In this document: positions 1-64,000 of the stretch, one piece after another
Layout: every line of letters begins with the position of its first letter
How positions within the stretch are numbered: the stretch's first letter is position 1
IMG/VR virus record: IMGVR_UViG_3300025131_011243
Location: 1 to 64,000 of that record
DNA from: a virus
Length of the DNA: 64,000 nt
Reading direction: 5' to 3' (one strand)
The notes under the pieces: model-generated
What the model was told of the DNA's origin: nothing
Databases searched by the model: none
What the model saw: the letters and a program-made list of their open reading frames with translations, nothing else
Made by a program: the position numbers and the translations under genes

Positions 1-309
1 TCATTCTTCATCCTCCCAATCCCATTTAATATCTATACCATTGGGGAACTTGATTGATGCGATAATCCTTGCCTGAAAATCTGTTCTATGATTAATTCGT
101 TGAAACTCTTTCTTGGCACGTTCCACCAACCCCTCAGGAACCTTGTTGCTCATCTTTACGCCAAGTTCATCGTAGTCTGCCCAATGAGATATAATCTGAA
201 CATGATAAACGCAATCTCCCTTAACCAGATCCTGTTTGGCATGCTTTAAGTCGGCGATAAACTTGTAGGAATCAAAAAGCAAATTGTTCAAACGTCTTTC
301 TGGAGTCAT
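1..309 (-). CDS. hypothetical protein
   Basis: 102 aa ORF, ATGA overlap with upstream gene. Confidence 0.6.
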   Translation of the reverse strand: MTPERRLNNLLFDSYKFIADLKHAKQDLVKGDCVYHVQIISHWADYDELGVKMSNKVPEGLVERAKKEFQRINHRTDFQARIIASIKFPNGIDIKWDWEDEE

Positions 310-791
310 GTAATCGCCCCTATGTTCCTTGGATCCATCTTTTCCCTGATAGCAGATATCTTTTTGAACTCTTCCTCCGGTATAGCATGTCTATAGTATC
401 GAATGTAATACAGAGCAAGACTATTGGTTACCATGCCGTTAGGCAAAATCAAATCACAACAACCACTAGCCTTGCCGCACTTGGTTACATGAAACCCTCT
501 ATACATAGGCCCTTCTCCAGCACAAGATAGTATGTACTTAACCGCATCGGTGATATCGTCATCAACAGGTTCTGTGGAAGGTTCTGAATCTTTGTCTGGT
601 TCGATCTGAAGAAGGTATTGGTCAGATGTATCGTGCATCGTAGGTTCCTCAAAAAATGCGGGCCTTCCACCCGACTCGTCGGTTTGGCGTGTATCTGCCC
701 ACGCAGGTCTTGAGACGTTAGCCGCCTTGGTTGCCTGACGAACTATTGCCTCTTCGGCTTGACCATATAGGGATTCAGCCCAAAGGCTCAT
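306..791 (-). CDS. hypothetical phage protein
   Basis: 161 aa ORF; Cys/His-containing C-terminal half. Confidence 0.6.
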   Translation of the reverse strand: MSLWAESLYGQAEEAIVRQATKAANVSRPAWADTRQTDESGGRPAFFEEPTMHDTSDQYLLQIEPDKDSEPSTEPVDDDITDAVKYILSCAGEGPMYRGFHVTKCGKASGCCDLILPNGMVTNSLALYYIRYYRHAIPEEEFKKISAIREKMDPRNIGAIT

Positions 792-822
792 TGATAAACA
801 TTATAACCGACATACAAACACT

Positions 823-1104
823 TTAATCGTCTTCGACTGGGACTTTACCTTCATGGTATTGAACCTCATTCATCCATATGTCGCAATAATACCGCCTGTT
901 CGGACGGTCTTTGTGACATCTGATTGTAACCCATCGACCGATCAAATCCCTGTTAAAAGGACCATCAGATATGAGCATCTTTTCAACCGAGAAAAACCCG
1001 AAACCCAAGTCTATCTCAAACTTGACTTCATCGTCTCTCTTGCTGTCAATGACAAAAGCCTTATACTCGTATTCAACGGGACCACCTGGATGAACATGAG
1101 GCAT
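823..1104 (-). CDS. thermonuclease-like small protein (degenerate), paralog 1
   Basis: YEYKAFV...IDLGF...RYYCDIW resembles phage SNase-type YEYRAxV..DLGF..GRYLADI. Confidence 0.55.
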   Translation of the reverse strand: MPHVHPGGPVEYEYKAFVIDSKRDDEVKFEIDLGFGFFSVEKMLISDGPFNRDLIGRWVTIRCHKDRPNRRYYCDIWMNEVQYHEGKVPVEDD

Positions 1105-1105
1105 A

Positions 1106-1375
1106 CTAACTCTCCTTCAAACCGTTGTGGTATTGAATAGATCGAATCCAGATATCGGCGAAATAACGACTTTTGTCACTGTGCTTGCGACAACGAATCG
1201 TTACGAATGATCCAATAAGCGCTTTCTTGAATGGCGGGTCAGTAATGTAAATCCATTCGTCCGTAAATAGATTGAAACCCAAGTTGACCTGTAGCTTGAC
1301 CACATTGTCGTGACCGTCTAAGACAAACGCTCGGTATTCATAGGCAACGGGACCACTTGGTTCAGTATCAGACAT
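1106..1375 (-). CDS. thermonuclease-like small protein (degenerate), paralog 2
   Basis: GPVAYEYRAFV...VNLGF...VTIRC...RYFADIW aligns with the adjacent gene. Confidence 0.55.
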   Translation of the reverse strand: MSDTEPSGPVAYEYRAFVLDGHDNVVKLQVNLGFNLFTDEWIYITDPPFKKALIGSFVTIRCRKHSDKSRYFADIWIRSIQYHNGLKES

Positions 1376-1410
1376 ACTAAACTTTTAAGTGAAAACCAAT
1401 AGATTCCTTC

Positions 1411-1599
1411 TCAGTCCAAATTTTCGGCAGATATGACCTTGATGCCAAAGCCTTCTATTAAAGCACAATCAGTATCCTCAGGGTCATCAGCACAGTCTTG
1501 ACCAATCTCGATAAGCTCATCAATCAAATCCATGACATTCTTCTCACTTAAATCGTCTTCAGTACTTACTTCCAATACAACCTTGTAGCGGTCTAACAT
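1411..1599 (-). CDS. small acidic hypothetical protein
   Basis: Likely start MLDRYKV preceded by AGGAGAG. Confidence 0.55.
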   Translation of the reverse strand: MLDRYKVVLEVSTEDDLSEKNVMDLIDELIEIGQDCADDPEDTDCALIEGFGIKVISAENLD

Positions 1600-1913
1600 A
1601 ACTTCTCTCCTATTGCTTGTACCAAACCAGTGCGTCAGCCTTACCCAACAGAACCATACACGCACCTTTGATGTTCAACCAAATGCCATACGGTCCATAA
1701 AAAGGCAAAGGACGAGCAGCAACCCATTTGCCACCAATCTCCGCTTGAGTATCATTCATGTGCGATTTGATGCTGTCTGCGTTGTAGATCATGCCCTTCT
1801 CCTGTAAATCGATACATTTTACCTTACGTATATCCACTAAATTAGAACAGGAATCGAAATCAATAAGTCGTAAATTGATATCGAGATACGTATAATTGCT
1901 GTGAATATCAATA

Positions 1914-2480
1914 ATGGCTCGTAAAAAGACTGCAATCAGGCCCGTAAGCACCTCCAATAACTTGGACGGTCCATCTCAGCTTATCGTACAGCTTATCCAA
2001 GATAAATACGACCGACTTGTCGAAGACCTGCATGACGAAGTTGAAGAGAATAAGGGCAATATCGAGAAAACTAAAGAAATGATCGAACAACGCTGCAAGG
2101 AAGCTAAACAAGATGCCCTCGCACAAGTCGATACTTTCTTCAAAATGAATGATAAACGAATAGATGCTATCGATGATGCCCTCAGAGGAAGCGAAGACCG
2201 AATGGGTATGTTCGAAATGATTAGACGACATCAGGTGTATGTTAGAGTCATGGGCGCTGCAATCATCCTACTACTAGGCTTTCGTATCTGGGGATTGGGC
2301 CTGAATGATATTATCAAGCCCATTATTAAGAAAATAGGCCCTGCCGAAACTGAGCAAATAGAAGGAAATCAACAAGAAACCACGAAAGAAGATAAAGAAA
2401 CACTCGAAACTCTAGAGCCTCCGATTATGCCTAAACCCAGACCATCAACCCATAGATCAAGAAGAGGATTTAGTCTATGA
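1914..2480 (+). CDS. coiled-coil protein with one transmembrane segment
   Basis: Heptad-rich N-terminus, VMGAAIILLLGFRIWGLGL hydrophobic stretch. Confidence 0.6.
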   Translation: MARKKTAIRPVSTSNNLDGPSQLIVQLIQDKYDRLVEDLHDEVEENKGNIEKTKEMIEQRCKEAKQDALAQVDTFFKMNDKRIDAIDDALRGSEDRMGMFEMIRRHQVYVRVMGAAIILLLGFRIWGLGLNDIIKPIIKKIGPAETEQIEGNQQETTKEDKETLETLEPPIMPKPRPSTHRSRRGFSL

Positions 2481-3472
2481 GCATCCAAGCAGTAACCGAT
2501 AAACGGGGAAGTTTCCGACAAGGCGAACTGTCCTCTATCTTTATCAGAATCACTGACTTCGACGGTAACCCTGTCGATCCAGAAGCGATCTCCGTATCCA
2601 TCGATGACGAAGATGGATTGGAAGCTATTGCTGCATCTACTCCCGAAAAAGTAGTAGATGGATTCTACATCCTCGACTGGACCGTAGACACCGACCAAGC
2701 AGCAGGAAAATACATAGCAACATGGGAGTATACGGTAGACGCCACCGACTATACCGAACTGCAAAACATTATCATCGCCGCCGATGGAGATGATACATCC
2801 CTGTATTCAGGTCGTATCGTTGACTTCCGAATGGCTCTCGAAGATCATTTGGGAGAAGTTCAGAGAATCCCTGTCGTTGACGAAGAAGGACGACCCAATA
2901 ATACCAAAACAGAATTTGCCTTCTCATTCAAACGCTGGAGCCCCATGGGCGGTGTACAGGTTTATCGCAACCAAGAACTGGTCACAAGCGGTATCGAAGT
3001 TGATTACAACAATGGCAAAGTCGTCTTCGATTCCCCACTACTCAGACAAGAAGCTGTCAATGCTTACTACCGGTTCAAGTGGTTTAGCGATAAAGAACTA
3101 GACAGATTCCTCAGCAATGGACTTCACGCTATCAACGCAGTGCCTCCGGCGACTGGCTACAGTATCGCAACTTTGCCAGAGGCTCAGATCCCAACGCTTC
3201 TCTACGGAGCAACCAAGGATGCCTTGCGCCGTCTGATGATTGACTTGCAATACCAGGTTCCTCAACAAGTCTATGGCAGCCCAGAAGATGCTCAGCGAGC
3301 CTTCTCTAACTTTGAGACGCTGAAGCAGAACTACGAAAAGGACTGGGAATTCCTGCTTGAGAAGAAGAAATTCGGAACATGGCCACGTATTAGAATAGTG
3401 GCGGTGCCAGAATATACCCTCCCGGGTGGCAGATCAAGGTGGTTCAGATATTTATTTAAAGGTTCATCATAG
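2477..3472 (+). CDS. putative virion neck/head-tail structural protein with N-terminal beta-sandwich
   Basis: 331 aa, ATGA-coupled; beta-rich N-terminus (DFDGNPVDP, GKYIATWEY), helical C-terminus (FSDKELDRFL). Confidence 0.5.
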   Translation: MSIQAVTDKRGSFRQGELSSIFIRITDFDGNPVDPEAISVSIDDEDGLEAIAASTPEKVVDGFYILDWTVDTDQAAGKYIATWEYTVDATDYTELQNIIIAADGDDTSLYSGRIVDFRMALEDHLGEVQRIPVVDEEGRPNNTKTEFAFSFKRWSPMGGVQVYRNQELVTSGIEVDYNNGKVVFDSPLLRQEAVNAYYRFKWFSDKELDRFLSNGLHAINAVPPATGYSIATLPEAQIPTLLYGATKDALRRLMIDLQYQVPQQVYGSPEDAQRAFSNFETLKQNYEKDWEFLLEKKKFGTWPRIRIVAVPEYTLPGGRSRWFRYLFKGSS

Positions 3473-3584
3473 ACTTATATCAATTTCGTACCTTCATTTC
3501 TGTTGGTTTGCGAAAAAAGATTAAACTCTGGTAAACATATAGCCGATATGTATAGTAGGACCTACATACTATCGGAGAACTGTT

Positions 3585-5705
3585 ATACCACGCAAAGGAC
3601 AAAAACAAACAGAAGAAGCCAAAGCCAAACAAAGAGAAGCTCAATACAAGAACATGGTTTCATTAATAGACTGGAATCGTGGAGACGGTTTGTGGGATAT
3701 TCAAATCAAAAATGGTTCCAGAAATCGACAAAAAAACCACATCACTCTCAGAGAATTTCATAAATACATCGAAGAAGACAAGATGCTAATCAAGGAGATA
3801 GCCAGGTCTGGTCTAACTTCAAAACATCTATTACAGTTTATGAGCAACTTCTTTCAAGGCAAAATATCCCTAACCAAAGATGAATTTGTTCAAACATACA
3901 AAAAGGGAATATCTCTTGAAGATATTGCTAAGAAGCACAACATAACACGTAATGATATTACATTTTTACGGCAATTATATAATGTAAAGGCTACTGGTGC
4001 TACATACCAAAACCGAAAACAGACAGAAGAGCCTCTTACAGATAGACAAAAACATATTTTATATGGATCTATGATGGGAGATGCTGGCATGATATCTCCC
4101 TCTTCAGCAAAATTCAAACATGGAATCAAACAGAAAGATTATCTACTTTGGAAGCATAAAGAGTTCTCCAATTTAGCTACTGAACAATCGCTTAAGGGAG
4201 AAACAACGTTAGATAAAAGAAGTGGCAACTGGAATGAGACATGGAGATTTTACACACATGCCAATAGCGACGTAGAAGAATGTATAACAGAATTCTATAA
4301 GCATGAAACTAAAGAAATTAGTCCATTAATACTAGACAATCTTAATGAACTATCTATGGCAGTTTGGTACATGGATGATGGCAAAACAGACTGGTCATAT
4401 TCTAAGATGGAAAAAACCGACTGGGACATTACTCCCGAATGTTCCCTATGCACAGACTGGTTCTCCAAGAAAAGCTGCAATCTTATCGTCGATTGGCTTA
4501 ATACCAGATGGGGAATCAAAAGCCATCTGAGACAAAGAAAAGTGAGTGACCCAAACAAGGGCTACAGAGTTATTATAGATTCTGACTGTGCATATCAATT
4601 TCTAAATTTAATCAAATCTCATATGTTGCCCATGTTTGCGTACAAATATGACTTTACTACCTATCTAAAGAAACGTGGTGTTGATCAAGTGAAAATATCT
4701 TATACAGAGCTTATTAGGTCTCCCAAAGGGGATGACTTTCAATCCCTTATTCCAGAAGATCAAGACCACTTCATCCATGGATTTATGAAGTATATACGCA
4801 AAAAAGGATTCCGCTCTGTTTTTGGCACCCCAGAGTCTCATATAAAGGCCATGCAAAAGATATTGGATTATGATTCTGGTAAACTGATGCATGACTCGGA
4901 AATTGGATTCAATTCTTTGGGCAATCGTTTTGTAATTTCTCATTTCCCGAATTTTTGGACATCAAAAGCAAAGGCTTCTATGTCTATTAAGGAAACAGTT
5001 GACAACGACAGATATCTATATGAAATCGTCAGGTCAATTTTGATTGATGGGTATACGCCCAAAGGATCCAGATTATGGCAGAAACTAAATCGATATCGTG
5101 GTAACAAATCGATCAGCAGCTTCATGCCATGCGTAGCTAAGGCTATTTACGACAAGTATTGTCCTAAAAAGGCCAAAGTACTCGATCCATGTTCCGGATA
5201 TGGCGGCAGGGTAACTGGAGCGGCAGCTTCAGATAAAGTATTATCTTATACTGGATGTGAAGTAAACATAAACACTTGGAAAGGTTTGAGAGATCTTACC
5301 GAAACGCTAAGAGAATATGGGGACATTACCAAATCCATGCCAATTTACAATCAAGATGCCATTCAATGCATGCAGCAATTCCGTGAAGATGCTTTTGATT
5401 TCATTTTTACATCACCGCCGTATTTTGATGCTGAAGAATACGATGAAAATCAATCGCAAAGCTGTTGGAAATATGCTCATTATACTGATTGGTTCGACGA
5501 ATTTCTACTCCAAGGTGTCAAAGATATGGTTAGAATATCTAAATTAGCAATCGTCAATGTAGCCAACACAGGAGGCTACAAGATAGCGGATGATCTTCGG
5601 AAAGAAGTATCAAAAGAAGGACTGTTGAAGGAAGAATTTCGTTTGAGAATACCCCAATTTGGAGGCAAGTTCAGATATGAACCATTATTCGTATTGTCTA
5701 AGTAG
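3585..5705 (+). CDS. LAGLIDADG endonuclease fused to an amino-DNA methyltransferase
   Basis: LYGSMMGDAG and AVWYMDDG (LAGLIDADG); VLDPCSGYGG (motif I) and FTSPPY (motif IV). Frame is open back to ATA at 3585 behind GGAGA; first ATG is 3654. Confidence 0.85.
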   Translation: MPRKGQKQTEEAKAKQREAQYKNMVSLIDWNRGDGLWDIQIKNGSRNRQKNHITLREFHKYIEEDKMLIKEIARSGLTSKHLLQFMSNFFQGKISLTKDEFVQTYKKGISLEDIAKKHNITRNDITFLRQLYNVKATGATYQNRKQTEEPLTDRQKHILYGSMMGDAGMISPSSAKFKHGIKQKDYLLWKHKEFSNLATEQSLKGETTLDKRSGNWNETWRFYTHANSDVEECITEFYKHETKEISPLILDNLNELSMAVWYMDDGKTDWSYSKMEKTDWDITPECSLCTDWFSKKSCNLIVDWLNTRWGIKSHLRQRKVSDPNKGYRVIIDSDCAYQFLNLIKSHMLPMFAYKYDFTTYLKKRGVDQVKISYTELIRSPKGDDFQSLIPEDQDHFIHGFMKYIRKKGFRSVFGTPESHIKAMQKILDYDSGKLMHDSEIGFNSLGNRFVISHFPNFWTSKAKASMSIKETVDNDRYLYEIVRSILIDGYTPKGSRLWQKLNRYRGNKSISSFMPCVAKAIYDKYCPKKAKVLDPCSGYGGRVTGAAASDKVLSYTGCEVNINTWKGLRDLTETLREYGDITKSMPIYNQDAIQCMQQFREDAFDFIFTSPPYFDAEEYDENQSQSCWKYAHYTDWFDEFLLQGVKDMVRISKLAIVNVANTGGYKIADDLRKEVSKEGLLKEEFRLRIPQFGGKFRYEPLFVLSK

Positions 5706-5947
5706 ACTGATCCGTCCGCACATAATACAAGCATGCTGTACAAAGTAGATCCAAAGGGAAGAATATGACTAATCTTATCGTCAAATATTCTACTCGCATG
5801 ACGCCATACGTACGTTGGCAGTTCAGGCCGATGTGGACAAGTATATGTCGGTCCCTGGATTTTGAATTAAGGGACAGGATACTAGGATTCCGCCCAACAG
5901 CAACACTAGCGACTCACCCCACAGCTATAGGTCTTATCATGTACCAA

Positions 5948-6016
5948 GATATAGATCAAGATGTTCAAGGAATCAGGATGTCGATATAGATCAAGATGTT
6001 CAAGGAATCAGGATGT
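5948..6016 (+). repeat. perfect 34-bp direct repeat x2
   Basis: GATATAGATCAAGATGTTCAAGGAATCAGGATGT at 5948-5981 and 5983-6016. Confidence 0.9.
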
Positions 6017-6680
6017 GAGTTATTTATACAAAAGAGGTGATACTGTTTTTCATTACGACGAAGAATGTAATCGAATAAGAACGCTTACGATAAGGCATCA
6101 GATGAGCGGGTGGGATGAGGATGACTGGGAATATTACAATTGCACTGGCGTAGATTACGAAGATGGAGATGGAGATGACATTTGGGAAGTATCTCAACGA
6201 GACATCTTCCCAACTCACGAAGAGGCCCAACAAAGACATTTAACGGTATCCGATAGAAAGGTATCAAACTCAATGGACGACACAAGTAAGTTAAAGGCAG
6301 AGAACAAGCTTCTAAGAACTCAGTTGGGCATAAGCCATCACATACCTATTGACATTGATTTTTCAGACATAACCATAGAAGCAGAAAGTACTCTAAGCGA
6401 CTGTTGGAAATGGATTACAACAGCCAGGAAACGCAATGCTCCTCACCGCAAACGAAACATTAGCATGGGCGATGTTGATAGTATTCATCTTGTCGCCAGA
6501 GCGGCAGAAGAATTGGGAGAAGTCTCTCAAGCTATCACAAGGGACGGTAACCAGCAAGAAGAACTTGCCGACCTATTCGCTGTCTTGATGCAACTATGTT
6601 TGGAGGAAGGATTCAAGGAGGATGACATAGCTTCCAGAATGCTGACTAAGCTGAAAGACATTTTCGGGGAGAACGAATAA
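6015..6680 (+). CDS. protein with C-terminal MazG-like NTP pyrophosphohydrolase domain
   Basis: AAEELGEVSQAI...EELADLFAVL; probable GTG start at 6015. Confidence 0.7.
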   Translation: MSYLYKRGDTVFHYDEECNRIRTLTIRHQMSGWDEDDWEYYNCTGVDYEDGDGDDIWEVSQRDIFPTHEEAQQRHLTVSDRKVSNSMDDTSKLKAENKLLRTQLGISHHIPIDIDFSDITIEAESTLSDCWKWITTARKRNAPHRKRNISMGDVDSIHLVARAAEELGEVSQAITRDGNQQEELADLFAVLMQLCLEEGFKEDDIASRMLTKLKDIFGENE

Positions 6681-7493
6681 CTACTTGATTGACTTGATGT
6701 TGGTTGAGACTAGTGAAGTATATACATCATTTGGTTTAGTAGATCTTTTTTCTAGCCGCCGTTTTTCAATTTCTAATGCCATCAATCCTGCAACATAAGC
6801 TGATGCTACGCTAGATCCAGATACCGTTGTATACATACCTTCCAGATAAGTCGAATAGCAAGGTTGTGACGGTACAGCCAGTTGGATTCTATTGTTGATA
6901 ATGTCTTTTCTATGTCGTTTCCTACCTTCTGGAAGCGAGCAGACAGAAAGTACCTCATCATATCTTGCGGGGAAGTCAGGCTCGTCTGTGGCCTTCTTCA
7001 TATGATTACCTGCCGCAGCGACCAAGCAGATCCCGGATTTGTAAGCTTTGATTACAGCGTCATGCAGGAGGTTATACTCAGCCGTTGTTCCCAAAGCAAC
7101 AAGAATGATATCGACCTGTTTGACAGTTGCCCAGAGGATAGATCCAACCAATGAATTAAAACTACATTCCCCCTTTGCGTCCATGGCTTTCGCATGGCAC
7201 AGGGAGGCATCAGGAGCAACGCCTCTAACTGAAGCGGCTTGTTTACCTCCGATGATTCCAGCGATAGAGGTGGCATGTCCTTGTTGATCCTGAACGCCCG
7301 ACATATCTTCAGAGAAATCGGCAACATCTTCTGGTTTCTTGAGATCGGGATGAGATGGTGCTCCTGAATCTACGATGGCGATAGAAACACCTTTGCCAGT
7401 AAGCCTACCGCTATATCCATAGGTTGAGGACATGTAGATGACAGGTTTTTCAAGTTTGGTCAATACGGTACGTTTAGTAGGTTTTGAACTCAT
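6681..7493 (-). CDS. subtilisin-like S8 serine peptidase
   Basis: IAIVDSG, GHATSIAGII, AAAGN, SGSSVASAYVAG triad motifs. Confidence 0.9.
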   Translation of the reverse strand: MSSKPTKRTVLTKLEKPVIYMSSTYGYSGRLTGKGVSIAIVDSGAPSHPDLKKPEDVADFSEDMSGVQDQQGHATSIAGIIGGKQAASVRGVAPDASLCHAKAMDAKGECSFNSLVGSILWATVKQVDIILVALGTTAEYNLLHDAVIKAYKSGICLVAAAGNHMKKATDEPDFPARYDEVLSVCSLPEGRKRHRKDIINNRIQLAVPSQPCYSTYLEGMYTTVSGSSVASAYVAGLMALEIEKRRLEKRSTKPNDVYTSLVSTNIKSIK

Positions 7494-7496
7494 CGA

Positions 7497-8207
7497 TTAC
7501 CTTAAAATATCAGCGGGTACTTGATAAACGCACCCATTCCCAAAGAATTCCAACCTCAAGTTAAGAGGCAATGTTTCAAGAAAATACACATATTTTCTCA
7601 AGTAGACCGCCAAAGTCATGGTCAAATGATCATCCGTAATGATGGATGCCGACTTGTTAATGTCATTCATTCGACGATAGATATTCTTCTTCGACGGTAT
7701 GAAGTAAGGAGTTAATCTTTCGAATTCCACTTTATCGGTTACGAATCTTCTCAAGTTGGCGTTGGCAATTCCGATGCCGACTCTAGATCTTCGTGATTTT
7801 GATTTTGGATAGTATTGAATATCAGGACCTTGGCCCTTCCACTTGACTCCTGCCAAGTTGAAGTAGACCTGATACAGACTCATCGCAGATGGTTTGTTGC
7901 CTCTGAGTATATCCCAATACCGGCTAAAGCTTCCCATGTTACGATATGGTCCTTCAGGATTCTGTTCATCTCCTTCATCTGGCACGAATAGAGGGATCAT
8001 CTTCTCATAATCCCCTTGCCCCGTAAGCTCAACAAACTCTTCTGGCGTTAGGATTTTGGACACATTGCTATGTTTGAAGATTTGTTTATGATCTGGATCG
8101 GACACGACCCACGTTAAATCGGCCTCTTTACAGAGGGCTTTGTTCAACGAGGAAGCGATAATGCATTCGCTCGATGTTCCACGATGCATGATTAGATACT
8201 GTTTCAT
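7497..8207 (-). CDS. possible glycosyltransferase-like (GT-B, GT9-like) protein
   Basis: LTWVV N-lobe; IITDDHLTMTLAVYL resembles the GT9 (V/I)TNDSGPMHLAAAL motif. Confidence 0.4.
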   Translation of the reverse strand: MKQYLIMHRGTSSECIIASSLNKALCKEADLTWVVSDPDHKQIFKHSNVSKILTPEEFVELTGQGDYEKMIPLFVPDEGDEQNPEGPYRNMGSFSRYWDILRGNKPSAMSLYQVYFNLAGVKWKGQGPDIQYYPKSKSRRSRVGIGIANANLRRFVTDKVEFERLTPYFIPSKKNIYRRMNDINKSASIITDDHLTMTLAVYLRKYVYFLETLPLNLRLEFFGNGCVYQVPADILR

Positions 8208-8809
8208 CTTAGTTCGCTGGTAAAGTCAATAACTTCAACATCAGTCCCTCCAGAGAACATTCGATCTGCCATGTCTTGGGCATTTATTTCTCCGCCCTGT
8301 TTCTGAGCCTTGCGTTCCTGAATCTTTTGAGCAATAGTCTTCTTCTTATCTTCCTGATCCTTGTTGTGTCTCTTGATAATTCTCTTCTTCACTGGCTCGG
8401 CAACGATTTCCAAGATTCCGTTATCGAGCAAAGTTTGCACTTCATCCGATTCCAAAACGCCTGGTCTTACTCTTGATAACTGGATGCAATCTGCTTCGTT
8501 TTTGAATTTAAGTCCAACGTCTGTGATTTGTAATGGACCTTTTCGAGTAGAACGAATGTACATTTTATTGGGGTCGCCGCCTTCGTTGACAACAGCGGTT
8601 GCTAAGTCAGCGCCAGCTATGAGTTCTAGAACATCTCTTGGGGAAGCTTCCATAGCAGCGGTTACGTAGTATAGTTTTTCACGAACGGAGAGGGCATCCC
8701 TTATGTCATTAAGGTTATTGAACGGATAGCTTTCTACCCCTTCATTCCCATACAGGATGACGACTTCGTTTTCCGAATCAACAAAAACAATCATGTTATT
8801 GTTCTCCAA
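8204..8809 (-). CDS. hypothetical protein
   Basis: 201 aa ORF within the operon. Confidence 0.65.
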   Translation of the reverse strand: MENNNMIVFVDSENEVVILYGNEGVESYPFNNLNDIRDALSVREKLYYVTAAMEASPRDVLELIAGADLATAVVNEGGDPNKMYIRSTRKGPLQITDVGLKFKNEADCIQLSRVRPGVLESDEVQTLLDNGILEIVAEPVKKRIIKRHNKDQEDKKKTIAQKIQERKAQKQGGEINAQDMADRMFSGGTDVEVIDFTSELR

Positions 8810-10191
8810 ATTTGTTCAAGCCGTTCTTTAGCCCTTGTTGCTACGGTACGGATACTGTAGTTCTTGACTAGGAACTGCTGTAGCTTTTTGTTCCTTACTT
8901 TATAATCGTCATAATTGTCATATACACTCCTCATCAGAGCAGCAGCTTCATCAATTGTTTTATCCGCTGTCAAAGCCGGAAACTCCTGATCGTCCCAATA
9001 ATGGACATGCATTTGCCCAGGCTGCATTTTTACGAACTTATCAGGTTCCAGTAGAGCAGAATTATGAGATTTAAGGAACATTGTGTGTCCGGAAAAATTC
9101 GTAGCGATGACGGGCAAGCCGCATAGAGAAGATTCGGCATAAGGGAGTCCGTACCCTTCGCCTCTTGTGAAAAGAACGAAAGCATCGCAAGCTCTATACA
9201 AATTGGGCATCTGGAATTCAGGTATGATCCTAGAACATCTGACAATATGGGCGGGGTTATCTCCCCCATACTTCTTAACATGAGTTTCTACGTCTTTTTG
9301 AATGACATCGCTTCGTTTAGGATTGTTCTGGAACCTACTTACCAGCAACAGAGAGACATCATCATCTCCGTTGAAAGCCTTTAAGAAAGCCTTGAGCAGG
9401 ACATCATAGCCTTTGCGGTACGACCATCCGAACACGCTTACGAATACGAATTTCTTTAGAGAGGGTCGAAAGACATAGGATTCCCCTTCTTCTTGGTACG
9501 TTTTCGTATTGATGGAATCCGGCATCACATAGATTGGTCGTTCAACGCCATGGTTTGCCAATACTTCGCCGCAAAAATTTGAAGTAACCCAAATCTCGTT
9601 ATACTGATTGGCTACCTCCACGAATTGATCAGGGATAGTTTTTGACTCTACTGTTGTATAGAGGATCTTATATTTACCTTGACTGATATTGCTGAATGAC
9701 GGGATAATACTATCGATGTAGATTGCATTGCGACTTGCTGGTCGTTGTAAAGCTGACAGGACTCTATATTCCATCTCATTGAGTGTATTGCCTGATCCTT
9801 GGATGGGGTCGATCTTAACATTGACGCCAAGAGCATTCAGTCCATGAACAAGATTTCGGTTGACCTTGGCATATCCTCCAGCCTCGAACAGGTGTCCTTT
9901 AAGTTTGACTTCAAGTTGAGGTGAATCTTTGTCTACGACTTGTTCGGGCTCATCGGCTAATTCTTGAGCCATCTTTTCTCCTTCCTTTTGAAGTTTCATG
10001 ACTGTTCGTTCTATATGAGTATTCCCGGCTTCCGTGACTTCAAAACGACCTCTCAAAACAAATTGACGAAACGACCTGGACTTCTTGATATCATCCAAGT
10101 CTATGTTTTGTGGCGTTGAGTCTTGGAATGGGATATGCCTATCGATATCTTCGAGATAGACAGTATTCTGACAATGGTTAATGAACTTCAT
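8791..10191 (-). CDS. GT4 family glycosyltransferase with N-terminal extension
   Basis: RKGYDVLLKAF, TRGEGYGLPYAE, PVIATNFSG. Confidence 0.9.
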   Translation of the reverse strand: MKFINHCQNTVYLEDIDRHIPFQDSTPQNIDLDDIKKSRSFRQFVLRGRFEVTEAGNTHIERTVMKLQKEGEKMAQELADEPEQVVDKDSPQLEVKLKGHLFEAGGYAKVNRNLVHGLNALGVNVKIDPIQGSGNTLNEMEYRVLSALQRPASRNAIYIDSIIPSFSNISQGKYKILYTTVESKTIPDQFVEVANQYNEIWVTSNFCGEVLANHGVERPIYVMPDSINTKTYQEEGESYVFRPSLKKFVFVSVFGWSYRKGYDVLLKAFLKAFNGDDDVSLLLVSRFQNNPKRSDVIQKDVETHVKKYGGDNPAHIVRCSRIIPEFQMPNLYRACDAFVLFTRGEGYGLPYAESSLCGLPVIATNFSGHTMFLKSHNSALLEPDKFVKMQPGQMHVHYWDDQEFPALTADKTIDEAAALMRSVYDNYDDYKVRNKKLQQFLVKNYSIRTVATRAKERLEQIWRTIT

Positions 10192-10229
10192 GACGACATC
10201 CGGGGAGTTATCTACTTGCTATATCGTCA

Positions 10230-10379
10230 TTAGTCGTCATTTTGCTCCGGCGAAAACAAAGCGCAAACGAACGTCTTGGAGAATGTGAAGAAATCAAAGA
10301 TCTGACTTTGATATTCTCTAAACATATAGCCACATGCAACAAGAAAAACAACGACAAGAAAATCATATCCAATAACCAT
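10230..10379 (-). CDS. small membrane protein (49 aa, below the ORF-track cutoff)
   Basis: MVIGYDFLVVVFLVACGYMFREYQ..., preceded by GAGGG. Confidence 0.5.
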   Translation of the reverse strand: MVIGYDFLVVVFLVACGYMFREYQSQIFDFFTFSKTFVCALFSPEQNDD

Positions 10380-10422
10380 GCTTCCCTCTCTTTCTAGCTA
10401 CATTATCGACAATACCAAGCGC

Positions 10423-10452
10423 AAAAAAATACCCCTCCGTGTCGAGGGGTAT
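10423..10452 (-). terminator. intrinsic terminator
   Basis: ATACCCCTC/GAGGGGTAT stem followed by a T-run on the minus strand. Confidence 0.75.
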
Positions 10453-10544
10453 CAAAGCGGTAATCCCAATTGGATCCGGTAGGGAAACTCGCTTCGCTTT
10501 TATACTATTAATTTCCAACGGACACTGGATTGTCCTTCTTAAAT

Positions 10545-10811
10545 CTATACATCGGGCTGATACAGGATGATAGGGGTTCCCTCTCCGACCCATGCCCCTT
10601 CGCAGTTGAAACTAAAATAATCTACAGCCTCTTCAAAGGTCATTCCGTCTTCCATTAGACTGGCAATGCATTTATCGTAATCGTAGACAACTAGAGTTGG
10701 TTGACCGCATCGACCCCCCACCCCAATGATGGCATCATCATAGCCATCCATTAAAAGGGCTTCAGGATTTTCCTCGGCGATCCGAAATCTAACTGCTTCA
10801 GCGACTGACAT
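10545..10811 (-). CDS. conserved small phage protein
   Basis: DGYDDAIIG...YDYDKC...EEAVDYFSFN.EGAWVGEGTP pattern common in phages. Confidence 0.75.
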   Translation of the reverse strand: MSVAEAVRFRIAEENPEALLMDGYDDAIIGVGGRCGQPTLVVYDYDKCIASLMEDGMTFEEAVDYFSFNCEGAWVGEGTPIILYQPDV

Positions 10812-10818
10812 GTTAACC

Positions 10819-10989
10819 TCATTTCATCGGACAGTCATCTCGGCTGCAAGAAACTGGGGCATCGTCTAGGAAGCATTTGTTACAGACGGGACAACATCTT
10901 TTGTTAGCTTCTTTCTTGGCTTCCGCTTCCTTATCTCCGACTTTGAGAACATCAAGGTCTTTAGTAACGGTTGTTTTATACAAGGTCAT
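10819..10989 (-). CDS. small Cys-rich (zinc ribbon) protein, 56 aa
   Basis: MTLYKTT...CPVCNKC...CSRDDCP; GGAG upstream. Confidence 0.55.
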   Translation of the reverse strand: MTLYKTTVTKDLDVLKVGDKEAEAKKEANKRCCPVCNKCFLDDAPVSCSRDDCPMK

Positions 10990-11025
10990 TTTACTATCTC
11001 CATAAACACTATATTCATCGTCATA

Positions 11026-11220
11026 TTATGAAGCATTTCTAGAGAGCAAGAAATATAAGCCAAAGAACACACCCGACAGGCAGTAAAAAATAGCAATGGT
11101 AGGCCAATAGCCACCGATCCACGGCATCAGCGTGTAGAACAAGATATCGTAGCCTAATGGCAGAAAGAATGTTCCCGCCATTAGGCTCAATGTAGCCAAT
11201 AGCTTTTTCATGACCTTCAA
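11026..11220 (-). CDS. small two-TM membrane protein
   Basis: Hydrophobic 64 aa ORF (FFLPLGYD). Confidence 0.6.
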   Translation of the reverse strand: MKVMKKLLATLSLMAGTFFLPLGYDILFYTLMPWIGGYWPTIAIFYCLSGVFFGLYFLLSRNAS

Positions 11221-11275
11221 TCGTTTTACTAGGGTCAGGTTCGTCTAAGTTTGGTTCTGATTCTTCCATAGTTCC

Positions 11276-11476
11276 TTAGTCCACATGTTGCTCGCTATGG
11301 AGTTCTTCCATGATGGCAAAATACTCCAACCAAGTAAACCGTACTCTGAATCCGTCTGGCCAGAACATCCAAATATGATCATCTGTTTTCTCCTTGACGG
11401 GAGGAAAATCTCCTGTGCAAATTCTTCTGGCCCATTCTTTGATCACGACCCAACGCTCCTGCTGTACAGTTTCCAT
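11276..11476 (-). CDS. hypothetical protein
   Basis: 66 aa, AGGAG upstream. Confidence 0.55.
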   Translation of the reverse strand: METVQQERWVVIKEWARRICTGDFPPVKEKTDDHIWMFWPDGFRVRFTWLEYFAIMEELHSEQHVD

Positions 11477-11582
11477 AATCGACTCCTAAAAGCAACAGGA
11501 CATACATACTTACCATTCCAAAACCACTGGTCTAAATCCTCTGTATCAGACGATACTTATACAGAATGATCAGGAGAATATC

Positions 11583-12452
11583 ATGATAAACAAGACAATA
11601 GGCGTTATCGGTAAGGGTTTTGTGGGAACTGCTGTAGTACGAGGTTTTATGAATTTCGTTCAAGACGTACTTATTTACGATGCTGATCCCAAAAAGTCAT
11701 CCCACTCCTTTGAAGATACTGTAAACGCAGACTTTGTATTCATATGCCTTCCGACACCTATGGAGAATGCTGAAGGTGGAAAGGCGGATCTTTCCATCGT
11801 CGAAAATTGCATGGCCAAGATTGCTCCTTACGCCGAAAAAAACGAATCAGCTTATCTAATCAAGTCAACTGTACCCATCGGAACGACCCGGATATTGTCT
11901 GAAAAGTTTGGCATCATCAGACTTTATCATAATCCGGAATTCCTAACCGCCAGAACATCTAATGTTGACTTTATTACGCCTACAAGAAATATTATTGGTT
12001 ATGTAAGACACGATAAAAACGACATAGTAAACGTAATGTATGTGAAAAGCTTTTTTGAAGACAGATTTCCTGGCGTACCATGCATGGGAATGACAAGCGA
12101 TGAATCTGAAGCAGTTAAATATTTTGCTAACTGTTTTTTCGCCACCAAGGTAACGTTCTTTAACGAAATCAAACTACTCGTTGATAAACTGGGCTTGGAT
12201 TGGGATTTGATAATTGGAGGAGTTATGGCAGATGGAAGAATTGGTATGTCTCACTACGAAGTACCGGGACATGATAACGAAAGAGGCTATGGTGGGCTAT
12301 GTTTTCCAAAGGATATTAATGCACTTATCAATACGATGGAAGAGAATGGAATCGACCCCAAATTGCTCAAGGCATCTTGGGAGCAGAACAAGGCTGTAAG
12401 AGAAAATTGGGATTGGGCAACGAACGCTTCAGCCGTATCTCAGAGACCCTGA
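11583..12452 (+). CDS. UDP-glucose/GDP-mannose dehydrogenase family protein
   Basis: GVIGKGFVG, IKSTVPIGT, HNPEFL, GYGGLCFPKD. Confidence 0.92.
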   Translation: MINKTIGVIGKGFVGTAVVRGFMNFVQDVLIYDADPKKSSHSFEDTVNADFVFICLPTPMENAEGGKADLSIVENCMAKIAPYAEKNESAYLIKSTVPIGTTRILSEKFGIIRLYHNPEFLTARTSNVDFITPTRNIIGYVRHDKNDIVNVMYVKSFFEDRFPGVPCMGMTSDESEAVKYFANCFFATKVTFFNEIKLLVDKLGLDWDLIIGGVMADGRIGMSHYEVPGHDNERGYGGLCFPKDINALINTMEENGIDPKLLKASWEQNKAVRENWDWATNASAVSQRP

Positions 12453-13318
12453 GCCAGAATGTCCCACATCCTGTTCTCGTCAATAGCGACAGCTAACAAA
12501 TCTCCGTCAGGGAAGACATGAGTACCCCATTTACCCCCTTCTCGGTAAGGCTTACCCGTAATCCAAGTAGCTACGTCTGGATGAAGGTGACAAATGGCTG
12601 CCACCGGATCGTGGAACAATTTTCCCTGCTTTTTGGCAAGATAAACGTCCATGCCCTCACGAAGCATCTCAGAAGCCCTAGAATTGGCCTCAAATAAACG
12701 CACATAATCATGTATGTCTTTATTGTAGTTAAGGGTATGACAGACGTTCTTGCCCACAAAACGCCTCTCAATTGGAGCATCAAGAAACATTATAGAACCC
12801 TGCATGTCGCCATTCAGGTTTGTGGTAGGCATCAGATCCCTACCCTCGAACTTGTCCAAACGAACAACATCGATACCCATGGCGTCAGTGACACTATAGG
12901 GAACGAAGCCTCCCTGCATGGTAGCCCGCTTGGGGAAAGTGGCGTTGCGATGATAAAACTTTCTGAAATTCTTCATAGGACCGCAAACGAATAGCTCGCA
13001 ATCCGGATGCTCAGACATAACCGTATTCATGATTTCATGGCCTGGACCATCCGGTTTCTCACTCTTTTCAGCACCATAATGATCCATAATTCTGACATGG
13101 GGACCACTTAGAGATGGTTTGTCTATATCAACCGAAGCTGATCCAACCGGGATGTCAAGTTCAACTTCTCTGAGCAATAATTTGGTTATGGCAATTTGGT
13201 CTCTATAACCTGGATAGACAAGAATAGCTTTCAGATCTACGCCAGCAGATATGAGATAACAAAGAGAAAAATAATCATCTGCATCATTGCCGATATCAGT
13301 TTCTACAACAAGTTTCAT
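12440..13318 (-). CDS. inosine-uridine nucleoside hydrolase family protein
   Basis: ETDIGNDADD, MQGG, FHDPVAA. Confidence 0.85.
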   Translation of the reverse strand: MKLVVETDIGNDADDYFSLCYLISAGVDLKAILVYPGYRDQIAITKLLLREVELDIPVGSASVDIDKPSLSGPHVRIMDHYGAEKSEKPDGPGHEIMNTVMSEHPDCELFVCGPMKNFRKFYHRNATFPKRATMQGGFVPYSVTDAMGIDVVRLDKFEGRDLMPTTNLNGDMQGSIMFLDAPIERRFVGKNVCHTLNYNKDIHDYVRLFEANSRASEMLREGMDVYLAKKQGKLFHDPVAAICHLHPDVATWITGKPYREGGKWGTHVFPDGDLLAVAIDENRMWDILAQGL

Positions 13319-13584
13319 CAGCTAAGATCTATGTATTGGGGAACACGAACTTGCACAACGACGATGTCTCCAGGTTTTCTGACGACTGGATCTGGTAGAG
13401 GAGCAAACTTCAAGTCATTCATGATAGCCATAAGCTTGTTTTTGTCCGTCTCTTCCGTATGGATAGTTATGTCGCCACTGGTGTTGTAGTCAAGCGAAGA
13501 AGTGGGCTCGTAAGACGTGTAGTAAGAATCCTCAGACGATGAGGAAGATTCGGAAGATGAGTCAACGTTAATATAGACCGGCAT
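13318..13584 (-). CDS. Ser-rich small protein
   Basis: SSSESSSSSE tract; stop/start-coupled on both sides. Confidence 0.6.
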   Translation of the reverse strand: MPVYINVDSSSESSSSSEDSYYTSYEPTSSLDYNTSGDITIHTEETDKNKLMAIMNDLKFAPLPDPVVRKPGDIVVVQVRVPQYIDLS

Positions 13585-14309
13585 TAATCGTCAATGTCCA
13601 AGTAAGCAAACGGAACCACTTCTACAACTTCTGGCTCTATCGGTTGTACAAATTCTATTTCTTTCACCGATATGGGAGAGGATTCTACGAACCCCTCAAT
13701 TTCCATTCCAGATCTTATATCATCAAGACTAACGATTTCCGGCAGTTCAAAATGAGCCTTAACATCTTTTATCCAAGAGACTATATCCGGATGCCATAAA
13801 GCTAAACCGTCTTCTGGGAATTTGGGATAACCAAGCACAGTTCTGTAGGCACGTATGTATATATGCTTTTGACCACGACACATATTCACAAACTCTTTAT
13901 CATGACCAGGGATAGAGGGCATGGTTTCATTAATCAAAATATCATACGGTTCGATACGATTGCATATCAACCAATAATGACTGGGACTACTTGCTATGGG
14001 ATAATAGGCGATACCATTTTTTGCCAACCAAGATGTTGCCCTATTCAGGCACGACGCATCATCGCAATCCACCATAAGGATATGGTTTGAATTGAATCTG
14101 CTATTCGAACTCTTGAGAGATATGCATCCCTTCAAATCGGACTTTCCCACAGTAGAACGCAGGGCATGGGAACGCATCACCTTGGCAATCTTTTTGAATG
14201 ACGAAAATTGGGTCAAAGACCAATCGCTGTAACCATCTGATTTGTTTTTGCGTAACAAATACTTCAACGTCATGATAGCCTCGCTTAGGCTATCATACCA
14301 AATAATCAA
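13584..14309 (-). CDS. hypothetical protein, possible AEP primase-like fold
   Basis: hhhDxD (ILMVDCD) followed by SSPSHYW. Confidence 0.4.
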   Translation of the reverse strand: MIIWYDSLSEAIMTLKYLLRKNKSDGYSDWSLTQFSSFKKIAKVMRSHALRSTVGKSDLKGCISLKSSNSRFNSNHILMVDCDDASCLNRATSWLAKNGIAYYPIASSPSHYWLICNRIEPYDILINETMPSIPGHDKEFVNMCRGQKHIYIRAYRTVLGYPKFPEDGLALWHPDIVSWIKDVKAHFELPEIVSLDDIRSGMEIEGFVESSPISVKEIEFVQPIEPEVVEVVPFAYLDIDD

Positions 14310-14701
14310 ACACTATTATGAGGACTTGGACGTTCAAGTTCTTCTAAAATACGACGATAAGTATCGATGATATCGTCAATGCTGTCTTTGTTACGCATGT
14401 AGGTATCGGCAGCATGTCTCCTGATCCAATTCATTATGTAATCAGGATGAGCCCCTTCCTTAATCATCCGATGAATTGTCAGCACTCGATACATATCGAT
14501 ATAAGCTTCAAACTTGGCTTGGTTGTCTTGGTAGTATTCCGGGAAGTTAATCTTGTACCAAACAGCTATTTCTGGAGGCGTTCTGAATACCAGATCAAGA
14601 GGGTATTCAACTTGAGGAGTCTTCTGAACTATAGGGGCAGAATTACAAGACGATAAGCATAAAGAGATGACCAATAAGATGGGTATCAAATAACGAATCA
14701 T
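14306..14701 (-). CDS. putative lipoprotein
   Basis: Signal peptide ending LSSC. Confidence 0.6.
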   Translation of the reverse strand: MIRYLIPILLVISLCLSSCNSAPIVQKTPQVEYPLDLVFRTPPEIAVWYKINFPEYYQDNQAKFEAYIDMYRVLTIHRMIKEGAHPDYIMNWIRRHAADTYMRNKDSIDDIIDTYRRILEELERPSPHNSV

Positions 14702-14709
14702 GTAAAACC

Positions 14710-15099
14710 CTAGCCTTCAACAACGCCCGCCTCTGTGTCGGCGTATTGCGGGCTACGGCTATCATTTAGCACAAGCTGTATAGCTTGGCCGAATGCCTGA
14801 GTTAAAGCATTGGCAACTTGACTGACAAAAGAGGTATTGCTTTTCTGCCTAAAACTATCTTCCCATGGCGGCAGGATAGTACATTGATTGTTACATTTGT
14901 CCAAGAATCCGGAGAACTTGTCCGGAATATCAACCTCTTGCTTATTCCAGTTCAAAAAAGACTTGCGTTGAGCCTGCTGGCTTAGTTGTCCGCTTGTTTC
15001 GTCGTAGATCCATATGATCACTTGATCGCAATCCGGATCGGTAGAGACGGGCTCTTTATCTAGAGAAACAAAATAATCTGCATAACGAAACCAATTCAT
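14710..15099 (-). CDS. MNW-leader protein, unknown function
   Basis: Starts MNWFRYAD. Confidence 0.75.
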   Translation of the reverse strand: MNWFRYADYFVSLDKEPVSTDPDCDQVIIWIYDETSGQLSQQAQRKSFLNWNKQEVDIPDKFSGFLDKCNNQCTILPPWEDSFRQKSNTSFVSQVANALTQAFGQAIQLVLNDSRSPQYADTEAGVVEG

Positions 15100-15224
15100 G
15101 CATTACATTTACAACCACAACGATACGACATCCTTCTAAAGACAAAGAGAGGGTCGTAAAACCCTCTCTATTGCCTTCTCCTCCAAGTTTTTCTTCTAAC
15201 TCACTGCATAACGAAGAGATTGTT

Positions 15225-16226
15225 CTACCCGATAACGTCCACCAAAAACTCATGATCAAATACATGATGAGCTATTTTACCCCGGTTGGTATGCACAATA
15301 TGTACGTCCCCATTATCAGCAACCATGTAGTTGGGATAGCTAATCCCGCCAGTCTTAACCTTAGTCGTCGGCCTGCCTAAAGAGAATTTGCGTTTATCTC
15401 TAGGATTGCATAGGAAGATATTTGTACGATAAAGATCTTCATTCAGTACAAGCAATGGGACATCCCATTCGCCCAACGCTAGAATGGATGAGTTAAAGTT
15501 AGGCCAAACAGACATGTCGAGATCTGACCACTCTTTCAGGTCTTCGTCATACGCAAATGTCGTCCATGCATATTCGCTATAACCCTTCTTGCATACGTTG
15601 CGGCAGAGGGCAACCAAGTTCCCTTCTGAATTCTCAAACAATGTAGGTTGGATAGCTGCTCCATATCCCAAGTTTCCCATTCTGACATTGTTCTTCTTAA
15701 TCCATTCGTCATCGATTTGACCGAAGTCAACCCAATGAGATATTTTGCCATCAGAGAAAGTCCAGATGGAACAGACGGGATCACGCTCCCGGTAAAGGGG
15801 AATGAGCAATTGTCCTTTGTATCGGTATGGAGCGCAACGAGCTAGTAATCCAAACGCCTCATCGATTCGTTCAGGCTCACAGACGATGATCATTCCATCG
15901 TCCCTCACCTTGACCTCTGCAAGCCAATTACTGCAATACATCCATCGTTGCACAGGATGTTTAGGGACTTCTCCTTTTAGGCCCTTGTCTTCGTAGAGCG
16001 AATAGAAGATCCATGTCTTTCCGTTGTCGTTGATCAGAAGAGGGTTACCGGTCTTATGGTTGAGAAAGACTTTTTCTTTCTCTGTTGTCAGGAAGACCCT
16101 TTGTTTGTCCGTACATTCCTGGCCGCAATAGCCAGCGATCAGAACAAACCCATTCGCCTCGCATATGGTTGAACAGTGATGCGGGGACGCTTCTACAGAG
16201 AGCATCTGCAATTTATAATCAAACAT
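15225..16226 (-). CDS. BNR/sialidase-like beta-propeller protein
   Basis: HCSTICE, GNP, IQPTL, PNFNSSI, ISYP motifs. Confidence 0.7.
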   Translation of the reverse strand: MFDYKLQMLSVEASPHHCSTICEANGFVLIAGYCGQECTDKQRVFLTTEKEKVFLNHKTGNPLLINDNGKTWIFYSLYEDKGLKGEVPKHPVQRWMYCSNWLAEVKVRDDGMIIVCEPERIDEAFGLLARCAPYRYKGQLLIPLYRERDPVCSIWTFSDGKISHWVDFGQIDDEWIKKNNVRMGNLGYGAAIQPTLFENSEGNLVALCRNVCKKGYSEYAWTTFAYDEDLKEWSDLDMSVWPNFNSSILALGEWDVPLLVLNEDLYRTNIFLCNPRDKRKFSLGRPTTKVKTGGISYPNYMVADNGDVHIVHTNRGKIAHHVFDHEFLVDVIG

Positions 16227-16245
16227 GGATCCAGTATAGCGTTAT

Positions 16246-17907
16246 TTAGCCACTTTGGGGACCATATATGGCCATGATTTCTGACCTAAGATTCAAGACA
16301 AATTGACGAGCTTCTTCTTCATTAGTGACCTCCCCGTTCCTCTGAGCCTCTAGAAGACTGTTTTGGGCCATTCCGATGAATCCCATAGTCTGTCCTTTGG
16401 GCAGATAGTGGGGCTTAAGGTCAGGATACATCTGCATAATTTCCCTACCATCGATAAACGGCTGTCTTGCTTTTTCAGTCATCTCTGCTCGATAAATTTG
16501 CATTGCTTCATACTGCCTGCGCTTCTTCTCAATTCCTTCAGGGGCATTCTCTCGCCCTGTAGCCAATTCATCCGCTGGCCCCAAGATTTGCCATATGAAT
16601 GACCAAGCTTTATCGGCAAGAGCATCGTTTTCTCCTACCATCTTTTTCATCTTGTCACGCATTCTCCCAAAGGCACCGCCCTTAACCTTCAAATCATCCG
16701 TACCCTCTTGTTCTTTCGTGATGTCAGCGTGATGCGCATACATATGGAACGCAACCAAAGTGTTGACAAACTTCCTGTCTTCCTCTGAGATATATCCCAT
16801 AGTTTTAGTAACAGCGTCAGATATCTCCATGGACCTGTTTTCATGCCCCTTGTACGTCATTCTTTCAGGTTCGGTCTCATGGGGCTTTTGGATATCAGGT
16901 GCCAATTTGCCAAGATCGTGGAACACAGCCGCAAGATTAACAAGAGATCTTTCATTATCAGGCAAGCCCAATTCCTTGGCCTTTTTATTTGCTTCCTCTA
17001 TAACCAGCAGCGTATGCTTCATCACATCCCATTTGTGATAAGGAGTCTGCTGATCCATTTCGATAGGTTTAAGATTTTCCGTTTCAGGAGACTTGAACAC
17101 CTCTCTGTACAAACCGGAGGAAAACAGAAGCCTCATTCCTTTTTCCGGATTGTCGGCTGACAACGTCTTTAAGATTTCAGGACCCGCACGTTGCGAATCG
17201 ACGCTTCCATACGAAGCCTGAACTTCAGGATCTGCCATCGCAGCTTCCGTAGCAGGATCAATCGTTGACTGAGGGTAGCGAGCATAGAACCTGGCGAGCC
17301 TCAACATTCTCAGAGGATCGTCACTGAATGTCGTCTTGGGGTCAAGTGGCGTGCGCAACGTCATGGTTTGAAGATCTTGCATTCCTTTCTTAGTAAAATC
17401 TTCTACCTGACCATTCTCTATGTTGTAGAACATGGAGTTGATAGTCAGATCTCTTCGCTCAGCATCTTCTTGAGGCGTCCCCATCATCATTTCTGTAGGG
17501 ATACGTGAGCCAGTTTCATAAATACCTGACGGTTCCTTTCTCATGTTTACAAAATCAATCTTCTGTCCGTCGATTTCGATAGCCGCCGTCGCCAAGTGTT
17601 TTGATTTATCCAAGTTTTGCGGAACGACGTAGGATCCCCCAATCAGACCTCTTGGGACCTGATTCTGTTGGACGTATAGTTTAATTGCTTCAACAAAATC
17701 CTTACCAGTCATTCCTTCAAGAGAAATATCAATATCATCGCTATCTTGATCCATCAACTTATCTCGAACCCATCCTCCGGCGACACGGGGATGAGGATCG
17801 TTAGGAAGCGACTGGGCTACCATCGTAATAACATCGAAAACCTTTCGTTCATGGTCAGTGATAACGATAGGAGATTCGTTTTGAGATACTTTACGATACC
17901 AATTCAT
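16246..17907 (-). CDS. cca: CCA-adding enzyme/poly(A) polymerase family nucleotidyltransferase with HD domain; MNW leader
   Basis: VAGGWVRD, DIDI, EDAERRDLTINS, DDPLRMLR, FHDLGK; start reassigned to MNWYRKVSQ. Confidence 0.92.
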   Translation of the reverse strand: MNWYRKVSQNESPIVITDHERKVFDVITMVAQSLPNDPHPRVAGGWVRDKLMDQDSDDIDISLEGMTGKDFVEAIKLYVQQNQVPRGLIGGSYVVPQNLDKSKHLATAAIEIDGQKIDFVNMRKEPSGIYETGSRIPTEMMMGTPQEDAERRDLTINSMFYNIENGQVEDFTKKGMQDLQTMTLRTPLDPKTTFSDDPLRMLRLARFYARYPQSTIDPATEAAMADPEVQASYGSVDSQRAGPEILKTLSADNPEKGMRLLFSSGLYREVFKSPETENLKPIEMDQQTPYHKWDVMKHTLLVIEEANKKAKELGLPDNERSLVNLAAVFHDLGKLAPDIQKPHETEPERMTYKGHENRSMEISDAVTKTMGYISEEDRKFVNTLVAFHMYAHHADITKEQEGTDDLKVKGGAFGRMRDKMKKMVGENDALADKAWSFIWQILGPADELATGRENAPEGIEKKRRQYEAMQIYRAEMTEKARQPFIDGREIMQMYPDLKPHYLPKGQTMGFIGMAQNSLLEAQRNGEVTNEEEARQFVLNLRSEIMAIYGPQSG

Positions 17908-18271
17908 CTGTCCATGGTCCTTGATGGTCATGCTTTACCTGATTCCTCAACGCCTGTTCAGGGCTATATCTTACTACATTCTGCGGCTTAAACAAGTCGT
18001 AAAAATCAGCATTTTCTATAGACCCTCTACCCGACATATTCATCTGCCAATCGTACACTCTTCCGACAGCTTCTATCCAAGCATGTTCATACCTTTTCGG
18101 CTCTAATGCTAATGGCTCCTCCACCGTTCCGTGACATACGAAAATATTTTCTTCAGGGACGACCCCATCTTCAACCATTGTCCAAGCCAATTCGTTTGCA
18201 AAGGGGAAGCACAGACCGATAGGACAGGTCTCCCGTTCATTGGCCAATTTAACTACTTCATGCCAATTCAT
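17891..18271 (-). CDS. MNW-leader transglutaminase/papain-like protein
   Basis: MNWHEVVKLAN; GLCF, HAWIE, VYD (Cys-His-Asp). Confidence 0.65.
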   Translation of the reverse strand: MNWHEVVKLANERETCPIGLCFPFANELAWTMVEDGVVPEENIFVCHGTVEEPLALEPKRYEHAWIEAVGRVYDWQMNMSGRGSIENADFYDLFKPQNVVRYSPEQALRNQVKHDHQGPWTDELVS

Positions 18272-18734
18272 TGCAGTCGTCCCCGCCCATGCGAACAATA
18301 CGGATATCCCTAATAGCTTCCGGAGGAATCACTGCCTTTTTCCTAGACGAGTAGGAAGGATTGATCAAAAACTGATTCCTACCCGATCCTCCGGTTTCTC
18401 TACTGACCGATTGACTCATAAACCATTGTGAATCAAGTTCCATCCTGATGACGGCTGACTTATCTTTTTCCGCCATTGCTTTCATGCATCCATAGACAGC
18501 AGCTTCAGACGAAGTAGTCGAAAATCCGACATGACCCAAGTCGTCATGCGTAATCGTTCTTTCTTGCAGAATCTTTCTAGCCCTTTTTAGGCTTGTTCCA
18601 TGAAAAACAATATACCCGCCTTCTGGGCTAAGATCGGGCGGCGTATCTCTTTCATGTATGGTATCGCCTACCCCCTCTCTCAATGGAAAGGGGGGCCACT
18701 CTTGTTCCTCTTGGGCGTAATGAAACCAATTCAT
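18258..18734 (-). CDS. MNW-leader ADP-ribosyltransferase-like protein
   Basis: MNWFHYAQ; VFHGTS, GFST, A.VY, IPPEAI. Confidence 0.6.
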   Translation of the reverse strand: MNWFHYAQEEQEWPPFPLREGVGDTIHERDTPPDLSPEGGYIVFHGTSLKRARKILQERTITHDDLGHVGFSTTSSEAAVYGCMKAMAEKDKSAVIRMELDSQWFMSQSVSRETGGSGRNQFLINPSYSSRKKAVIPPEAIRDIRIVRMGGDDCNELA

Positions 18735-19159
18735 TCTTTGTCATCCGGATGAGGAATCTTAACCGCTTGAATGCCATGCTCTTCAGCACTGTCAATATCT
18801 GGTTGGAAGTCATCATGATGTATAGCCGCACCTATCTCGGCCAACTGCGGACCTTTATGATCTCCGCTGGTGAAGTAAATCTGATCAACGGGAAGTTTGT
18901 GCTTAGCAATAAAATCGGCAACAGAAATGCGACCGCTTTCTTGATCGTGGGTCGATTCGGCCTCTTCGTTTCTTGATGTGACGACAACAATACGATGACC
19001 AGCCTCATGGTATTTGGTCATTCTCTGTATGCTGTCCCAGTTGGGTTCCATGCCGCCACGCCATAGCTGATCTTCCCATGACCATATAGGCATAGTGAGA
19101 GTGCAGTCGAAGTCGAACGATACTGTACTGGGAGATTCCAACTCTTGATACCAATTCAT
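18731..19159 (-). CDS. MNW-leader HAD-family phosphatase
   Basis: SFDFDCTL, VVTSR, K, HHDD. Confidence 0.8.
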   Translation of the reverse strand: MNWYQELESPSTVSFDFDCTLTMPIWSWEDQLWRGGMEPNWDSIQRMTKYHEAGHRIVVVTSRNEEAESTHDQESGRISVADFIAKHKLPVDQIYFTSGDHKGPQLAEIGAAIHHDDFQPDIDSAEEHGIQAVKIPHPDDKE

Positions 19160-19236
19160 AGCCATTTTTCTTCCTGACGCTCAGTTTATTTACTGAATTC
19201 TGGCTATGGTATCCTCTTATGTCGTAAAACGCAAGG

Positions 19237-19582
19237 CTATTCTAGGATAATAGTAACACTAATACCAGTCACATTATTATCCTGTTCTGCCTGAATGGCT
19301 TGGATAGCCTTATCCTTCTCGGATTCAGAAAACTGATCCCATTTGTCTTTGACGACTTTGACTACTCCGGTATTGAGATCATGTTCTTTGATGACCCCAT
19401 GAATAGCCAAGTTCGTTACGTAATACTGTGGCTCGTACCCCGCCCATTCTTCGAACAACCCAGAAGGTTGCTCTACGACGGGATCGGTAGGAGTATTGTC
19501 GGAAGTCCCGTTCCTATCACATGAAAATACGATGACCAGCAGAAATACGCACACTACAACAATAGGTATGATTTTTTTTCAT
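19237..19582 (-). pseudogene. lipoprotein gene with +1 frameshift in an A8 run
   Basis: Removing one A gives MKKIIPIVVVCVFLLVIVFSC... Confidence 0.6.
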
Positions 19583-19625
19583 AATGCATCCTCTAGTTAG
19601 GTTACTGTAATATAGATCGTCTGAT

Positions 19626-20354
19626 CTAGGCGGAGACATCCAGCCCGGCTCCGGAAACATATCGCTTGAATTCTTCCACAAATGACCTATCATTAGATGG
19701 GTTGGCATTAAATGAGTCATGTTCAAAAAAGATAGCTTGATTGCTAACGTCTTGCCCCTTAAGCCAAACTACCTGTACTTTGTTTCCAGGCATATTTGCG
19801 GTTACCGCTTCTGATCCATATGGGTTGCCTCCGGCACTATTCCATATAGCCATAACCCTACCAGCATATCCCAATGTAGCCTCATTAGCATAGGCAGTAA
19901 AACTACTTCTAAAAAAACTGCCATCAAAAGCATCGAATGAGATTTTACGCACCTCTCCATGCTTCACGGCTTCGTCGTAGATGGATTTTAGACAAAAATT
20001 CAGATTCCTAAAATCACTGCCGACCCCATTGTACGTTGATCTTTCATCTGTTTGCCACTCAGGCAAGTCTGAAGTTTGTCTGCTTTGATACCCAAAATCA
20101 TGAGGCACCCATTCGTCCTGACCAGAACCCGGTTGATAGGTAGACCAGTCAACATCCTTAACAATATCCCATGCTTCGGATATCTCAACCATCCTCACAC
20201 TATCTCCACCTGGACGATCCGGATGATACTTCATAGCCATTTGTCGGTACTTGTTCTGCACTTCGCTACGAGACGATGGCGTACCCGAAATACCCAAGAC
20301 ACCCAAGGCATCTTCAATACTCATTCTTCTTACTGCTGATTTGAACCAGTTCAT
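19626..20354 (-). CDS. MNW-leader J-domain (DnaJ) protein
   Basis: ALGVLG, YRQMAMKYHPDR, ISEAW. Confidence 0.85.
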   Translation of the reverse strand: MNWFKSAVRRMSIEDALGVLGISGTPSSRSEVQNKYRQMAMKYHPDRPGGDSVRMVEISEAWDIVKDVDWSTYQPGSGQDEWVPHDFGYQSRQTSDLPEWQTDERSTYNGVGSDFRNLNFCLKSIYDEAVKHGEVRKISFDAFDGSFFRSSFTAYANEATLGYAGRVMAIWNSAGGNPYGSEAVTANMPGNKVQVVWLKGQDVSNQAIFFEHDSFNANPSNDRSFVEEFKRYVSGAGLDVSA

Positions 20355-21040
20355 ACCGTAATCGCCTCAGAAGGGCTTGGGGTAGGATCTAGCTGAGGAT
20401 CGCTATCGCCGCCTCTTCCGCCTCTATTGTTCCACCATCGATCAATCTCTTTCTTCAACCATTCTGCTACCTCGTAGGGCGTGGTTAGTCCCTCAACGCC
20501 ATCTATTCTTTCCATGTCGAATCTTGGATCGCCTTTTCTAGCAATAGGTATGGGATATTGATGCAACTGCATATGCTCTTTACTGTCGATCTCGTCTCCC
20601 GGCATCATACCCGGACGCCAACCTTCAGCAAAGCATCTGAATGTCAAAAGCTTATGACCGATCTGTGAATCAAAACTTCTAACCTCTTCGTATGGAGATC
20701 CATATTCTCGTTCTTTTACATCTCTTTCTTGACTATTGCTGGGACCCCACCATTTACCGCCAGGAGGATTGTTGTCGGCAAAGTATCCGGGAGGATACTC
20801 CATGTTCAAATGCTTGTTGATCTCCCAGAAACATTTGAAGTAGTATCTGTCGCCTTCTGTTTTGACGTTAGCTCCCTGCATTTCTATGACACCATATTTT
20901 TGCAACCTGTAACTGGGCATCAACTTCCTGGTTTCAAGGACACCCCAATCACCGCCAACAATATGGGATACCGACTGGAAGATGTGGTTAGGCATATCTT
21001 CAATCCTAGCTTTGCCAGCAAATTTAGAGAACCAATTCAT
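20351..21040 (-). CDS. MNW-leader protein, unknown function
   Basis: MNWFSKFAG. Confidence 0.75.
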   Translation of the reverse strand: MNWFSKFAGKARIEDMPNHIFQSVSHIVGGDWGVLETRKLMPSYRLQKYGVIEMQGANVKTEGDRYYFKCFWEINKHLNMEYPPGYFADNNPPGGKWWGPSNSQERDVKEREYGSPYEEVRSFDSQIGHKLLTFRCFAEGWRPGMMPGDEIDSKEHMQLHQYPIPIARKGDPRFDMERIDGVEGLTTPYEVAEWLKKEIDRWWNNRGGRGGDSDPQLDPTPSPSEAITV

Positions 21041-21042
21041 GA

Positions 21043-22356
21043 TCACTCTACTGTTCTAAGGCTTAACCACTTAATGGTTTTTTCCAATTTATCTTCCAGG
21101 TAGCTGTCGGGACCTGCTTGCTCGATTATCTGTTGGTATTTTTCTGTGTTGGAATTGATAAGTGCCCTGACATCAAAATTCATTTTATTTAGACTTTCAA
21201 GGATAGAAACCAAAACTTCCGGATTGGTTTCCGCATCATGCATACGAAGCATGGATTCTGTATCTCCAAGACTCTTGTACCCTTGAACTACATATCGCCT
21301 ATTGGTTTTCTCTATGGCAGTTTCATAAGCCTGAAGAACGTCAGGCCACTTCTTTGCTGTCGCCAACTCAATAAATTGTTCCTTCGACAACCAATAGGGA
21401 TCAAGCCCAATTTTGTCCTGTTGGGGATGATAAATACTGGCAAACTGTTTCCCAACAGAACGTACCAAATCAGCAATCTCCGGATGACCGAACCCCCCTT
21501 CCTGATGCTTCCGTATTAGTTCATCTCGATTTTCGTTTGTTTCTTGGTCACGAGGATAAGATCCCTTAAAATATGACATAAGCATTTCAGTGTTACGAGC
21601 CTTAATTTCCGGCTGAGGATGAGACAGGATATGCATTGCCATTGTATCCGGATTCTGTAAATCCTCACTATAAATCTTTAAGTCTTCTTTATCATAAGAA
21701 CTGCCTGGGCTGGTGACGAACTCTCCCCACAGATATGGGTCCAACTCTCCACTCAATGCCTTCGGCGGGACATCAAATCCGAATTGTTCTTTCAAAGATT
21801 TTGAATCAGCCATCATAATTTGAACAGGACTCATACCCTCATTGCTTCCTCGATTACTTCGGTCAGCAGTTGAGTACCATCCTCCTTGAGCCCCGTTAGG
21901 TCCCATTTGCAAAGGCACTGTTCCCTTAAGTAGATAGACTACGTCACCGATAGAGACAGCAGTACCCTCTCGTATCTGATCTAGTATGTAATCAATTCTT
22001 TTCTTCTCATATTCGCCTGAATGAACATCCATATCCCATTCAGTAATGGGGTTTCCACCCGCTCCTACACCCGTAATAAACGGATTGGGTTCAATGGGAT
22101 TGAGATAAATACGACCTTGATCTGCATTGATAAATGATATCTCCCAATAGGGCGTCATATTGAGAGTTTGATCAGCGACCTTATCTCCTATCGATGCCGA
22201 GTTCATGTCATGAATACCACCCGGATCGTCAAACCAATCGATGTACCATCCTTCAGTAGTGTCTTTCTTAATCTTGGAGAATGGATACATCCAAACACCT
22301 TGGCTCTCAAATACCCTGTCACCCAATGGAGCATTAGCTTGTTTGAACCAGTTCAT
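21043..22356 (-). CDS. MNW-leader protein, unknown function
   Basis: Start reassigned to MNWFKQANA. Confidence 0.75.
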   Translation of the reverse strand: MNWFKQANAPLGDRVFESQGVWMYPFSKIKKDTTEGWYIDWFDDPGGIHDMNSASIGDKVADQTLNMTPYWEISFINADQGRIYLNPIEPNPFITGVGAGGNPITEWDMDVHSGEYEKKRIDYILDQIREGTAVSIGDVVYLLKGTVPLQMGPNGAQGGWYSTADRSNRGSNEGMSPVQIMMADSKSLKEQFGFDVPPKALSGELDPYLWGEFVTSPGSSYDKEDLKIYSEDLQNPDTMAMHILSHPQPEIKARNTEMLMSYFKGSYPRDQETNENRDELIRKHQEGGFGHPEIADLVRSVGKQFASIYHPQQDKIGLDPYWLSKEQFIELATAKKWPDVLQAYETAIEKTNRRYVVQGYKSLGDTESMLRMHDAETNPEVLVSILESLNKMNFDVRALINSNTEKYQQIIEQAGPDSYLEDKLEKTIKWLSLRTVE

Positions 22357-22436
22357 ATCAATACATACGACAAATACACGCTTCGGTCCTGCCAAAAGAC
22401 AAAGAGGGATTGTTCTACGTTGTGAGAAAGTGATAT

Positions 22437-23018
22437 ATGGATAAGACCCCATGTTGTTTTTATCAAATATTTGGGTCTAAAACGCCTGTTTCAACACAAA
22501 AAGAGGGGCATGGCGATTGTGGCTGTTGCGTGCCTAGCCCAGAGGATAATCCCAAATGTACCGGCTTTTATCCAGCCCCAAGAATACGTAAGTTTGAAGT
22601 GAAGAGCGACAGATTGCTTTATCTGTTATTGTTAGGCATCTCTTTGATGTCGTGTGCCGATTTATATGCAACCATATTTCATGCCATCAATTTCGGTCTT
22701 TTTGAACTTAATCCGATTGCTGCTTTTGTTCTAGCGGGTGGGGTTTTTAGCCTAGTTATGTTCAAGATGGGAGCTACTGGTATCACAGTAGGGTCTTTGC
22801 TTAAGGCCAATGAGATCTCTAAGAAAAGGTCCTATAAAAGCAGGATTACTATTTACTTGGGAACGTGGATCATGTTCTTAGTCATGTCTTGGTTGACCTA
22901 TTACTGGTATGTTTATACAGACTTTATCAATGAGAACGCACATCAAATTATGGAAATTCAGACTAGAAGCGATGCTCCCATTCATAAAAATGATGCCATT
23001 TTTTTGCCGCAAGAATAA
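22437..23018 (+). CDS. DUF5658-like membrane protein
   Basis: ADLYAT...FELNPIA...FKM, several TM segments. Confidence 0.6.
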   Translation: MDKTPCCFYQIFGSKTPVSTQKEGHGDCGCCVPSPEDNPKCTGFYPAPRIRKFEVKSDRLLYLLLLGISLMSCADLYATIFHAINFGLFELNPIAAFVLAGGVFSLVMFKMGATGITVGSLLKANEISKKRSYKSRITIYLGTWIMFLVMSWLTYYWYVYTDFINENAHQIMEIQTRSDAPIHKNDAIFLPQE

Positions 23019-26000
23019 GCTGCTGACTTAATGCACTTGAACCAATTCGTACCTGCGGTTGAATCTGCGTCCTGAGAATCCTGTGGTGCTTGAGGCATCT
23101 GTTGAGGAGCTTGCTGAGGTACTTGAGGAGTAGCAGCAACTGGCGGGATGATTCTTGCCCTCTTTAATCCTATCCCCCATTTGGGGTCTATCTGCACAAT
23201 GCCCCCGACCCTTATATCATCCCCTGCTGAGAAACTGTCGTCGTCCATGAAGGCAGTAACCTTGTTTCCTTGTATGTCTTCAAGAACATACCGTTGGTTG
23301 TATCTTGACGGAGTGCTAGATACAACTCTGAAGTCATTCTCAATCGTATCTCCGTCGTTGTACGCTACTGCCGCTGCTTGTGGAGCGGGTCTTAAGGTCG
23401 CAAAGAGTTGTCGAGGATCTTCAGAAGATACCGGTTTGCCTTTGTCATCTCTTACAGACTCTACCTGTTTGGCAACATCTTCGTTAGTATAGACTCCACC
23501 TTGACCTGATTCGTCTTGCCATTGCCAGTTGCCGTCATCGGTTCTCGTAAGAACGACGGGCAGTCCATTGGCATGTTGTTTGGCGAGATACCAAGTAAGA
23601 ACTGGAGGATTGATAAAGTCTTCCATCTGCTTGTCGGTCGCAGCAATCTGGTCTTGGTAGGTTTGGTCGTCAATAACAGAAACGTCGGTCAATACGGTTG
23701 CGAATTTTTGGCCAGTATAGAAAGATCCTGATACCGTACCTTGAATTGCAACATCTTGGCCCATATTGGCATCAAGTTCGTCTATCAGCCATGTAACGGT
23801 ATTTTGTCTCTGTCCATCTTCAGCTATGTTGTACATGCTGGCTTGAGGATGCTCTTTGGGATTGTCTTGCAATATCTTGACCAGTATGGGTTTCTTCTCA
23901 ACCAGTTTCCCTTTGAATACAACTTGAGAACCCTCAGGACCCACCAAGTCTTCGTTCTGGGTTTCAATACCCTTGGATTGTAACATCCTCTTGTATTTTT
24001 CAGGTAACCATGCTGCCGTACTATATGTTTTCTTCTTAACAACGCCTGTTTCTACGGCGTTGTGTATGTTCCAATTGAATTCTGCATTTGATCTTTCTCT
24101 AGAATTCATTTGAGCATTGTTGGGGTCATCTGGATCGAATGGGGGTACGGTACTTATCCATTCCAACGCTTGATTAACAGTCGCTAAGTCTCCAGCGGAT
24201 ATGGGGGCGTCTTCGCTGTACTTTTCGTCGGAATCTCTGCTAACGCACATGTTGTAAGCTATCTCTGGAGTAGACGCATCCCCAGTCCGCTTGGAATCTG
24301 TTTTGCTCACAAATCCATGGGCGTTCTCAAGGGCCATTACTTTGCTTAGAAACAGGGCTACAGGTATGCCTTTCTTTTCATAGTATTTCCTCAATTGCAT
24401 CTCATCCATATCGCCGCCTAGTCCTGCTCTTATCTCTTTGAGAAGTTCGTTAAGCTTGGAGGCGTAATTGGCTATGGAATTGGGGCTGTTGTCTTTGGAT
24501 TTAACAAAGTCGCTTAGACAAGAGCTACCTACGCATTTAAGTTCTCCGCTTTCGGTATTACTAAGCATGTACAGAAGGACTCTCTTCCTTTTTTCCCTAC
24601 AGTCTTCGCATATGGCCCTGATGTTTTGGGAATCGTATTCTGTAACCACTTTTGATTCTACTGCCTGCTGTTCTTTTTCGTCATTCGTAAAGTGCTCTAC
24701 GTTGTTGGTTATCTTGCCAGTTTCCATGTCTTCTGTGGGCATGACTTTGGACAACAGTTGCCATCCTTTGATGATTGGTATGTTGCCTATGATTCTTACT
24801 TTTTGAGACCGGCTTAGTCTATCAGCATCCAAAACTTCTACATGAAGAGGGGGCAATCCCAGCTTGTCTGCCCTGGCATTGAGTTTTTTGATCTTGCCTT
24901 CCAGCCATTTCATAGACTGTTCGGGGACATCGAATTCATGAGTTTGCCCCAAGTCTTCAGTGTGCGTTTGTTCTATGGTGGCGGGGATATCTTGAGGTCT
25001 GATTTGTTGGATATACGCCATGATATCTTTGGGGACGTATTGCCAGTTTTCTTCATTCTTTCTTGTAGCCTTTAGCCAATATTTGACTTCATGATCTTTG
25101 GGAACGATGTCTTTCATTTCTGTGGGGATGTCTTCCCATCGGCCTGGATTACCTTGTAGATATCTGTCCCAAATATTGATGAGAATCTCTTCGGGGATTT
25201 GTTTCTTGACATCATCTCCGACTTCTCTCCATTGTTCCCAATAATGAGTTGGGGCAGACTTGAGTTTTCGGATAAGGAAATCAACCTTGATAATTTCTTT
25301 GTACTTCTCTTGAGATTCTGGGGAAAGTCTCTGGATTCTACTTTCGTCCTCATATAGGAAGTTGATCATCGCATTATCAAATATGTCTTCAGGTATGTGG
25401 GGGAAATCTTCTGATTTTAGCGTGATGGGGTCGTCGTTCAGCCTAAGGGCTGCAATGCTTCCAACAAGTTGTCTTCGTTCTGAATGGAGAATCTGTTCGT
25501 CCTGTACAGCACCTTGCATCTTTTGTATAGCTTCTTTTGTAGAATCTCCGCATGACTCCCAGTTGGGATTCTTGTATGTTGTTCCATCTATGAAGGCAAA
25601 TTCGATTGGAATAACATGAAGATCTCTATAGGTAAGGACGCATTTACCATCGTTCTCACCGGTATAAACGATGCCTTTGACTCCGGTTTTGTCCAAGTTG
25701 TATCTTGAAGTGAACGGCTGAGCGATATGAGAAGAATAGTATTCTTTTTCTAGATCTTCGCTCCATCCTTCTATCTGTTGCCAGTGATTCTGCTTGGTTT
25801 CGTCATCGGTAGACGGGTCGATAATAGCATCGATACCAATGATACTTTTGATCTGATCCGCTAAGCTGTAATTGCTTCCATACACTTCTTTTGCAACGGG
25901 ATAGTCGAAGATGACGAATCCGTTTAGATCGACTTGACCTTTGATTACGTAGCCACCATAAGCCCTCATATTGCCAGATTGATATGAAGATCGAAGGTCG

Positions 26001-26152
26001 TAAGTTGAGTAGATGCCAGATCCATATAGTCCGTGTGGTCCAGCTAAGAATCCTACACTACAAACGGCTTCTGGGGTAGAGACGTCTCTGGTTCGGTGGT
26101 ATACTGTGACCGTAGAGCCATTTAGGTCTATTTTGCCTATATTGTCAGCCAT
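22982..26152 (-). CDS. large multidomain protein: ART-like N-terminus, Zn-finger domain, OB-folds
   Basis: VYHRT/GLYGSGIYST; CEDC...VGSSCL; C-terminal beta domains; TNWFK near the C-terminus. Confidence 0.75.
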   Translation of the reverse strand: MADNIGKIDLNGSTVTVYHRTRDVSTPEAVCSVGFLAGPHGLYGSGIYSTYDLRSSYQSGNMRAYGGYVIKGQVDLNGFVIFDYPVAKEVYGSNYSLADQIKSIIGIDAIIDPSTDDETKQNHWQQIEGWSEDLEKEYYSSHIAQPFTSRYNLDKTGVKGIVYTGENDGKCVLTYRDLHVIPIEFAFIDGTTYKNPNWESCGDSTKEAIQKMQGAVQDEQILHSERRQLVGSIAALRLNDDPITLKSEDFPHIPEDIFDNAMINFLYEDESRIQRLSPESQEKYKEIIKVDFLIRKLKSAPTHYWEQWREVGDDVKKQIPEEILINIWDRYLQGNPGRWEDIPTEMKDIVPKDHEVKYWLKATRKNEENWQYVPKDIMAYIQQIRPQDIPATIEQTHTEDLGQTHEFDVPEQSMKWLEGKIKKLNARADKLGLPPLHVEVLDADRLSRSQKVRIIGNIPIIKGWQLLSKVMPTEDMETGKITNNVEHFTNDEKEQQAVESKVVTEYDSQNIRAICEDCREKRKRVLLYMLSNTESGELKCVGSSCLSDFVKSKDNSPNSIANYASKLNELLKEIRAGLGGDMDEMQLRKYYEKKGIPVALFLSKVMALENAHGFVSKTDSKRTGDASTPEIAYNMCVSRDSDEKYSEDAPISAGDLATVNQALEWISTVPPFDPDDPNNAQMNSRERSNAEFNWNIHNAVETGVVKKKTYSTAAWLPEKYKRMLQSKGIETQNEDLVGPEGSQVVFKGKLVEKKPILVKILQDNPKEHPQASMYNIAEDGQRQNTVTWLIDELDANMGQDVAIQGTVSGSFYTGQKFATVLTDVSVIDDQTYQDQIAATDKQMEDFINPPVLTWYLAKQHANGLPVVLTRTDDGNWQWQDESGQGGVYTNEDVAKQVESVRDDKGKPVSSEDPRQLFATLRPAPQAAAVAYNDGDTIENDFRVVSSTPSRYNQRYVLEDIQGNKVTAFMDDDSFSAGDDIRVGGIVQIDPKWGIGLKRARIIPPVAATPQVPQQAPQQMPQAPQDSQDADSTAGTNWFKCIKSAAYSCGKKMASFL

Positions 26153-26260
26153 CGTTTTCCCCTAAATCTAGAACCATCTTCTATTACTGTAGATCGGCAA
26201 AAATTCCTTACTTTACAAAACAGGTAAAATCCTGTATCTGGACGAATTATACCTATAGTC

Positions 26261-26884
26261 ATGAACTGGTACAAACGTTTATTCGTATTCGCCGACGAAG
26301 ACGCTGATCTATCCCCGGATCACGGTCAATCCCCATCCTATATGTCTTTAGATCAAATTGGCGAAGACAATGCTTTCAATGTCTTCCAGAAGAGTTACGA
26401 AGACGCAACTGGACAAAGCTGGGACAAAGATAAGTTCAGGTCCAGAGCCGGTGATTGGCGATTTTACGGCGATGAGAATGGATATGTGGCTGCAAGAGAA
26501 CAAAGATCAGGCATGCTGAAGCTTGTGGGGATGGCTGGTAATCCAAGATCTATCTTGAGAGGATTGCAAGATCTATTGGCTGAAGGCAAACCTACTTGGG
26601 GAATGGTGAGTAAGGATATTGCCGATATGGCAAAGAGGTTGGGGTTTAAATCTCCACCTGGCATATTAGCGAAGATGATGATTGGTAAGATACCGTCCTA
26701 TGTATTCGGAAATGCCGAAATCAAGAATGTTGGAATGGACGGGGGAGTTACGTTTGATTACCCAGATATTGGAGAAGCAACGAAATACTATGTCGCTAAC
26801 GACGCTTACTATCAAATACTTTTAAGTGATGACAGGGTTCCCGGTTGGGGCCGTCCTATACTAAGAAAGATACTTGGACAATGA
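26261..26884 (+). CDS. MNW-leader protein, possibly GNAT-like
   Basis: MNWYKRLFVFAD. Confidence 0.7.
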   Translation: MNWYKRLFVFADEDADLSPDHGQSPSYMSLDQIGEDNAFNVFQKSYEDATGQSWDKDKFRSRAGDWRFYGDENGYVAAREQRSGMLKLVGMAGNPRSILRGLQDLLAEGKPTWGMVSKDIADMAKRLGFKSPPGILAKMMIGKIPSYVFGNAEIKNVGMDGGVTFDYPDIGEATKYYVANDAYYQILLSDDRVPGWGRPILRKILGQ

Positions 26885-27462
26885 ACTGGTTCAAAGAACA
26901 TGTTAATGAAGCACCATTAGTCAAAACGGCTGAAAGCGAAAAGGCTTTCTTTGCCGATGAATCTGATGATGCTATCGCTGCGAATCAGGTTGGAAAATAT
27001 ATCACCCTGTTCAATGCTCAGCGATATGTTATGGATAGTTATACAACGAAAGTAGCTTTGTCGAAAACTAAAACCAAGTATGCAGTATCCCTAATGACTA
27101 ATCACAACTTTCTTGGGGGTAAAGCGGGCGAGGAGTGCTGGACGTATGGACTTGATGAGTTTGATAAAGCAAGAGATACATATGAAAGGCTTAACATAAT
27201 TACGGGAGAAGTTTCTACTGAGTTTATTGAGAAGGAAATGCCTACTTCAATATACTGGCCCGTTCTTAGAGCTAGAATAGAAGGAGAAATTGACGACGGG
27301 TCAAGGAACCGCACCAATATTCCTTCTGTTAATTATTCTAGGAAAGTCGTTTCGATGTCTCCGGATTGGCGAGAAAACATATACGGGCCACGATACCCTC
27401 AATATTCAGAGGGGAGCGAAAAGGACTATATAAAGTTCTGGGCTACTCAAACTGGGAGATAA
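26881..27462 (+). CDS. MNW-leader protein, unknown function
   Basis: MNWFKE...VKTAES, ATGA-coupled. Confidence 0.75.
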   Translation: MNWFKEHVNEAPLVKTAESEKAFFADESDDAIAANQVGKYITLFNAQRYVMDSYTTKVALSKTKTKYAVSLMTNHNFLGGKAGEECWTYGLDEFDKARDTYERLNIITGEVSTEFIEKEMPTSIYWPVLRARIEGEIDDGSRNRTNIPSVNYSRKVVSMSPDWRENIYGPRYPQYSEGSEKDYIKFWATQTGR

Positions 27463-27465
27463 GTA

Positions 27466-30300
27466 ATGGCAAGAGGTTCTTATGTAGTTAGCAACGTTTC
27501 GGAAAGGATCATATCTATAGGTGACTTGAGAAAAGCCCCCACTATAGAACCTGGGGGATCTTGCAACCTTACAAACTATTACACTATCCAAGAAATTGGT
27601 CAATCCATAGACTTGGCATCCATGATTTCTCACGGATGGTTAAGGGAAAAAGTATACGATCCTGATGAAAAGACCGTCACAGAAACCGAGACAGAATACA
27701 CAACCTTTTCCGACCAATCAGTAGCGTTGCCTAATGTCGCTGTTACGGAGACATTGGATGCGCAGGGGTTTGGGGCTATGTCTCAAAGATTCGGTTATCA
27801 GGTTTCTATGTATGGCATACCTGAGGTCTGGAAAGATACTCAAGGAGAGGGAGTTGTTATAGGAATACTTGACACCGGAGCCCAGACTAATCATGAAGAC
27901 TTGTCTGGACAATTCGCATCATCGCAACCGAATGTATCTGACGGGCATGGTCATGGTAGCCATGTTGCCGGAATAATATCAGCGACTAACAACAGTCTTG
28001 GTATCGTGGGAATAGCTCCTAAGGCCAAGCTTATTGCCATTCCGGTTCTGGATCACAGGGGGCGAGGATCAGAACAAAGTATTGTTGCTGGTATCAGGAA
28101 AGCTATAGATCTTGGATGCGATATTATCAACATGTCTCTAGGAGCGTCGGTAGATTTGCCGGAAATTCATAGGTTCCTATTTGAGGCTTATGAGAAAAAT
28201 ATCGTGGTAGTTTGTGCGTCTGGTAATTCGGGAGATGTAGGGAAAACGCTGTACCCCGGAAGGTATCCTGAAACTATTTCCGTTGGAGCTTTGGATAAAA
28301 ACAATATCAGGGCATGGTTTAGTCAGACAGGTCCACGACTTGATTTTATGGCTCCTGGCGTGTCTGTTCTTTCTACTTATCCTGGAAATCGTTACGCCTA
28401 CATGTCAGGCACTTGTTTGCCAAAAGAAGTAAGTGTATATACTAATACTGGTCCCATTAGTATAGGAGAAATAAAATCAGGAGATATAGTTTATTCACAC
28501 ACCGACAGTGGAGTTGTTGAATCTAAAGTTAAGAAGCAGTGGAGTAATGGATTCAAAGAATTGAGGAAAATTAAAACGACTAGAACTTCCTTGCGATGCA
28601 CTGATAATCATCCCATTTTAACTATCAACAGAAATGGTAGAGGAAAAAGTCAAGACTTAGAATGGCGACGTGCAGATCAAATCTTCAAGGGGGACTTTAT
28701 AGTATCTGCTGATGGAATTCCTTGTCCTGTCCGGTTAAAGGAAATCAGTATAAAAGATCATTGGTCCGTTTCGTTACGAAAATCTATCAATGTTTCCAGA
28801 TCGGACGTTAGGGAAAAAAACATTGATTTGTCTGTGAATCTAGATACAGCAGTAGCATTTTTGAATGCTAAACATGGCATGAGATATGATAAAGCAAAAA
28901 TATTGTTAGAATCATTTGACATTAATAGAAGTAATTTGTTATTTGGGACATGCAGTAGTTCAAAGATACCATTGTCCTTGAATATTGACGAGTCTATCGC
29001 TTATCTTGTTGGGTTTTATTTGGGAGATGGATGGATATGTCAAGACAATAGGAACAAGAAAGGGATATCTGGATCGTATAAATCTCTTTATTTTGCAAAG
29101 TGCAATATAGAAAAAATTAATAGTCATTTGCGGCATGTTTTTGCATCCACATTTTTACATGAATTGATAGAATTGGATAATAGCCAGTTTATATGCCGCA
29201 ATTCTATGATTGCAGATATATTTTTTGATCTCTGTAATGGGTCGCACAGGGCTAGAGACAAGTTTATTCCTTCGTGGGTATTTTATCAAGACAGAAGCGT
29301 TGTAGATGCGTTCATATCGGGTATCGTAGATTCGGATGGTTGTGTTAAGAGAAAAGGCTACGGAGTGTCTTCGTGCAGCAAGAAGTTGATCGAGGGATTG
29401 TGTGCTTTATGCGACTATGTAGGGATACGCAGAAATAACATGGGATACAGAAGAAGAAAAGTTCAGCCACCTAATTCGAAGAAACCTATATTTACTGAAG
29501 AATACAGTCTAACTATGTCAATCGACCCAAGTCGTGTTATGGGGGTTAAATGTGCATCGAAATTCATTGAACAGGAAACGTATCCGACTTTGGGTGGTGG
29601 GGTGGCCACTGTAGTTGGAACTGGAGTAAGAGTAGAGAGAGTGGTAGAGGTTGTAGAAAAGGATGGAACAGAAGAGGTGTTTGATATAGAGGTGGAAGGA
29701 AATCATAATTTTGTGGCTAATAATATGGTGGTTCATAACAGTATGGCCTGTCCATGGGTTTCCGGCGTTGTTGCATTGATCATTTCTAAGCATCGAAAAC
29801 TGGGCGGCAGAACGCCAGTTAATTCTGTCGAAGATGTTAGGGAACATTTGAGAAAGACAGCGATTGATCTTGATAACATTGGTCATGACGATAGGACTGG
29901 GTATGGATTGATAGATGTCAGTAAAGCTATCTCTGAACTTGATAAGTTGAAGGGGCCTGACCTGATCGTGTCGGCTATCAGAGGAGATGCTCCAGGTCAT
30001 GACGCTAAGAATCTTCTTGAAGAATGGATAGAATTTACCAATATCAGTGGTTTGGATGTCGATCTAAGTGGATGGGCTATGGACGATCTCGCTGGATGGC
30101 ATTACGATTTCGCAGAAGGGTTTGTTGTCAAGTCTGGATGTTCATTCAAGATCCGTACAGGTATCGGAGAGGATAGCGATACTGATCTATACTTTAACTA
30201 CCGTCGTCCTATTTGGAACAACCCAGGCGATACCGTTAAACTTCATGACAAAAACGGCAAAGAACAATTGAACTACAGCTACGGCGACAAGGTTAGTTGA
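27466..30300 (+). CDS. S8 subtilisin with intein and C-terminal lamin-tail domain
   Basis: ILDTG, HGSHVAG, MSGT|SMACPWVSG; EWIEFTN..VDLSGW..IWNNPGD. Confidence 0.92.
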   Translation: MARGSYVVSNVSERIISIGDLRKAPTIEPGGSCNLTNYYTIQEIGQSIDLASMISHGWLREKVYDPDEKTVTETETEYTTFSDQSVALPNVAVTETLDAQGFGAMSQRFGYQVSMYGIPEVWKDTQGEGVVIGILDTGAQTNHEDLSGQFASSQPNVSDGHGHGSHVAGIISATNNSLGIVGIAPKAKLIAIPVLDHRGRGSEQSIVAGIRKAIDLGCDIINMSLGASVDLPEIHRFLFEAYEKNIVVVCASGNSGDVGKTLYPGRYPETISVGALDKNNIRAWFSQTGPRLDFMAPGVSVLSTYPGNRYAYMSGTCLPKEVSVYTNTGPISIGEIKSGDIVYSHTDSGVVESKVKKQWSNGFKELRKIKTTRTSLRCTDNHPILTINRNGRGKSQDLEWRRADQIFKGDFIVSADGIPCPVRLKEISIKDHWSVSLRKSINVSRSDVREKNIDLSVNLDTAVAFLNAKHGMRYDKAKILLESFDINRSNLLFGTCSSSKIPLSLNIDESIAYLVGFYLGDGWICQDNRNKKGISGSYKSLYFAKCNIEKINSHLRHVFASTFLHELIELDNSQFICRNSMIADIFFDLCNGSHRARDKFIPSWVFYQDRSVVDAFISGIVDSDGCVKRKGYGVSSCSKKLIEGLCALCDYVGIRRNNMGYRRRKVQPPNSKKPIFTEEYSLTMSIDPSRVMGVKCASKFIEQETYPTLGGGVATVVGTGVRVERVVEVVEKDGTEEVFDIEVEGNHNFVANNMVVHNSMACPWVSGVVALIISKHRKLGGRTPVNSVEDVREHLRKTAIDLDNIGHDDRTGYGLIDVSKAISELDKLKGPDLIVSAIRGDAPGHDAKNLLEEWIEFTNISGLDVDLSGWAMDDLAGWHYDFAEGFVVKSGCSFKIRTGIGEDSDTDLYFNYRRPIWNNPGDTVKLHDKNGKEQLNYSYGDKVS
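28414..29739 (+). mobile_element. intein with LAGLIDADG homing endonuclease (442 aa)
   Basis: CLPKE start, TDNHP block B, LVGFYLGDG and ISGIVDSDG, VFDIEV..HNF..VVHN|S end. Confidence 0.95.
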
Positions 30301-31018
30301 TAAGGTCGAATCAACCTTTCATGACAGCCGCTATATTCTTGGTCTTCTTGCCTGTCCTGTGATCTACAACTCTTGATTTCATAAAGTTGTATGTCCTTAT
30401 CTTCCCAGACCGACTTCCCCCTTGGATTTGGCCCTTCCTATTTTGAGCGTAGTTTCTACGCCTCTCATTGGCCTTGTGGTCATTAACCTTGGCAGTCAGA
30501 ACCTTCAGGGCTTCTTTCTTGTTTTGGCCCTGTTTCCGGCCATTGATGAATACTGATATTCCTGTAGGAACATGTTTCATCCTGACGGCTGAATCTCTAG
30601 CGTTCTGGTGCTGTCCTCCTTTGCCGTGTCCTCCTTGAGTTTTGGTCTCTATCTCAGATTTCGGTAAGGGAGAATAGCTTTCGTCGAGCAGAGGTAAGAC
30701 GGCGACAGATACGACGGAGGTTTGTGCTCTTCCTCGTTTCTCTGTTGGGGGAATTCGTTGTACGGTGTGCTTTCCGGATTCATGCTGAAAAGCTTTCCAA
30801 GCATCTTTCCCTGAGAACTTGATAACGCTATTTCCGGCTGAAACATGCAGCTTGGTATGGGATAGACCGATACTGGCCGCATATCTCAAATAAGCGTCTG
30901 TCAGTTGAGCAGTAAAGATTTTGGAGTCTTGTCCGCCTGTGCCGAAAAGCACCTCTACAACAACCTCTTCGCTACCGTCTCTTCAACTGGTACGATCCTT
31001 GAAATGTTGGTTGTTCAT
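30293..31018 (-). CDS. class I peptide chain release factor-like (RF1-type PxT, GGQ), short form, two in-frame TGA
   Basis: ESGKHTVQRIPPTE, GKGGQHQN, IRTYNF; ATG at 31018 with AAGGA; TGA at 30985-30983 and 30313-30311. Confidence 0.85.
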
Positions 31019-31039
31019 GGCTTTGTCCTTTTGTTAACT

Positions 31040-31067
31040 ACTATATCATCGGACTAATTTATGTCAA
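31040..31067 (-). promoter_or_regulatory. sigma70-type promoter of the release-factor gene
   Basis: TTGACA-N16-TATAGT. Confidence 0.65.
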
Positions 31068-31101
31068 GTATTTATATTCTAGCTGTCTTGCCCTTTTCCC
31101 T

Positions 31102-31491
31102 TTATTCTTCTTGACAAACTAGTTCGTACCATTTGTCAAATATCTTGTCACCGATAATCAACTTAAGCGAACTCTTGAAAAGCGAATGTGCTTCATCATA
31201 AGTATCTTGAAGCGCCTCTTCATTATCTAGAGTGCTGAAGTTTTCACATATCCTTATGATCAGACAATAGAATAAAATGATCTCATCATTGGTCAAACAT
31301 ATTCTTCTTCCGGACTCATGGAACAATCTTAAGTGGAGACTAGTATCTTCTTCACCTTCTGTTTCCATATCCTGAACCCATGCTCCGCCATTCGCAAAGA
31401 CGCATACAGCATGATCGTAAACCCGGCAAAAAGCTTTGGGTCCGTATTGATCGTGAAACAGGCTCTCGATTAATGGAATGTGGCTAGACAT
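31102..31491 (-). CDS. hypothetical protein
   Basis: 129 aa ORF. Confidence 0.55.
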   Translation of the reverse strand: MSSHIPLIESLFHDQYGPKAFCRVYDHAVCVFANGGAWVQDMETEGEEDTSLHLRLFHESGRRICLTNDEIILFYCLIIRICENFSTLDNEEALQDTYDEAHSLFKSSLKLIIGDKIFDKWYELVCQEE

Positions 31492-31877
31492 GTTTCCAAT
31501 TCTGTGATAGGTTTTTTGTCTCTAGTTGTTTTATCGACAGGATACCAGAACTCAACACAATGCTGTCCATATTCCCAATACCAATTAACATTACCTTTAC
31601 TATAAATGCCTGGAAAGGAGACCGCCCCCAACTCGAAGTCCTTCAACTCTATATAAGCTTTCCTAAGCTCTTCTACATAACACGCCAGATCAGCCATGTG
31701 TTCCGTGTACTCATTCTGATAAGCCTCTGTATGTTCTAGATTTTTAGCATATTGGATTTTGGGTCTGAGTTTAAGAACTTGTTCGAAAGTATTAACAACG
31801 TCCTTAACGACATGCTTAACATAGACTAAGGAGCGATTGGCTTCTTCGAGGCTGAAACGTTTTTCAGGCATTGACAA
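31470..31877 (-). CDS. DUF2203-like protein
   Basis: FSLEEAN, ELKDFELGAVSFP, WYWEYG. Confidence 0.75.
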   Translation of the reverse strand: MSMPEKRFSLEEANRSLVYVKHVVKDVVNTFEQVLKLRPKIQYAKNLEHTEAYQNEYTEHMADLACYVEELRKAYIELKDFELGAVSFPGIYSKGNVNWYWEYGQHCVEFWYPVDKTTRDKKPITELETCLATFH

Positions 31878-31938
31878 TCCACATTAACAACTACCCACAC
31901 TTACAATGGATCAGCCAAAATAACCTGCTAACATGTAA

Positions 31939-32037
31939 TTATGAAGATCCCAAAGATTCCCTGATCTCTCTACGAATTTTCATCAGAAGTCTACCGAGAT
32001 GATTTTCTCCCTGCCCATTGCGGACTCCCCAAGTCAT
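31939..32037 (-). pseudogene. C-terminal fragment of a NADAR (YbiA) family gene
   Basis: MTWGVRNGQGENHLGRLLMKIRREI matches the NADAR WG..G.G.N.LG.LLM..R motif. Confidence 0.75.
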
Positions 32038-32759
32038 ATAGGCTTCTTTCCAAGAATCTTCCATTGCTTATGATGGGAAGCTTTGCCTACAGATACGCTC
32101 CACATATGTCCAGCATTCAACCCATGTTCCTTGCAAAACGACCATAGATTATCCGTGATGTATTCTACCTCATCTGGACCCACAATTTCATAAATGAACT
32201 TCCTCTTCTTTTTGCTCATCTTAGACTTTGACTCTTTGCTATACTTTTTACCGGTATTGGAATTGCGTATTTTATCCCTATGTTCATCAGACAACACCTT
32301 GCCAAGATTCGCCTTAGACAACTTCTTCTTTGTTGCGTCGGACATTTTATATCCCAGGTGACTTTTTCTAAGTTTCTCAATAGTCTCTGGGCTTGCCTTC
32401 TTGCCGGTGTTTGCTATTGAAATCTTTTTTCTGGTCTCGGCTGAAAGAATACCAGACGATTGTCCCGCTCTTAGGTTGTAACCATTGGGAGAGAAGCTGT
32501 CTAATTTTTTGACCCAATATACCTCCCTACTGTCTACCTCCGTTTGGGAACACCCATCTTTAACTTCTTCAAGCAATTCTACTTTGAAATGACGCTCACC
32601 ATATTTGGATATAGCGAACACTATTGGCATTCGTTTTTTAGTTTTCCACCTAGCTTCCGCACAATGCCTTTTGAATCTATTGTCTATCCCACGTCATGTT
32701 TGTCCAACGTAAACCTTGCTGTTTACGTCATTCGTGATTTTATATATGCAAGCTTTCAT
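32034..32759 (-). CDS. GIY-YIG homing endonuclease with NUMOD3 repeats; in-frame TGA at codon 22
   Basis: MKACIYKITNDVNSKVYVGQT*RGIDNRF...PNGYN, SAETRKKIS-type repeats. Confidence 0.85.
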
Positions 32760-32807
32760 ACTTACAAATAACCACTTTTCTACCGATCTCCTCTTTAATT
32801 ACCCTCA

Positions 32808-33440
32808 TTACTTCCTAACATAAAATGTAAGGTAATCATGTATACCTGACCATTGAGGAATATCTATATCGTCTGTCTCTTCCCAATTTTCAGCCAACGT
32901 GCAGAAGAAGCTATCATCCCCCGTGCATCCGTACCCACCTTCTCCAACAAATATCAACTTGTTGCCTAAGAATTTCTTCAATGTATTGTTAGCCATGGGA
33001 TCGTCGTATGGGGGCCAGACAAGCATAAGAACTCCATGAGTTCCGTATGCCGACATGGCCGCTTCATTACTCATGTCCTTCACATCGATAAACGGATCTC
33101 TTGACAATTCCTCTTGATGAGACGAAAGGTTGTCAGTAACGGTAACGTTTATACCTTCGTCTCTCATTAGTTTTGCCCAAAGCCCCAGACCGCCTCCTAC
33201 CTCAATAACCTTATCGTTTTGTACGAATGCTTTAATCTGTTCAATAGCCTCAATGTTAGGGACGGACCATCCGTAGTTATTGATATACTGCCTGCGTCTA
33301 TAGTGTTCTTTCATGTACCTGTCGATATCATCGCCCGCATCGCCCTCATACCTCTTGGCATTAGGGTCTATCCAATCGGGTCCATCGGGTCCAAAGCGTG
33401 AAAGCTCGTCGTACAGATTGGCGAACTTGAACCAGTTCAT
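32808..33440 (-). CDS. MNW-leader class I SAM-dependent methyltransferase
   Basis: VIEVGGGLGLWA, LMLVWPPY, FVGE. Confidence 0.85.
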   Translation of the reverse strand: MNWFKFANLYDELSRFGPDGPDWIDPNAKRYEGDAGDDIDRYMKEHYRRRQYINNYGWSVPNIEAIEQIKAFVQNDKVIEVGGGLGLWAKLMRDEGINVTVTDNLSSHQEELSRDPFIDVKDMSNEAAMSAYGTHGVLMLVWPPYDDPMANNTLKKFLGNKLIFVGEGGYGCTGDDSFFCTLAENWEETDDIDIPQWSGIHDYLTFYVRK

Positions 33441-33513
33441 CCCTCATAATTCAAAAAAACGACAAGATCTACCTCTGAAAGGATTCAATACCGACCTTTT
33501 GCCCACTCTGCCT

Positions 33514-33924
33514 TTATAATCCAAATCCCGCCCGGCACCATCTGTGTATTTCCTGCGGAATAGCCATCCACGCCTTCCTCGGACTTATCGCTTGCTGACG
33601 TATCAACGCCCATAGGTCCTCAATGACCGTTCCCTTGTTATGAGCTACCAACCATCCAACAACGTTTCTGTCCCTCCAGTCCCCGCTTCTCCATGGCTGA
33701 TCCGCTCCCTTAATGTCAGGATTAACCTGTTCAAACCATGAATGAGTCTCAGGCGAAACAATGTCCGCACCAGTTGGACCAATCTTGTATGGCTGAGATG
33801 TATGCCAATGATTAGCATCAGCACGAACAAATCCAAAATCTTCATCATCTCCAGCAAACCATACTGGCTTGCGTTACAGGGAAACAACCCTTCGATACCC
33901 TTGAAGGGGTAGTCCTTGAGGCAA
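33514..33924 (-). pseudogene. unannotated reading frame interrupted by TAA
   Basis: TTG-PQGLPLQGYRRVVSL*RKPVWFAGDDEDFGFVRAD...; 119 open codons follow the TAA at 33876-33874. Confidence 0.5.
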
Positions 33925-34674
33925 TTAACGTATGCTCGCCATCTTAGCCCCTGATCTAAGAAACAGAGCGTCAATTCCCACAGCTATAAAGCGATACCCT
34001 TGATTCACCGCTTGTTGGACGGCTCCTCTGTCGGGCTCAACGACATGAATGCCAGCAGGTTTCTTGTGATACGAACATGTCTCCATGTATTCTCTCAAAG
34101 CCTTCTCAACGATGGGATGATCAAAGTCCCCGCAATGTCCCAACGTTCCGCTTAGATCGTACGGACCTACAAATGTAGCATCAACATCGTCCATCGCTAC
34201 GATGTTATGTAGATCCTGAAGAATGTCCTTATGTTCTACTTGAAGGATAACAGCGATCTCGTTGTTAGCTCTTTCGATGTAGTCTTTGAAGTTGTTTCCA
34301 TACATATTAGCAACGCTGAATCCGAACCCTCTATCGCCATGCGGAGGATACTTGCATTCGGCAACAGCATTCCTAGCTTCCGAGCAATTCTTGATCATAG
34401 GCACTATGATCCCGCCCGCACCGGCATCCAAGGATCGATGGATCCAAGTAGGATCGTTGTACGGAACTCTTACAACAGGCGATACGTCGCATCTATTGAG
34501 GATGCGGAATATGTCTGCTAATGACTCGATATTGATTGCACCATGTTCCAGGTCAACGCATACCCAGTCGAATCCTATGTCTGCCAAAATTTCGGCAATG
34601 GCGACATGAGGAATCTGCATCCATGTTCCGAATGTCAAACGCTCTTCTCTAATGAGACGCCTTAGATTTTTCAT
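33925..34674 (-). CDS. HpcH/HpaI aldolase family protein
   Basis: GFDWVCVDLEHG, LDAGAGGIIVP, YPPHGDRG, FVGPYDLS. Confidence 0.92.
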   Translation of the reverse strand: MKNLRRLIREERLTFGTWMQIPHVAIAEILADIGFDWVCVDLEHGAINIESLADIFRILNRCDVSPVVRVPYNDPTWIHRSLDAGAGGIIVPMIKNCSEARNAVAECKYPPHGDRGFGFSVANMYGNNFKDYIERANNEIAVILQVEHKDILQDLHNIVAMDDVDATFVGPYDLSGTLGHCGDFDHPIVEKALREYMETCSYHKKPAGIHVVEPDRGAVQQAVNQGYRFIAVGIDALFLRSGAKMASIR

Positions 34675-35000
34675 GCTGAGAAACTCGATCCACAACCGCA
34701 AGTGCTAGTAGAATTTGGGTTCTCGAATACAAAACCTTTACCCATCAATCCCTCTGAGAAATCAACTACTGTCCCGTTGAGGTAAAGATAACTTTTAGGA
34801 TCGCATATCACTTTAAGACCATGTTGAGAAAACTCTTCATCACTGTCATCCTTATCTTCTGTAAGATCAAGCAGGTAGCTAAAGCCTGAACATCCTCCGC
34901 CTTTGATTCCTACCCTAAGATGTATTCTGGCAATATCGATCTCTTCTTTCAAAGCAATATCTTTGACTTCGTTCGCCGCTATTTCTGTTAGTTCTATCAT
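34671..35000 (-). CDS. iscA: A-type Fe-S cluster carrier (IscA/HesB)
   Basis: GGGCSGFSY, NPN, CGCGSSF. Confidence 0.93.
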   Translation of the reverse strand: MIELTEIAANEVKDIALKEEIDIARIHLRVGIKGGGCSGFSYLLDLTEDKDDSDEEFSQHGLKVICDPKSYLYLNGTVVDFSEGLMGKGFVFENPNSTSTCGCGSSFSA

Positions 35001-35245
35001 TCTTCGGCTTCCCTACCTACATAGTCGTCAATTGCTTCATGATTTCTTGCGTACACCATAACCATTGCTGTAAAACGATCAAGAGAGACGCCCTCTGGGA
35101 GGTCCCCAACAGAGGCAATTTCTCTTTGCAATTCTTCAAAAGAAGCTGTTGCGGGATCTATTTTGGATGTATACCGCAAGAACATCAAAGCCGCTTTTAC
35201 TTGACGAAGTCTTTCTTCGTTATCGATTTGATTAAACCAATTCAT
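34997..35245 (-). CDS. MNW-leader small protein
   Basis: MNWFNQID, ATGA-coupled on both sides. Confidence 0.7.
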   Translation of the reverse strand: MNWFNQIDNEERLRQVKAALMFLRYTSKIDPATASFEELQREIASVGDLPEGVSLDRFTAMVMVYARNHEAIDDYVGREAEE

Positions 35246-37647
35246 TGATCATCCGGCTTGGGCTCAAGAACATGAAGTTCGTTTTCCGCCCTTGTGTACG
35301 CAACGTACTTCAGGTTCCCTTCCTGAACCAAGTCTTCAGAATTTTTGGCATTAGGATGTGGGAATAACTGGTCTTCTACGATAAAGACTCTCTTGAATTG
35401 CATTCCCTTAGCCTTGTGGGCTGTGGTAAGTAGAACAAATGTTCTGGGGTCTTTCTTCTTCATGTCCTGAACCTTCTTCGCAGAATCTTCATCAACACCC
35501 CTAAATCTTTCCACTAAATATGTTCTTAAATCTCTTGTGGTATTTACCCTGATATTCAATTCCTGATCAAAGAAATTCATTTCCCTGAGATGGCTTACAA
35601 CACTTGTTAACGCCTCGGTAGCCTCTGTTACCTTACTCAATGCTTCGCTCTTAGCTATACGACCCTTCCATTTCTTTTGCTTGTCTTCTGAATATCTAAT
35701 TAATTCAGACATAAACTGATCTATACCCATCACTCTCTCGTTTTTGTTTTGGTCTTTGCCAGCTACGCTTGAGATATGCTTGGTCAGTTCTTCAGAAAAG
35801 TTCTTTCCAAGAACGACAAAATTCATTCCTCTTTTCAGTAGATCCATAGCGGCTGATGTGAGAGGTGCATTAACTCTAGATATGAATGCCGTCTCCTCTT
35901 TCAGCTTACCCCCACCATCCGTCCACTCATCTTGCAAACCCATAATAGCGTTATCGTACGACATGCCTTCTGTAACTTCTCCATCATGTTGCAAACCAGC
36001 TTGAAGGTCGTGTACGTTTGTGTTCTGATTAACGTAGTCAATGATATTCTTACCGCTTCTGTAGTTGGTTGGAAGCTCGTGCTGAGCCCCTCCTGTGTTT
36101 TGCGTTATCGTATCAAAAGTTTCATTTTCTCCCCCACGGAATCGATAAACAGCCTGATTGGGATCCCCCACTGCAACTATCCTAGCCCCCTGTTCCTCCA
36201 GTTTTTGAAGCATAAGAACTTGGCATCTATTGAAATCCTGAACCTCGTCTGCCAAGACGACATCATACCTCGGCCAACTTATTTGGTCTGCATAGATAGC
36301 GGAATACCAAAGCGTATCATCCTGATCTCTTAAACCTCGGAATAGATTCCTATTTGGATCTGGCTCTGGAAGAGGATTATCCGGAGTAGAATAATGGAGC
36401 ATATCCATGGCCTTATCTATGATTTGCGGAGTCCAATCTCTAGCATTTGGTGAAGGAACCCCATTTTTGTTATCTTCTAATGTAACATCAATAGTAAAGC
36501 TCTGAATCAACCCCTTTAGGAGATCGGTAGCACCTGGATCGCTTGGGATGACTGCAAAGTTTTTAGCCAAATTGGCGAGCCTTGATATGGAAATTTTTGC
36601 AGGCCAGTTAAGATGCCTGGGGAACGTACTGTCGTTTTTCATATAAGCATCAACCATCCTAAACATCCTAGATCCACCATATCCTTTCGGAATTAGACTG
36701 GAACTATCAATCAAATCCATTTTAGCACTCTTGCCCAAAATATTTCCTAAGAACGAGTGGCTTGTTTTTACCTCAACACCATTGGGAAATTTACCCTTAC
36801 CGGAAGATGCTTCTGTTTGATTCTTTTTGCCGAATACGATGTATATCCACTTCTCGGCAGGATCTTTGAATGACGCCAAATGCTTAAGCATAGTAGTCTT
36901 GCCTGCCCCAGCAAGAGCATTCATCATAATATTGTCATCAGATTGAAGGAACGAAACTTCTACGCCCTTCTGTTCAGGACTTATCCTGTCGTCGGGTATC
37001 CTACCTTTGACTGCATTCGGATCATCCGGCTGTTCGTCTTCCTGTTGAGCATCGCCATCTTGACCAGACGGTTGGGAAACCACCTTCGGCTTAATGATTC
37101 TGATCTGATCTCTACCATTGTAGTTTTCCCATTTAACGATACCGCTGATTCTTATAACGTCTCCGGCGACGAAACCTTCATCGTCCATGAAAACAGCCAT
37201 CTTAACTCCAGAAGCCTCTTCCAAAAGATAGTAATGATTGTATTTTGAAGGCTTGCTTACTAGAACTGTGAAGTCTTCCTCTATAGCATCTCCTTCATTG
37301 TACACCGTGGGAGCAACGGCAGGAGTCGCTGGTGGCTGAGGTTGAGCAACCGGTTGTTGAGGTTGGGGCTGAGTCCCAGGAGTTGCGGTCAGGGGCATTA
37401 GATCAACGCCCATACTTTGTTCAAGATAGTCTTTAGCTCTTTGATTGGCTGTAATGTGAGTTACTTCTATGGCCCACGCTCTGGGAACTATGCCATCCCA
37501 TCTAAATCCCATCTTACTAAGATCTTGCCTAAAGTCGTAGGTGGCCCCACCGGTTAGGGTAAAATAGGGGGTTCCTTGGACGTCAACCACATTAGATTGG
37601 ATGCCTCCAGCGGCTAAAACGATATGAGTATACCAGTTACCAAACAA
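35242..37647 (-). CDS. UvrD/Rep-like SF1 helicase with N-terminal extension and OB-fold
   Basis: ALAGAGKT, DEVQD, VGDPNQAVYRFRG, NYRS, TAHKAKG, YVAYTRA; begins MFGNWY. Confidence 0.93.
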   Translation of the reverse strand: MFGNWYTHIVLAAGGIQSNVVDVQGTPYFTLTGGATYDFRQDLSKMGFRWDGIVPRAWAIEVTHITANQRAKDYLEQSMGVDLMPLTATPGTQPQPQQPVAQPQPPATPAVAPTVYNEGDAIEEDFTVLVSKPSKYNHYYLLEEASGVKMAVFMDDEGFVAGDVIRISGIVKWENYNGRDQIRIIKPKVVSQPSGQDGDAQQEDEQPDDPNAVKGRIPDDRISPEQKGVEVSFLQSDDNIMMNALAGAGKTTMLKHLASFKDPAEKWIYIVFGKKNQTEASSGKGKFPNGVEVKTSHSFLGNILGKSAKMDLIDSSSLIPKGYGGSRMFRMVDAYMKNDSTFPRHLNWPAKISISRLANLAKNFAVIPSDPGATDLLKGLIQSFTIDVTLEDNKNGVPSPNARDWTPQIIDKAMDMLHYSTPDNPLPEPDPNRNLFRGLRDQDDTLWYSAIYADQISWPRYDVVLADEVQDFNRCQVLMLQKLEEQGARIVAVGDPNQAVYRFRGGENETFDTITQNTGGAQHELPTNYRSGKNIIDYVNQNTNVHDLQAGLQHDGEVTEGMSYDNAIMGLQDEWTDGGGKLKEETAFISRVNAPLTSAAMDLLKRGMNFVVLGKNFSEELTKHISSVAGKDQNKNERVMGIDQFMSELIRYSEDKQKKWKGRIAKSEALSKVTEATEALTSVVSHLREMNFFDQELNIRVNTTRDLRTYLVERFRGVDEDSAKKVQDMKKKDPRTFVLLTTAHKAKGMQFKRVFIVEDQLFPHPNAKNSEDLVQEGNLKYVAYTRAENELHVLEPKPDDQ

Positions 37648-37701
37648 TATTCTGCCCTTTGCATGGGATTATACCATATACCTTCGGGCAAAAGAAGGGC
37701 T

Positions 37702-38037
37702 TTACCTTTGTCGAGTTAGGTTTTTTATCTCTTGGCGTAATGCGGCCATTTTTGACTTGATTTGTTCATCGGTCCAGTCGTCATAAAGGCATCCCTCGTC
37801 CTCATAAATCTCTACCCAATCTCCATCACCATCCACTGACAATTCGCTGAGAATTTCGGCTATCTTGAATGGGTCTTTGTTATCAATAGCTTTGATCAAA
37901 TCCTCATTACCACCTTCACGACATTCCATACGGTCGATAGCAAGACATTCCATGAACCGTTGTAGTTCTTTTTTGGTTCGCAATGTCTCTTCGGAAACAC
38001 TGTCTACATCGTAATCGTGCATGTGAACTTTGTACAT
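37702..38037 (-). CDS. hypothetical protein, tandem paralog 1
   Basis: MYKVHMHDYD..IKAIDNKD..GDWVEIYE. Confidence 0.7.
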   Translation of the reverse strand: MYKVHMHDYDVDSVSEETLRTKKELQRFMECLAIDRMECREGGNEDLIKAIDNKDPFKIAEILSELSVDGDGDWVEIYEDEGCLYDDWTDEQIKSKMAALRQEIKNLTRQR

Positions 38038-38040
38038 CTT

Positions 38041-38418
38041 CTATCCCTGTTTTTCTTCGAGGATCAATTTCTCTTTTTCTCTGGCTATATTTTCGATCCT
38101 GTCTCTGATTTCCCCATCGGTTAGAAACGCAGGAGCAGGGGCATTCGTAGGATCATATTCTGCTATCTCCACATACTCCCCATTGCAATCTTCGTGAATC
38201 TTATTGTAAATCCTTACTATCTCGTCGATATCCTTGTCTTCTATTGCCTTAATCATGGCATTATCTTGTTCGTAATTTCTGTCTCCCGGTATACTGACTT
38301 CGTCACCTATAGCATCTAATGCTATTTCGGCCAAGAAGCGAAAGGTCTGATTTCTATCCTCAAAATCTTTTTCATAAACGAAGTCAGGGTCATGGTCATA
38401 CATCTTCAGATGATACAT
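38041..38418 (-). CDS. hypothetical protein, tandem paralog 2
   Basis: MYHLKMYDHD..IKAIEDKD..GEYVEIAE. Confidence 0.7.
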   Translation of the reverse strand: MYHLKMYDHDPDFVYEKDFEDRNQTFRFLAEIALDAIGDEVSIPGDRNYEQDNAMIKAIEDKDIDEIVRIYNKIHEDCNGEYVEIAEYDPTNAPAPAFLTDGEIRDRIENIAREKEKLILEEKQG

Positions 38419-38738
38419 AAGTCATCTCCTTTGTCTTTTGCCCAAGCTACATCGAACCATGGACTTCCACATTCTCGGTATGTCCTGTTCATGGGGAATG
38501 GGGGACTACCTTGACCCTTATCGAACTTCTCTTTCTGTTCGCAAAACTCAAGAAATTTATCAAGATCATTACATTCATAAAGCTGGATGATTTCTGCCCA
38601 CTCCATCCAACGCCATTCATTGTCTATCTTTTTCGGCAAGAAGAGGAACCTCTTGATTGTCCGTATCTTCTCTCCTCTGGGTCCAGGTTTAGGTGGTCTG
38701 GCTGCTACTCTCATGGTTGTAATCCCGTTTAATGACAT
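38406..38738 (-). CDS. small phage protein
   Basis: RFLFLPKKIDNEWRWMEW motif typical of phage proteins. Confidence 0.65.
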   Translation of the reverse strand: MSLNGITTMRVAARPPKPGPRGEKIRTIKRFLFLPKKIDNEWRWMEWAEIIQLYECNDLDKFLEFCEQKEKFDKGQGSPPFPMNRTYRECGSPWFDVAWAKDKGDDLCII

Positions 38739-38803
38739 GAGGGATTACTATAGCATATTTACTATCACTTCAAAAACGTCTAGCAAACTGGTCTAACCAG
38801 CCT

Positions 38804-39256
38804 CTATGTCATATTTGCGTTGAAATATTGAGGATCATCAGTCACATCACGAAGAACCCAAGGCGGCAATTTGAATTGATGATCTACATGAGGAAGCTCA
38901 ACCTCAGCAATGACAAGGTCACGATCCAGGAATTCATCAACTTCCCAAACCATGCCATCGAATTCAACAACGTACCTATTCTTGCGTATGATGGGAGGAG
39001 GACATAGCCAAAGCATTTCGCTGGCATCGTTTATTGGAATCTCGTACTCGAACTCTAGAGATGAAGCGTTCTCTTTCAGTCCCTTGACAGTAATAAATCC
39101 TCTGTTCTTTCCATTATGTCCTACTGTACGAATACGCACGGTTCTCTCGGGATCTCGACTAAGATACCCCTGAGAAATAGCATGACAACCGCTCGACATC
39201 TTGATGACGTCTTTTATGCCCAAGATTTTGAATTTACGTTCGATTTCTACAGCCAT
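38804..39256 (-). CDS. CYTH domain protein
   Basis: EIERKF, QGYL, TVRIR, EFEYEIP, WEVDEF, AEVE. Confidence 0.92.
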   Translation of the reverse strand: MAVEIERKFKILGIKDVIKMSSGCHAISQGYLSRDPERTVRIRTVGHNGKNRGFITVKGLKENASSLEFEYEIPINDASEMLWLCPPPIIRKNRYVVEFDGMVWEVDEFLDRDLVIAEVELPHVDHQFKLPPWVLRDVTDDPQYFNANMT

Positions 39257-39276
39257 TGCTACATCTTACTCAAATA

Positions 39277-39654
39277 CTACCACTTCCGATGCCATCTGCT
39301 GCTGCTGCTGCTGCGCTCACCATGTCGCCTGTTGCCCATATGTCTACTATGGGGCATGTGACGCCTACGATGACTGTCTCTTATGACCATATAGCCTCGA
39401 TTGTCAGGAAGGATAATAACTATTCTGACTCGTTCCCTATTGAAGGCAGGGCGGTAAGAAAAATCAGGACGATGCCACTGATAGCGGTCTTTGCAGCCCC
39501 TTCTTCCCAAGTCATTGGATCTGTGCTGCCTTAGCTGAGTTTTGCCTTCCCGGTCGTAGCGATGTCCTCGATCTCGTCTGCCGTCCTTAGCCATGGCCGG
39601 AGATGTAAAAGCCAAGGCCATGATGGCTACTAAAACTATAATCCATTTTGTCAT
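39277..39654 (-). CDS. secreted Arg/His-rich protein
   Basis: Signal peptide ending AMA, AAGGAG upstream. Confidence 0.65.
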   Translation of the reverse strand: MTKWIIVLVAIMALAFTSPAMAKDGRRDRGHRYDREGKTQLRQHRSNDLGRRGCKDRYQWHRPDFSYRPAFNRERVRIVIILPDNRGYMVIRDSHRRRHMPHSRHMGNRRHGERSSSSSRWHRKW

Positions 39655-39879
39655 ATTTGCTCTCCTTTCTATCTATTATAACGTCCAAAAGCTCTAAAAG
39701 TTGCCAGAATCCGGACATGACGCCGGATATCTGTCCCGATAGCCCATAATTGGCCTCAAATCTACCAGATTAAATCCCTTCTGTCCGGATTAAGCAGAAC
39801 CTCTGCAAACCCACCATGCCCACAAATGGGCTTCAGGAGCTTTGTGAAGAAGATGTTTTCTATCTGTCGATATTAAGGC

Positions 39880-40554
39880 ATGAATACAGTAGATACCCCA
39901 TGCCGTCTATGCCACTCTTTCGGCTTCTGTCAAAAATACGAACAAGACTACGCCAACCATGTAGACAAAAAAGGTGTATGGCAAAAATGCATGTCCCCTA
40001 TCCGTAAATGTCAGCATGCCATCGCCGATTTCCATTTAGACAAACTCCAAGGAGTCGATATCCTAGAAGTAGGATGCGGAAGCAAACGAAAAGGCGAATT
40101 CATCAAGAACTTGGTTACTCCCCATTGCCAATGGCGAGGTATGGATATTAAGAAGACTGACCTAACAACTGACATAGGAAGAGTCGAGAACATGCCATTT
40201 AACGATGAAGAGTTTGACATTGTTATCGGCAATCAGACGATGGAGCATTGGGACGACATCCCCAAAGCTTTGAGCGAGATCTACCGAGTCATGAGGCATC
40301 CTGGCGAATTGTACCTCAACGTTCCTATCTACCTTCATGGGTCAGAATATTTCGTCACTGGCAACTTGGAACCTGTAGCCAAAATGCTTAAGGAAGCCGG
40401 TTTTCACAACATCGTTGTGGAAACATGGAGAAAGGGCCATGAAGGTCTGGGAAGATACTTCCCCGGCGAATCGAAGAAGCATTGCAAGAAATTCGGCATG
40501 AAGATAGAAGATACAACTTCAGCCTATATCGCAAACTTCACCTGCGATAAATGA
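39880..40554 (+). CDS. class I SAM-dependent methyltransferase
   Basis: ILEVGCG, MPFNDEEFD, TMEH. Confidence 0.88.
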   Translation: MNTVDTPCRLCHSFGFCQKYEQDYANHVDKKGVWQKCMSPIRKCQHAIADFHLDKLQGVDILEVGCGSKRKGEFIKNLVTPHCQWRGMDIKKTDLTTDIGRVENMPFNDEEFDIVIGNQTMEHWDDIPKALSEIYRVMRHPGELYLNVPIYLHGSEYFVTGNLEPVAKMLKEAGFHNIVVETWRKGHEGLGRYFPGESKKHCKKFGMKIEDTTSAYIANFTCDK

Positions 40555-40980
40555 TCACGATACAGAATCAGCAAACTCAATCGCATACTGCTTCGCCTGA
40601 TCCAATGTCTTAGCAGGACCGTCATACTGAGTCTCATTGCCGCTAGGCGTAGCTGCCACAGGTTCATCTCCGATTCCAAAGTTACTCATAGCTCTATGGC
40701 TCCACCCCCACCAGTTCTGACTTTCCTCTTCGAACCCTATCGAGCAAACATCATGATCATCGCATGAAGCCTCTGGAGCTATACCCTTTTCTTCGATAAG
40801 CATCTTGGCTGTTTCCACATCCCCTATGTAGCACCCGCTGTCAGCGTAGGCGGATTCCATTTCCACCCTTCCATCTTCGTCATTACCCACCTGAGTATCT
40901 TCGGTACGAACTTCATAGCCGTCGAATTTTTCTACGTTGAGCACCTTCTTCTTTAACTGAGCTTGTTTATACCAGTTCAT
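40555..40980 (-). CDS. MNW-leader conserved phage protein
   Basis: MNWYKQAQ; CSIGF..WWGWSHRA. Confidence 0.75.
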   Translation of the reverse strand: MNWYKQAQLKKKVLNVEKFDGYEVRTEDTQVGNDEDGRVEMESAYADSGCYIGDVETAKMLIEEKGIAPEASCDDHDVCSIGFEEESQNWWGWSHRAMSNFGIGDEPVAATPSGNETQYDGPAKTLDQAKQYAIEFADSVS

Positions 40981-41506
40981 TGAGATCCTCTTGGGCGGGC
41001 CTTAGACCTTCGCCTTTTACCAATAGTTCAGATTCAGCATACCCACGTTGGAATAGATCTATGACAGCTACAACATCCTGCTTATTAACTACATAAGTAT
41101 CTGGATCAACCCCTTTCTGGGTAGCAAAGAAATTGGCTGTTGACATATCTAAAGTAACAGGAACAACAGGCCCCTTAGGAACCCCTCCTCGATGTACGGT
41201 TATCCACTCTGGCATACCTTGCAATGCCTGCTGAGATAATCTAACAACTTCATCTCTTGCTGCCAAAATTTCATTCCTGAATTCAGGACCATGCATATTG
41301 GCCAGATCTTCCTCGTTTATGCCTAAATCTGAAAGAGCATCATACATATCAACATCATCATCAAACAGATTTGCTATTACATCTGAACCAGATGACGTAT
41401 CCATAAAGTTACCCTGAACATTCAGTAAAGCCTTAAGCCCCCTACTATTAACCTGTTCAGGCCCTAGCTTGCCCGGAAGTTTAGAAGTTTCTTTATACCA
41501 ATTCAT
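40967..41506 (-). CDS. MNW-leader ADP-ribosyltransferase-like protein
   Basis: MNWYKETS; TVHRG, VT...A.FFA, ESELLV (R..ExE pattern). Confidence 0.65.
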   Translation of the reverse strand: MNWYKETSKLPGKLGPEQVNSRGLKALLNVQGNFMDTSSGSDVIANLFDDDVDMYDALSDLGINEEDLANMHGPEFRNEILAARDEVVRLSQQALQGMPEWITVHRGGVPKGPVVPVTLDMSTANFFATQKGVDPDTYVVNKQDVVAVIDLFQRGYAESELLVKGEGLRPAQEDLNELV

Positions 41507-43392
41507 TCTACAACCCCAATCGGTTCGAGTACCGTTCCATCCCAAGTTCTCCATTCGCCCAAAGACGATACCTGATATCCCATAGCATTGGGCTTGGGAA
41601 CAAACTCCATGATCGAAACCTGTTCTGGATCTACCTTCGACAGCCCTACGGCATCGCTCAAAAAGAACAAAGGATTTAAAGGACCACCAGCCTCTTCCCT
41701 GAACGTTATCCACTCTTTGTACAAATCAAAACGCTTGTCAATCAATTCATCCGAAGTAAGCCTTCGACGGAACCTTGTATACTTAGTCTCCACCCCAGTG
41801 CCATGGGGCCATGCTTCTCCCACAGGTTCCCACTCCCATTCGTCCTTCTCATTCTGTTCTTCAACTGTTTTGGGGAAAATGAAAGCGTCTGTATATTCAT
41901 ACCCTTCAAGAGTAGCCTTGATGTCAATTGGCATTTCGTCTGTATCTTTTCTGCTGTGGTAGTAGTAGATATTTTTCAACCAAGGTCTATCCGCATCTTC
42001 CCCCTTTGCTGCCATATCTAACATTTGCTCGATTGAGATTTTATTCTTGGCTACTTTCACGCCATCCAGCAACGAACTCTTGATAGCCCTGGCGACATCG
42101 ATGTCGGTCGTAAAGCTGATCGTATCGCTTGCTCCTCCGCCAAGACCTAATCCAAGACCCTGAGATAATTCTTCTCTGGTCTTCAGACCGCTATTGATAA
42201 CTTCATCTCTTGCTGTCGTTACATGGTACAATCTCTGCGGCAAAGGCTTAACTGTTTCGATATTGCCTACGTTAAGAAGGAGACCTCTGTCCCTTGCAGT
42301 TTGGGGATTTATTTCTCCCCTTCCTATGGCACGTTGCATTTGGCCCTTCCATTCTCTCCTTTTGTTCCACCATTCTTTATAGGCATCCTCATCGTCGCCA
42401 TAGCGTTCATCCCATGGACCGGCATAATCCTTTTCAGACATATCCCAAAGATTGGATTGTGACTCTTTATGCCAGTTCATCTTGTCCGCTTCCATTAGGT
42501 CGGCTGACAGGTCACGCCACGCCAGGTCGATCCACGCCTGTTCATGGGTTCCAATCAGAGCATGGTCCACGCCACTGCCATGGATGCCGCTCTCGTGATC
42601 AGAGATGCGGACCTCGATCACTTCATCGCCCCGATCCAGCGTGACGTATTGGCTGAAGGAGCGGGACGAAGGCTCGGTGTACACACTCCAGCCGTGCGAC
42701 CTTGCCGTGTCCGTGACCGCCGCAACGGCCTGCTCGACCCATTCAACTCGGGCATCGTCATCCGCCAAGTTGGGGTCTATCGCCGGAGGCAGATCAATGG
42801 CTTCCGGCTCGGCTACTTCGGCCTCCTCATCTCCAGGTTGATTGGCTTCTTCGACAAGCTGACGATAATATGATCTAGCCAGACTTTCTCCAGCAGGCGT
42901 CATTTGCCCTAAAATCTGATCTGGTTTTCTATTCTTCATCCATTCAGATAATAGATAAGTACCTATCCCCATACTTTGCATTTCATCCACAACCCACACG
43001 CCAGGAACTCCCCATTCATCAGATACTAGACCCACAGCCTCGCCTTGCTCAAAAGCTACAATAGTGTTATTGTATAAATCCTTGCCTTGCAATCTTATTT
43101 CTTCATCAGTTAAATACAAAGCCAAGCCCTTTTCATCTCTAACTATTTCATCATTATCATCTGTTCGCACGTATTTGTTTTTCTCTCCATTCTGCCTAAA
43201 CTCAATAGGCATATCTCCAAATACCTTTTGGGAATGTAAAACAGGATACCCTTCTATCTGCATCCAAGACAGGCCCTCTCTATCCGCATAATCTTCATAA
43301 GCATCAGACGAGATATCTCCTGTACGATGATGGTCTATGAATTCATCCTCTGTCATATCTGTTACATTTTGTGCAAATTTATACCAGTTCAT
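41503..43392 (-). CDS. MNW-leader fusion: GNAT + GC-rich insert domain + internal MNW + ART-like domain
   Basis: WVVDEMQSMGIGTYLL; VRISDH; internal MNWHKESQ at 42480; LYHVT/ISFTT/GEWR. Confidence 0.75.
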   Translation of the reverse strand: MNWYKFAQNVTDMTEDEFIDHHRTGDISSDAYEDYADREGLSWMQIEGYPVLHSQKVFGDMPIEFRQNGEKNKYVRTDDNDEIVRDEKGLALYLTDEEIRLQGKDLYNNTIVAFEQGEAVGLVSDEWGVPGVWVVDEMQSMGIGTYLLSEWMKNRKPDQILGQMTPAGESLARSYYRQLVEEANQPGDEEAEVAEPEAIDLPPAIDPNLADDDARVEWVEQAVAAVTDTARSHGWSVYTEPSSRSFSQYVTLDRGDEVIEVRISDHESGIHGSGVDHALIGTHEQAWIDLAWRDLSADLMEADKMNWHKESQSNLWDMSEKDYAGPWDERYGDDEDAYKEWWNKRREWKGQMQRAIGRGEINPQTARDRGLLLNVGNIETVKPLPQRLYHVTTARDEVINSGLKTREELSQGLGLGLGGGASDTISFTTDIDVARAIKSSLLDGVKVAKNKISIEQMLDMAAKGEDADRPWLKNIYYYHSRKDTDEMPIDIKATLEGYEYTDAFIFPKTVEEQNEKDEWEWEPVGEAWPHGTGVETKYTRFRRRLTSDELIDKRFDLYKEWITFREEAGGPLNPLFFLSDAVGLSKVDPEQVSIMEFVPKPNAMGYQVSSLGEWRTWDGTVLEPIGVVE

Positions 43393-43856
43393 CAATACCT
43401 CACCATATGAGCAGAACCATCTGAATTCGTTGATTCAATATCAAAACCAAAACGATCCTCCAGAACGTGGACTAACCTTGGATTAATAACCCATAATCTC
43501 ATCATCGTTTTCATATCATACTGACTGCTGAAGCTTTCGTAATACTCTATGGCCTCTTTGATCAGCTTGATTCCTACCAATCCTTTCCCTCTAAATTCCG
43601 GCAAAACAGAAATGTCAAATGAAAACACAGATACGTCATCCTCATTACCCCATCCGCTGGAAATCGCACCAATCACACGACCATCCTCAATAGCCAGATG
43701 AGATAAGTCCTTGGTAGAATCCGGCCTTACTCCACTGTCTTCAAAGACCTTATCAGCTTGATCGGCCAGGTCGTAGATATCCTCATCAAGATCGATGTCT
43801 ATATCATCTTCCAATGAGAACGGAACGATATTCACAGCTTGCTTATACCAGTTCAT
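43392..43856 (-). CDS. MNW-leader GNAT acetyltransferase
   Basis: ISVLPEFRGKGLVGIKLI. Confidence 0.8.
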   Translation of the reverse strand: MNWYKQAVNIVPFSLEDDIDIDLDEDIYDLADQADKVFEDSGVRPDSTKDLSHLAIEDGRVIGAISSGWGNEDDVSVFSFDISVLPEFRGKGLVGIKLIKEAIEYYESFSSQYDMKTMMRLWVINPRLVHVLEDRFGFDIESTNSDGSAHMVRY

Positions 43857-44391
43857 CTTTGTCCTCATTCTGATCTAGAATCATAACAGCATTCGAATCT
43901 GGGTACTTGTTGACGAATCCCATGTCCTCGTACCATTTTCTTAGCTTCTTGGAATTCAATCCAGGTTTCCCTCTGCCAACTTGGCCATGAATGGGAGCCG
44001 GTTCGATAACAACCTTAACTCCAATCTCTTTAGCAACAGACAATAATTGCTGCATAGCTTCATTTCCTCTGCCGGATTTTCGTTCCGAAGGATCGACAAT
44101 AATACCGGAAAGAGTGATTTGATCATCCCTAGCAGAGTAAGAGTCTCCTACCATGACATAGTTCTTATGGGGATATAGATCATTACGAGACAGACCCAGC
44201 TTAACCTTGCCGTCTTGACTGACTAGCGTAGGATAAGTGTAGGATCCAATGTTCATAGCATTGGGGTTCATGCTCAGGTCTTCCATGTTCATGGCTTCTT
44301 CATAAGTCCAGCCATATTCTGCCATTTTATCAGCAATCATTTGGACCAGGTTGACATTGGACTCGGTCTGTGATTCTTTATACCAATTCAT
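43843..44391 (-). CDS. MNW-leader GNAT acetyltransferase
   Basis: IIVDPSERKSGRGNEAM, LRKWYEDMGF. Confidence 0.8.
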   Translation of the reverse strand: MNWYKESQTESNVNLVQMIADKMAEYGWTYEEAMNMEDLSMNPNAMNIGSYTYPTLVSQDGKVKLGLSRNDLYPHKNYVMVGDSYSARDDQITLSGIIVDPSERKSGRGNEAMQQLLSVAKEIGVKVVIEPAPIHGQVGRGKPGLNSKKLRKWYEDMGFVNKYPDSNAVMILDQNEDKDELV

Positions 44392-44403
44392 AGCTTATCT
44401 AAT

Positions 44404-44466
44404 GTTCTATAAATGGGGGTCATTATCCTTGCTGATAGAAGGTTATGCTATCCTTATTGCCGAAAT
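44404..44466. promoter_or_regulatory. back-to-back AGG-N19-GAA promoter-like motifs
   Basis: Minus: AGG 44429-44427 ... GAAC; plus: AGG 44440-44442 ... GAAAT; each precedes an MNW gene. Confidence 0.65.
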
Positions 44467-44472
44467 TGAGGT

Positions 44473-45228
44473 ATGAACTGGTTTAAGAAGATCTCGTCCG
44501 TCACCTTCTCCCCTTCCGGGACCCATGGTATAGCCCAACCCATGAGCCTGCTGGATCTATCTTCAGACCTATTTAGATTCGCAATTAAGAACAAAATAAT
44601 ATCAGGAAAACACAATAGCGTAGACGTAGATGGAGACAGCGACTGGATGTCAGGCTTGGGCATTATTAACTTCTACCTGACAGACGATGCTACCCTAGAA
44701 GATGTTAAAAGAGTCGTAGATGCCTATAACGAAAGCCAAGCAGGACAGGTCTATATTCAGGTGGGAAGGCAAGAACAATCCGGTATGATGGCTGGAGATG
44801 TTGTTCGACTGAACGTTATCAAAAATACTACATCAGACAGAGAAGAAGTGCCAGAAATGAACTTGGCTAATGCCAATGCCTATAAAATGATGCAAGTACT
44901 CAAAAGGTTTGGACTAAATATTGAAGATATCAATAATGGATGTATCGATGTGGACGACTACATGGGGGCAAGACAGTTGATGACCGATCAAACATTAAAA
45001 GAACATGAACAAAAATTCGACATGAATAGAGACTGGGACCAAATGATGGGGACATATCAAGAACCAGAACCATGGGAACAATCAGAGCCAGAAGAACCAA
45101 CGCCAGAGAATGTTCATGGTCCTGACTTTGACTTGAATAGAATAAACCAATACCTGTCAAGATTAGACGGTATCGCTCAATGGACCATTGACAACGATCT
45201 TCCTGATCGCAGAATTTGCTGGAGCTAA
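44473..45228 (+). CDS. MNW-leader protein
   Basis: MNWFKKISS; EMNLANANA. Confidence 0.75.
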   Translation: MNWFKKISSVTFSPSGTHGIAQPMSLLDLSSDLFRFAIKNKIISGKHNSVDVDGDSDWMSGLGIINFYLTDDATLEDVKRVVDAYNESQAGQVYIQVGRQEQSGMMAGDVVRLNVIKNTTSDREEVPEMNLANANAYKMMQVLKRFGLNIEDINNGCIDVDDYMGARQLMTDQTLKEHEQKFDMNRDWDQMMGTYQEPEPWEQSEPEEPTPENVHGPDFDLNRINQYLSRLDGIAQWTIDNDLPDRRICWS

Positions 45229-45461
45229 CAGAATATAGACGCCTTTACGATCTTGTCGTTTTCGATATGAACACACATTCGATTGGGAATGGCACAGTAA
45301 TCCAGATGCTCCTCAATAAACTTCCCATCAACACTCAAAATGCTAACGAACAACGGCTTGCCCTCTCTGTCCCTCTTGCCCTTAAGAGCAAACTTAGCCT
45401 CCCTGTGCGTTAGACCTATAATGGACTGCTGAAGAGCCTCTCGTTCTTCTGTCGGATTCAT
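45225..45461 (-). CDS. hypothetical protein
   Basis: Likely start MNPTEE after GGGGAG. Confidence 0.55.
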   Translation of the reverse strand: MNPTEEREALQQSIIGLTHREAKFALKGKRDREGKPLFVSILSVDGKFIEEHLDYCAIPNRMCVHIENDKIVKASIFC

Positions 45462-45462
45462 A

Positions 45463-45885
45463 TTAACTCCCCAATACCATAGGATATTTACCAAAACCTA
45501 TCTTCTCGCTGTCGATGGGGTCTTGAGGTTTATCAAACGCTGACGGAACAAGATATCCAAACAAGCAACTTCCTCCCCATCCTTCTTCGTAAGCATTGCC
45601 ATCATGAACCCATATACTGACTCGCATCCAACCACTTTCTGCCCAGACTTCGAACAACTCGTCAAAAACAAGCTTCTCTCTGAAAGCAATGTATTCTTCT
45701 TGGTTTTCGTGCGGGATTGCAATGCAGATGTTAAGTCCGTACAACTTGTCTTTGTCTTCACAGTCTTTGGGAACAAGATTAAAAGGCATGGCAGCTAGAC
45801 ATGACATACTGGATATGGGAATACTATCACGCTCTCCAGTCTTCTGATTTACGAAGAACATTTTCTTCATGGCATTCCTACGCAA
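45463..45885 (-). CDS. hypothetical protein
   Basis: 140 aa ORF. Confidence 0.6.
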   Translation of the reverse strand: MRRNAMKKMFFVNQKTGERDSIPISSMSCLAAMPFNLVPKDCEDKDKLYGLNICIAIPHENQEEYIAFREKLVFDELFEVWAESGWMRVSIWVHDGNAYEEGWGGSCLFGYLVPSAFDKPQDPIDSEKIGFGKYPMVLGS

Positions 45886-46232
45886 AAAGGAGGCTCTCTA
45901 AAAGCCTTAAACACCAAACCATTGCCGATTACAAGTGGAACTACTTTAGCAATCATGTCAATACACGATTGCTCGTCATCGAACTTGCAGAAAGTGCAAT
46001 CCCCAGTCATGACTTTCTCCATACCGTCAGCACGATATGGAGGAGTTCTCATAGGGTTAAAATATAATCCCCATTGTTCGGTCTGGGAAAAGAGCATGAA
46101 TTTAGCATCGATGCCGTAGATCTCTCCAAGATCCTCATCGACCACGAACCTAGCCATGAAATCTTCAAAACTATTGATCTCTTCTGGATTAAAATAATCT
46201 CTGATACTCATGCAATATAGATCGTCACACAA
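45867..46232 (-). CDS. hypothetical protein
   Basis: 121 aa ORF. Confidence 0.55.
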   Translation of the reverse strand: MCDDLYCMSIRDYFNPEEINSFEDFMARFVVDEDLGEIYGIDAKFMLFSQTEQWGLYFNPMRTPPYRADGMEKVMTGDCTFCKFDDEQSCIDMIAKVVPLVIGNGLVFKAFREPPFCVGMP

Positions 46233-46249
46233 ATTGCCAGATCTTGAAC

Positions 46250-46630
46250 CTAGAACATGAAGCCGTCTTCGTCGTCTTGTCTTTCTCGCTCAACTATATA
46301 GGGCTCCTCTACCTCATACGCTTCACTACCATAGGCTGGATCTATAGTATGAAAAGAACTATCACTCTCCGGGGTCCACCCTTTATCAGCCTTAGCTTGA
46401 TACTCGGATGCTTTCTGATCGGAAGAATTCTGATCTCTGGTTCCAAGGTCAGCAGCCCAACGAGATCCATCTGTCATTTCGGCAACAATATAAAAGGATT
46501 CTCCATAGATGTGACCACTGGGATTCTCCATATCAGCTAACTCTGGATCTTGTCCAATCACCCCATAATCTGATCGGGCAAAAACTCGAACGACCCTATC
46601 TTTGTACCCTGAAGTTTTAACAATCCTCAT
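46250..46630 (-). CDS. second-leader protein (MRIVKTSGY)
   Basis: Leader plus IDPAYGSEAY motif. Confidence 0.7.
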   Translation of the reverse strand: MRIVKTSGYKDRVVRVFARSDYGVIGQDPELADMENPSGHIYGESFYIVAEMTDGSRWAADLGTRDQNSSDQKASEYQAKADKGWTPESDSSFHTIDPAYGSEAYEVEEPYIVERERQDDEDGFMF

Positions 46631-46641
46631 AACGATATCCT

Positions 46642-47271
46642 TTATATGTACTCTACCTTGGCTACTTTCAGTGGACCATTGAACGCAATACTACCACCTC
46701 TTCCAACAAATTGCAACAAATCCTCTTGACTCATGATGGATTTCATCTTACGAGCAACATCCTTGACCATCTCTGAATAAGAGGCGTCAACATTATCAGA
46801 CCCCTCCATCATCTCGTTTGTCGCATGAAATCCATCAAATGCCTCGTCCATCGAAACGTTGCCCCACTCCGGATTACGATCCTCTTGGATCATTCTCCTG
46901 TAAGCCTCCCAGACCTCTTTGACCCCCGGCTCGCTAGAAGAAGGATTTGTATCAGATAAATAGTCTGCAACCTGATCTTCATCAGGCATAGCTAAGTTGT
47001 AGTCAGGAACAGCATGGATAACAGCTACACCTTGAGCCTTGGTAATGCTGGAGATCTCTTTAGCATACTTAATTGCTGCGTCTTTTGAAAAGAAACAATA
47101 AACGCTATCCGGGTCTGAGGGGTTTCCGCCAAAAAACCCTCCGCTCCAATTGCCTGGTCCCGATCCTCTGGGAGAGATAATTCCATCTTGCTCAATCTTT
47201 TGGGCAAGAGAAGCTATCGTTCCATGATAAACGATGTTGGACAAAGATTGGGAAGTCTTGTACCAGTTCAT
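46642..47271 (-). CDS. MNW-leader ADP-ribosyltransferase-like protein
   Basis: VYHGT..I..DGI, VY, A.KYA, PDED. Confidence 0.65.
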   Translation of the reverse strand: MNWYKTSQSLSNIVYHGTIASLAQKIEQDGIISPRGSGPGNWSGGFFGGNPSDPDSVYCFFSKDAAIKYAKEISSITKAQGVAVIHAVPDYNLAMPDEDQVADYLSDTNPSSSEPGVKEVWEAYRRMIQEDRNPEWGNVSMDEAFDGFHATNEMMEGSDNVDASYSEMVKDVARKMKSIMSQEDLLQFVGRGGSIAFNGPLKVAKVEYI

Positions 47272-47360
47272 ACAGTTCGATATATCGCTCTAAAGTTCCT
47301 GGATCACGACGCTTTAAGCGACAAACTGTCGGGATTCAGAGTGTCTGATTATCAGATATC

Positions 47361-47576
47361 ATGAATTGCGACATGAAAAACATATCCACCTACGTCTCTT
47401 GGGAAGTTTGGCAAATGATGCGACCAGCATTCAGGGCGGTCTCTGATAAGTACGGAAACCAATTTAGGCAAAGTATTTGTCGAGGATTTGATAAAGGAAG
47501 AAACCCTTCATTCCTAGCACAGAGGATACAACAAAGAATGTTAAAAGACCCGCAAGGAACCCAATATGAGGATTAA
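47361..47576 (+). CDS. hypothetical protein
   Basis: 71 aa, overlaps next start. Confidence 0.45.
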   Translation: MNCDMKNISTYVSWEVWQMMRPAFRAVSDKYGNQFRQSICRGFDKGRNPSFLAQRIQQRMLKDPQGTQYED

Positions 47577-48111
47577 CCTTTTCGGAGCCCCAGGCAGTGG
47601 TAAATCAACAACTGCCGCATGGCTGTTTTCAGAACTCAAAGTAGCTGGATATAACGTCGAACAAGTCACAGAATATGTCAAGTTCTGGACCTACATCCCC
47701 AGAGAAGTAAAGCCTTGGGATCAAGTCTACATCTTAGGCAAACAAATCCATCAAGAAGCGACGATCTTAGCCGGAGGAGCAGACCATATCGTTTCTGATT
47801 CTCCGCTGCTTATAGCTGTGTTCTACTCTTTCTATTATAACAACCCAATGCAATACGATCTACTGAACATAGCCCTTAGATTCGAAATGCACTATCCATC
47901 CATCAACATCTATCTCGAACAAGATGATATTATGGAATTCTCGGATACCGGCAGATATCACGGTAAAGAAGAATCTGCAAAAATCGATGCAGATATGAAA
48001 GACTATCTTACGATGTGGACTAATGGGAAGTTTACAAGATTAAAAGCAACGGATAGGGAAAATATAATATCCAATGTAGTCGATGCCTTGTCTAGTCATC
48101 AAAAAACCTAA
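47566..48111 (+). CDS. P-loop kinase (NadR/AAA_28-like)
   Basis: INLFGAPGSGKST, EYVK, SDSPLL. Confidence 0.85.
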   Translation: MRINLFGAPGSGKSTTAAWLFSELKVAGYNVEQVTEYVKFWTYIPREVKPWDQVYILGKQIHQEATILAGGADHIVSDSPLLIAVFYSFYYNNPMQYDLLNIALRFEMHYPSINIYLEQDDIMEFSDTGRYHGKEESAKIDADMKDYLTMWTNGKFTRLKATDRENIISNVVDALSSHQKT

Positions 48112-48451
48112 TCTTGTGACCAGGATACATGTTGATCAAATTCAATGTAGCGTCCTCAACAAGTGGCCTACTCCACCCTTCTGATGACAATAGTTTGGCA
48201 GACCCAAAATCTATTACTCTCATCGATATAAACCTTCGTCCTATGCGACCGTAGGAAAATATCCTGCCCAACTTCTTCTTCATAGAAATGTTTTGATCTT
48301 CAAATGTCCGATGATCGGTCTTGACTTCTTCTTTACTCAAGACGATAAGCTCATTGTTCAGAGAAGACCACCACCAATAAGATACACAATCTTCTTCATG
48401 ACCTATTGAACAATAATTAAACGGAACCCACTCATCTAAACTTATCTCCAT
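48092..48451 (-). CDS. hypothetical protein
   Basis: YCSIGH...SYGRI. Confidence 0.55.
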   Translation of the reverse strand: MEISLDEWVPFNYCSIGHEEDCVSYWWWSSLNNELIVLSKEEVKTDHRTFEDQNISMKKKLGRIFSYGRIGRRFISMRVIDFGSAKLLSSEGWSRPLVEDATLNLINMYPGHKIRFFDD

Positions 48452-48476
48452 ATTACTATCGACAAAATTTCGGCAC

Positions 48477-48502
48477 AAAAAAAGCGACCCTAATAGGTCG
48501 CT
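48477..48502 (-). terminator. intrinsic terminator
   Basis: AGCGACC/GGTCGCT stem plus T-run. Confidence 0.7.
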
Positions 48503-48523
48503 CTACCGCACATGCCGGGAGGT

Positions 48524-48910
48524 TTATCCAAGATATGACGTTATTTCGTATTTGCCCGAAGGCATAACACACCAAGATAACGTTAGCATAGCATTCTTAA
48601 CAGGAGATCTCTGACCGTCTACTTCCCATACCAAATCAAAGTCTGCCCGTTGGTCGGCAGCTTGAGGGTCTCCACATTCCTTACCCCCAAGTAACATGCC
48701 ATTCCAATTCGACCCCTCTTCATCTATGGGGTAAACATCGTGGGCTTTGAGGATATCAAACAAACCCTGAAGCGGGATTTGCTCGAAATACTTGCCTGTC
48801 AAAAGATCGTATATCTTCCGGCTTATGCTACGCTTCACCTGAGGAGGCAAAACTTTTGGCATTGGCAAGGCACTTTCATTTTCCCATCCCGCTGTCCTGA
48901 TTACCCTCAT
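48524..48910 (-). CDS. second-leader protein (MRVIRTAGW)
   Basis: Leader; L.LSW..MPSGKYEITSY. Confidence 0.75.
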   Translation of the reverse strand: MRVIRTAGWENESALPMPKVLPPQVKRSISRKIYDLLTGKYFEQIPLQGLFDILKAHDVYPIDEEGSNWNGMLLGGKECGDPQAADQRADFDLVWEVDGQRSPVKNAMLTLSWCVMPSGKYEITSYLG

Positions 48911-49410
48911 GCCCCCATTCTCCTCTCAGCCATCATCTCCTGATGAGATTCCCAAGCACTTTGAGACCTCTCTTCTAGATACTTAATGAACTCTTCGTCC
49001 AAAGGTTCCGGAACAACTCTTTGACCCTTACATTCGTAACATTGAACGTCATATCGCCCGCTTGTGTATTCTTCTGCAAAATCTGGATCTTCAGCAAAAT
49101 CCTCTCCCGTCAATCCACCCGCATCAATGGATGGATTGACATGAGTACCCTTGCCTTGGCAAGTTTCACAAACCACCCATTTGAAAGGAATCATTTTCCG
49201 TTCCGTTGTATCGTAATCCAGAGACCCGTCAGGACCCACAGGGGCTGGCATCTCTACCAAAGCTTGCATGTTCTTGATATCAAGCTTTTCGTACCAACTG
49301 CCTTTGTTGCCAGCCATGACTCGACTGTCGCCCATGTAATTGAGGTCGTCCATGATAGCTCTTGCATCTGAGTTAGACATCTTGTATCCTTTTGTTCTTA
49401 TGGTTCTCAT
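48907..49410 (-). CDS. second-leader protein with DnaJ-type CxxCxGxG zinc motifs
   Basis: MRTIRTKGY; CETCQGKG, CYECKGQR. Confidence 0.75.
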   Translation of the reverse strand: MRTIRTKGYKMSNSDARAIMDDLNYMGDSRVMAGNKGSWYEKLDIKNMQALVEMPAPVGPDGSLDYDTTERKMIPFKWVVCETCQGKGTHVNPSIDAGGLTGEDFAEDPDFAEEYTSGRYDVQCYECKGQRVVPEPLDEEFIKYLEERSQSAWESHQEMMAERRMGA

Positions 49411-49413
49411 GGT

Positions 49414-50373
49414 TTAATATCCATCTGGGTAGTCATTGGGATTATAATCTCTGTCCCAAGCTTCTTGTCTTTCTATTTCATCCATAGGATCATATTCTGG
49501 TTCATCATATCCAACGTCACTCGTATCCAAGTCATCGTCGTCTATGGCGGGACCCCATCTCTCTTCTATCGTTTGGAACAATTCTTTTGGCATTTGGATT
49601 TTCGTTTTGCCGTCTATGATAAGAGTTGCTCCATTAACAAGCCTTTCATCAGATCCCTCTGGGGGATATCCGGGATCTCCATTCGATAGGGTATGAACAC
49701 CTGGATCATAGTATCCTGAGCTTTCGTAATCAATAGATATTTCCATCGTATGATCGGAAGGGTTCGCTCCTAATGAAGAGAAATGTTGCATGATAAATGC
49801 AGAGACATCATCCGGTACGGCTGTATCGTTTCCTTCTTCTATAATCTCGTTCGTCTCTTCGGGTATGTATAATTCAACTGTGATGCTTCCGTATACTCCG
49901 CTCCAAGATTTGGAGCGTCCAGCACTCTTAAGCCATCCAGACCTTCTGCCGACTCTTATCCAATCTCGCTGATCCATCTGAAGCTTGTTCTCAACGGGCT
50001 GTTCTGGTTGCGTTGGTTGTTCTGGTTGAGTTGGTTGCGTTGGCAAAGGGCCATATTTAATCTCGTCTTCAGACGTCACGTTGAATCCCTTACCCTTAAG
50101 TGAAGCGATTGCCTGTTGTAACTGTTCGGCAGGCATAGGAACCCTAAACGATTGTCCTGTAAACATCCTCTCATTAAAATTCTGTGGCTTAACACTCTTA
50201 AGGTATTGTTTGGCTCTATTGCTTACAAATTCCAACACCACAGGACCACTACCAGGACCTCCATCATGCAATAATATATCCGCTTCTCTACGGCGACGAG
50301 AGGTCTCCATTTGAGCAGGAGTTCTTTCGTCTTCCCATGCCGTCTTCCATCCCGATGTTCTGATTACTTTCAT
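49414..50373 (-). CDS. second-leader protein (MKVIRTSGW)
   Basis: Leader; QP linker; internal DWIRVGRRSGWLKSAG. Confidence 0.75.
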   Translation of the reverse strand: MKVIRTSGWKTAWEDERTPAQMETSRRRREADILLHDGGPGSGPVVLEFVSNRAKQYLKSVKPQNFNERMFTGQSFRVPMPAEQLQQAIASLKGKGFNVTSEDEIKYGPLPTQPTQPEQPTQPEQPVENKLQMDQRDWIRVGRRSGWLKSAGRSKSWSGVYGSITVELYIPEETNEIIEEGNDTAVPDDVSAFIMQHFSSLGANPSDHTMEISIDYESSGYYDPGVHTLSNGDPGYPPEGSDERLVNGATLIIDGKTKIQMPKELFQTIEERWGPAIDDDDLDTSDVGYDEPEYDPMDEIERQEAWDRDYNPNDYPDGY

Positions 50374-50421
50374 ACTGAATTCTCCTGCTTAGAACTTATC
50401 TATACCCTTCTGCTCAAATCG

Positions 50422-50691
50422 TCAGTTTCCTTCAATGCTATCGAATAAAGTGGAATCAGGTTTATTCTTGACGGAAGTTTTCTTGGGTTCAGGAACCTCT
50501 TGATTCAAGGATTTCAATATCCTGAATACGTCAGAAAATTTACTGTACTTGATGCCCCACTTTAATCGCTGTAGCAAATGAGAATTAGATCCAGTATAAA
50601 CATACCGTTTGCCATCAATATAGACTACAAGCCTGCCCGTAGAGTCGTGAGCCGCAATTTGGACTTCAGTAGCAATCTTAAACCAGTTCAT
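50422..50691 (-). CDS. MNW-leader small protein
   Basis: MNWFKIAT. Confidence 0.7.
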   Translation of the reverse strand: MNWFKIATEVQIAAHDSTGRLVVYIDGKRYVYTGSNSHLLQRLKWGIKYSKFSDVFRILKSLNQEVPEPKKTSVKNKPDSTLFDSIEGN

Positions 50692-50730
50692 ACATTATAT
50701 TCGATTATTTCATATGATGAACCTGGAAAC

Positions 50731-50771
50731 AAAAAAAAGGCCCCTCCGTCCATGCGTAGGGACGAAGAGGC
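50731..50771 (-). terminator. probable intrinsic terminator
   Basis: Imperfect GC stem plus T8. Confidence 0.55.
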
Positions 50772-50817
50772 TAGAAACATGAAGCATTTACTCTATCTAT
50801 ATCGTCATATTGACGGA

Positions 50818-51018
50818 TTATACATCATCGTCAAAATCATCTTCTATAGGAGCGAACTCAATAAGATAAGTCCCACCAACAATGATCTCTTGACCCTTTT
50901 CGGTCATGAAACATGCTCTCTCTTTTGAATATGAAATATTAGTGACATTTTCCCAAGCAAGGAAGGGCTCCTTGGGATTAGGGGTATATAACACTACTCT
51001 ACCTTTTCTGTCTGACAT
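50818..51018 (-). CDS. hypothetical protein
   Basis: 66 aa, AGGAG upstream. Confidence 0.6.
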   Translation of the reverse strand: MSDRKGRVVLYTPNPKEPFLAWENVTNISYSKERACFMTEKGQEIIVGGTYLIEFAPIEDDFDDDV

Positions 51019-51078
51019 GTTTGTTCTCCTATGTATTACCTATCGACAGAACTCAAATTGTAATTGAATTTTTGGCAC

Positions 51079-51102
51079 AAAAAAGCGGCACGAATGCCGC
51101 TT
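51079..51102 (-). terminator. intrinsic terminator
   Basis: AAGCGGCA/TGCCGCTT stem plus T-run. Confidence 0.75.
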
Positions 51103-58731: not shown

Positions 58732-61700
58732 CTATTGGCGGTTATACGCCTGTTTCCATTGAGCGTCGTCGTCGGCTTGCGCCGCAGCCACACGCTGTCC
58801 GAGCGTGAACAACTGCTGGAGTTGTGAGCTAAGCTCATTAGGCTTGGAAGCCTTATACAACTCGTCGCCAACTTCGCTACTAATTACAGGGGCCTTACCT
58901 TCGATTCCCCTCGACGCCGTGTCGAATCCCTTTTGGCTTGCGAACAAAGACTTTTCATAGTCTTTGATCTGAGCAGGTTTGTAAGCCTGAAGCTCTGCTA
59001 CTTTTTGCTGAAGTTGTTCGGACTGGATAAGTCCAGCCTGAATCATTTTTCCAGCTACTCGATAAGCTTCATTCATACTTGCCTCGGATTCCTGTGCATC
59101 GCTACTAGCGATGACGGTGCCTTTGTCTCTAGTTTGTTTCTCAGGGTCGATGTCATTTTCATCTTCATGCCCCAAGAGTTGGTTATCAGCCGGAATTTCC
59201 GGATGATCTTCAGGAGAGTCAGGTTTATCGCCCATACTTTCCTGTTCATGTCCCATCATCGAAACATTACCTTCGCCCTTCACTCCTTCGAGTGCTTCTT
59301 CGTCGCCGTCGCCTCTTGGCTTACGCTTCGAGCCTTCGGGGATACCGGCCAAGTCCTCATTTTTCTGGACTGGCTGAATATCTTCATCTTCATCAACGGG
59401 CTTAGGAGCTTCGAGTTTCTTATTTTGTGCCTCAAGGATTCTGTTTGCCAAAGCATTCATTCGATCCTTGGGGTTTCCAAATCCGTTCATTGCGGCCAGT
59501 TCAGCTTCTTTCTGTAGATCTTCTTCGGATGCAGCCTGTGAAGTACCGGCTCCATCTTCGCCGCCTGTGTAGCGATCATCGCCGCCTGTGTATCCCTGTT
59601 CCTCTTCATGTCCCATGGATGGGGAACCGACAGGAATTTCGGGCTGAGGCTTATCCTGAGGATTCAGGTCTGAAGGCTCTTGCCCGATAGTGGCGTTATC
59701 TCTTGGGACTTCAGGGTCGTTGGCCTTAGGAGGATCTTCATGCCCGATGGTTCCGGCATCTTCTCCGCCCGTATAAGGCTTAACTTCCTCTGAGTCTTGT
59801 ACGTTTTCGTGTTGAATCTGAGTAACTTGAGCTTCTTTATTCTCGCCTTCGATTGCGGCGATGACATCTGAAAGATCCATATTAATCTTTCCTGTTTGTC
59901 CAAAATCTGATCGCATGTTCATGGCTTGAATAAACTCCTGTTCCTGTTCTTGTTCTTCTCCGAACAATCCCGTCTCTGCGGGACGTGCTTCTTCTTCCAT
60001 CAAATCATCGTCGCCTTCTTTGAATTCATCGCCTACAGGAACTTCTGGGTTATCTTCTTCAATAACCTCATCTTCGATTCCTTCTTTTTCTCCAACAACG
60101 TCATCAATTACATCTTCAGCGGCATCTTCTACGACGCCATCTGGGTGATGATCTTCTGCTGCGATATCTTCAGGAGATTCGCCAAGAGCCTCATCGAGAC
60201 CTCGGTCTACTTCTTCAGTTACGCCAGGTTCAGCCTTCTCAAGTTCTGTGATAAGGTCGATGACCTTTTGAGCAACACCTTCGCCTTCCATCATTTCCAC
60301 ACCTTCGCCGCCGACTTCGTCGCCGCCGAATGGATCAACTTCATCATCCAGATCATCGATTCCGCCAACTTCGACTGGGATATCTTCAACTTCGTCAGTT
60401 TCCATCAATCCTGCGAGGTCATCGGCAAATTTATGAACTGGAGAAGCAAGAGCTTCCTTGAGGGAACCGCAACGAGAAACTGCTTCTCTGATTGCGTAAC
60501 CGCTGCGAACCTGATGCTCGACGCACTCTTCGTCGCCGTCTCGTTTGTCCTGCCAGATGCTGGCAAGCTTGACGGCCAATCCATCGGTATAAACGTCTGC
60601 GTTCTTCAACGAACTGCAAACGCAATCGTAAATTGGCTTACCTTCGCAAGGACCACTGAGGGCCAATGCATTTTCGCCAAAACGACGAGCTAGTTTTTCT
60701 CGGCAACTTTCGATTGGAAAAGTACCGGATACTGAGAATGCCTTCTTGTAATCGTCAACAACTGTACCAACCTTACTCGCCAGCTTGTTAAGGCCGGAGT
60801 TCTTGTCGGCTTTAACCTTCATGATGAGATCCGTCTTTTCACGGATGCTCATCTTATCGAAGTCAGCTTCAGCAACATTAAGGGCTTCTAGACCCTTGAG
60901 CAGTTCTTTGCGTGCTCTGCTGCAAGACGGGCATTCATCGCCAGCGATCTTAGGAACCCAACGCCATTCGGCGTAGGCATTCTTAGGATTCTTGGCATCA
61001 ACGGCATACTGAACCATATACTTGGTTCCGGTATCCATGCACATTCTCAAGCCATTTTCAAGCTTAATGGTGTTATTCTTACCTGTGGCAGGGCTAACGC
61101 TGCCAAGTTCGATTTCGCCTTCGGCCAATTTCTGAAGAGCTTCAGGAGTCAGACGAGTTGAGGCAGCGACCGGGATCTGAGGACCTTCGCCCTCTTCCGG
61201 AACCTCAAAGCCTTCGCCTTCGAATCCTTCAGCTTCTTCGGCACCCTTTTCATCAGAGGTAGTACCAGACCATTCCCAAACCTCGACATCGATCTTGATC
61301 GTACCCTTCGAACCGCAGTTATTGCATTCGAACTTGCCGCTGATAACATCAACGTCTTCCGAACCGCAAACCGGGCAGATGGATCCAGGAGGCAGTGGGC
61401 TAAGGTCGCCTTCAAGACCTTCTTCGCCGCCCAATTCATCCGGAGTAGTGCTCAGGCTTTCGACAGGAGCAGCACCGGCATCAGGAGGCTGAGGTAGGGA
61501 AGCGCCAGCACCAGGTGCTTGTGCGGCTCCGCCTTGTCCACCCATTTCGCCGCCGAACATTTGAGCTTCTTTAGTTCGTTCTGCTCTTGCGGCGGTCTTG
61601 GTTTCGGCGTCGTCAGAAGCTACGGGCATTGCCCCACCGGCTCCGCCTCCGCCAGCGACTCCCGCACCCATCATGGGCTTGGGTTCGCCAAGAACATCAT

Positions 61701-64000
61701 CAACAACATCATCGGCAGCGTCTTCGTCGCCAAGGTCGATGTCAGAGCAAGGGCCTTCGTCTTCGCCCATGAATTCAGGACCATCAACACCATCGATAGC
61801 GAGCGAGCCTGCGGCTCCTTCGGGATCGATTTCGATAGTAATAACCTGAGCTTTCTTGTTACCAAGCTGAGCTTGTGCGAACTTGTTGCATGCTTCGATG
61901 AACGGAGCCTTGTCGGCAGGATCAGCACCTACTTCTTTGATCGATGCGTAGATGCGAAATCGACCGTCAAGACCTGAGATAGCGTCGTCCAACGCAGAAA
62001 ACTTGTCAGTGATCGGTTCATCTTCATGAACTTCGCTGAGCTTAGTTTTGACAATTGTGTCAACTTCTTTCATGGCTTCCTTGGAACGAAGAACATGTGA
62101 TACTGATTCGTAAACGTCTTCGACCTTAAGGCCATGCTGAGCGTTGTCGGCAACGGCGAAGATCATGGCATCGAGACTATCTGGAGTTTCGACGCTCTTT
62201 GTAGCCATCTTACGGAAGTAAGAAACATTATTGGCTACGGCAATGCGGTCTTCGCCCTTATGAGGAAGTGCGTTAATCAAGGTTAAGTAAGCGGCCTTTT
62301 CTCGCATATCGTCGTTGTCCTGAATCTTGGAAGCGACTCTGGTCAACTCTGCGGGAGTTCGGTTGTACTTAGCGATTGCATCGGAGATAGCTCCGACAGC
62401 GACCTTAACAACGGCTTGAGCATATTCTCTTGAAGCCCAACGCTTGATGCCGTAATCCTGATTACGCAATTGATCTTCGGTAATCGTTTCATAGGTTCCG
62501 ACAAAGCGGTGGCTACTGAGCAGATCTTTAAGCTGAGCTTCGGTAATCCACTCTTCTTGATCTGTAGAAAGTTTAGAAGCAACGGCACGAGAAAAATCGT
62601 TCCATTGCTTTTCAGTGATGACATCTTGCATATCTTTCCAGCGAACAATGTAGCCTTCAGAGACTACGTCAAGCTGGTCTTCGGTAATCGTTTCATACGT
62701 ACCTCGACGAGTTTGTGGACTTTCGCTGGTTGTGTCATTGACGGGTTCGTTATCTAGACCGAGTTGTTGATCACTCTCGGTAATACCTTCATAGGTATCG
62801 CCTGTTCTTGGGTGAAGGTCTAGGTCATTGGCATCTCGTATTTGTTTTTCAGTAATAACTTCGCCTTGCGAAGCGTCGTCATCTGACGGATTGCCAATAG
62901 ATGCTGTTTTTTCCTGATCAGACATTGTTTCTGACTCCTTGGAATTCCTATTTTCTAATACTGTTTGGGCTGCCTTTTCGACATCCTGCCCAAACAGGCT
63001 TTGGATGTCCTCTGATAATTCAGAAAGGTGAGAGACCTTAAGGACCTCCTCACCTTTAGCTTCTGTTACATATGATCCGTCGAAGGTAACGGAATACCCG
63101 TTATCTCCAGAAACTGTTGTTGTTGACATATTCTTGTCTCTTAAGTTAGAAACAGTGTTACGGACCTCTTCGATCCTTCTTGTGACTTTCGATGCTGCTT
63201 TTATAAATTCCTTCTTTGAATTCAGTAATTCGTTTGACAATTTCGGTTTAGTGATCGTACCGACCCCACCCAAGTCGCCCGTTTCTGACCCTGGCATAGA
63301 TGTTGCCACAGGCTCAGGAGGTGCTTGCGGAGGTGCTTCAGGACCCGCTGGATCTATTAAAGCAGGACCTTCGGATTCGCTAACTACATCTGGAGAAGGT
63401 AGTTGTGAATAACCCATTTCGTTTAATTCGTCTACAAGATCTTGAACTTTCTCCATAGCTTCAACCAGGTCAGACACATACGCCATCGAGATATGTTCTT
63501 TTTGAGACAACATAGAGCGAGTAACTTCTTCCATATTGGTCATTGCATTTTTTAATGCTTCAAGTTCATTAACTCCGGCCTCTTTTTCCATAAGTTCAGA
63601 GTTTACTTTGACAAAACCCTCATCATTAACATTGGATGCCATCTTGACTACTTGAGCACTAAGTTCGGCAACCTTCTGCTGTACCGAAGGTTTATGAAGG
63701 ATGCAATCAACCAAGCAATCATGACAAGCTGGATTAACAACGAACGAATCCTCAATGAACTTGAGTCCGAAGTTATGCTCAAATGCTTGTTGAGCCTGGT
63801 GAACCAGAGTTTTCTTATCGCCCTTTTCTGTTCCGCAAAGAGGGCAACTATCAGTTGGCTTATTGTTACTCTGGTGATATTCGCACTTGTAGTTACCGCT
63901 GAGTTTACGATTCTTCTTCTCTCGAATATGCGAGCAATAGTCTTCTGCTGTATGAGCATGGTTGTGGCATACTGAGCAGCAGCTATAATCCACTGCGCAG
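58732..64000 (-). CDS. giant prohead protease/scaffold protein, 5' end outside the window
   Basis: Frame open to the window edge (CAVDYSCCSVCHN..C.H..FIEDSFVVNPA, protease-like); long acidic and coiled-coil regions; directly upstream of the head genes. Confidence 0.75.
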   Translation of the reverse strand, partial: CAVDYSCCSVCHNHAHTAEDYCSHIREKKNRKLSGNYKCEYHQSNNKPTDSCPLCGTEKGDKKTLVHQAQQAFEHNFGLKFIEDSFVVNPACHDCLVDCILHKPSVQQKVAELSAQVVKMASNVNDEGFVKVNSELMEKEAGVNELEALKNAMTNMEEVTRSMLSQKEHISMAYVSDLVEAMEKVQDLVDELNEMGYSQLPSPDVVSESEGPALIDPAGPEAPPQAPPEPVATSMPGSETGDLGGVGTITKPKLSNELLNSKKEFIKAASKVTRRIEEVRNTVSNLRDKNMSTTTVSGDNGYSVTFDGSYVTEAKGEEVLKVSHLSELSEDIQSLFGQDVEKAAQTVLENRNSKESETMSDQEKTASIGNPSDDDASQGEVITEKQIRDANDLDLHPRTGDTYEGITESDQQLGLDNEPVNDTTSESPQTRRGTYETITEDQLDVVSEGYIVRWKDMQDVITEKQWNDFSRAVASKLSTDQEEWITEAQLKDLLSSHRFVGTYETITEDQLRNQDYGIKRWASREYAQAVVKVAVGAISDAIAKYNRTPAELTRVASKIQDNDDMREKAAYLTLINALPHKGEDRIAVANNVSYFRKMATKSVETPDSLDAMIFAVADNAQHGLKVEDVYESVSHVLRSKEAMKEVDTIVKTKLSEVHEDEPITDKFSALDDAISGLDGRFRIYASIKEVGADPADKAPFIEACNKFAQAQLGNKKAQVITIEIDPEGAAGSLAIDGVDGPEFMGEDEGPCSDIDLGDEDAADDVVDDVLGEPKPMMGAGVAGGGGAGGAMPVASDDAETKTAARAERTKEAQMFGGEMGGQGGAAQAPGAGASLPQPPDAGAAPVESLSTTPDELGGEEGLEGDLSPLPPGSICPVCGSEDVDVISGKFECNNCGSKGTIKIDVEVWEWSGTTSDEKGAEEAEGFEGEGFEVPEEGEGPQIPVAASTRLTPEALQKLAEGEIELGSVSPATGKNNTIKLENGLRMCMDTGTKYMVQYAVDAKNPKNAYAEWRWVPKIAGDECPSCSRARKELLKGLEALNVAEADFDKMSIREKTDLIMKVKADKNSGLNKLASKVGTVVDDYKKAFSVSGTFPIESCREKLARRFGENALALSGPCEGKPIYDCVCSSLKNADVYTDGLAVKLASIWQDKRDGDEECVEHQVRSGYAIREAVSRCGSLKEALASPVHKFADDLAGLMETDEVEDIPVEVGGIDDLDDEVDPFGGDEVGGEGVEMMEGEGVAQKVIDLITELEKAEPGVTEEVDRGLDEALGESPEDIAAEDHHPDGVVEDAAEDVIDDVVGEKEGIEDEVIEEDNPEVPVGDEFKEGDDDLMEEEARPAETGLFGEEQEQEQEFIQAMNMRSDFGQTGKINMDLSDVIAAIEGENKEAQVTQIQHENVQDSEEVKPYTGGEDAGTIGHEDPPKANDPEVPRDNATIGQEPSDLNPQDKPQPEIPVGSPSMGHEEEQGYTGGDDRYTGGEDGAGTSQAASEEDLQKEAELAAMNGFGNPKDRMNALANRILEAQNKKLEAPKPVDEDEDIQPVQKNEDLAGIPEGSKRKPRGDGDEEALEGVKGEGNVSMMGHEQESMGDKPDSPEDHPEIPADNQLLGHEDENDIDPEKQTRDKGTVIASSDAQESEASMNEAYRVAGKMIQAGLIQSEQLQQKVAELQAYKPAQIKDYEKSLFASQKGFDTASRGIEGKAPVISSEVGDELYKASKPNELSSQLQQLFTLGQRVAAAQADDDAQWKQAYNRQ

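Follow-up and report, generated by a model that had tools for sequence, protein, structure and literature searches.

A short N-terminal peptide shared by non-homologous accessory genes of a huge phage, and its possible use as an effector address

About 20 non-homologous accessory genes of a huge phage share a short N-terminal peptide, M-N-W-[Y/F]-[K/R]-x-[A/I]-x, hereafter the tag. The stretch analyzed (the window; 64,000 nucleotides of IMG/VR record IMGVR_UViG_3300025131_011243) belongs to a longer fragment of a phage-G-like huge phage, and that fragment represents about one quarter of the genome by CheckV. The data show in part that the nameable cargo is drawn from the repertoire of phage and plasmid polyvalent proteins and of anti-defence proteins: GNATs, a J-domain protein, RNA-end enzymes, candidates for the ART superfamily, a homologue of the Thoeris inhibitor Tad6, and a module widespread in polyvalent proteins. 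As the best explanation of the whole, we tentatively propose that the polyvalent-protein or T4 internal-protein arsenal exists here in unfused form, its members addressed by the tag.

Counting both strands, the word ATGAAYTGG occurs 28 times in the window; 100 shuffles gave 1.06 ± 1.05. Of these occurrences, 22 open ORFs of 82–629 amino acids that start MNW[F/Y/H]; they comprise 21 genes and one internal copy (MNWHK, at residue 305 of the 629-aa ORF at 41503-43392). Farther along the contig is another tagged gene (96106-96810). Positions 16246-47271 hold 18 tagged genes plus the internal copy. In 13 of the 22 genes, the ORF offers no start earlier than the Met of MNW. When 166 ORFs were compared all against all by BLASTP, no paralogy was detected among tagged proteins. 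The common leader proposed by the first-pass annotation is real. The tagged genes and relevant neighbors are as follows (+ and -, strand).

6681..7493 (-): untagged minimal S8 subtilase, 270 aa; counterpart of 267-283 aa in all three complete sister genomes
14710..15099 (-): tagged (MNWFRY), 129 aa; beyond the range of the first-pass annotation
16246..17907 (-): tagged (MNWYRK) class II nucleotidyltransferase; PF01743 78, PF12627 24.8, PF01966 24.8 bits
17891..18271 (-): tagged (MNWHE), 126 aa; no family matched
18258..18734 (-): tagged (MNWFHY), 158 aa, ART-superfamily lead (Tpt1/DUF3990-like); PF01885 below cut-off, ESM Atlas neighbors
18731..19159 (-): tagged (MNWYQE), borderline HAD-like phosphatase/5'-nucleotidase; PF06189 27.0 bits, cut-off 28.2
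19626..20354 (-): tagged (MNWFKS) J-domain protein; PF00226 (DnaJ) 33.6 bits, cut-off 27.8
20351..21040 (-): tagged (MNWFSK), 229 aa
21043..22356 (-): tagged (MNWFKQ), 437 aa
22982..26152 (-): untagged, 1056 aa; N-terminal YHRT...GSGIYST, middle matches phrog_2319
26261..26884 (+): tagged (MNWYKR), 207 aa; opens a tagged-tagged-S8 run
26881..27462 (+): tagged (MNWFKE), 193 aa; tagged orthologue in G002, 25% identity
27466..30300 (+): untagged S8 subtilase with lamin-tail domain; PF00082 171.8 bits, PF14890, PF00932
32808..33440 (-): tagged (MNWFKF), weakly methyltransferase-like; 21.8 bits, cut-off 27
33925-34701 (-): untagged HpcH aldolase
34671-35000 (-): untagged IscA-type Fe-S protein
34997..35245 (-): tagged (MNWFNQ), 82 aa
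35242..37647 (-): UvrD-type SF1 helicase, degenerate tag; UvrD 57.8 bits, TTG start, (M)FGNWYT
38804..39256 (-): untagged CYTH-domain protein
40555..40980 (-): tagged (MNWYKQAQ) Tad6-family protein; PF25188 121.3 bits, E 4.5e-35, model positions 6-145 of 145
40967..41506 (-): tagged (MNWYKE), 179 aa, candidate ART; HRG...STA...ESE motifs only
41503..43392 (-): tagged (MNWYKF) two-module fusion, 629 aa; weak GNAT-like N-part plus C-module
41503..42480 (-): the C-module with its own tag (MNWHK); 570-protein family
43392..43856 (-): tagged (MNWYKQ) GNAT acetyltransferase; PF00583 26.3 bits, cut-off 20.7
43843..44391 (-): tagged (MNWYKE), borderline GNAT-like; PF00583 20.3 bits, cut-off 20.7
44473..45228 (+): tagged (MNWFKK), 251 aa; tagged orthologue in G001, 25% identity
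46642..47271 (-): tagged (MNWYKT), 209 aa, ART-superfamily lead (DarT/DUF3990/Tpt1-like); ESM Atlas neighbors
50422..50691 (-): tagged (MNWFKI), 89 aa; beyond the first-pass range
52161..52862 (-): tagged (MNWFKQ), 233 aa; beyond the first-pass range

The tag also occurs in related phages. Three complete sister huge phages (G001-G003), whose capsid protein is 85-86% identical to that of the window's contig (G000), and two viral fragments (G004, G005) carry 5-14 copies each versus 0-2 for a control pattern; counts in phage G and in four further large phages are at chance level. The tag is retained on orthologues at 25-53% identity (five pairs), and tagged genes form tandem arrays in variable regions. 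Codon and residue usage across the 86 unique tagged ORFs of all records indicates selection on the tag at the protein level: the Asn codon is AAT in 44 and AAC in 42, position 4 is Y (67), F (14), or H (3), and position 5 is K (62) or R (10; AGA 7, CGT 3). The DNA 5' of tagged starts is not conserved, nor did a conserved cleavage motif emerge after the tag, either in the window or among the 86. The peptide is an add-on to the functional domain, given that the Tad6 Pfam model begins at residue 19, past the tag, and that an untagged homologue of the 46642 protein begins two residues ahead of a conserved WHGT.

Assigning the cargo upheld several first-pass functions and weakened others. The proposed CCA-adding enzyme stands, with a CCA-adding/poly(A) polymerase head (PolyA_pol), RNA-binding, and HD domains above the Pfam cut-off, as does the tagged J-domain protein, which has an HPD motif. 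Of three claimed GNATs, only 43392-43856 is firm; 43843-44391 is borderline, and the N-part of the 41503 fusion is weak. The HAD-like phosphatase has a DxDxT motif but scores just below cut-off; also below it is the putative SAM methyltransferase, whose tagged orthologue in G005 (45.5% identity) scores 22.4 bits. The UvrD helicase was borne out, although its tag is degenerate, and the supposed Cys-His-Asp enzyme at 17891-18271 matched no family. The Tad6 homologue at 40555-40980 had been missed in the first pass.

IscA, aldolase, UDP-sugar dehydrogenase, CYTH, and nucleoside hydrolase genes were said to be untagged, and all are (UDP-glucose dehydrogenase and a nucleoside hydrolase, 34.1 bits against a cut-off of 34.2, are present). 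The predicted functional bias is likewise seen, in that every nameable housekeeping, metabolic, or structural gene is untagged; no function could be assigned to 11 of the 22 tagged proteins, so this bias is drawn from roughly half of them. The idea of a host-modifying effector set therefore holds in part: conflict-type modules are enriched, beyond those known to the first-pass annotation, but the bias comes from that half. Supporting this enrichment are the Tad6 homologue, the C-module family of the fusion, and tagged ART-PolyVal domains in sister phages. Among 63 tagged proteins of relatives that were scanned, we found ART-PolyVal (two, one at 56.2 bits, its domain beginning at residue 11), PcfJ (two), 2H-SAK, Peptidase_C39_2, HicA, GNAT, AAA_33, Glucosaminidase, and SLT.

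The four or five ART folds initially proposed were not confirmed at family level. None of the five candidates exceeded any Pfam cut-off, and PF18760 had no match across the contig at E<=10. The 18258-18734 protein weakly matches Tpt1/KptA (PF01885, E 0.015, under cut-off), and its ESM Atlas neighbors are Tpt1, DUF3990, Arr-ms, Tox-ART-HYD1, and PARP. Those of 46642-47271, which has an untagged homologue beginning MSKKVTWHGT, are DarT/DUF4433, DUF3990, and Tpt1 (TM 0.45-0.61 by query). From these modeled structures, both proteins are leads for ART-superfamily membership. The C-part of 41503 was modeled confidently by AF2 (pLDDT 92.6), and the model matched no ART; the assignments for 40967-41506 and the N-terminus of 22982-26152 are motif readings only. 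In the latter protein, residues 924-1025 resemble residues 109-209 of the UvrD protein, and NWFK lies 20 residues before the C-terminus.

The 41503..43392 gene is the sole two-module fusion in the window. Its N-part (GNAT 15.9 bits; orthologue 18.4 bits) corresponds to a stand-alone tagged 205-aa gene in G004 at 53% identity. The C-module has 570 homologues; among the best 150, 80 are at least 800 aa long, reaching 5944 aa, and the family resides mostly within giant multidomain polyvalent-type proteins. Domain scans of 35 of the 80 retrieved ART-PolyVal (5), 2',5'-RNA-ligase-type 2H (5), GNAT (3), Phage_Mu_F (3), Zeta toxin (2), ADPrib_exo_Tox (2), and SAM lyase (1). The C-module model had no match among solved structures, and its only significant viral structural match was a "phage head morphogenesis domain" protein. 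In 104 longer homologues, NW[FY][KR] occurs nine times (0.7 expected; one for the reversed motif), six of them internal, and it flanks the module in P0023 and P0112.

Several known systems resemble this arrangement. The T4 capsid targeting sequence (IPI-III, Alt) is likewise a short N-terminal peptide common to unrelated proteins, its variable loci encoding anti-defence proteins and an ADP-ribosyltransferase (PMC3012670, PMC5512222); T-even internal proteins are described as diverse defence proteins with only that sequence in common (PMC3012670). Unlike in T4, the tag sequence differs, no cleavage motif follows it, and a T4-type prohead protease was not found. The tagged set, known from genes alone, is also far larger and more enzymatic (22 genes in a quarter genome), and the motif occurs internally in fused homologues. 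Polyvalent proteins (Iyer et al. 2017), predicted in the account of PMC5512222 to be injected and to have ART and GNAT as neighbors, share ART-PolyVal, GNAT beside ART, 2H phosphoesterases, kinases, peptidases, and peptidoglycan hydrolases; one window module's family lies mostly in such giants, some with MuF. Here, by contrast, each module is encoded by a gene of its own and tagged individually, and MuF was not detected in the clade. The match of 40555-40980 to Tad6, a type I Thoeris inhibitor (PF25188), is near end-to-end; Tad6 is described as co-purifying with ThsB and predicted to block its active site (PMC13728456). The phage protein differs in having 18 extra N-terminal residues, the tag among them, and it is an inhibitor homologue by sequence. 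Large capsids that pack many proteins for delivery are known from SPN3US and phiKZ (PMC5694885, PMC7411985, PMC10052503), although the ejection proteins in those accounts have long propeptides with defined prohead-protease cleavage motifs and were found through proteomics, whereas ours are known as genes.

An unlikely alternative, compatible with packaging, is that a cytoplasmic S8 subtilase encoded by the phage recognizes or processes the motif. By cutting the [Y/F]-[K/R] bond of MNW[Y/F][K/R], or a bond close to it, the enzyme would strip the tag or split fused polyprotein modules, and might bare a destabilizing N-terminus (Trp, or Lys/Arg), so that effectors would be matured or destroyed on a timetable. 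An S8 subtilase is present in five of five tag-rich records (G000 with two copies, G001, G002, G003, and G005) and missing from five of five tag-less large phages (phage G, LR745208.1, Tunturi_5, Rctr197k, and NCTB). The subtilase gene at 27466..30300, itself split by an intein with a homing endonuclease, lies immediately 3' of two tagged genes on the same strand; that of G005 ends 134 bases ahead of a 14-gene tagged array; and the tag-like motif falls at module junctions of fused homologues. Given the capsid identity of G001-G003 to G000, however, the co-occurrence may reflect shared ancestry and amount to about one or two independent observations. S8 was not found in the incomplete fragments G004 and G006-G009, and the degron step borrows from the bacterial N-end rule, under which N-terminal Trp or Lys/Arg is destabilizing.

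It is very unlikely that the tag acts in expression, through common initiation or regulation via the first five codons or nascent peptide (for example, initiation without Shine-Dalgarno, or control by a single factor such as RegA in T4). Many tagged genes adjoin or overlap the preceding gene. In G000, 6 of 20 tagged starts follow a Shine-Dalgarno-like word, as do 26 of 86 in all records, while structural genes mostly have a clear one. Yet tagged and untagged genes do not differ significantly in this respect (6/20 vs 47/96, p 0.14; stricter set, 6/20 vs 25/56, p 0.30). Freely varying synonymous sites and conservative replacements (Y/F, K/R through AGA and CGT) disfavor an RNA-level signal, and the motif is kept internally in fusions, where no role in initiation is possible. 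Least probable is a functionless leftover of gene spread, a cassette edge or ancestral N-terminal helix copied by recombination, with the apparent toolkit merely mirroring the conflict-gene content of accessory islands. The tandem arrays would fit, and in the C-module family the stretch after the motif is conserved too, making the motif look like part of the domain there. Against this, the motif is held in the diverged orthologues and across otherwise dissimilar families, the DNA is not conserved (AAT about equals AAC; upstream sequence differs), and a five-residue match across 86 different proteins needs purifying selection.

For the tag-addressed arsenal count the enrichment of the tag and its INDEPENDENCE from paralogy (motif count; BLASTP). 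The tag would serve as an address or handling signal into one shared pathway, which by analogy to T4 internal proteins, Alt, and the capsid targeting sequence may be head incorporation and co-injection with DNA. Several points weigh against packaging and injection. In-cell roles are plausible for some cargo: the nucleotidyltransferase could mature the contig's 11 tRNAs, all encoded without CCA, and the tagged 96106 cell-wall hydrolase, with a membrane segment directly after the tag, is plausibly membrane-anchored. There is no conserved cleavage motif behind the tag; S77 and S78 prohead proteases and MuF were not detected in G000-G003, the S77 search being uninformative because its control was silent in every genome; and the tag-like motif internal to fusions may be a processing or docking site rather than a terminal targeting signal. 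If the arsenal reading is right, the tag would give a large number of exchangeable stand-alone effectors access to a common pathway, a role that in other elements is played by fusion into giant polypeptides, and the injected effectors would act ahead of phage gene expression.

The MNW[FYH] peptide that heads otherwise unrelated genes of this phage is far more frequent than base composition would predict. ATGAAYTGG occurs 28 times in the window on both strands, compared with 1.06 ± 1.05 in 100 shuffles, and 22 of the 28 occurrences open frames of 82–629 amino acids starting with MNW[F/Y/H]. These represent 21 genes and one in-frame copy inside the 629-residue ORF 41503–43392 (MNWHK, residue 305). 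One further tagged gene lies elsewhere in the contig (96106–96810), and all others fall within 14.7–52.9 kb; 18 of 22 lie on the minus strand, and in 13 of 22 no possible start codon precedes that of the MNW methionine. Only ~8 residues are conserved (M-N-W-[Y/F]-[K/R]-x-[A/I]-x), the DNA upstream of tagged genes is not, and all-against-all BLASTP of 166 ORFs revealed no paralogy among tagged proteins. In a set of 86 unique tagged ORFs drawn from this record and its relatives, the asparagine codons are 44 AAT and 42 AAC, tyrosine holds position 4 in 67 (F in 14, H in 3), and position 5 is K (62) or R (10; AGA 7, CGT 3). Such codon variation argues against a DNA- or RNA-level element. Selection evidently acts at the protein level, on a tag that is an add-on to a functional domain. 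The Pfam model of Tad6 starts at residue 19 of its tagged carrier, a 124-residue homolog of 46642–47271 from elsewhere begins MSKKVTWHGT without the eleven tag residues, and the tag is kept in five ortholog pairs between this contig (G000) and G001, G002, G004, and G005 at overall identities of 25–53%. A suspected shortage of Shine-Dalgarno sequences before tagged genes was set aside, the contrast with untagged genes being nonsignificant.

A second N-terminal motif, M-[R/K]-x-[I/V]-[R/K]-T-[S/A/K]-G-[Y/W], was observed on five dissimilar ORFs interleaved with the MNW-tagged genes:

ORFs sharing the second N-terminal motif
46250–46630, minus strand
48524–48910, minus strand
48907–49410, minus strand
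49414–50373, minus strand
51532–52095, minus strand

None of the five matches a Pfam family above its curated cutoff (48907–49410 has two subthreshold matches only, at 18.6 and 17.2 bits), and clear Shine-Dalgarno sequences precede several of them. The motif was seen in G000 only, with relatives compared over their tag neighborhoods.

The window forms the first 64 kb of a 122,591-base virus record, estimated by CheckV to be 26% complete. Its major capsid protein (57183–58055, minus strand) shares 53% identity with the major head protein of Bacillus phage G and 85–86% with the counterparts in G001–G003, three complete viral genomes of 461–548 kb. From these identities, we infer that the record is a fragment of a phage G-like huge phage. 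No match to the DNA of positions 40100–48000 was found among GenBank phages. Inteins interrupt three genes of the fragment, encoding an S8 subtilase (27466–30300), a 2306-residue protein whose gene lies a short way upstream of those for the capsid and its decoration protein (G000 58732–65652), and a ribonucleotide reductase (G000 85228–89040). Free-standing endonucleases are of the LAGLIDADG (3654–5705, 56046–57035) and GIY-YIG/NUMOD3 (32034–32630) types. A gene for a HATPase_c_3 (MORC/GHKL-type) ATPase (54035–55669, minus strand) separates the capsid gene from the nearest tagged gene downstream of it. The phage also encodes a 213-residue release factor-like protein with PCRF and RF-1 domains and a visible GGQ (30311–30952, minus strand); no suppressor tRNA was found, and long ORFs are read under the standard code.

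The tag extends to other phages. A 20-base tag pattern matched 12 viral contigs, and ATGAAYTGGTWY occurs 7, 14, 13, 5, and 14 times per whole record in G001–G003 and the viral fragments G004 and G005, respectively, versus 2, 0, 0, 0, and 0 for the reversed control. Phage G has 2 occurrences and four other large phages 0–1. Pfam domains in 63 tagged proteins of the relatives include HTH domains (3), ART-PolyVal, PcfJ, and DUF5661 (2 each), and AAA_33, 2H-SAK, Peptidase_C39_2, HicA, GNAT, Glucosaminidase, and SLT (1 each). One tagged ART-PolyVal of G003 scores 56.2 bits, with the domain running from residue 11, directly after the tag. In G005, an S8 subtilase gene is followed after a 134-base gap by 14 tandem tagged genes (positions 4446–13429 of L030, which covers G005 64000–82207). 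Eleven of the 14 are paralogs of one small family (MNWY[K/R]xIKxA[L/V]P[V/I]...[I/V/Y]GH), single members of which also occur in G002, G003, and G004.

A first-pass annotation had described the tagged cargo as a toolkit of host-modifying enzymes. Profile searches bore out a CCA-adding enzyme, with 16246–17907 matching class II nucleotidyltransferases at 78 bits together with RNA-binding and HD domains, and a J-domain protein (19626–20354, 33.6 bits, HPD visible). One of three proposed GNATs exceeds its cutoff (43392–43856, 26.3 versus 20.7 bits); the second is marginal (20.3 versus 20.7) and the N-terminal part of 41503–43392 is weak at 15.9 bits, its separately tagged G004 ortholog scoring 18.4. 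The proposed UvrD helicase is firm as a helicase (35242–37647, 57.8 bits), but its tag is at best degenerate, with a start of (M)FGNWYT. Assignments as a HAD phosphatase (HAD/5'-nucleotidase, 27.0 versus 28.2 bits, DxDxT visible) and a SAM methyltransferase (32808–33440, 21.8 versus 27 bits; G005 ortholog 22.4 on the same profile segment) are borderline and weak, respectively. The putative Cys-His-Asp enzyme (17891–18271) matches no family in Pfam or PHROGs. Half of the tagged proteins (11/22) received no family from these two resources, and PHROGs returned only families of unknown function. The clearest anti-defense gene had been overlooked: 40555–40980 matches Tad6 (PF25188) at 121.3 bits versus a cutoff of 27, over model positions 6–145 of 145, and is assigned by this match to the type I Thoeris inhibitor family. 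According to the text available of PMC13728456, Tad6 copurifies with ThsB and is predicted to block the ThsB active site.

Eleven tRNA genes (Ser ×5, Leu ×5, Cys ×1) cluster at G000 98755–109466 (755–11466 of contig piece L033), and none of the 11 encodes a 3' CCA; the tagged CCA-type nucleotidyltransferase could mature these phage tRNAs, a possible self-serving role. A 1056-residue protein (22982–26152) shares a ~100-residue domain with the UvrD protein at 45% identity and bears TNWFKCIKSAAY 20 residues from its C-terminus. This is the only NW[FY][KR] away from an N-terminus in the contig ORFs (38,868 residues; 0.26 expected), and a lone NWFK there is not significant on its own.

Every nameable metabolic, replication, structural, or selfish gene is untagged, in the direction of the functional bias previously proposed, but half of the tagged set has no assigned function. 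As claimed, the genes for IscA, an aldolase, a CYTH protein, UDP-glucose dehydrogenase, and nucleoside hydrolase have no tag. Nor do those for a second methyltransferase, both S8 subtilases (one intein-interrupted, the other minimal at 6681–7493), a BNR protein, the GIY-YIG/NUMOD3 and LAGLIDADG endonucleases, the HATPase_c_3 protein, a glycosyltransferase, a portal-like protein, the release factor-like protein, an AAA_28 kinase, dUTPase, ribonucleotide reductase, NAPRTase, and NAD synthase. We attach no statistic to the bias, given the small numbers, the half of the tagged set with no assigned function, and a degree of judgment in drawing the classes. NAPRTase adjoins a glutamine-dependent NAD synthase (G000 92165–95412). 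This pair adds to Tad6, the ART-like genes, CYTH, and nucleoside hydrolase, and the combination suggests, at the level of gene content, a heavy outlay on NAD/ADP-ribose conflicts.

The ART-like domains proposed for five proteins fared less well, as none reached any Pfam cutoff. The best profile score was 15.8 bits for PF01885 (Tpt1/KptA; cutoff 26, E 0.015) with 18258–18734, and the ART-PolyVal model PF18760 matched nothing in the contig at E ≤ 10. Structural neighbors in the ESM Atlas were Tpt1, DUF3990, Arr-ms, Tox-ART-HYD1, and PARP clusters for 18258–18734, and DarT/DUF4433, DUF3990, and Tpt1 for 46642–47271 (TM about 0.45–0.61 by query); for the two proteins taken together, TM is about 0.5–0.6. 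These are leads that would fit an H-Y-E-type ART fold. The AlphaFold2 model of 46642–47271 is of low confidence (pLDDT 46.9, three-sequence alignment), and the assignments of 40967–41506 and the N-terminus of 22982–26152 come from motif reading. ART-like strings are readable in the candidates (YHGT, YHRT, LYHVT, HRG..ST..ESE), their placement on strands requiring reliable models. Aligned by hhalign to a five-sequence ART-PolyVal alignment, the five candidates gave probabilities of 0.5–86%, the 86% reflecting the tag and HGT alone. Word-indexed searches retrieved too few relatives for profiles (2 for 46642, 3 for 18258, 2 for 40967); a sequence search of solved structures yielded nothing useful for these three, and no relative of 46642 turned up among viral contigs.

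The C-terminal part of ORF 41503–43392 (41503–42480), hereafter the C-module, is better resolved. An exhaustive HMMER search returned 570 homologs, and its AlphaFold2 model is confident (pLDDT 92.6, pTM 0.87, 43-sequence alignment). Foldseek returned no PDB match at E ≤ 0.001, the best reaching 0.61, and none to an ART, the family profile matched no PDB sequence, and in long homologs the module adjoins ART-PolyVal or DUF3990 domains while being distinct from both. Its earlier assignment as an ART was thus withdrawn. Invariant residues are H86, R102, GLGGG (112–116), S122, R261, E309, and R311, within the signature LYHVTT...GLGGG...SFT...EWR. Pfam holds no model for the family, and the C-module looks like a new enzymatic domain of polyvalent proteins, although it may already figure among the uncharacterized domains in the supplements of Iyer et al. 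2017. Among the best 150 of the 570 homologs, 46 are shorter than 420 residues, 24 span 420–800, and 80 have at least 800, the longest reaching 5944. A domain scan of 35 of these 80 recovered ART-PolyVal (5), 2',5'-RNA-ligase-type 2H (5), DUF3293 (4), GNAT (3), Phage_Mu_F (3), LigT (3), and Zeta toxin, AAA_33, and ADPrib_exo_Tox (2 each), with RNA ligase, ResIII, Arr-ms, PARP, and SAM lyase found once each. As annotated, this set is the polyvalent-protein repertoire of Iyer et al. 2017. The sole significant match of the model among predicted viral structures was a "phage head morphogenesis domain containing protein" (E 1.5e-4), and tblastn of 50,697 GenBank phage records found no C-module homolog.

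Tag-like motifs recur in this family. Eleven of the best 150 homologs start with MNW[FYH], and others with MDWYK, MTWYK, or MNWLK. NW[FY][KR] occurs nine times in the 104 homologs of at least 420 residues, where composition predicts 0.7 and the reversed motif occurs once; internal copies account for six of the nine. Two of four copies in P0023 flank the module (1232 and 1572; module 1266–1566), and P0112 has a copy at 359, after the module ends at 341. The presence of copies inside fusions indicates that the motif marks module starts even there. Untagged stand-alone homologs often start with other motifs, either NPNH/HPRD...G[RKQ]F-like strings or GGPGSG (for example, P0078, P0104, P0108, P0118, P0148, P0154; P0043, P0139). 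GGPGSGP is present also in window ORF 49414–50373. This hints that the N-terminal address peptide placed on a given cargo may vary from one phage lineage to another.

The sequence evidence establishes the motif as a portable, protein-level module-start mark on conflict-type cargo. What it does is best approached through the closest known system, the capsid targeting sequence (CTS) that T4 carries on its internal proteins and Alt. Like the CTS, the tag is a short N-terminal peptide on unrelated proteins (22 genes, no BLASTP paralogy). Unlike the CTS, it is not ended by a prohead-protease cleavage motif; across the 86 tagged ORFs no such motif follows the tag and no residue is conserved past about position 8. 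By the CTS analogy and the link to polyvalent proteins, which Iyer et al. predict to be injected with DNA (PMC5512222, from the text available), our tentative first choice is that tagged effectors would be packed into the head and coinjected with the genome. Counting against packaging, some cargo may serve within the cell, such as the nucleotidyltransferase alongside 11 CCA-less tRNA genes. Searches of G000–G003 found no PF04586 (S78) protease; PF03420 (S77) was not detected either, but its control matched nowhere, so its absence is not established. Phage_Mu_F, a virion-packaging domain, is present in 3 of the 35 scanned C-module homologs and was not detected in G000–G003.

The leading alternative connects the motif with the S8 subtilases of the phage itself. 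S8 genes are present in 5/5 tag-rich records versus 0/5 tag-less large phages, and they adjoin tagged arrays in both G000 and G005. Because the complete tag-rich genomes form one clade, this co-occurrence serves as a lead only. A complex prediction of the 270-residue S8 with an 82-residue tagged protein scored 0.00 and, run without controls, is evidence neither way. A broader scheme, which we consider unlikely, would join the two. NW[Y/F][K/R] would serve as a portable signal for module starts within a split polyvalent protein system, in which every module, solo or fused, carries the motif, a cytoplasmic phage subtilase cuts or matures modules at it, and the same motif docks modules for the very large head and delivery with DNA.

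The parallel with polyvalent proteins is one of content. In the text available of PMC5512222, ART is the commonest protein-modifying domain of polyvalent proteins, with GNAT typically adjoining. Shared with that repertoire are the GNAT and C-module of the window and the tagged ART-PolyVal, 2H-SAK, PcfJ, C39-like peptidase, SLT, and glucosaminidase of the relatives. Whereas polyvalent proteins unite at least two disparate activities, the cargo genes of G000 are solo, with 41503–43392 the sole exception. From 44391 down to 40555, the order is GNAT, GNAT, GNAT-like plus C-module, a gene with no assigned family, and Tad6, which, given the family context of the C-module, resembles a polyvalent protein split into single genes, each with its tag. 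The persistence of tag-like motifs at fusion junctions suggests a route of interconversion between polyvalent and solo effectors. What appears new is CTS-like tagging combined with a polyvalent-protein repertoire; literature searches with MNWYK, MNWFK, MNWYKK, and MNWYKQ found no relevant mention ("nwyk" matches, at least in part, a surname).

Hundreds of accessory genes in huge phages lack an explanation, and a five-residue signature marks a coherent subset that already includes a known Thoeris inhibitor family and modules common to polyvalent proteins. The tagging is of interest mainly for being simple, widespread, and testable, and the signature would allow straightforward sequence-based retrieval of candidate anti-defense and host-takeover proteins from metagenomes. 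If the tag is a packaging or processing address, it would constitute a second, independent case of capsid targeting on the T4 principle, at a far greater scale, and might be exploited to load proteins into large capsids. If the split-polyvalent scheme holds, an eight-residue tag could load chosen proteins into such capsids, and huge phages would run a general, sequence-addressed protein delivery system whose cargo is swappable gene by gene.

Follow-up and report, generated by a model that had tools for sequence, protein, structure and literature searches.

A three-part reading frame among leader-tagged genes

The window analysed here comprises the first 64,000 nucleotides of the IMG/VR virus record IMGVR_UViG_3300025131_011243. 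On its minus strand lies an open reading frame (ORF) of 629 amino acids, P0001 (41503..43392, stop codon at 41503-41505), for which we took as start the ATG of MNWYKFAQ at 43392; a TTG one codon upstream is also offered, which would extend the ORF to 43395. The exact protein is present on 4 contigs, the longest of which measures 150,805 bp. P0001 is a three-way mosaic of a GNAT-like module, a GC-rich small domain and an ADP-ribosyltransferase (ART)-fold module. A previous inspection of the letters and translations (hereafter, the sequence-only reading) had described an MNW-type GNAT gene fused in frame to an MNW-type ART-like gene, and this description holds: a GNAT-like part is followed by one with an ART fold, and both belong to a single ORF, the translation of which is open across both junctions. 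With 3 modules of separate homology in one frame, the polypeptide contains at least 2 unrelated effector-type domains. It is phage-encoded, the virus record containing a portal gene (Portal_Mu, E 6.7e-4, under the cut-off) and an intein-bearing giant ORF adjoining a capsid-like gene. No paralogues of any of the 3 modules are present in the phage genome. The genome also carries homing elements of the LAGLIDADG type: one is an intein containing such a domain, the other a free-standing gene.

P0001 sits in a run of tightly coupled accessory genes, nearly all of which start with MNW[YFH][KRQ]; this leader motif is common to about 23 genes. Immediately upstream is a leader-tagged GNAT gene (MNWYKQAV, 154 aa, 43395..43856, minus strand; Acetyltransf_1, E 9.9e-6, 26.3 bits, cut-off 20.7), the stop of which overlaps the P0001 ATG by 1 nt. 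Downstream, the ATG of another leader-tagged gene (MNWYKETS, 179 aa, 40970..41506, minus strand), with no Pfam family, overlaps the P0001 stop by 4 nt (ATGA). The gene 2 places downstream of P0001 matches Pfam Tad6, a Thoeris inhibitor (E 4.5e-35), and the leader-tagged genes include a CCA/poly(A)-polymerase-type nucleotidyltransferase and a DnaJ-domain protein.

The GNAT-like module and the acidic linker

Module 1 (residues 1-182; 42847..43392, minus strand) consists of an MNWYK leader followed by a GNAT-like acetyltransferase domain. The Pfam model Acetyltransf_7 matches at E 0.003 with 18.5 bits, under its cut-off of 27, and 3 other GNAT models match more weakly; by Atlas features the module scores 0.95, with 185 shared features, and the ten best named clusters are all GNAT. 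GNAT enzymes have an acetyl-CoA-binding motif, Q/R-x-x-G-x-G/A. The segment Q139-S-M-G142-I-G144 fits it and is a candidate for this site, its motif columns being invariant in our alignment of relatives (A1). These relatives comprise 5 proteins and 20 metagenome loci. Module 1 is without the conserved C-terminal tail of its relatives, A..GK.VP..VL..YP, which is present in 5/5 of the protein relatives (A1) and readable in nearly all of the 20 locus ORFs. The middle domain of P0001 was found in none of the 20 GNAT loci (within 10 kb on either side) and in none of 15 ART loci (within 4 kb on either side).

In place of the tail, module 1 is followed by an acidic linker rich in E, A and P (residues 183-201; 42790..42846, minus strand). 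Alignments to module 1 relatives stop at residues 179-202 in 17/20 loci, and homology to a family of small proteins starts at residue 202, so that, as judged from these alignments, the upper recombination junction is somewhere within the linker. Compared by eye with the relatives' native tail, the linker matches at about 8/25 positions (A, G, E, E, D and L), and these scattered identities make the exact upper break point ambiguous within codons 183-202.

The GC-rich segment encodes a small domain

Module 2 (residues 202-304; 42481..42789, minus strand) forms the core of the GC-rich segment. It is a small alpha/beta domain in the order helix, four strands, helix, with a mean pLDDT of 86.4 in the AlphaFold2 model and with the motifs S.S.Y and R.SDH; the longer strings quoted in the sequence-only reading, S.SQYVTL and IEVRISDH, are present in the translation. 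A HMMER search with this middle part against 1.84 billion representative proteins gave 12 matches, of which 11 are free-standing proteins of 97-216 aa; no fused form of the domain was obtained. We read the twelfth, an 869-aa repeat protein, as spurious. The best relative, of 108 aa (E 1.5e-27, 52% identity), aligns over its residues 9-102 to P0001 202-295, which means that the whole small gene is represented in P0001. These comparisons support the view that the segment encodes a complete small domain which otherwise appears only in free-standing small proteins. Invariant columns in the family are W36, G52, W53, Y67, R80 and H84, with S65, R72, G73 and D83 nearly invariant.

Profile and structure searches place the domain in no established family. 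Pfam has no family for it, PHROGs returned only phrog_5307 (in 3/12 members, best E 0.012), and neither a Foldseek search of the PDB (E ≤ 0.001) nor PDB sequence profiles gave anything meaningful. The best Atlas score, 0.80, is a lead only. Among predicted viral structures, the best match is A0A6J7WQ17, annotated "Large polyvalent protein associated domain" (E 7.5e-4, TM 0.48 on the query). The nearest solved structures are restriction-endonuclease-like: VRR_NUC (4qbn_B, Z 6.0), Hjc resolvases (Z 4.7-5.5) and I-Ssp6803I (Z 4.6). One explanation that we consider improbable takes up this resemblance and has the domain as a selfish mobile gene, nuclease-like and akin to free-standing homing endonucleases, that inserted itself between 2 genes, in a genome that does contain other homing elements (the LAGLIDADG intein and the free-standing LAGLIDADG gene). 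However, all the Z-scores are below 8, a level that the tool calls common arrangements, an acidic pair plus lysine is not conserved among the invariant family columns (W, G, W, Y, R and H), and the segment has no flanking target duplication. Searches for direct repeats around it yielded only short repeats that we read as acid-patch coding repeats. A binding or adaptor role is probable for the small domain.

BLAST searches for the origin of the segment, as had been proposed from the letters, gave no donor DNA; the closest relative is the protein at 52% identity from the HMMER search. Blastn of 42300-43000 against phage records found nothing, nor did tblastn of P0002 and P0023 against the same records at E ≤ 1. 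Viral contigs scanned with P0001 and with the small-domain alignment A4, and genome contigs scanned with A4, likewise gave no match. A word-indexed protein search with P0002 returned 46 candidates, none at E ≤ 0.001; P0016, a small-domain relative, escaped this search as well, so that the negative outcome says nothing about absence. No close relatives of the phage (70-95% identity), with or without the insert, were found.

The ART-fold module starts at an internal leader

Module 3 (residues 305-629; 41506..42480, minus strand) comprises a leader and an ADP-ribosyltransferase-fold domain. Its first five codons, the internal leader MNWHK (42466..42480, minus strand), also mark the lower junction of the GC-rich segment: the ATG of MNWHKESQ at 42480 does abut the GC boundary, on the minus strand and in frame, with 318 open codons upstream. 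Residue 305 of P0001 is where the alignments of P0034, P0035 and P0037 start, each from its own residue 1. The closest relative, P0034, is a separate 324-aa gene starting MNWYK, found on contigs of up to 36 kb, which matches P0001 305-629 over its residues 1-324 at 68% identity. Altogether the module has 25 relatives of 178-569 aa; 9/25 have MNW[YF] at residue 1, and four more carry it, identically or nearly so, somewhere in residues 1-7. The unfused state of the modules is therefore seen in relatives, both for the ART gene (P0034) and for the small-domain proteins.

The Pfam scan of the ART module (P0003, E ≤ 1) gave no ART family, and neither Foldseek against the PDB (E ≤ 0.001) nor profile searches linked it to a solved chain. 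Its AlphaFold2 model (mean pLDDT 80.5) is more informative: in a VIA-align search of 48,161 chains, most of the 50 matches listed are ART-fold proteins, and the best (9ld3_A, Z 8.7) is matched over the same range as tRNA 2'-phosphotransferases (rows 3, 5 and 27 of the listing). On this model, the core of module 3 has the ART fold. ADP-ribosyltransferases use a catalytic triad of the H-Y-E/D or R-S-E type. In alignment A6 (10 sequences; module numbering), H86, S122-F-T124 and G114-G-G116 are invariant, and E309-W-R311 nearly so.

Composition of the GC-rich segment

The GC content of 42481-42830 is 61.4%, which practically equals that of the richest 350-nt window in the genome (61.7%, at 42484). 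Over all 350-nt windows of the 122,591-bp genome, the mean is 44.2% (sd 3.6, maximum 61.7%), and the share that reaches 61.4% is 0.00022. The per-line figures of the sequence-only reading, 57-68% within 42481-42720 and 32% at 42901, were reproduced exactly: the 60-nt lines starting at 42481, 42541, 42601 and 42661 have 63.3, 56.7, 56.7 and 68.3% GC, and line 42901-42960 has 31.7%. The line just below the boundary, 42421-42480, has 38.3%, so that GC jumps from 38% to 63% across 42480/42481. Maximum-likelihood change points fall at codon 189 (support 187-206) and codon 307 (support 298-313) for GC3, i.e., 42828..42472, and at 42498..42836 for plain GC; these positions match the leader ATG and the point where GNAT homology stops.

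Conditioned on the given residues and the genome's own codon usage, GC3 of residues 183-304 is 0.68 versus 0.41 expected (z +6.3), and that of residues 201-304 is 0.72. The segment holds the top 3 of 1099 windows (122 codons each) for this conditioned excess, and all 16 other genes called within 38-48 kb have z between -1.4 and +2.0. The flanking modules behave differently from each other, with GC3 of 0.319 versus 0.447 expected in module 1 (z -3.7) and 0.46 versus 0.45 in module 3 (z +0.6). As the GNAT part is anomalous in the opposite direction, P0001 is a three-way mosaic rather than a native pair with one insert. GC3 is over-dispersed in this genome (per-gene z sd 1.8), and windows of the capsid gene and of the gene at 110495-111562 lie at z 4.4-4.9; given that native structural genes reach such values, the segment's z of 6 is extreme but not isolated. 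There are 3 further GC-rich islands, at 57.7-58.8k, 61.2-61.9k and 66.5-67.1k. The latter 2 have z < 2 and are explained by amino-acid content, and windows of the ORF at 58141-58713 have z 2.7-3.8. The GARP/FYMINK ratio of the segment, 2.5, is reached by 5/579 (0.9%) of the phage's own windows, and ranges from 0.97 to 2.82 in the small-domain family versus 0.83 for the phage proteome. An Rfam search of 42200-43100 at E ≤ 1 gave 0 matches. The conditioned GC3 excess and the change points support the conclusion that the GC-rich segment is compositionally foreign at synonymous sites.

An alternative that we judge rather unlikely, though the most serious of those weighed against capture, is that the arrangement is old and the middle domain long resident, its high GC3 reflecting slow amelioration, local codon or mRNA constraints, or the residue content of a domain that is acidic and rich in alanine. 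GC1+2 is likewise raised in the segment (top window, 0.575), native genes attain the z-scores just mentioned, and the sequence is identical in sequencing runs from 2017 to 2025 with no insert-free variant seen. Against this stand the size of the excess, which is the largest in the genome after conditioning on amino acids, the sharpness of the GC break at 42480/42481, and the observation that the domain is fused in no other protein among the 1.84 billion representatives. The RNA fold of the segment, moreover, is unremarkable (z -1.74; 7/100 shuffles fold equally well).

The junctions in independent assemblies

Contigs from runs X5, X6 and X7, which belong to other studies (2025, 2025 and 2019), cross 42480 with 0 differences, and other X5 and X6 contigs lie inside the GC-rich part, again with 0 differences. 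A 4197-nt contig of X1 spans 40500-43495 with 0 differences. All 118 words sampled from 42100-43200 are present in each of four runs, and runs X8-X24 contain small shares of the sampled words, from which we conclude nothing; stretches of X5-X7 that no contig covers are no evidence of absence. In a variant X5 contig, likeness to the window is lost exactly at 42481 and is followed by a similar acidic linker. Since contigs from 3 other runs cross 42480 without difference, the lower junction is no assembly chimera, which answers, for this junction, the possibility of a chimera raised in the sequence-only reading. As for the upper junction, the only crossing contig among the pieces listed is from a run that may be the window's source, and this is the one observation in favour of a chimera of 2 organisms' DNA. 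With independent contigs at 42480 and inside the segment, complete word sets (118/118) in four runs and a frame open through both junctions, we reject a chimera as highly implausible. Contigs of runs dated 2017, 2019 and 2025 carry identical sequence, which indicates an established arrangement in a population of wide distribution. We saw neither an unfused nor an insert-free form of this phage.

Origin of the mosaic

We favour, at about 65%, the interpretation that P0001 is genuine, a polyvalent protein with three modules encoded by an uncultured marine tailed phage, and that its middle unit was captured between GNAT and ART genes. According to this capture model, the acidic linker and the complete alpha/beta domain of approximately 100 aa would have come from a genome with much higher GC3 and recombined between the 3' end of the GNAT gene and the ATG of the next leader-tagged, ART-fold gene. 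The event would have deleted the usual tail of approximately 20 residues of the GNAT module, its stop codon and the normal overlapping gene junction; as the incoming unit had no stop codon of its own, all 3 parts are read as one frame. Because the internal leader was kept, the ART module may still be made or released separately, by internal initiation or processing.

Composition, homology and the leader edge support capture of foreign DNA at a leader junction, as the sequence-only reading had proposed. Its further suggestion that the event was recent and the DNA not yet ameliorated fared less well, given that the best relative is only 52% identical and that the arrangement is unchanged from 2017 to 2025. 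The high-GC donor has its basis in composition only (GC3 and the GARP/FYMINK ratio). The break in composition, the homologies of the modules, the unfused relatives and the continuity of the lower junction are observed; the GC content of the donor, the direction of transfer and the age of the event are inferred. In kind, the mosaic is the usual shuffling of modules in phages, and its junction is unusually clean.

The role of the leader is probably the more important question raised by this locus. Tentatively, and with rather more doubt than belief, we suggest that MNW[YF]K is a portable cassette boundary common to many uncultured phages, with contigs of 28 to 60% GC. The approximately 15 conserved nucleotides of the leader might then provide micro-homology for exchange between co-infecting phages. 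They would also carry the stop of the upstream gene in the -1 frame (ending ..ELV*), so that a minor alteration there might suffice to join adjacent genes or separate them. Those polyvalent proteins in which NWYK motifs lie internally would be fused cassette arrays, the GC-rich unit a linker-plus-domain cassette caught in transit, and the variant X5 contig another array with the same cassette. No description of the MNW[YF]K motif was found by a literature text search or in the accessible part of PMC5512222, the supplementary domain tables of which may list these families.

Phage polyvalent effectors presumably evolve through rapid shuffling of their domains, and junctions are rarely so clean. 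Here, 3 modules with 3 codon compositions meet at identifiable points, one of which is the first codon of a conserved leader, so the locus offers a tangible example for studying the assembly of multi-enzyme counter-defence proteins by phages. The likely function that we infer for P0001 is in host takeover or counter-defence, as an effector uniting an acetyltransferase that depends on acetyl-CoA with an ART-fold enzyme that uses NAD+. The unannotated R.SDH family of approximately 100 aa and the GNAT plus ART-fold pair, near a Tad6-like Thoeris inhibitor, are candidates for anti-defence functions.

Comparison with known systems

The leader recalls the sequences that target the internal proteins and Alt of phage T4 to the capsid, which are mentioned in the part of Iyer et al. 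2017 (PMC5512222) that we could access, in being a short N-terminal peptide common to otherwise unrelated accessory proteins of one phage. In contrast to the T4 sequences, it also occurs inside fused proteins, it is known from genes alone, and the nucleotidyltransferase and DnaJ proteins that carry it are not typical capsid cargo.

In the model, residues 76-325 of module 3 align to Tpt1/KptA, DarT, Arr and the catalytic domains of diphtheria-type and Rhs toxins, ART-fold enzymes with nucleic acids or proteins as substrates, with Z of 8.7 to 6.4; the matches listed cover 78-101 aligned residues at rmsd 2.4-3.2 and 10-18% identity. The module has an invariant histidine in its first conserved strand (LYHVT), and a large helical insertion sets it apart from these enzymes. 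The accessible text of PMC5512222 (Iyer, Burroughs, Anand, de Souza and Aravind, 2017) describes an H, Y, D configuration for the Tox-ART-HYD2 clade; in module 3, S-F-T occupies the second position.

Module 2 resembles LPD1-LPD40 as presented there in being a small globular domain that occurs alone and inside polyvalent proteins, but no Pfam LPD model matches any of the 12 family members at E ≤ 0.1. It differs from PD-(D/E)xK nucleases (VRR-NUC, Hjc; Z ≤ 6.0) in that the active-site acidic residues and lysine are not conserved.

According to the same available text, one phage GNAT family in polyvalent proteins typically has an ART domain adjacent in the same polypeptide. P0001 shares with these GNAT plus ART polyvalents the combination of unrelated effector-type domains in one phage polypeptide and the placement of a small domain between enzymes, where those proteins have LPD-type domains. 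Compared with those described in that text, its GNAT part is under the Pfam cut-off, its ART part is without a Pfam family, and an MNW[YF]K motif of N-terminal type marks its module boundaries. Domain order varies among polyvalents, and the relative P0007, with the ART-like part first and GNAT second, has the reverse order of P0001. P0001 falls within the known phage polyvalent (GNAT+ART) effector theme.

GC composition of the three parts

The mosaic ORF (P0001; 41503-43395, minus strand; 629 residues counted from the ATG at 43392) is part of a head-to-tail run of genes starting with the motif MNW[YFH][KRQ], here termed the leader, and contains an internal copy of it (MNWHK, ATG at 42480). The GC percentages that the sequence-only reading had given for 60-nt lines in this region were identical to the digit upon recomputation, and the sharp boundary it had placed at the internal leader was likewise recovered (38.3% GC at 42421-42480 versus 63.3% at 42481-42540). 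The segment at 42481-42830 has 61.4% GC, which is 4.7 sd over the genome mean, and the GC-richest 350-nt window of the genome starts at 42484. Codon positions 1 and 2 of the segment are GC-rich, as is position 3: GC3 is 0.68, compared to 0.41 expected from the segment's own residues and the genome's own codon usage (z +6.3), so that amino-acid content is not the sole cause of the GC excess. When the 1,099 windows of the genome are ranked by GC3 z, the top three all belong to this segment; as a caveat, GC3 is over-dispersed genome-wide, with z of 4.4-4.9 in windows of the capsid gene and one other gene. The genome has three further GC-rich islands; in two of them (61.2-61.9k and 66.5-67.1k) z stays under 2 and amino acids account for the GC content, and windows of the ORF at 58141-58713 have z of 2.7-3.8.

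Change-point fitting of GC3 along the mosaic ORF located one break at codon 189 (support 187-206) and another at codon 307 (support 298-313). In the N-terminal part GC3 is unusually low (0.32, with 0.45 expected; z -3.7), in the C-terminal part it resembles that of native genes (z +0.6), and the z values of the genes neighbouring the ORF range from -1.4 to +2.0. The ORF is a three-way mosaic.

The two junctions in per-run contigs

Such composition could also arise from an assembly chimera, in which unrelated DNA is joined artificially. All 118 sampled words of 42100-43200 were present in four runs, each a possible source of this DNA, and a 4,197-nt per-run contig spans 40500-43495 with 0 differences. 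The lower junction at 42480 is bridged without difference by contigs of three other studies, two dated 2025 and one 2019. These independent contigs exclude a chimera at the lower junction, and a chimera is very unlikely overall. The sequence-only reading had called for spanning reads; independent contigs span the lower junction, and the upper junction is spanned, among the pieces listed, in a possible-source run only. A further contig, of the independent run X5, matches the GC-rich side, diverges exactly at 42481 and continues with 42 other GC-rich letters. Translated in frame, these give, in our own reading of this single observation, an acidic stretch resembling the linker upstream of the domain, which suggests that the same linker-plus-domain unit may occur in another context.

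The modules and their relatives

Module 1 (residues 1-182; 42847-43392, minus strand) is GNAT-like: all Pfam GNAT matches are under threshold, the Atlas feature score is 0.95 with GNAT as the name of all ten best named clusters, and a Q-x-x-G-x-G motif falls within invariant alignment columns. Its relatives are five proteins and 20 metagenome loci, the loci having 28-60% GC. In these it is free-standing or joined to highly diverse partners, such as a P-loop domain of kinase type, domains of unknown kind and giant proteins that reach 1,700 aa. The relatives carry a conserved tail, A..GK.VP..VL..YP, that is absent from P0001. For 17 of the 20 loci the alignment to P0001 stops between residues 179 and 202; for the other three it extends at low identity. 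Contigs bearing the closest relatives have 30-40% GC; since GC3 is also low, module 1 may likewise have been imported, in its case from a low-GC source.

An acidic linker (residues 183-201) precedes the GC-rich module 2 (residues 202-304), for which a helix, four-strand, helix arrangement is confidently predicted (mean pLDDT 86.4). When this middle domain was searched with HMMER against the complete set of 1.84 billion representative proteins, 12 matched. Eleven are small proteins encoded on their own (97-216 aa), several of which begin with a cysteine-rich region; the remaining match, an 869-aa repeat protein, was taken as spurious. The best match (108 aa) shares 52% identity with P0001 over its residues 9-102, which align to residues 202-295; the embedded unit is by this alignment an entire small gene and not a fragment. 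The homology stops nine residues short of the internal methionine. No Pfam model covers the family, and no solved structure is related to it in sequence. Likeness to known folds is weak (Z up to 6.0, for VRR_NUC and Hjc-type folds), and no nuclease active-site signature is conserved within the family; among predicted viral structures, one bearing the name 'Large polyvalent protein associated domain' matched with E 7.5e-4. As indirect support for a GC-richer home, residue content in the family is of the GC-rich type (GARP/FYMINK ratio 0.97-2.82 versus 0.83 for the phage proteome).

Module 3 (residues 305-629) begins at the internal MNWHK. Its predicted model (mean pLDDT 80.5) found ART-fold enzymes in most of the best 50 rows, with a best Z of 8.7; tRNA 2'-phosphotransferases scored 7.1 and 7.0 and the diphtheria-toxin catalytic domain 7.2, followed by Rhs ART toxins, PARPs, Arr and DarT. 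A Foldseek search with the same model gave no match. The 25 relatives range from 178 to 569 aa. P0034, the closest of them, is encoded by a gene of its own; its 324 aa begin with MNWYK and align end to end with P0001 residues 305-629 at 68% identity. The leader stands at residue 1 in nine of the 25, the same or a near-identical motif is at most seven residues from the start in four more, and two have it internally. In IMG/VR, module 3 also occurs within large polyvalent proteins that lack the leader, and the contigs encoding these have 48-71% GC, which makes exchange across GC classes plausible in this module network. In GC-rich relatives of this kind (P0009, P0013, P0015 and loci L029-L031), the modules are split by H.DHDQ.SHG.W or GHPFRGNQ[WY]T repeats rather than by the MNWYK leader.

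Leaders as gene junctions and module delimiters

Genome-wide, 25 ORFs of at least 60 aa start with ATGAAYTGG, two of which lie within a giant ORF and are probably spurious, leaving about 23 genes with an N-terminal MNW[YFH][KRQ], after which x[AS]Q often comes next. Those of the window fall within 14000-53000, with ATGs at 15099, 17907, 18271, 18734, 19159, 20354, 21040, 22356, 26261, 26881, 33440, 35245, 40980, 41506, 42480, 43392, 43856, 44391, 44473, 47271, 50691 and 52862; another is at genome position 96106. No obvious Shine-Dalgarno sequence precedes these ATGs, and the genes are tightly coupled to the preceding gene. Five junctions have a 4-nt ATGA overlap, including the one at 41506 where the mosaic ORF stop meets the following gene; three overlap by 14 nt (40967-40980, 43843-43856 and 18258-18271), one by 17 nt (17891-17907), and the mosaic ORF start by 1 nt. 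In the 14- and 17-nt overlaps, the leader DNA read in the -1 frame supplies the final ELV or ELA and the stop of the upstream gene. Relatives of the GNAT module in many cases have EYELV as their C terminus, which points to the same overlapping junction in other phages. At the 42480 junction there is no in-frame stop.

Within fused proteins of relatives, the leader motif delimits modules: it occurs three times in a 1,024-aa protein of locus L004, and also in L006, P0008, P0007 and P0039. Relatives in which it starts or delimits modules lie on contigs of 28-60% GC. Because synonymous positions vary (AAT/AAC, TAT/TAC/TTC/TTT, AAA/AAG), the leader peptide, beyond DNA alone, seems to be under constraint; it may serve in targeting, processing or translation. 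Text searches of an open-access library gave nothing relevant on the motif. Contigs of run X1 with depth 24-29 (versus 7.65) touch the window over 20-23 nt only, at the leaders at 40980, 43392 and 44369-44391; as the matches are short, this hints only weakly that other, more abundant phages in that sample share leader DNA.

Proposed origin of the fusion

Recombination is the most economical reading of the mosaic ORF. A foreign linker-plus-domain unit would have come to lie behind a GNAT gene and ahead of the ATG that starts the next, leader-tagged ART gene, replacing the GNAT tail and the gene junction and leaving one continuous reading frame. Unfused counterparts, which the sequence-only reading had proposed to look for in relatives, do exist: P0034 is a separate ART gene, and free-standing relatives of the GNAT module and of the small domain were seen. 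Neither the middle domain nor the other enzyme module was present at any of 20 GNAT loci (±10 kb) or 15 ART loci (±4 kb), and no protein more than 68% but less than 100% identical to any part of P0001 was found; the three-module fusion is unique so far.

Genomic neighbourhood

The window is the first 64 kb of a single contig of 122,591 bp (44.2% GC), treated as a virus record, on which portal and capsid-like genes lie together with an intein-containing ORF of 2,306 aa. This ORF (58732-64000, on to genome position 65652, minus strand) lies between the capsid-like and portal genes; its intein, at residues ~150-551, contains a LAGLIDADG endonuclease (LAGLIDADG_3, E 6.8e-15; Intein_splicing, E 7.8e-9), and the part N-terminal to it presumably resembles a prohead protease. 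A free-standing LAGLIDADG_2 homing-endonuclease gene (56049-57035, minus strand; E 5.3e-17), whose product ends in a MerR-type HTH, directly adjoins the capsid-like gene. In the portal protein (gene at genome 66166-68439, minus strand, beyond the window; Portal_Mu match weak), residues 628-696 match the endonuclease-like DUF559/REase_MTES_1575 domain (E 1.5e-8).

The second gene downstream of the mosaic ORF (40558-40980, minus strand; 141 aa) is leader-tagged and matches Tad6, which Pfam describes as 'Type I Thoeris inhibitor', with 121 bits versus a cut-off of 27 (E 4.5e-35). Pfam also places further GNATs near the mosaic ORF, and other leader-tagged products include a CCA/poly(A)-polymerase-type (PolyA_pol) nucleotidyltransferase with an HD domain, a DnaJ-domain protein and a 5'-nucleotidase-like protein; the functions of the tested leader-tagged genes are unrelated to each other. 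From the Tad6-like gene and the further GNATs nearby, we infer a role in host takeover or counter-defence.

Comparison with polyvalent proteins

A theme of GNAT domains beside ART domains is described for phage polyvalent proteins in passages of PMC5512222, and the GNAT, ART and small-domain families may already be listed under other names among its domain families. In the relative P0007 the order is reversed, an ART-like module being followed by a GNAT module with ..SWYKRAQ.. as the link, and this pairing fits the GNAT-beside-ART theme as described in those passages.
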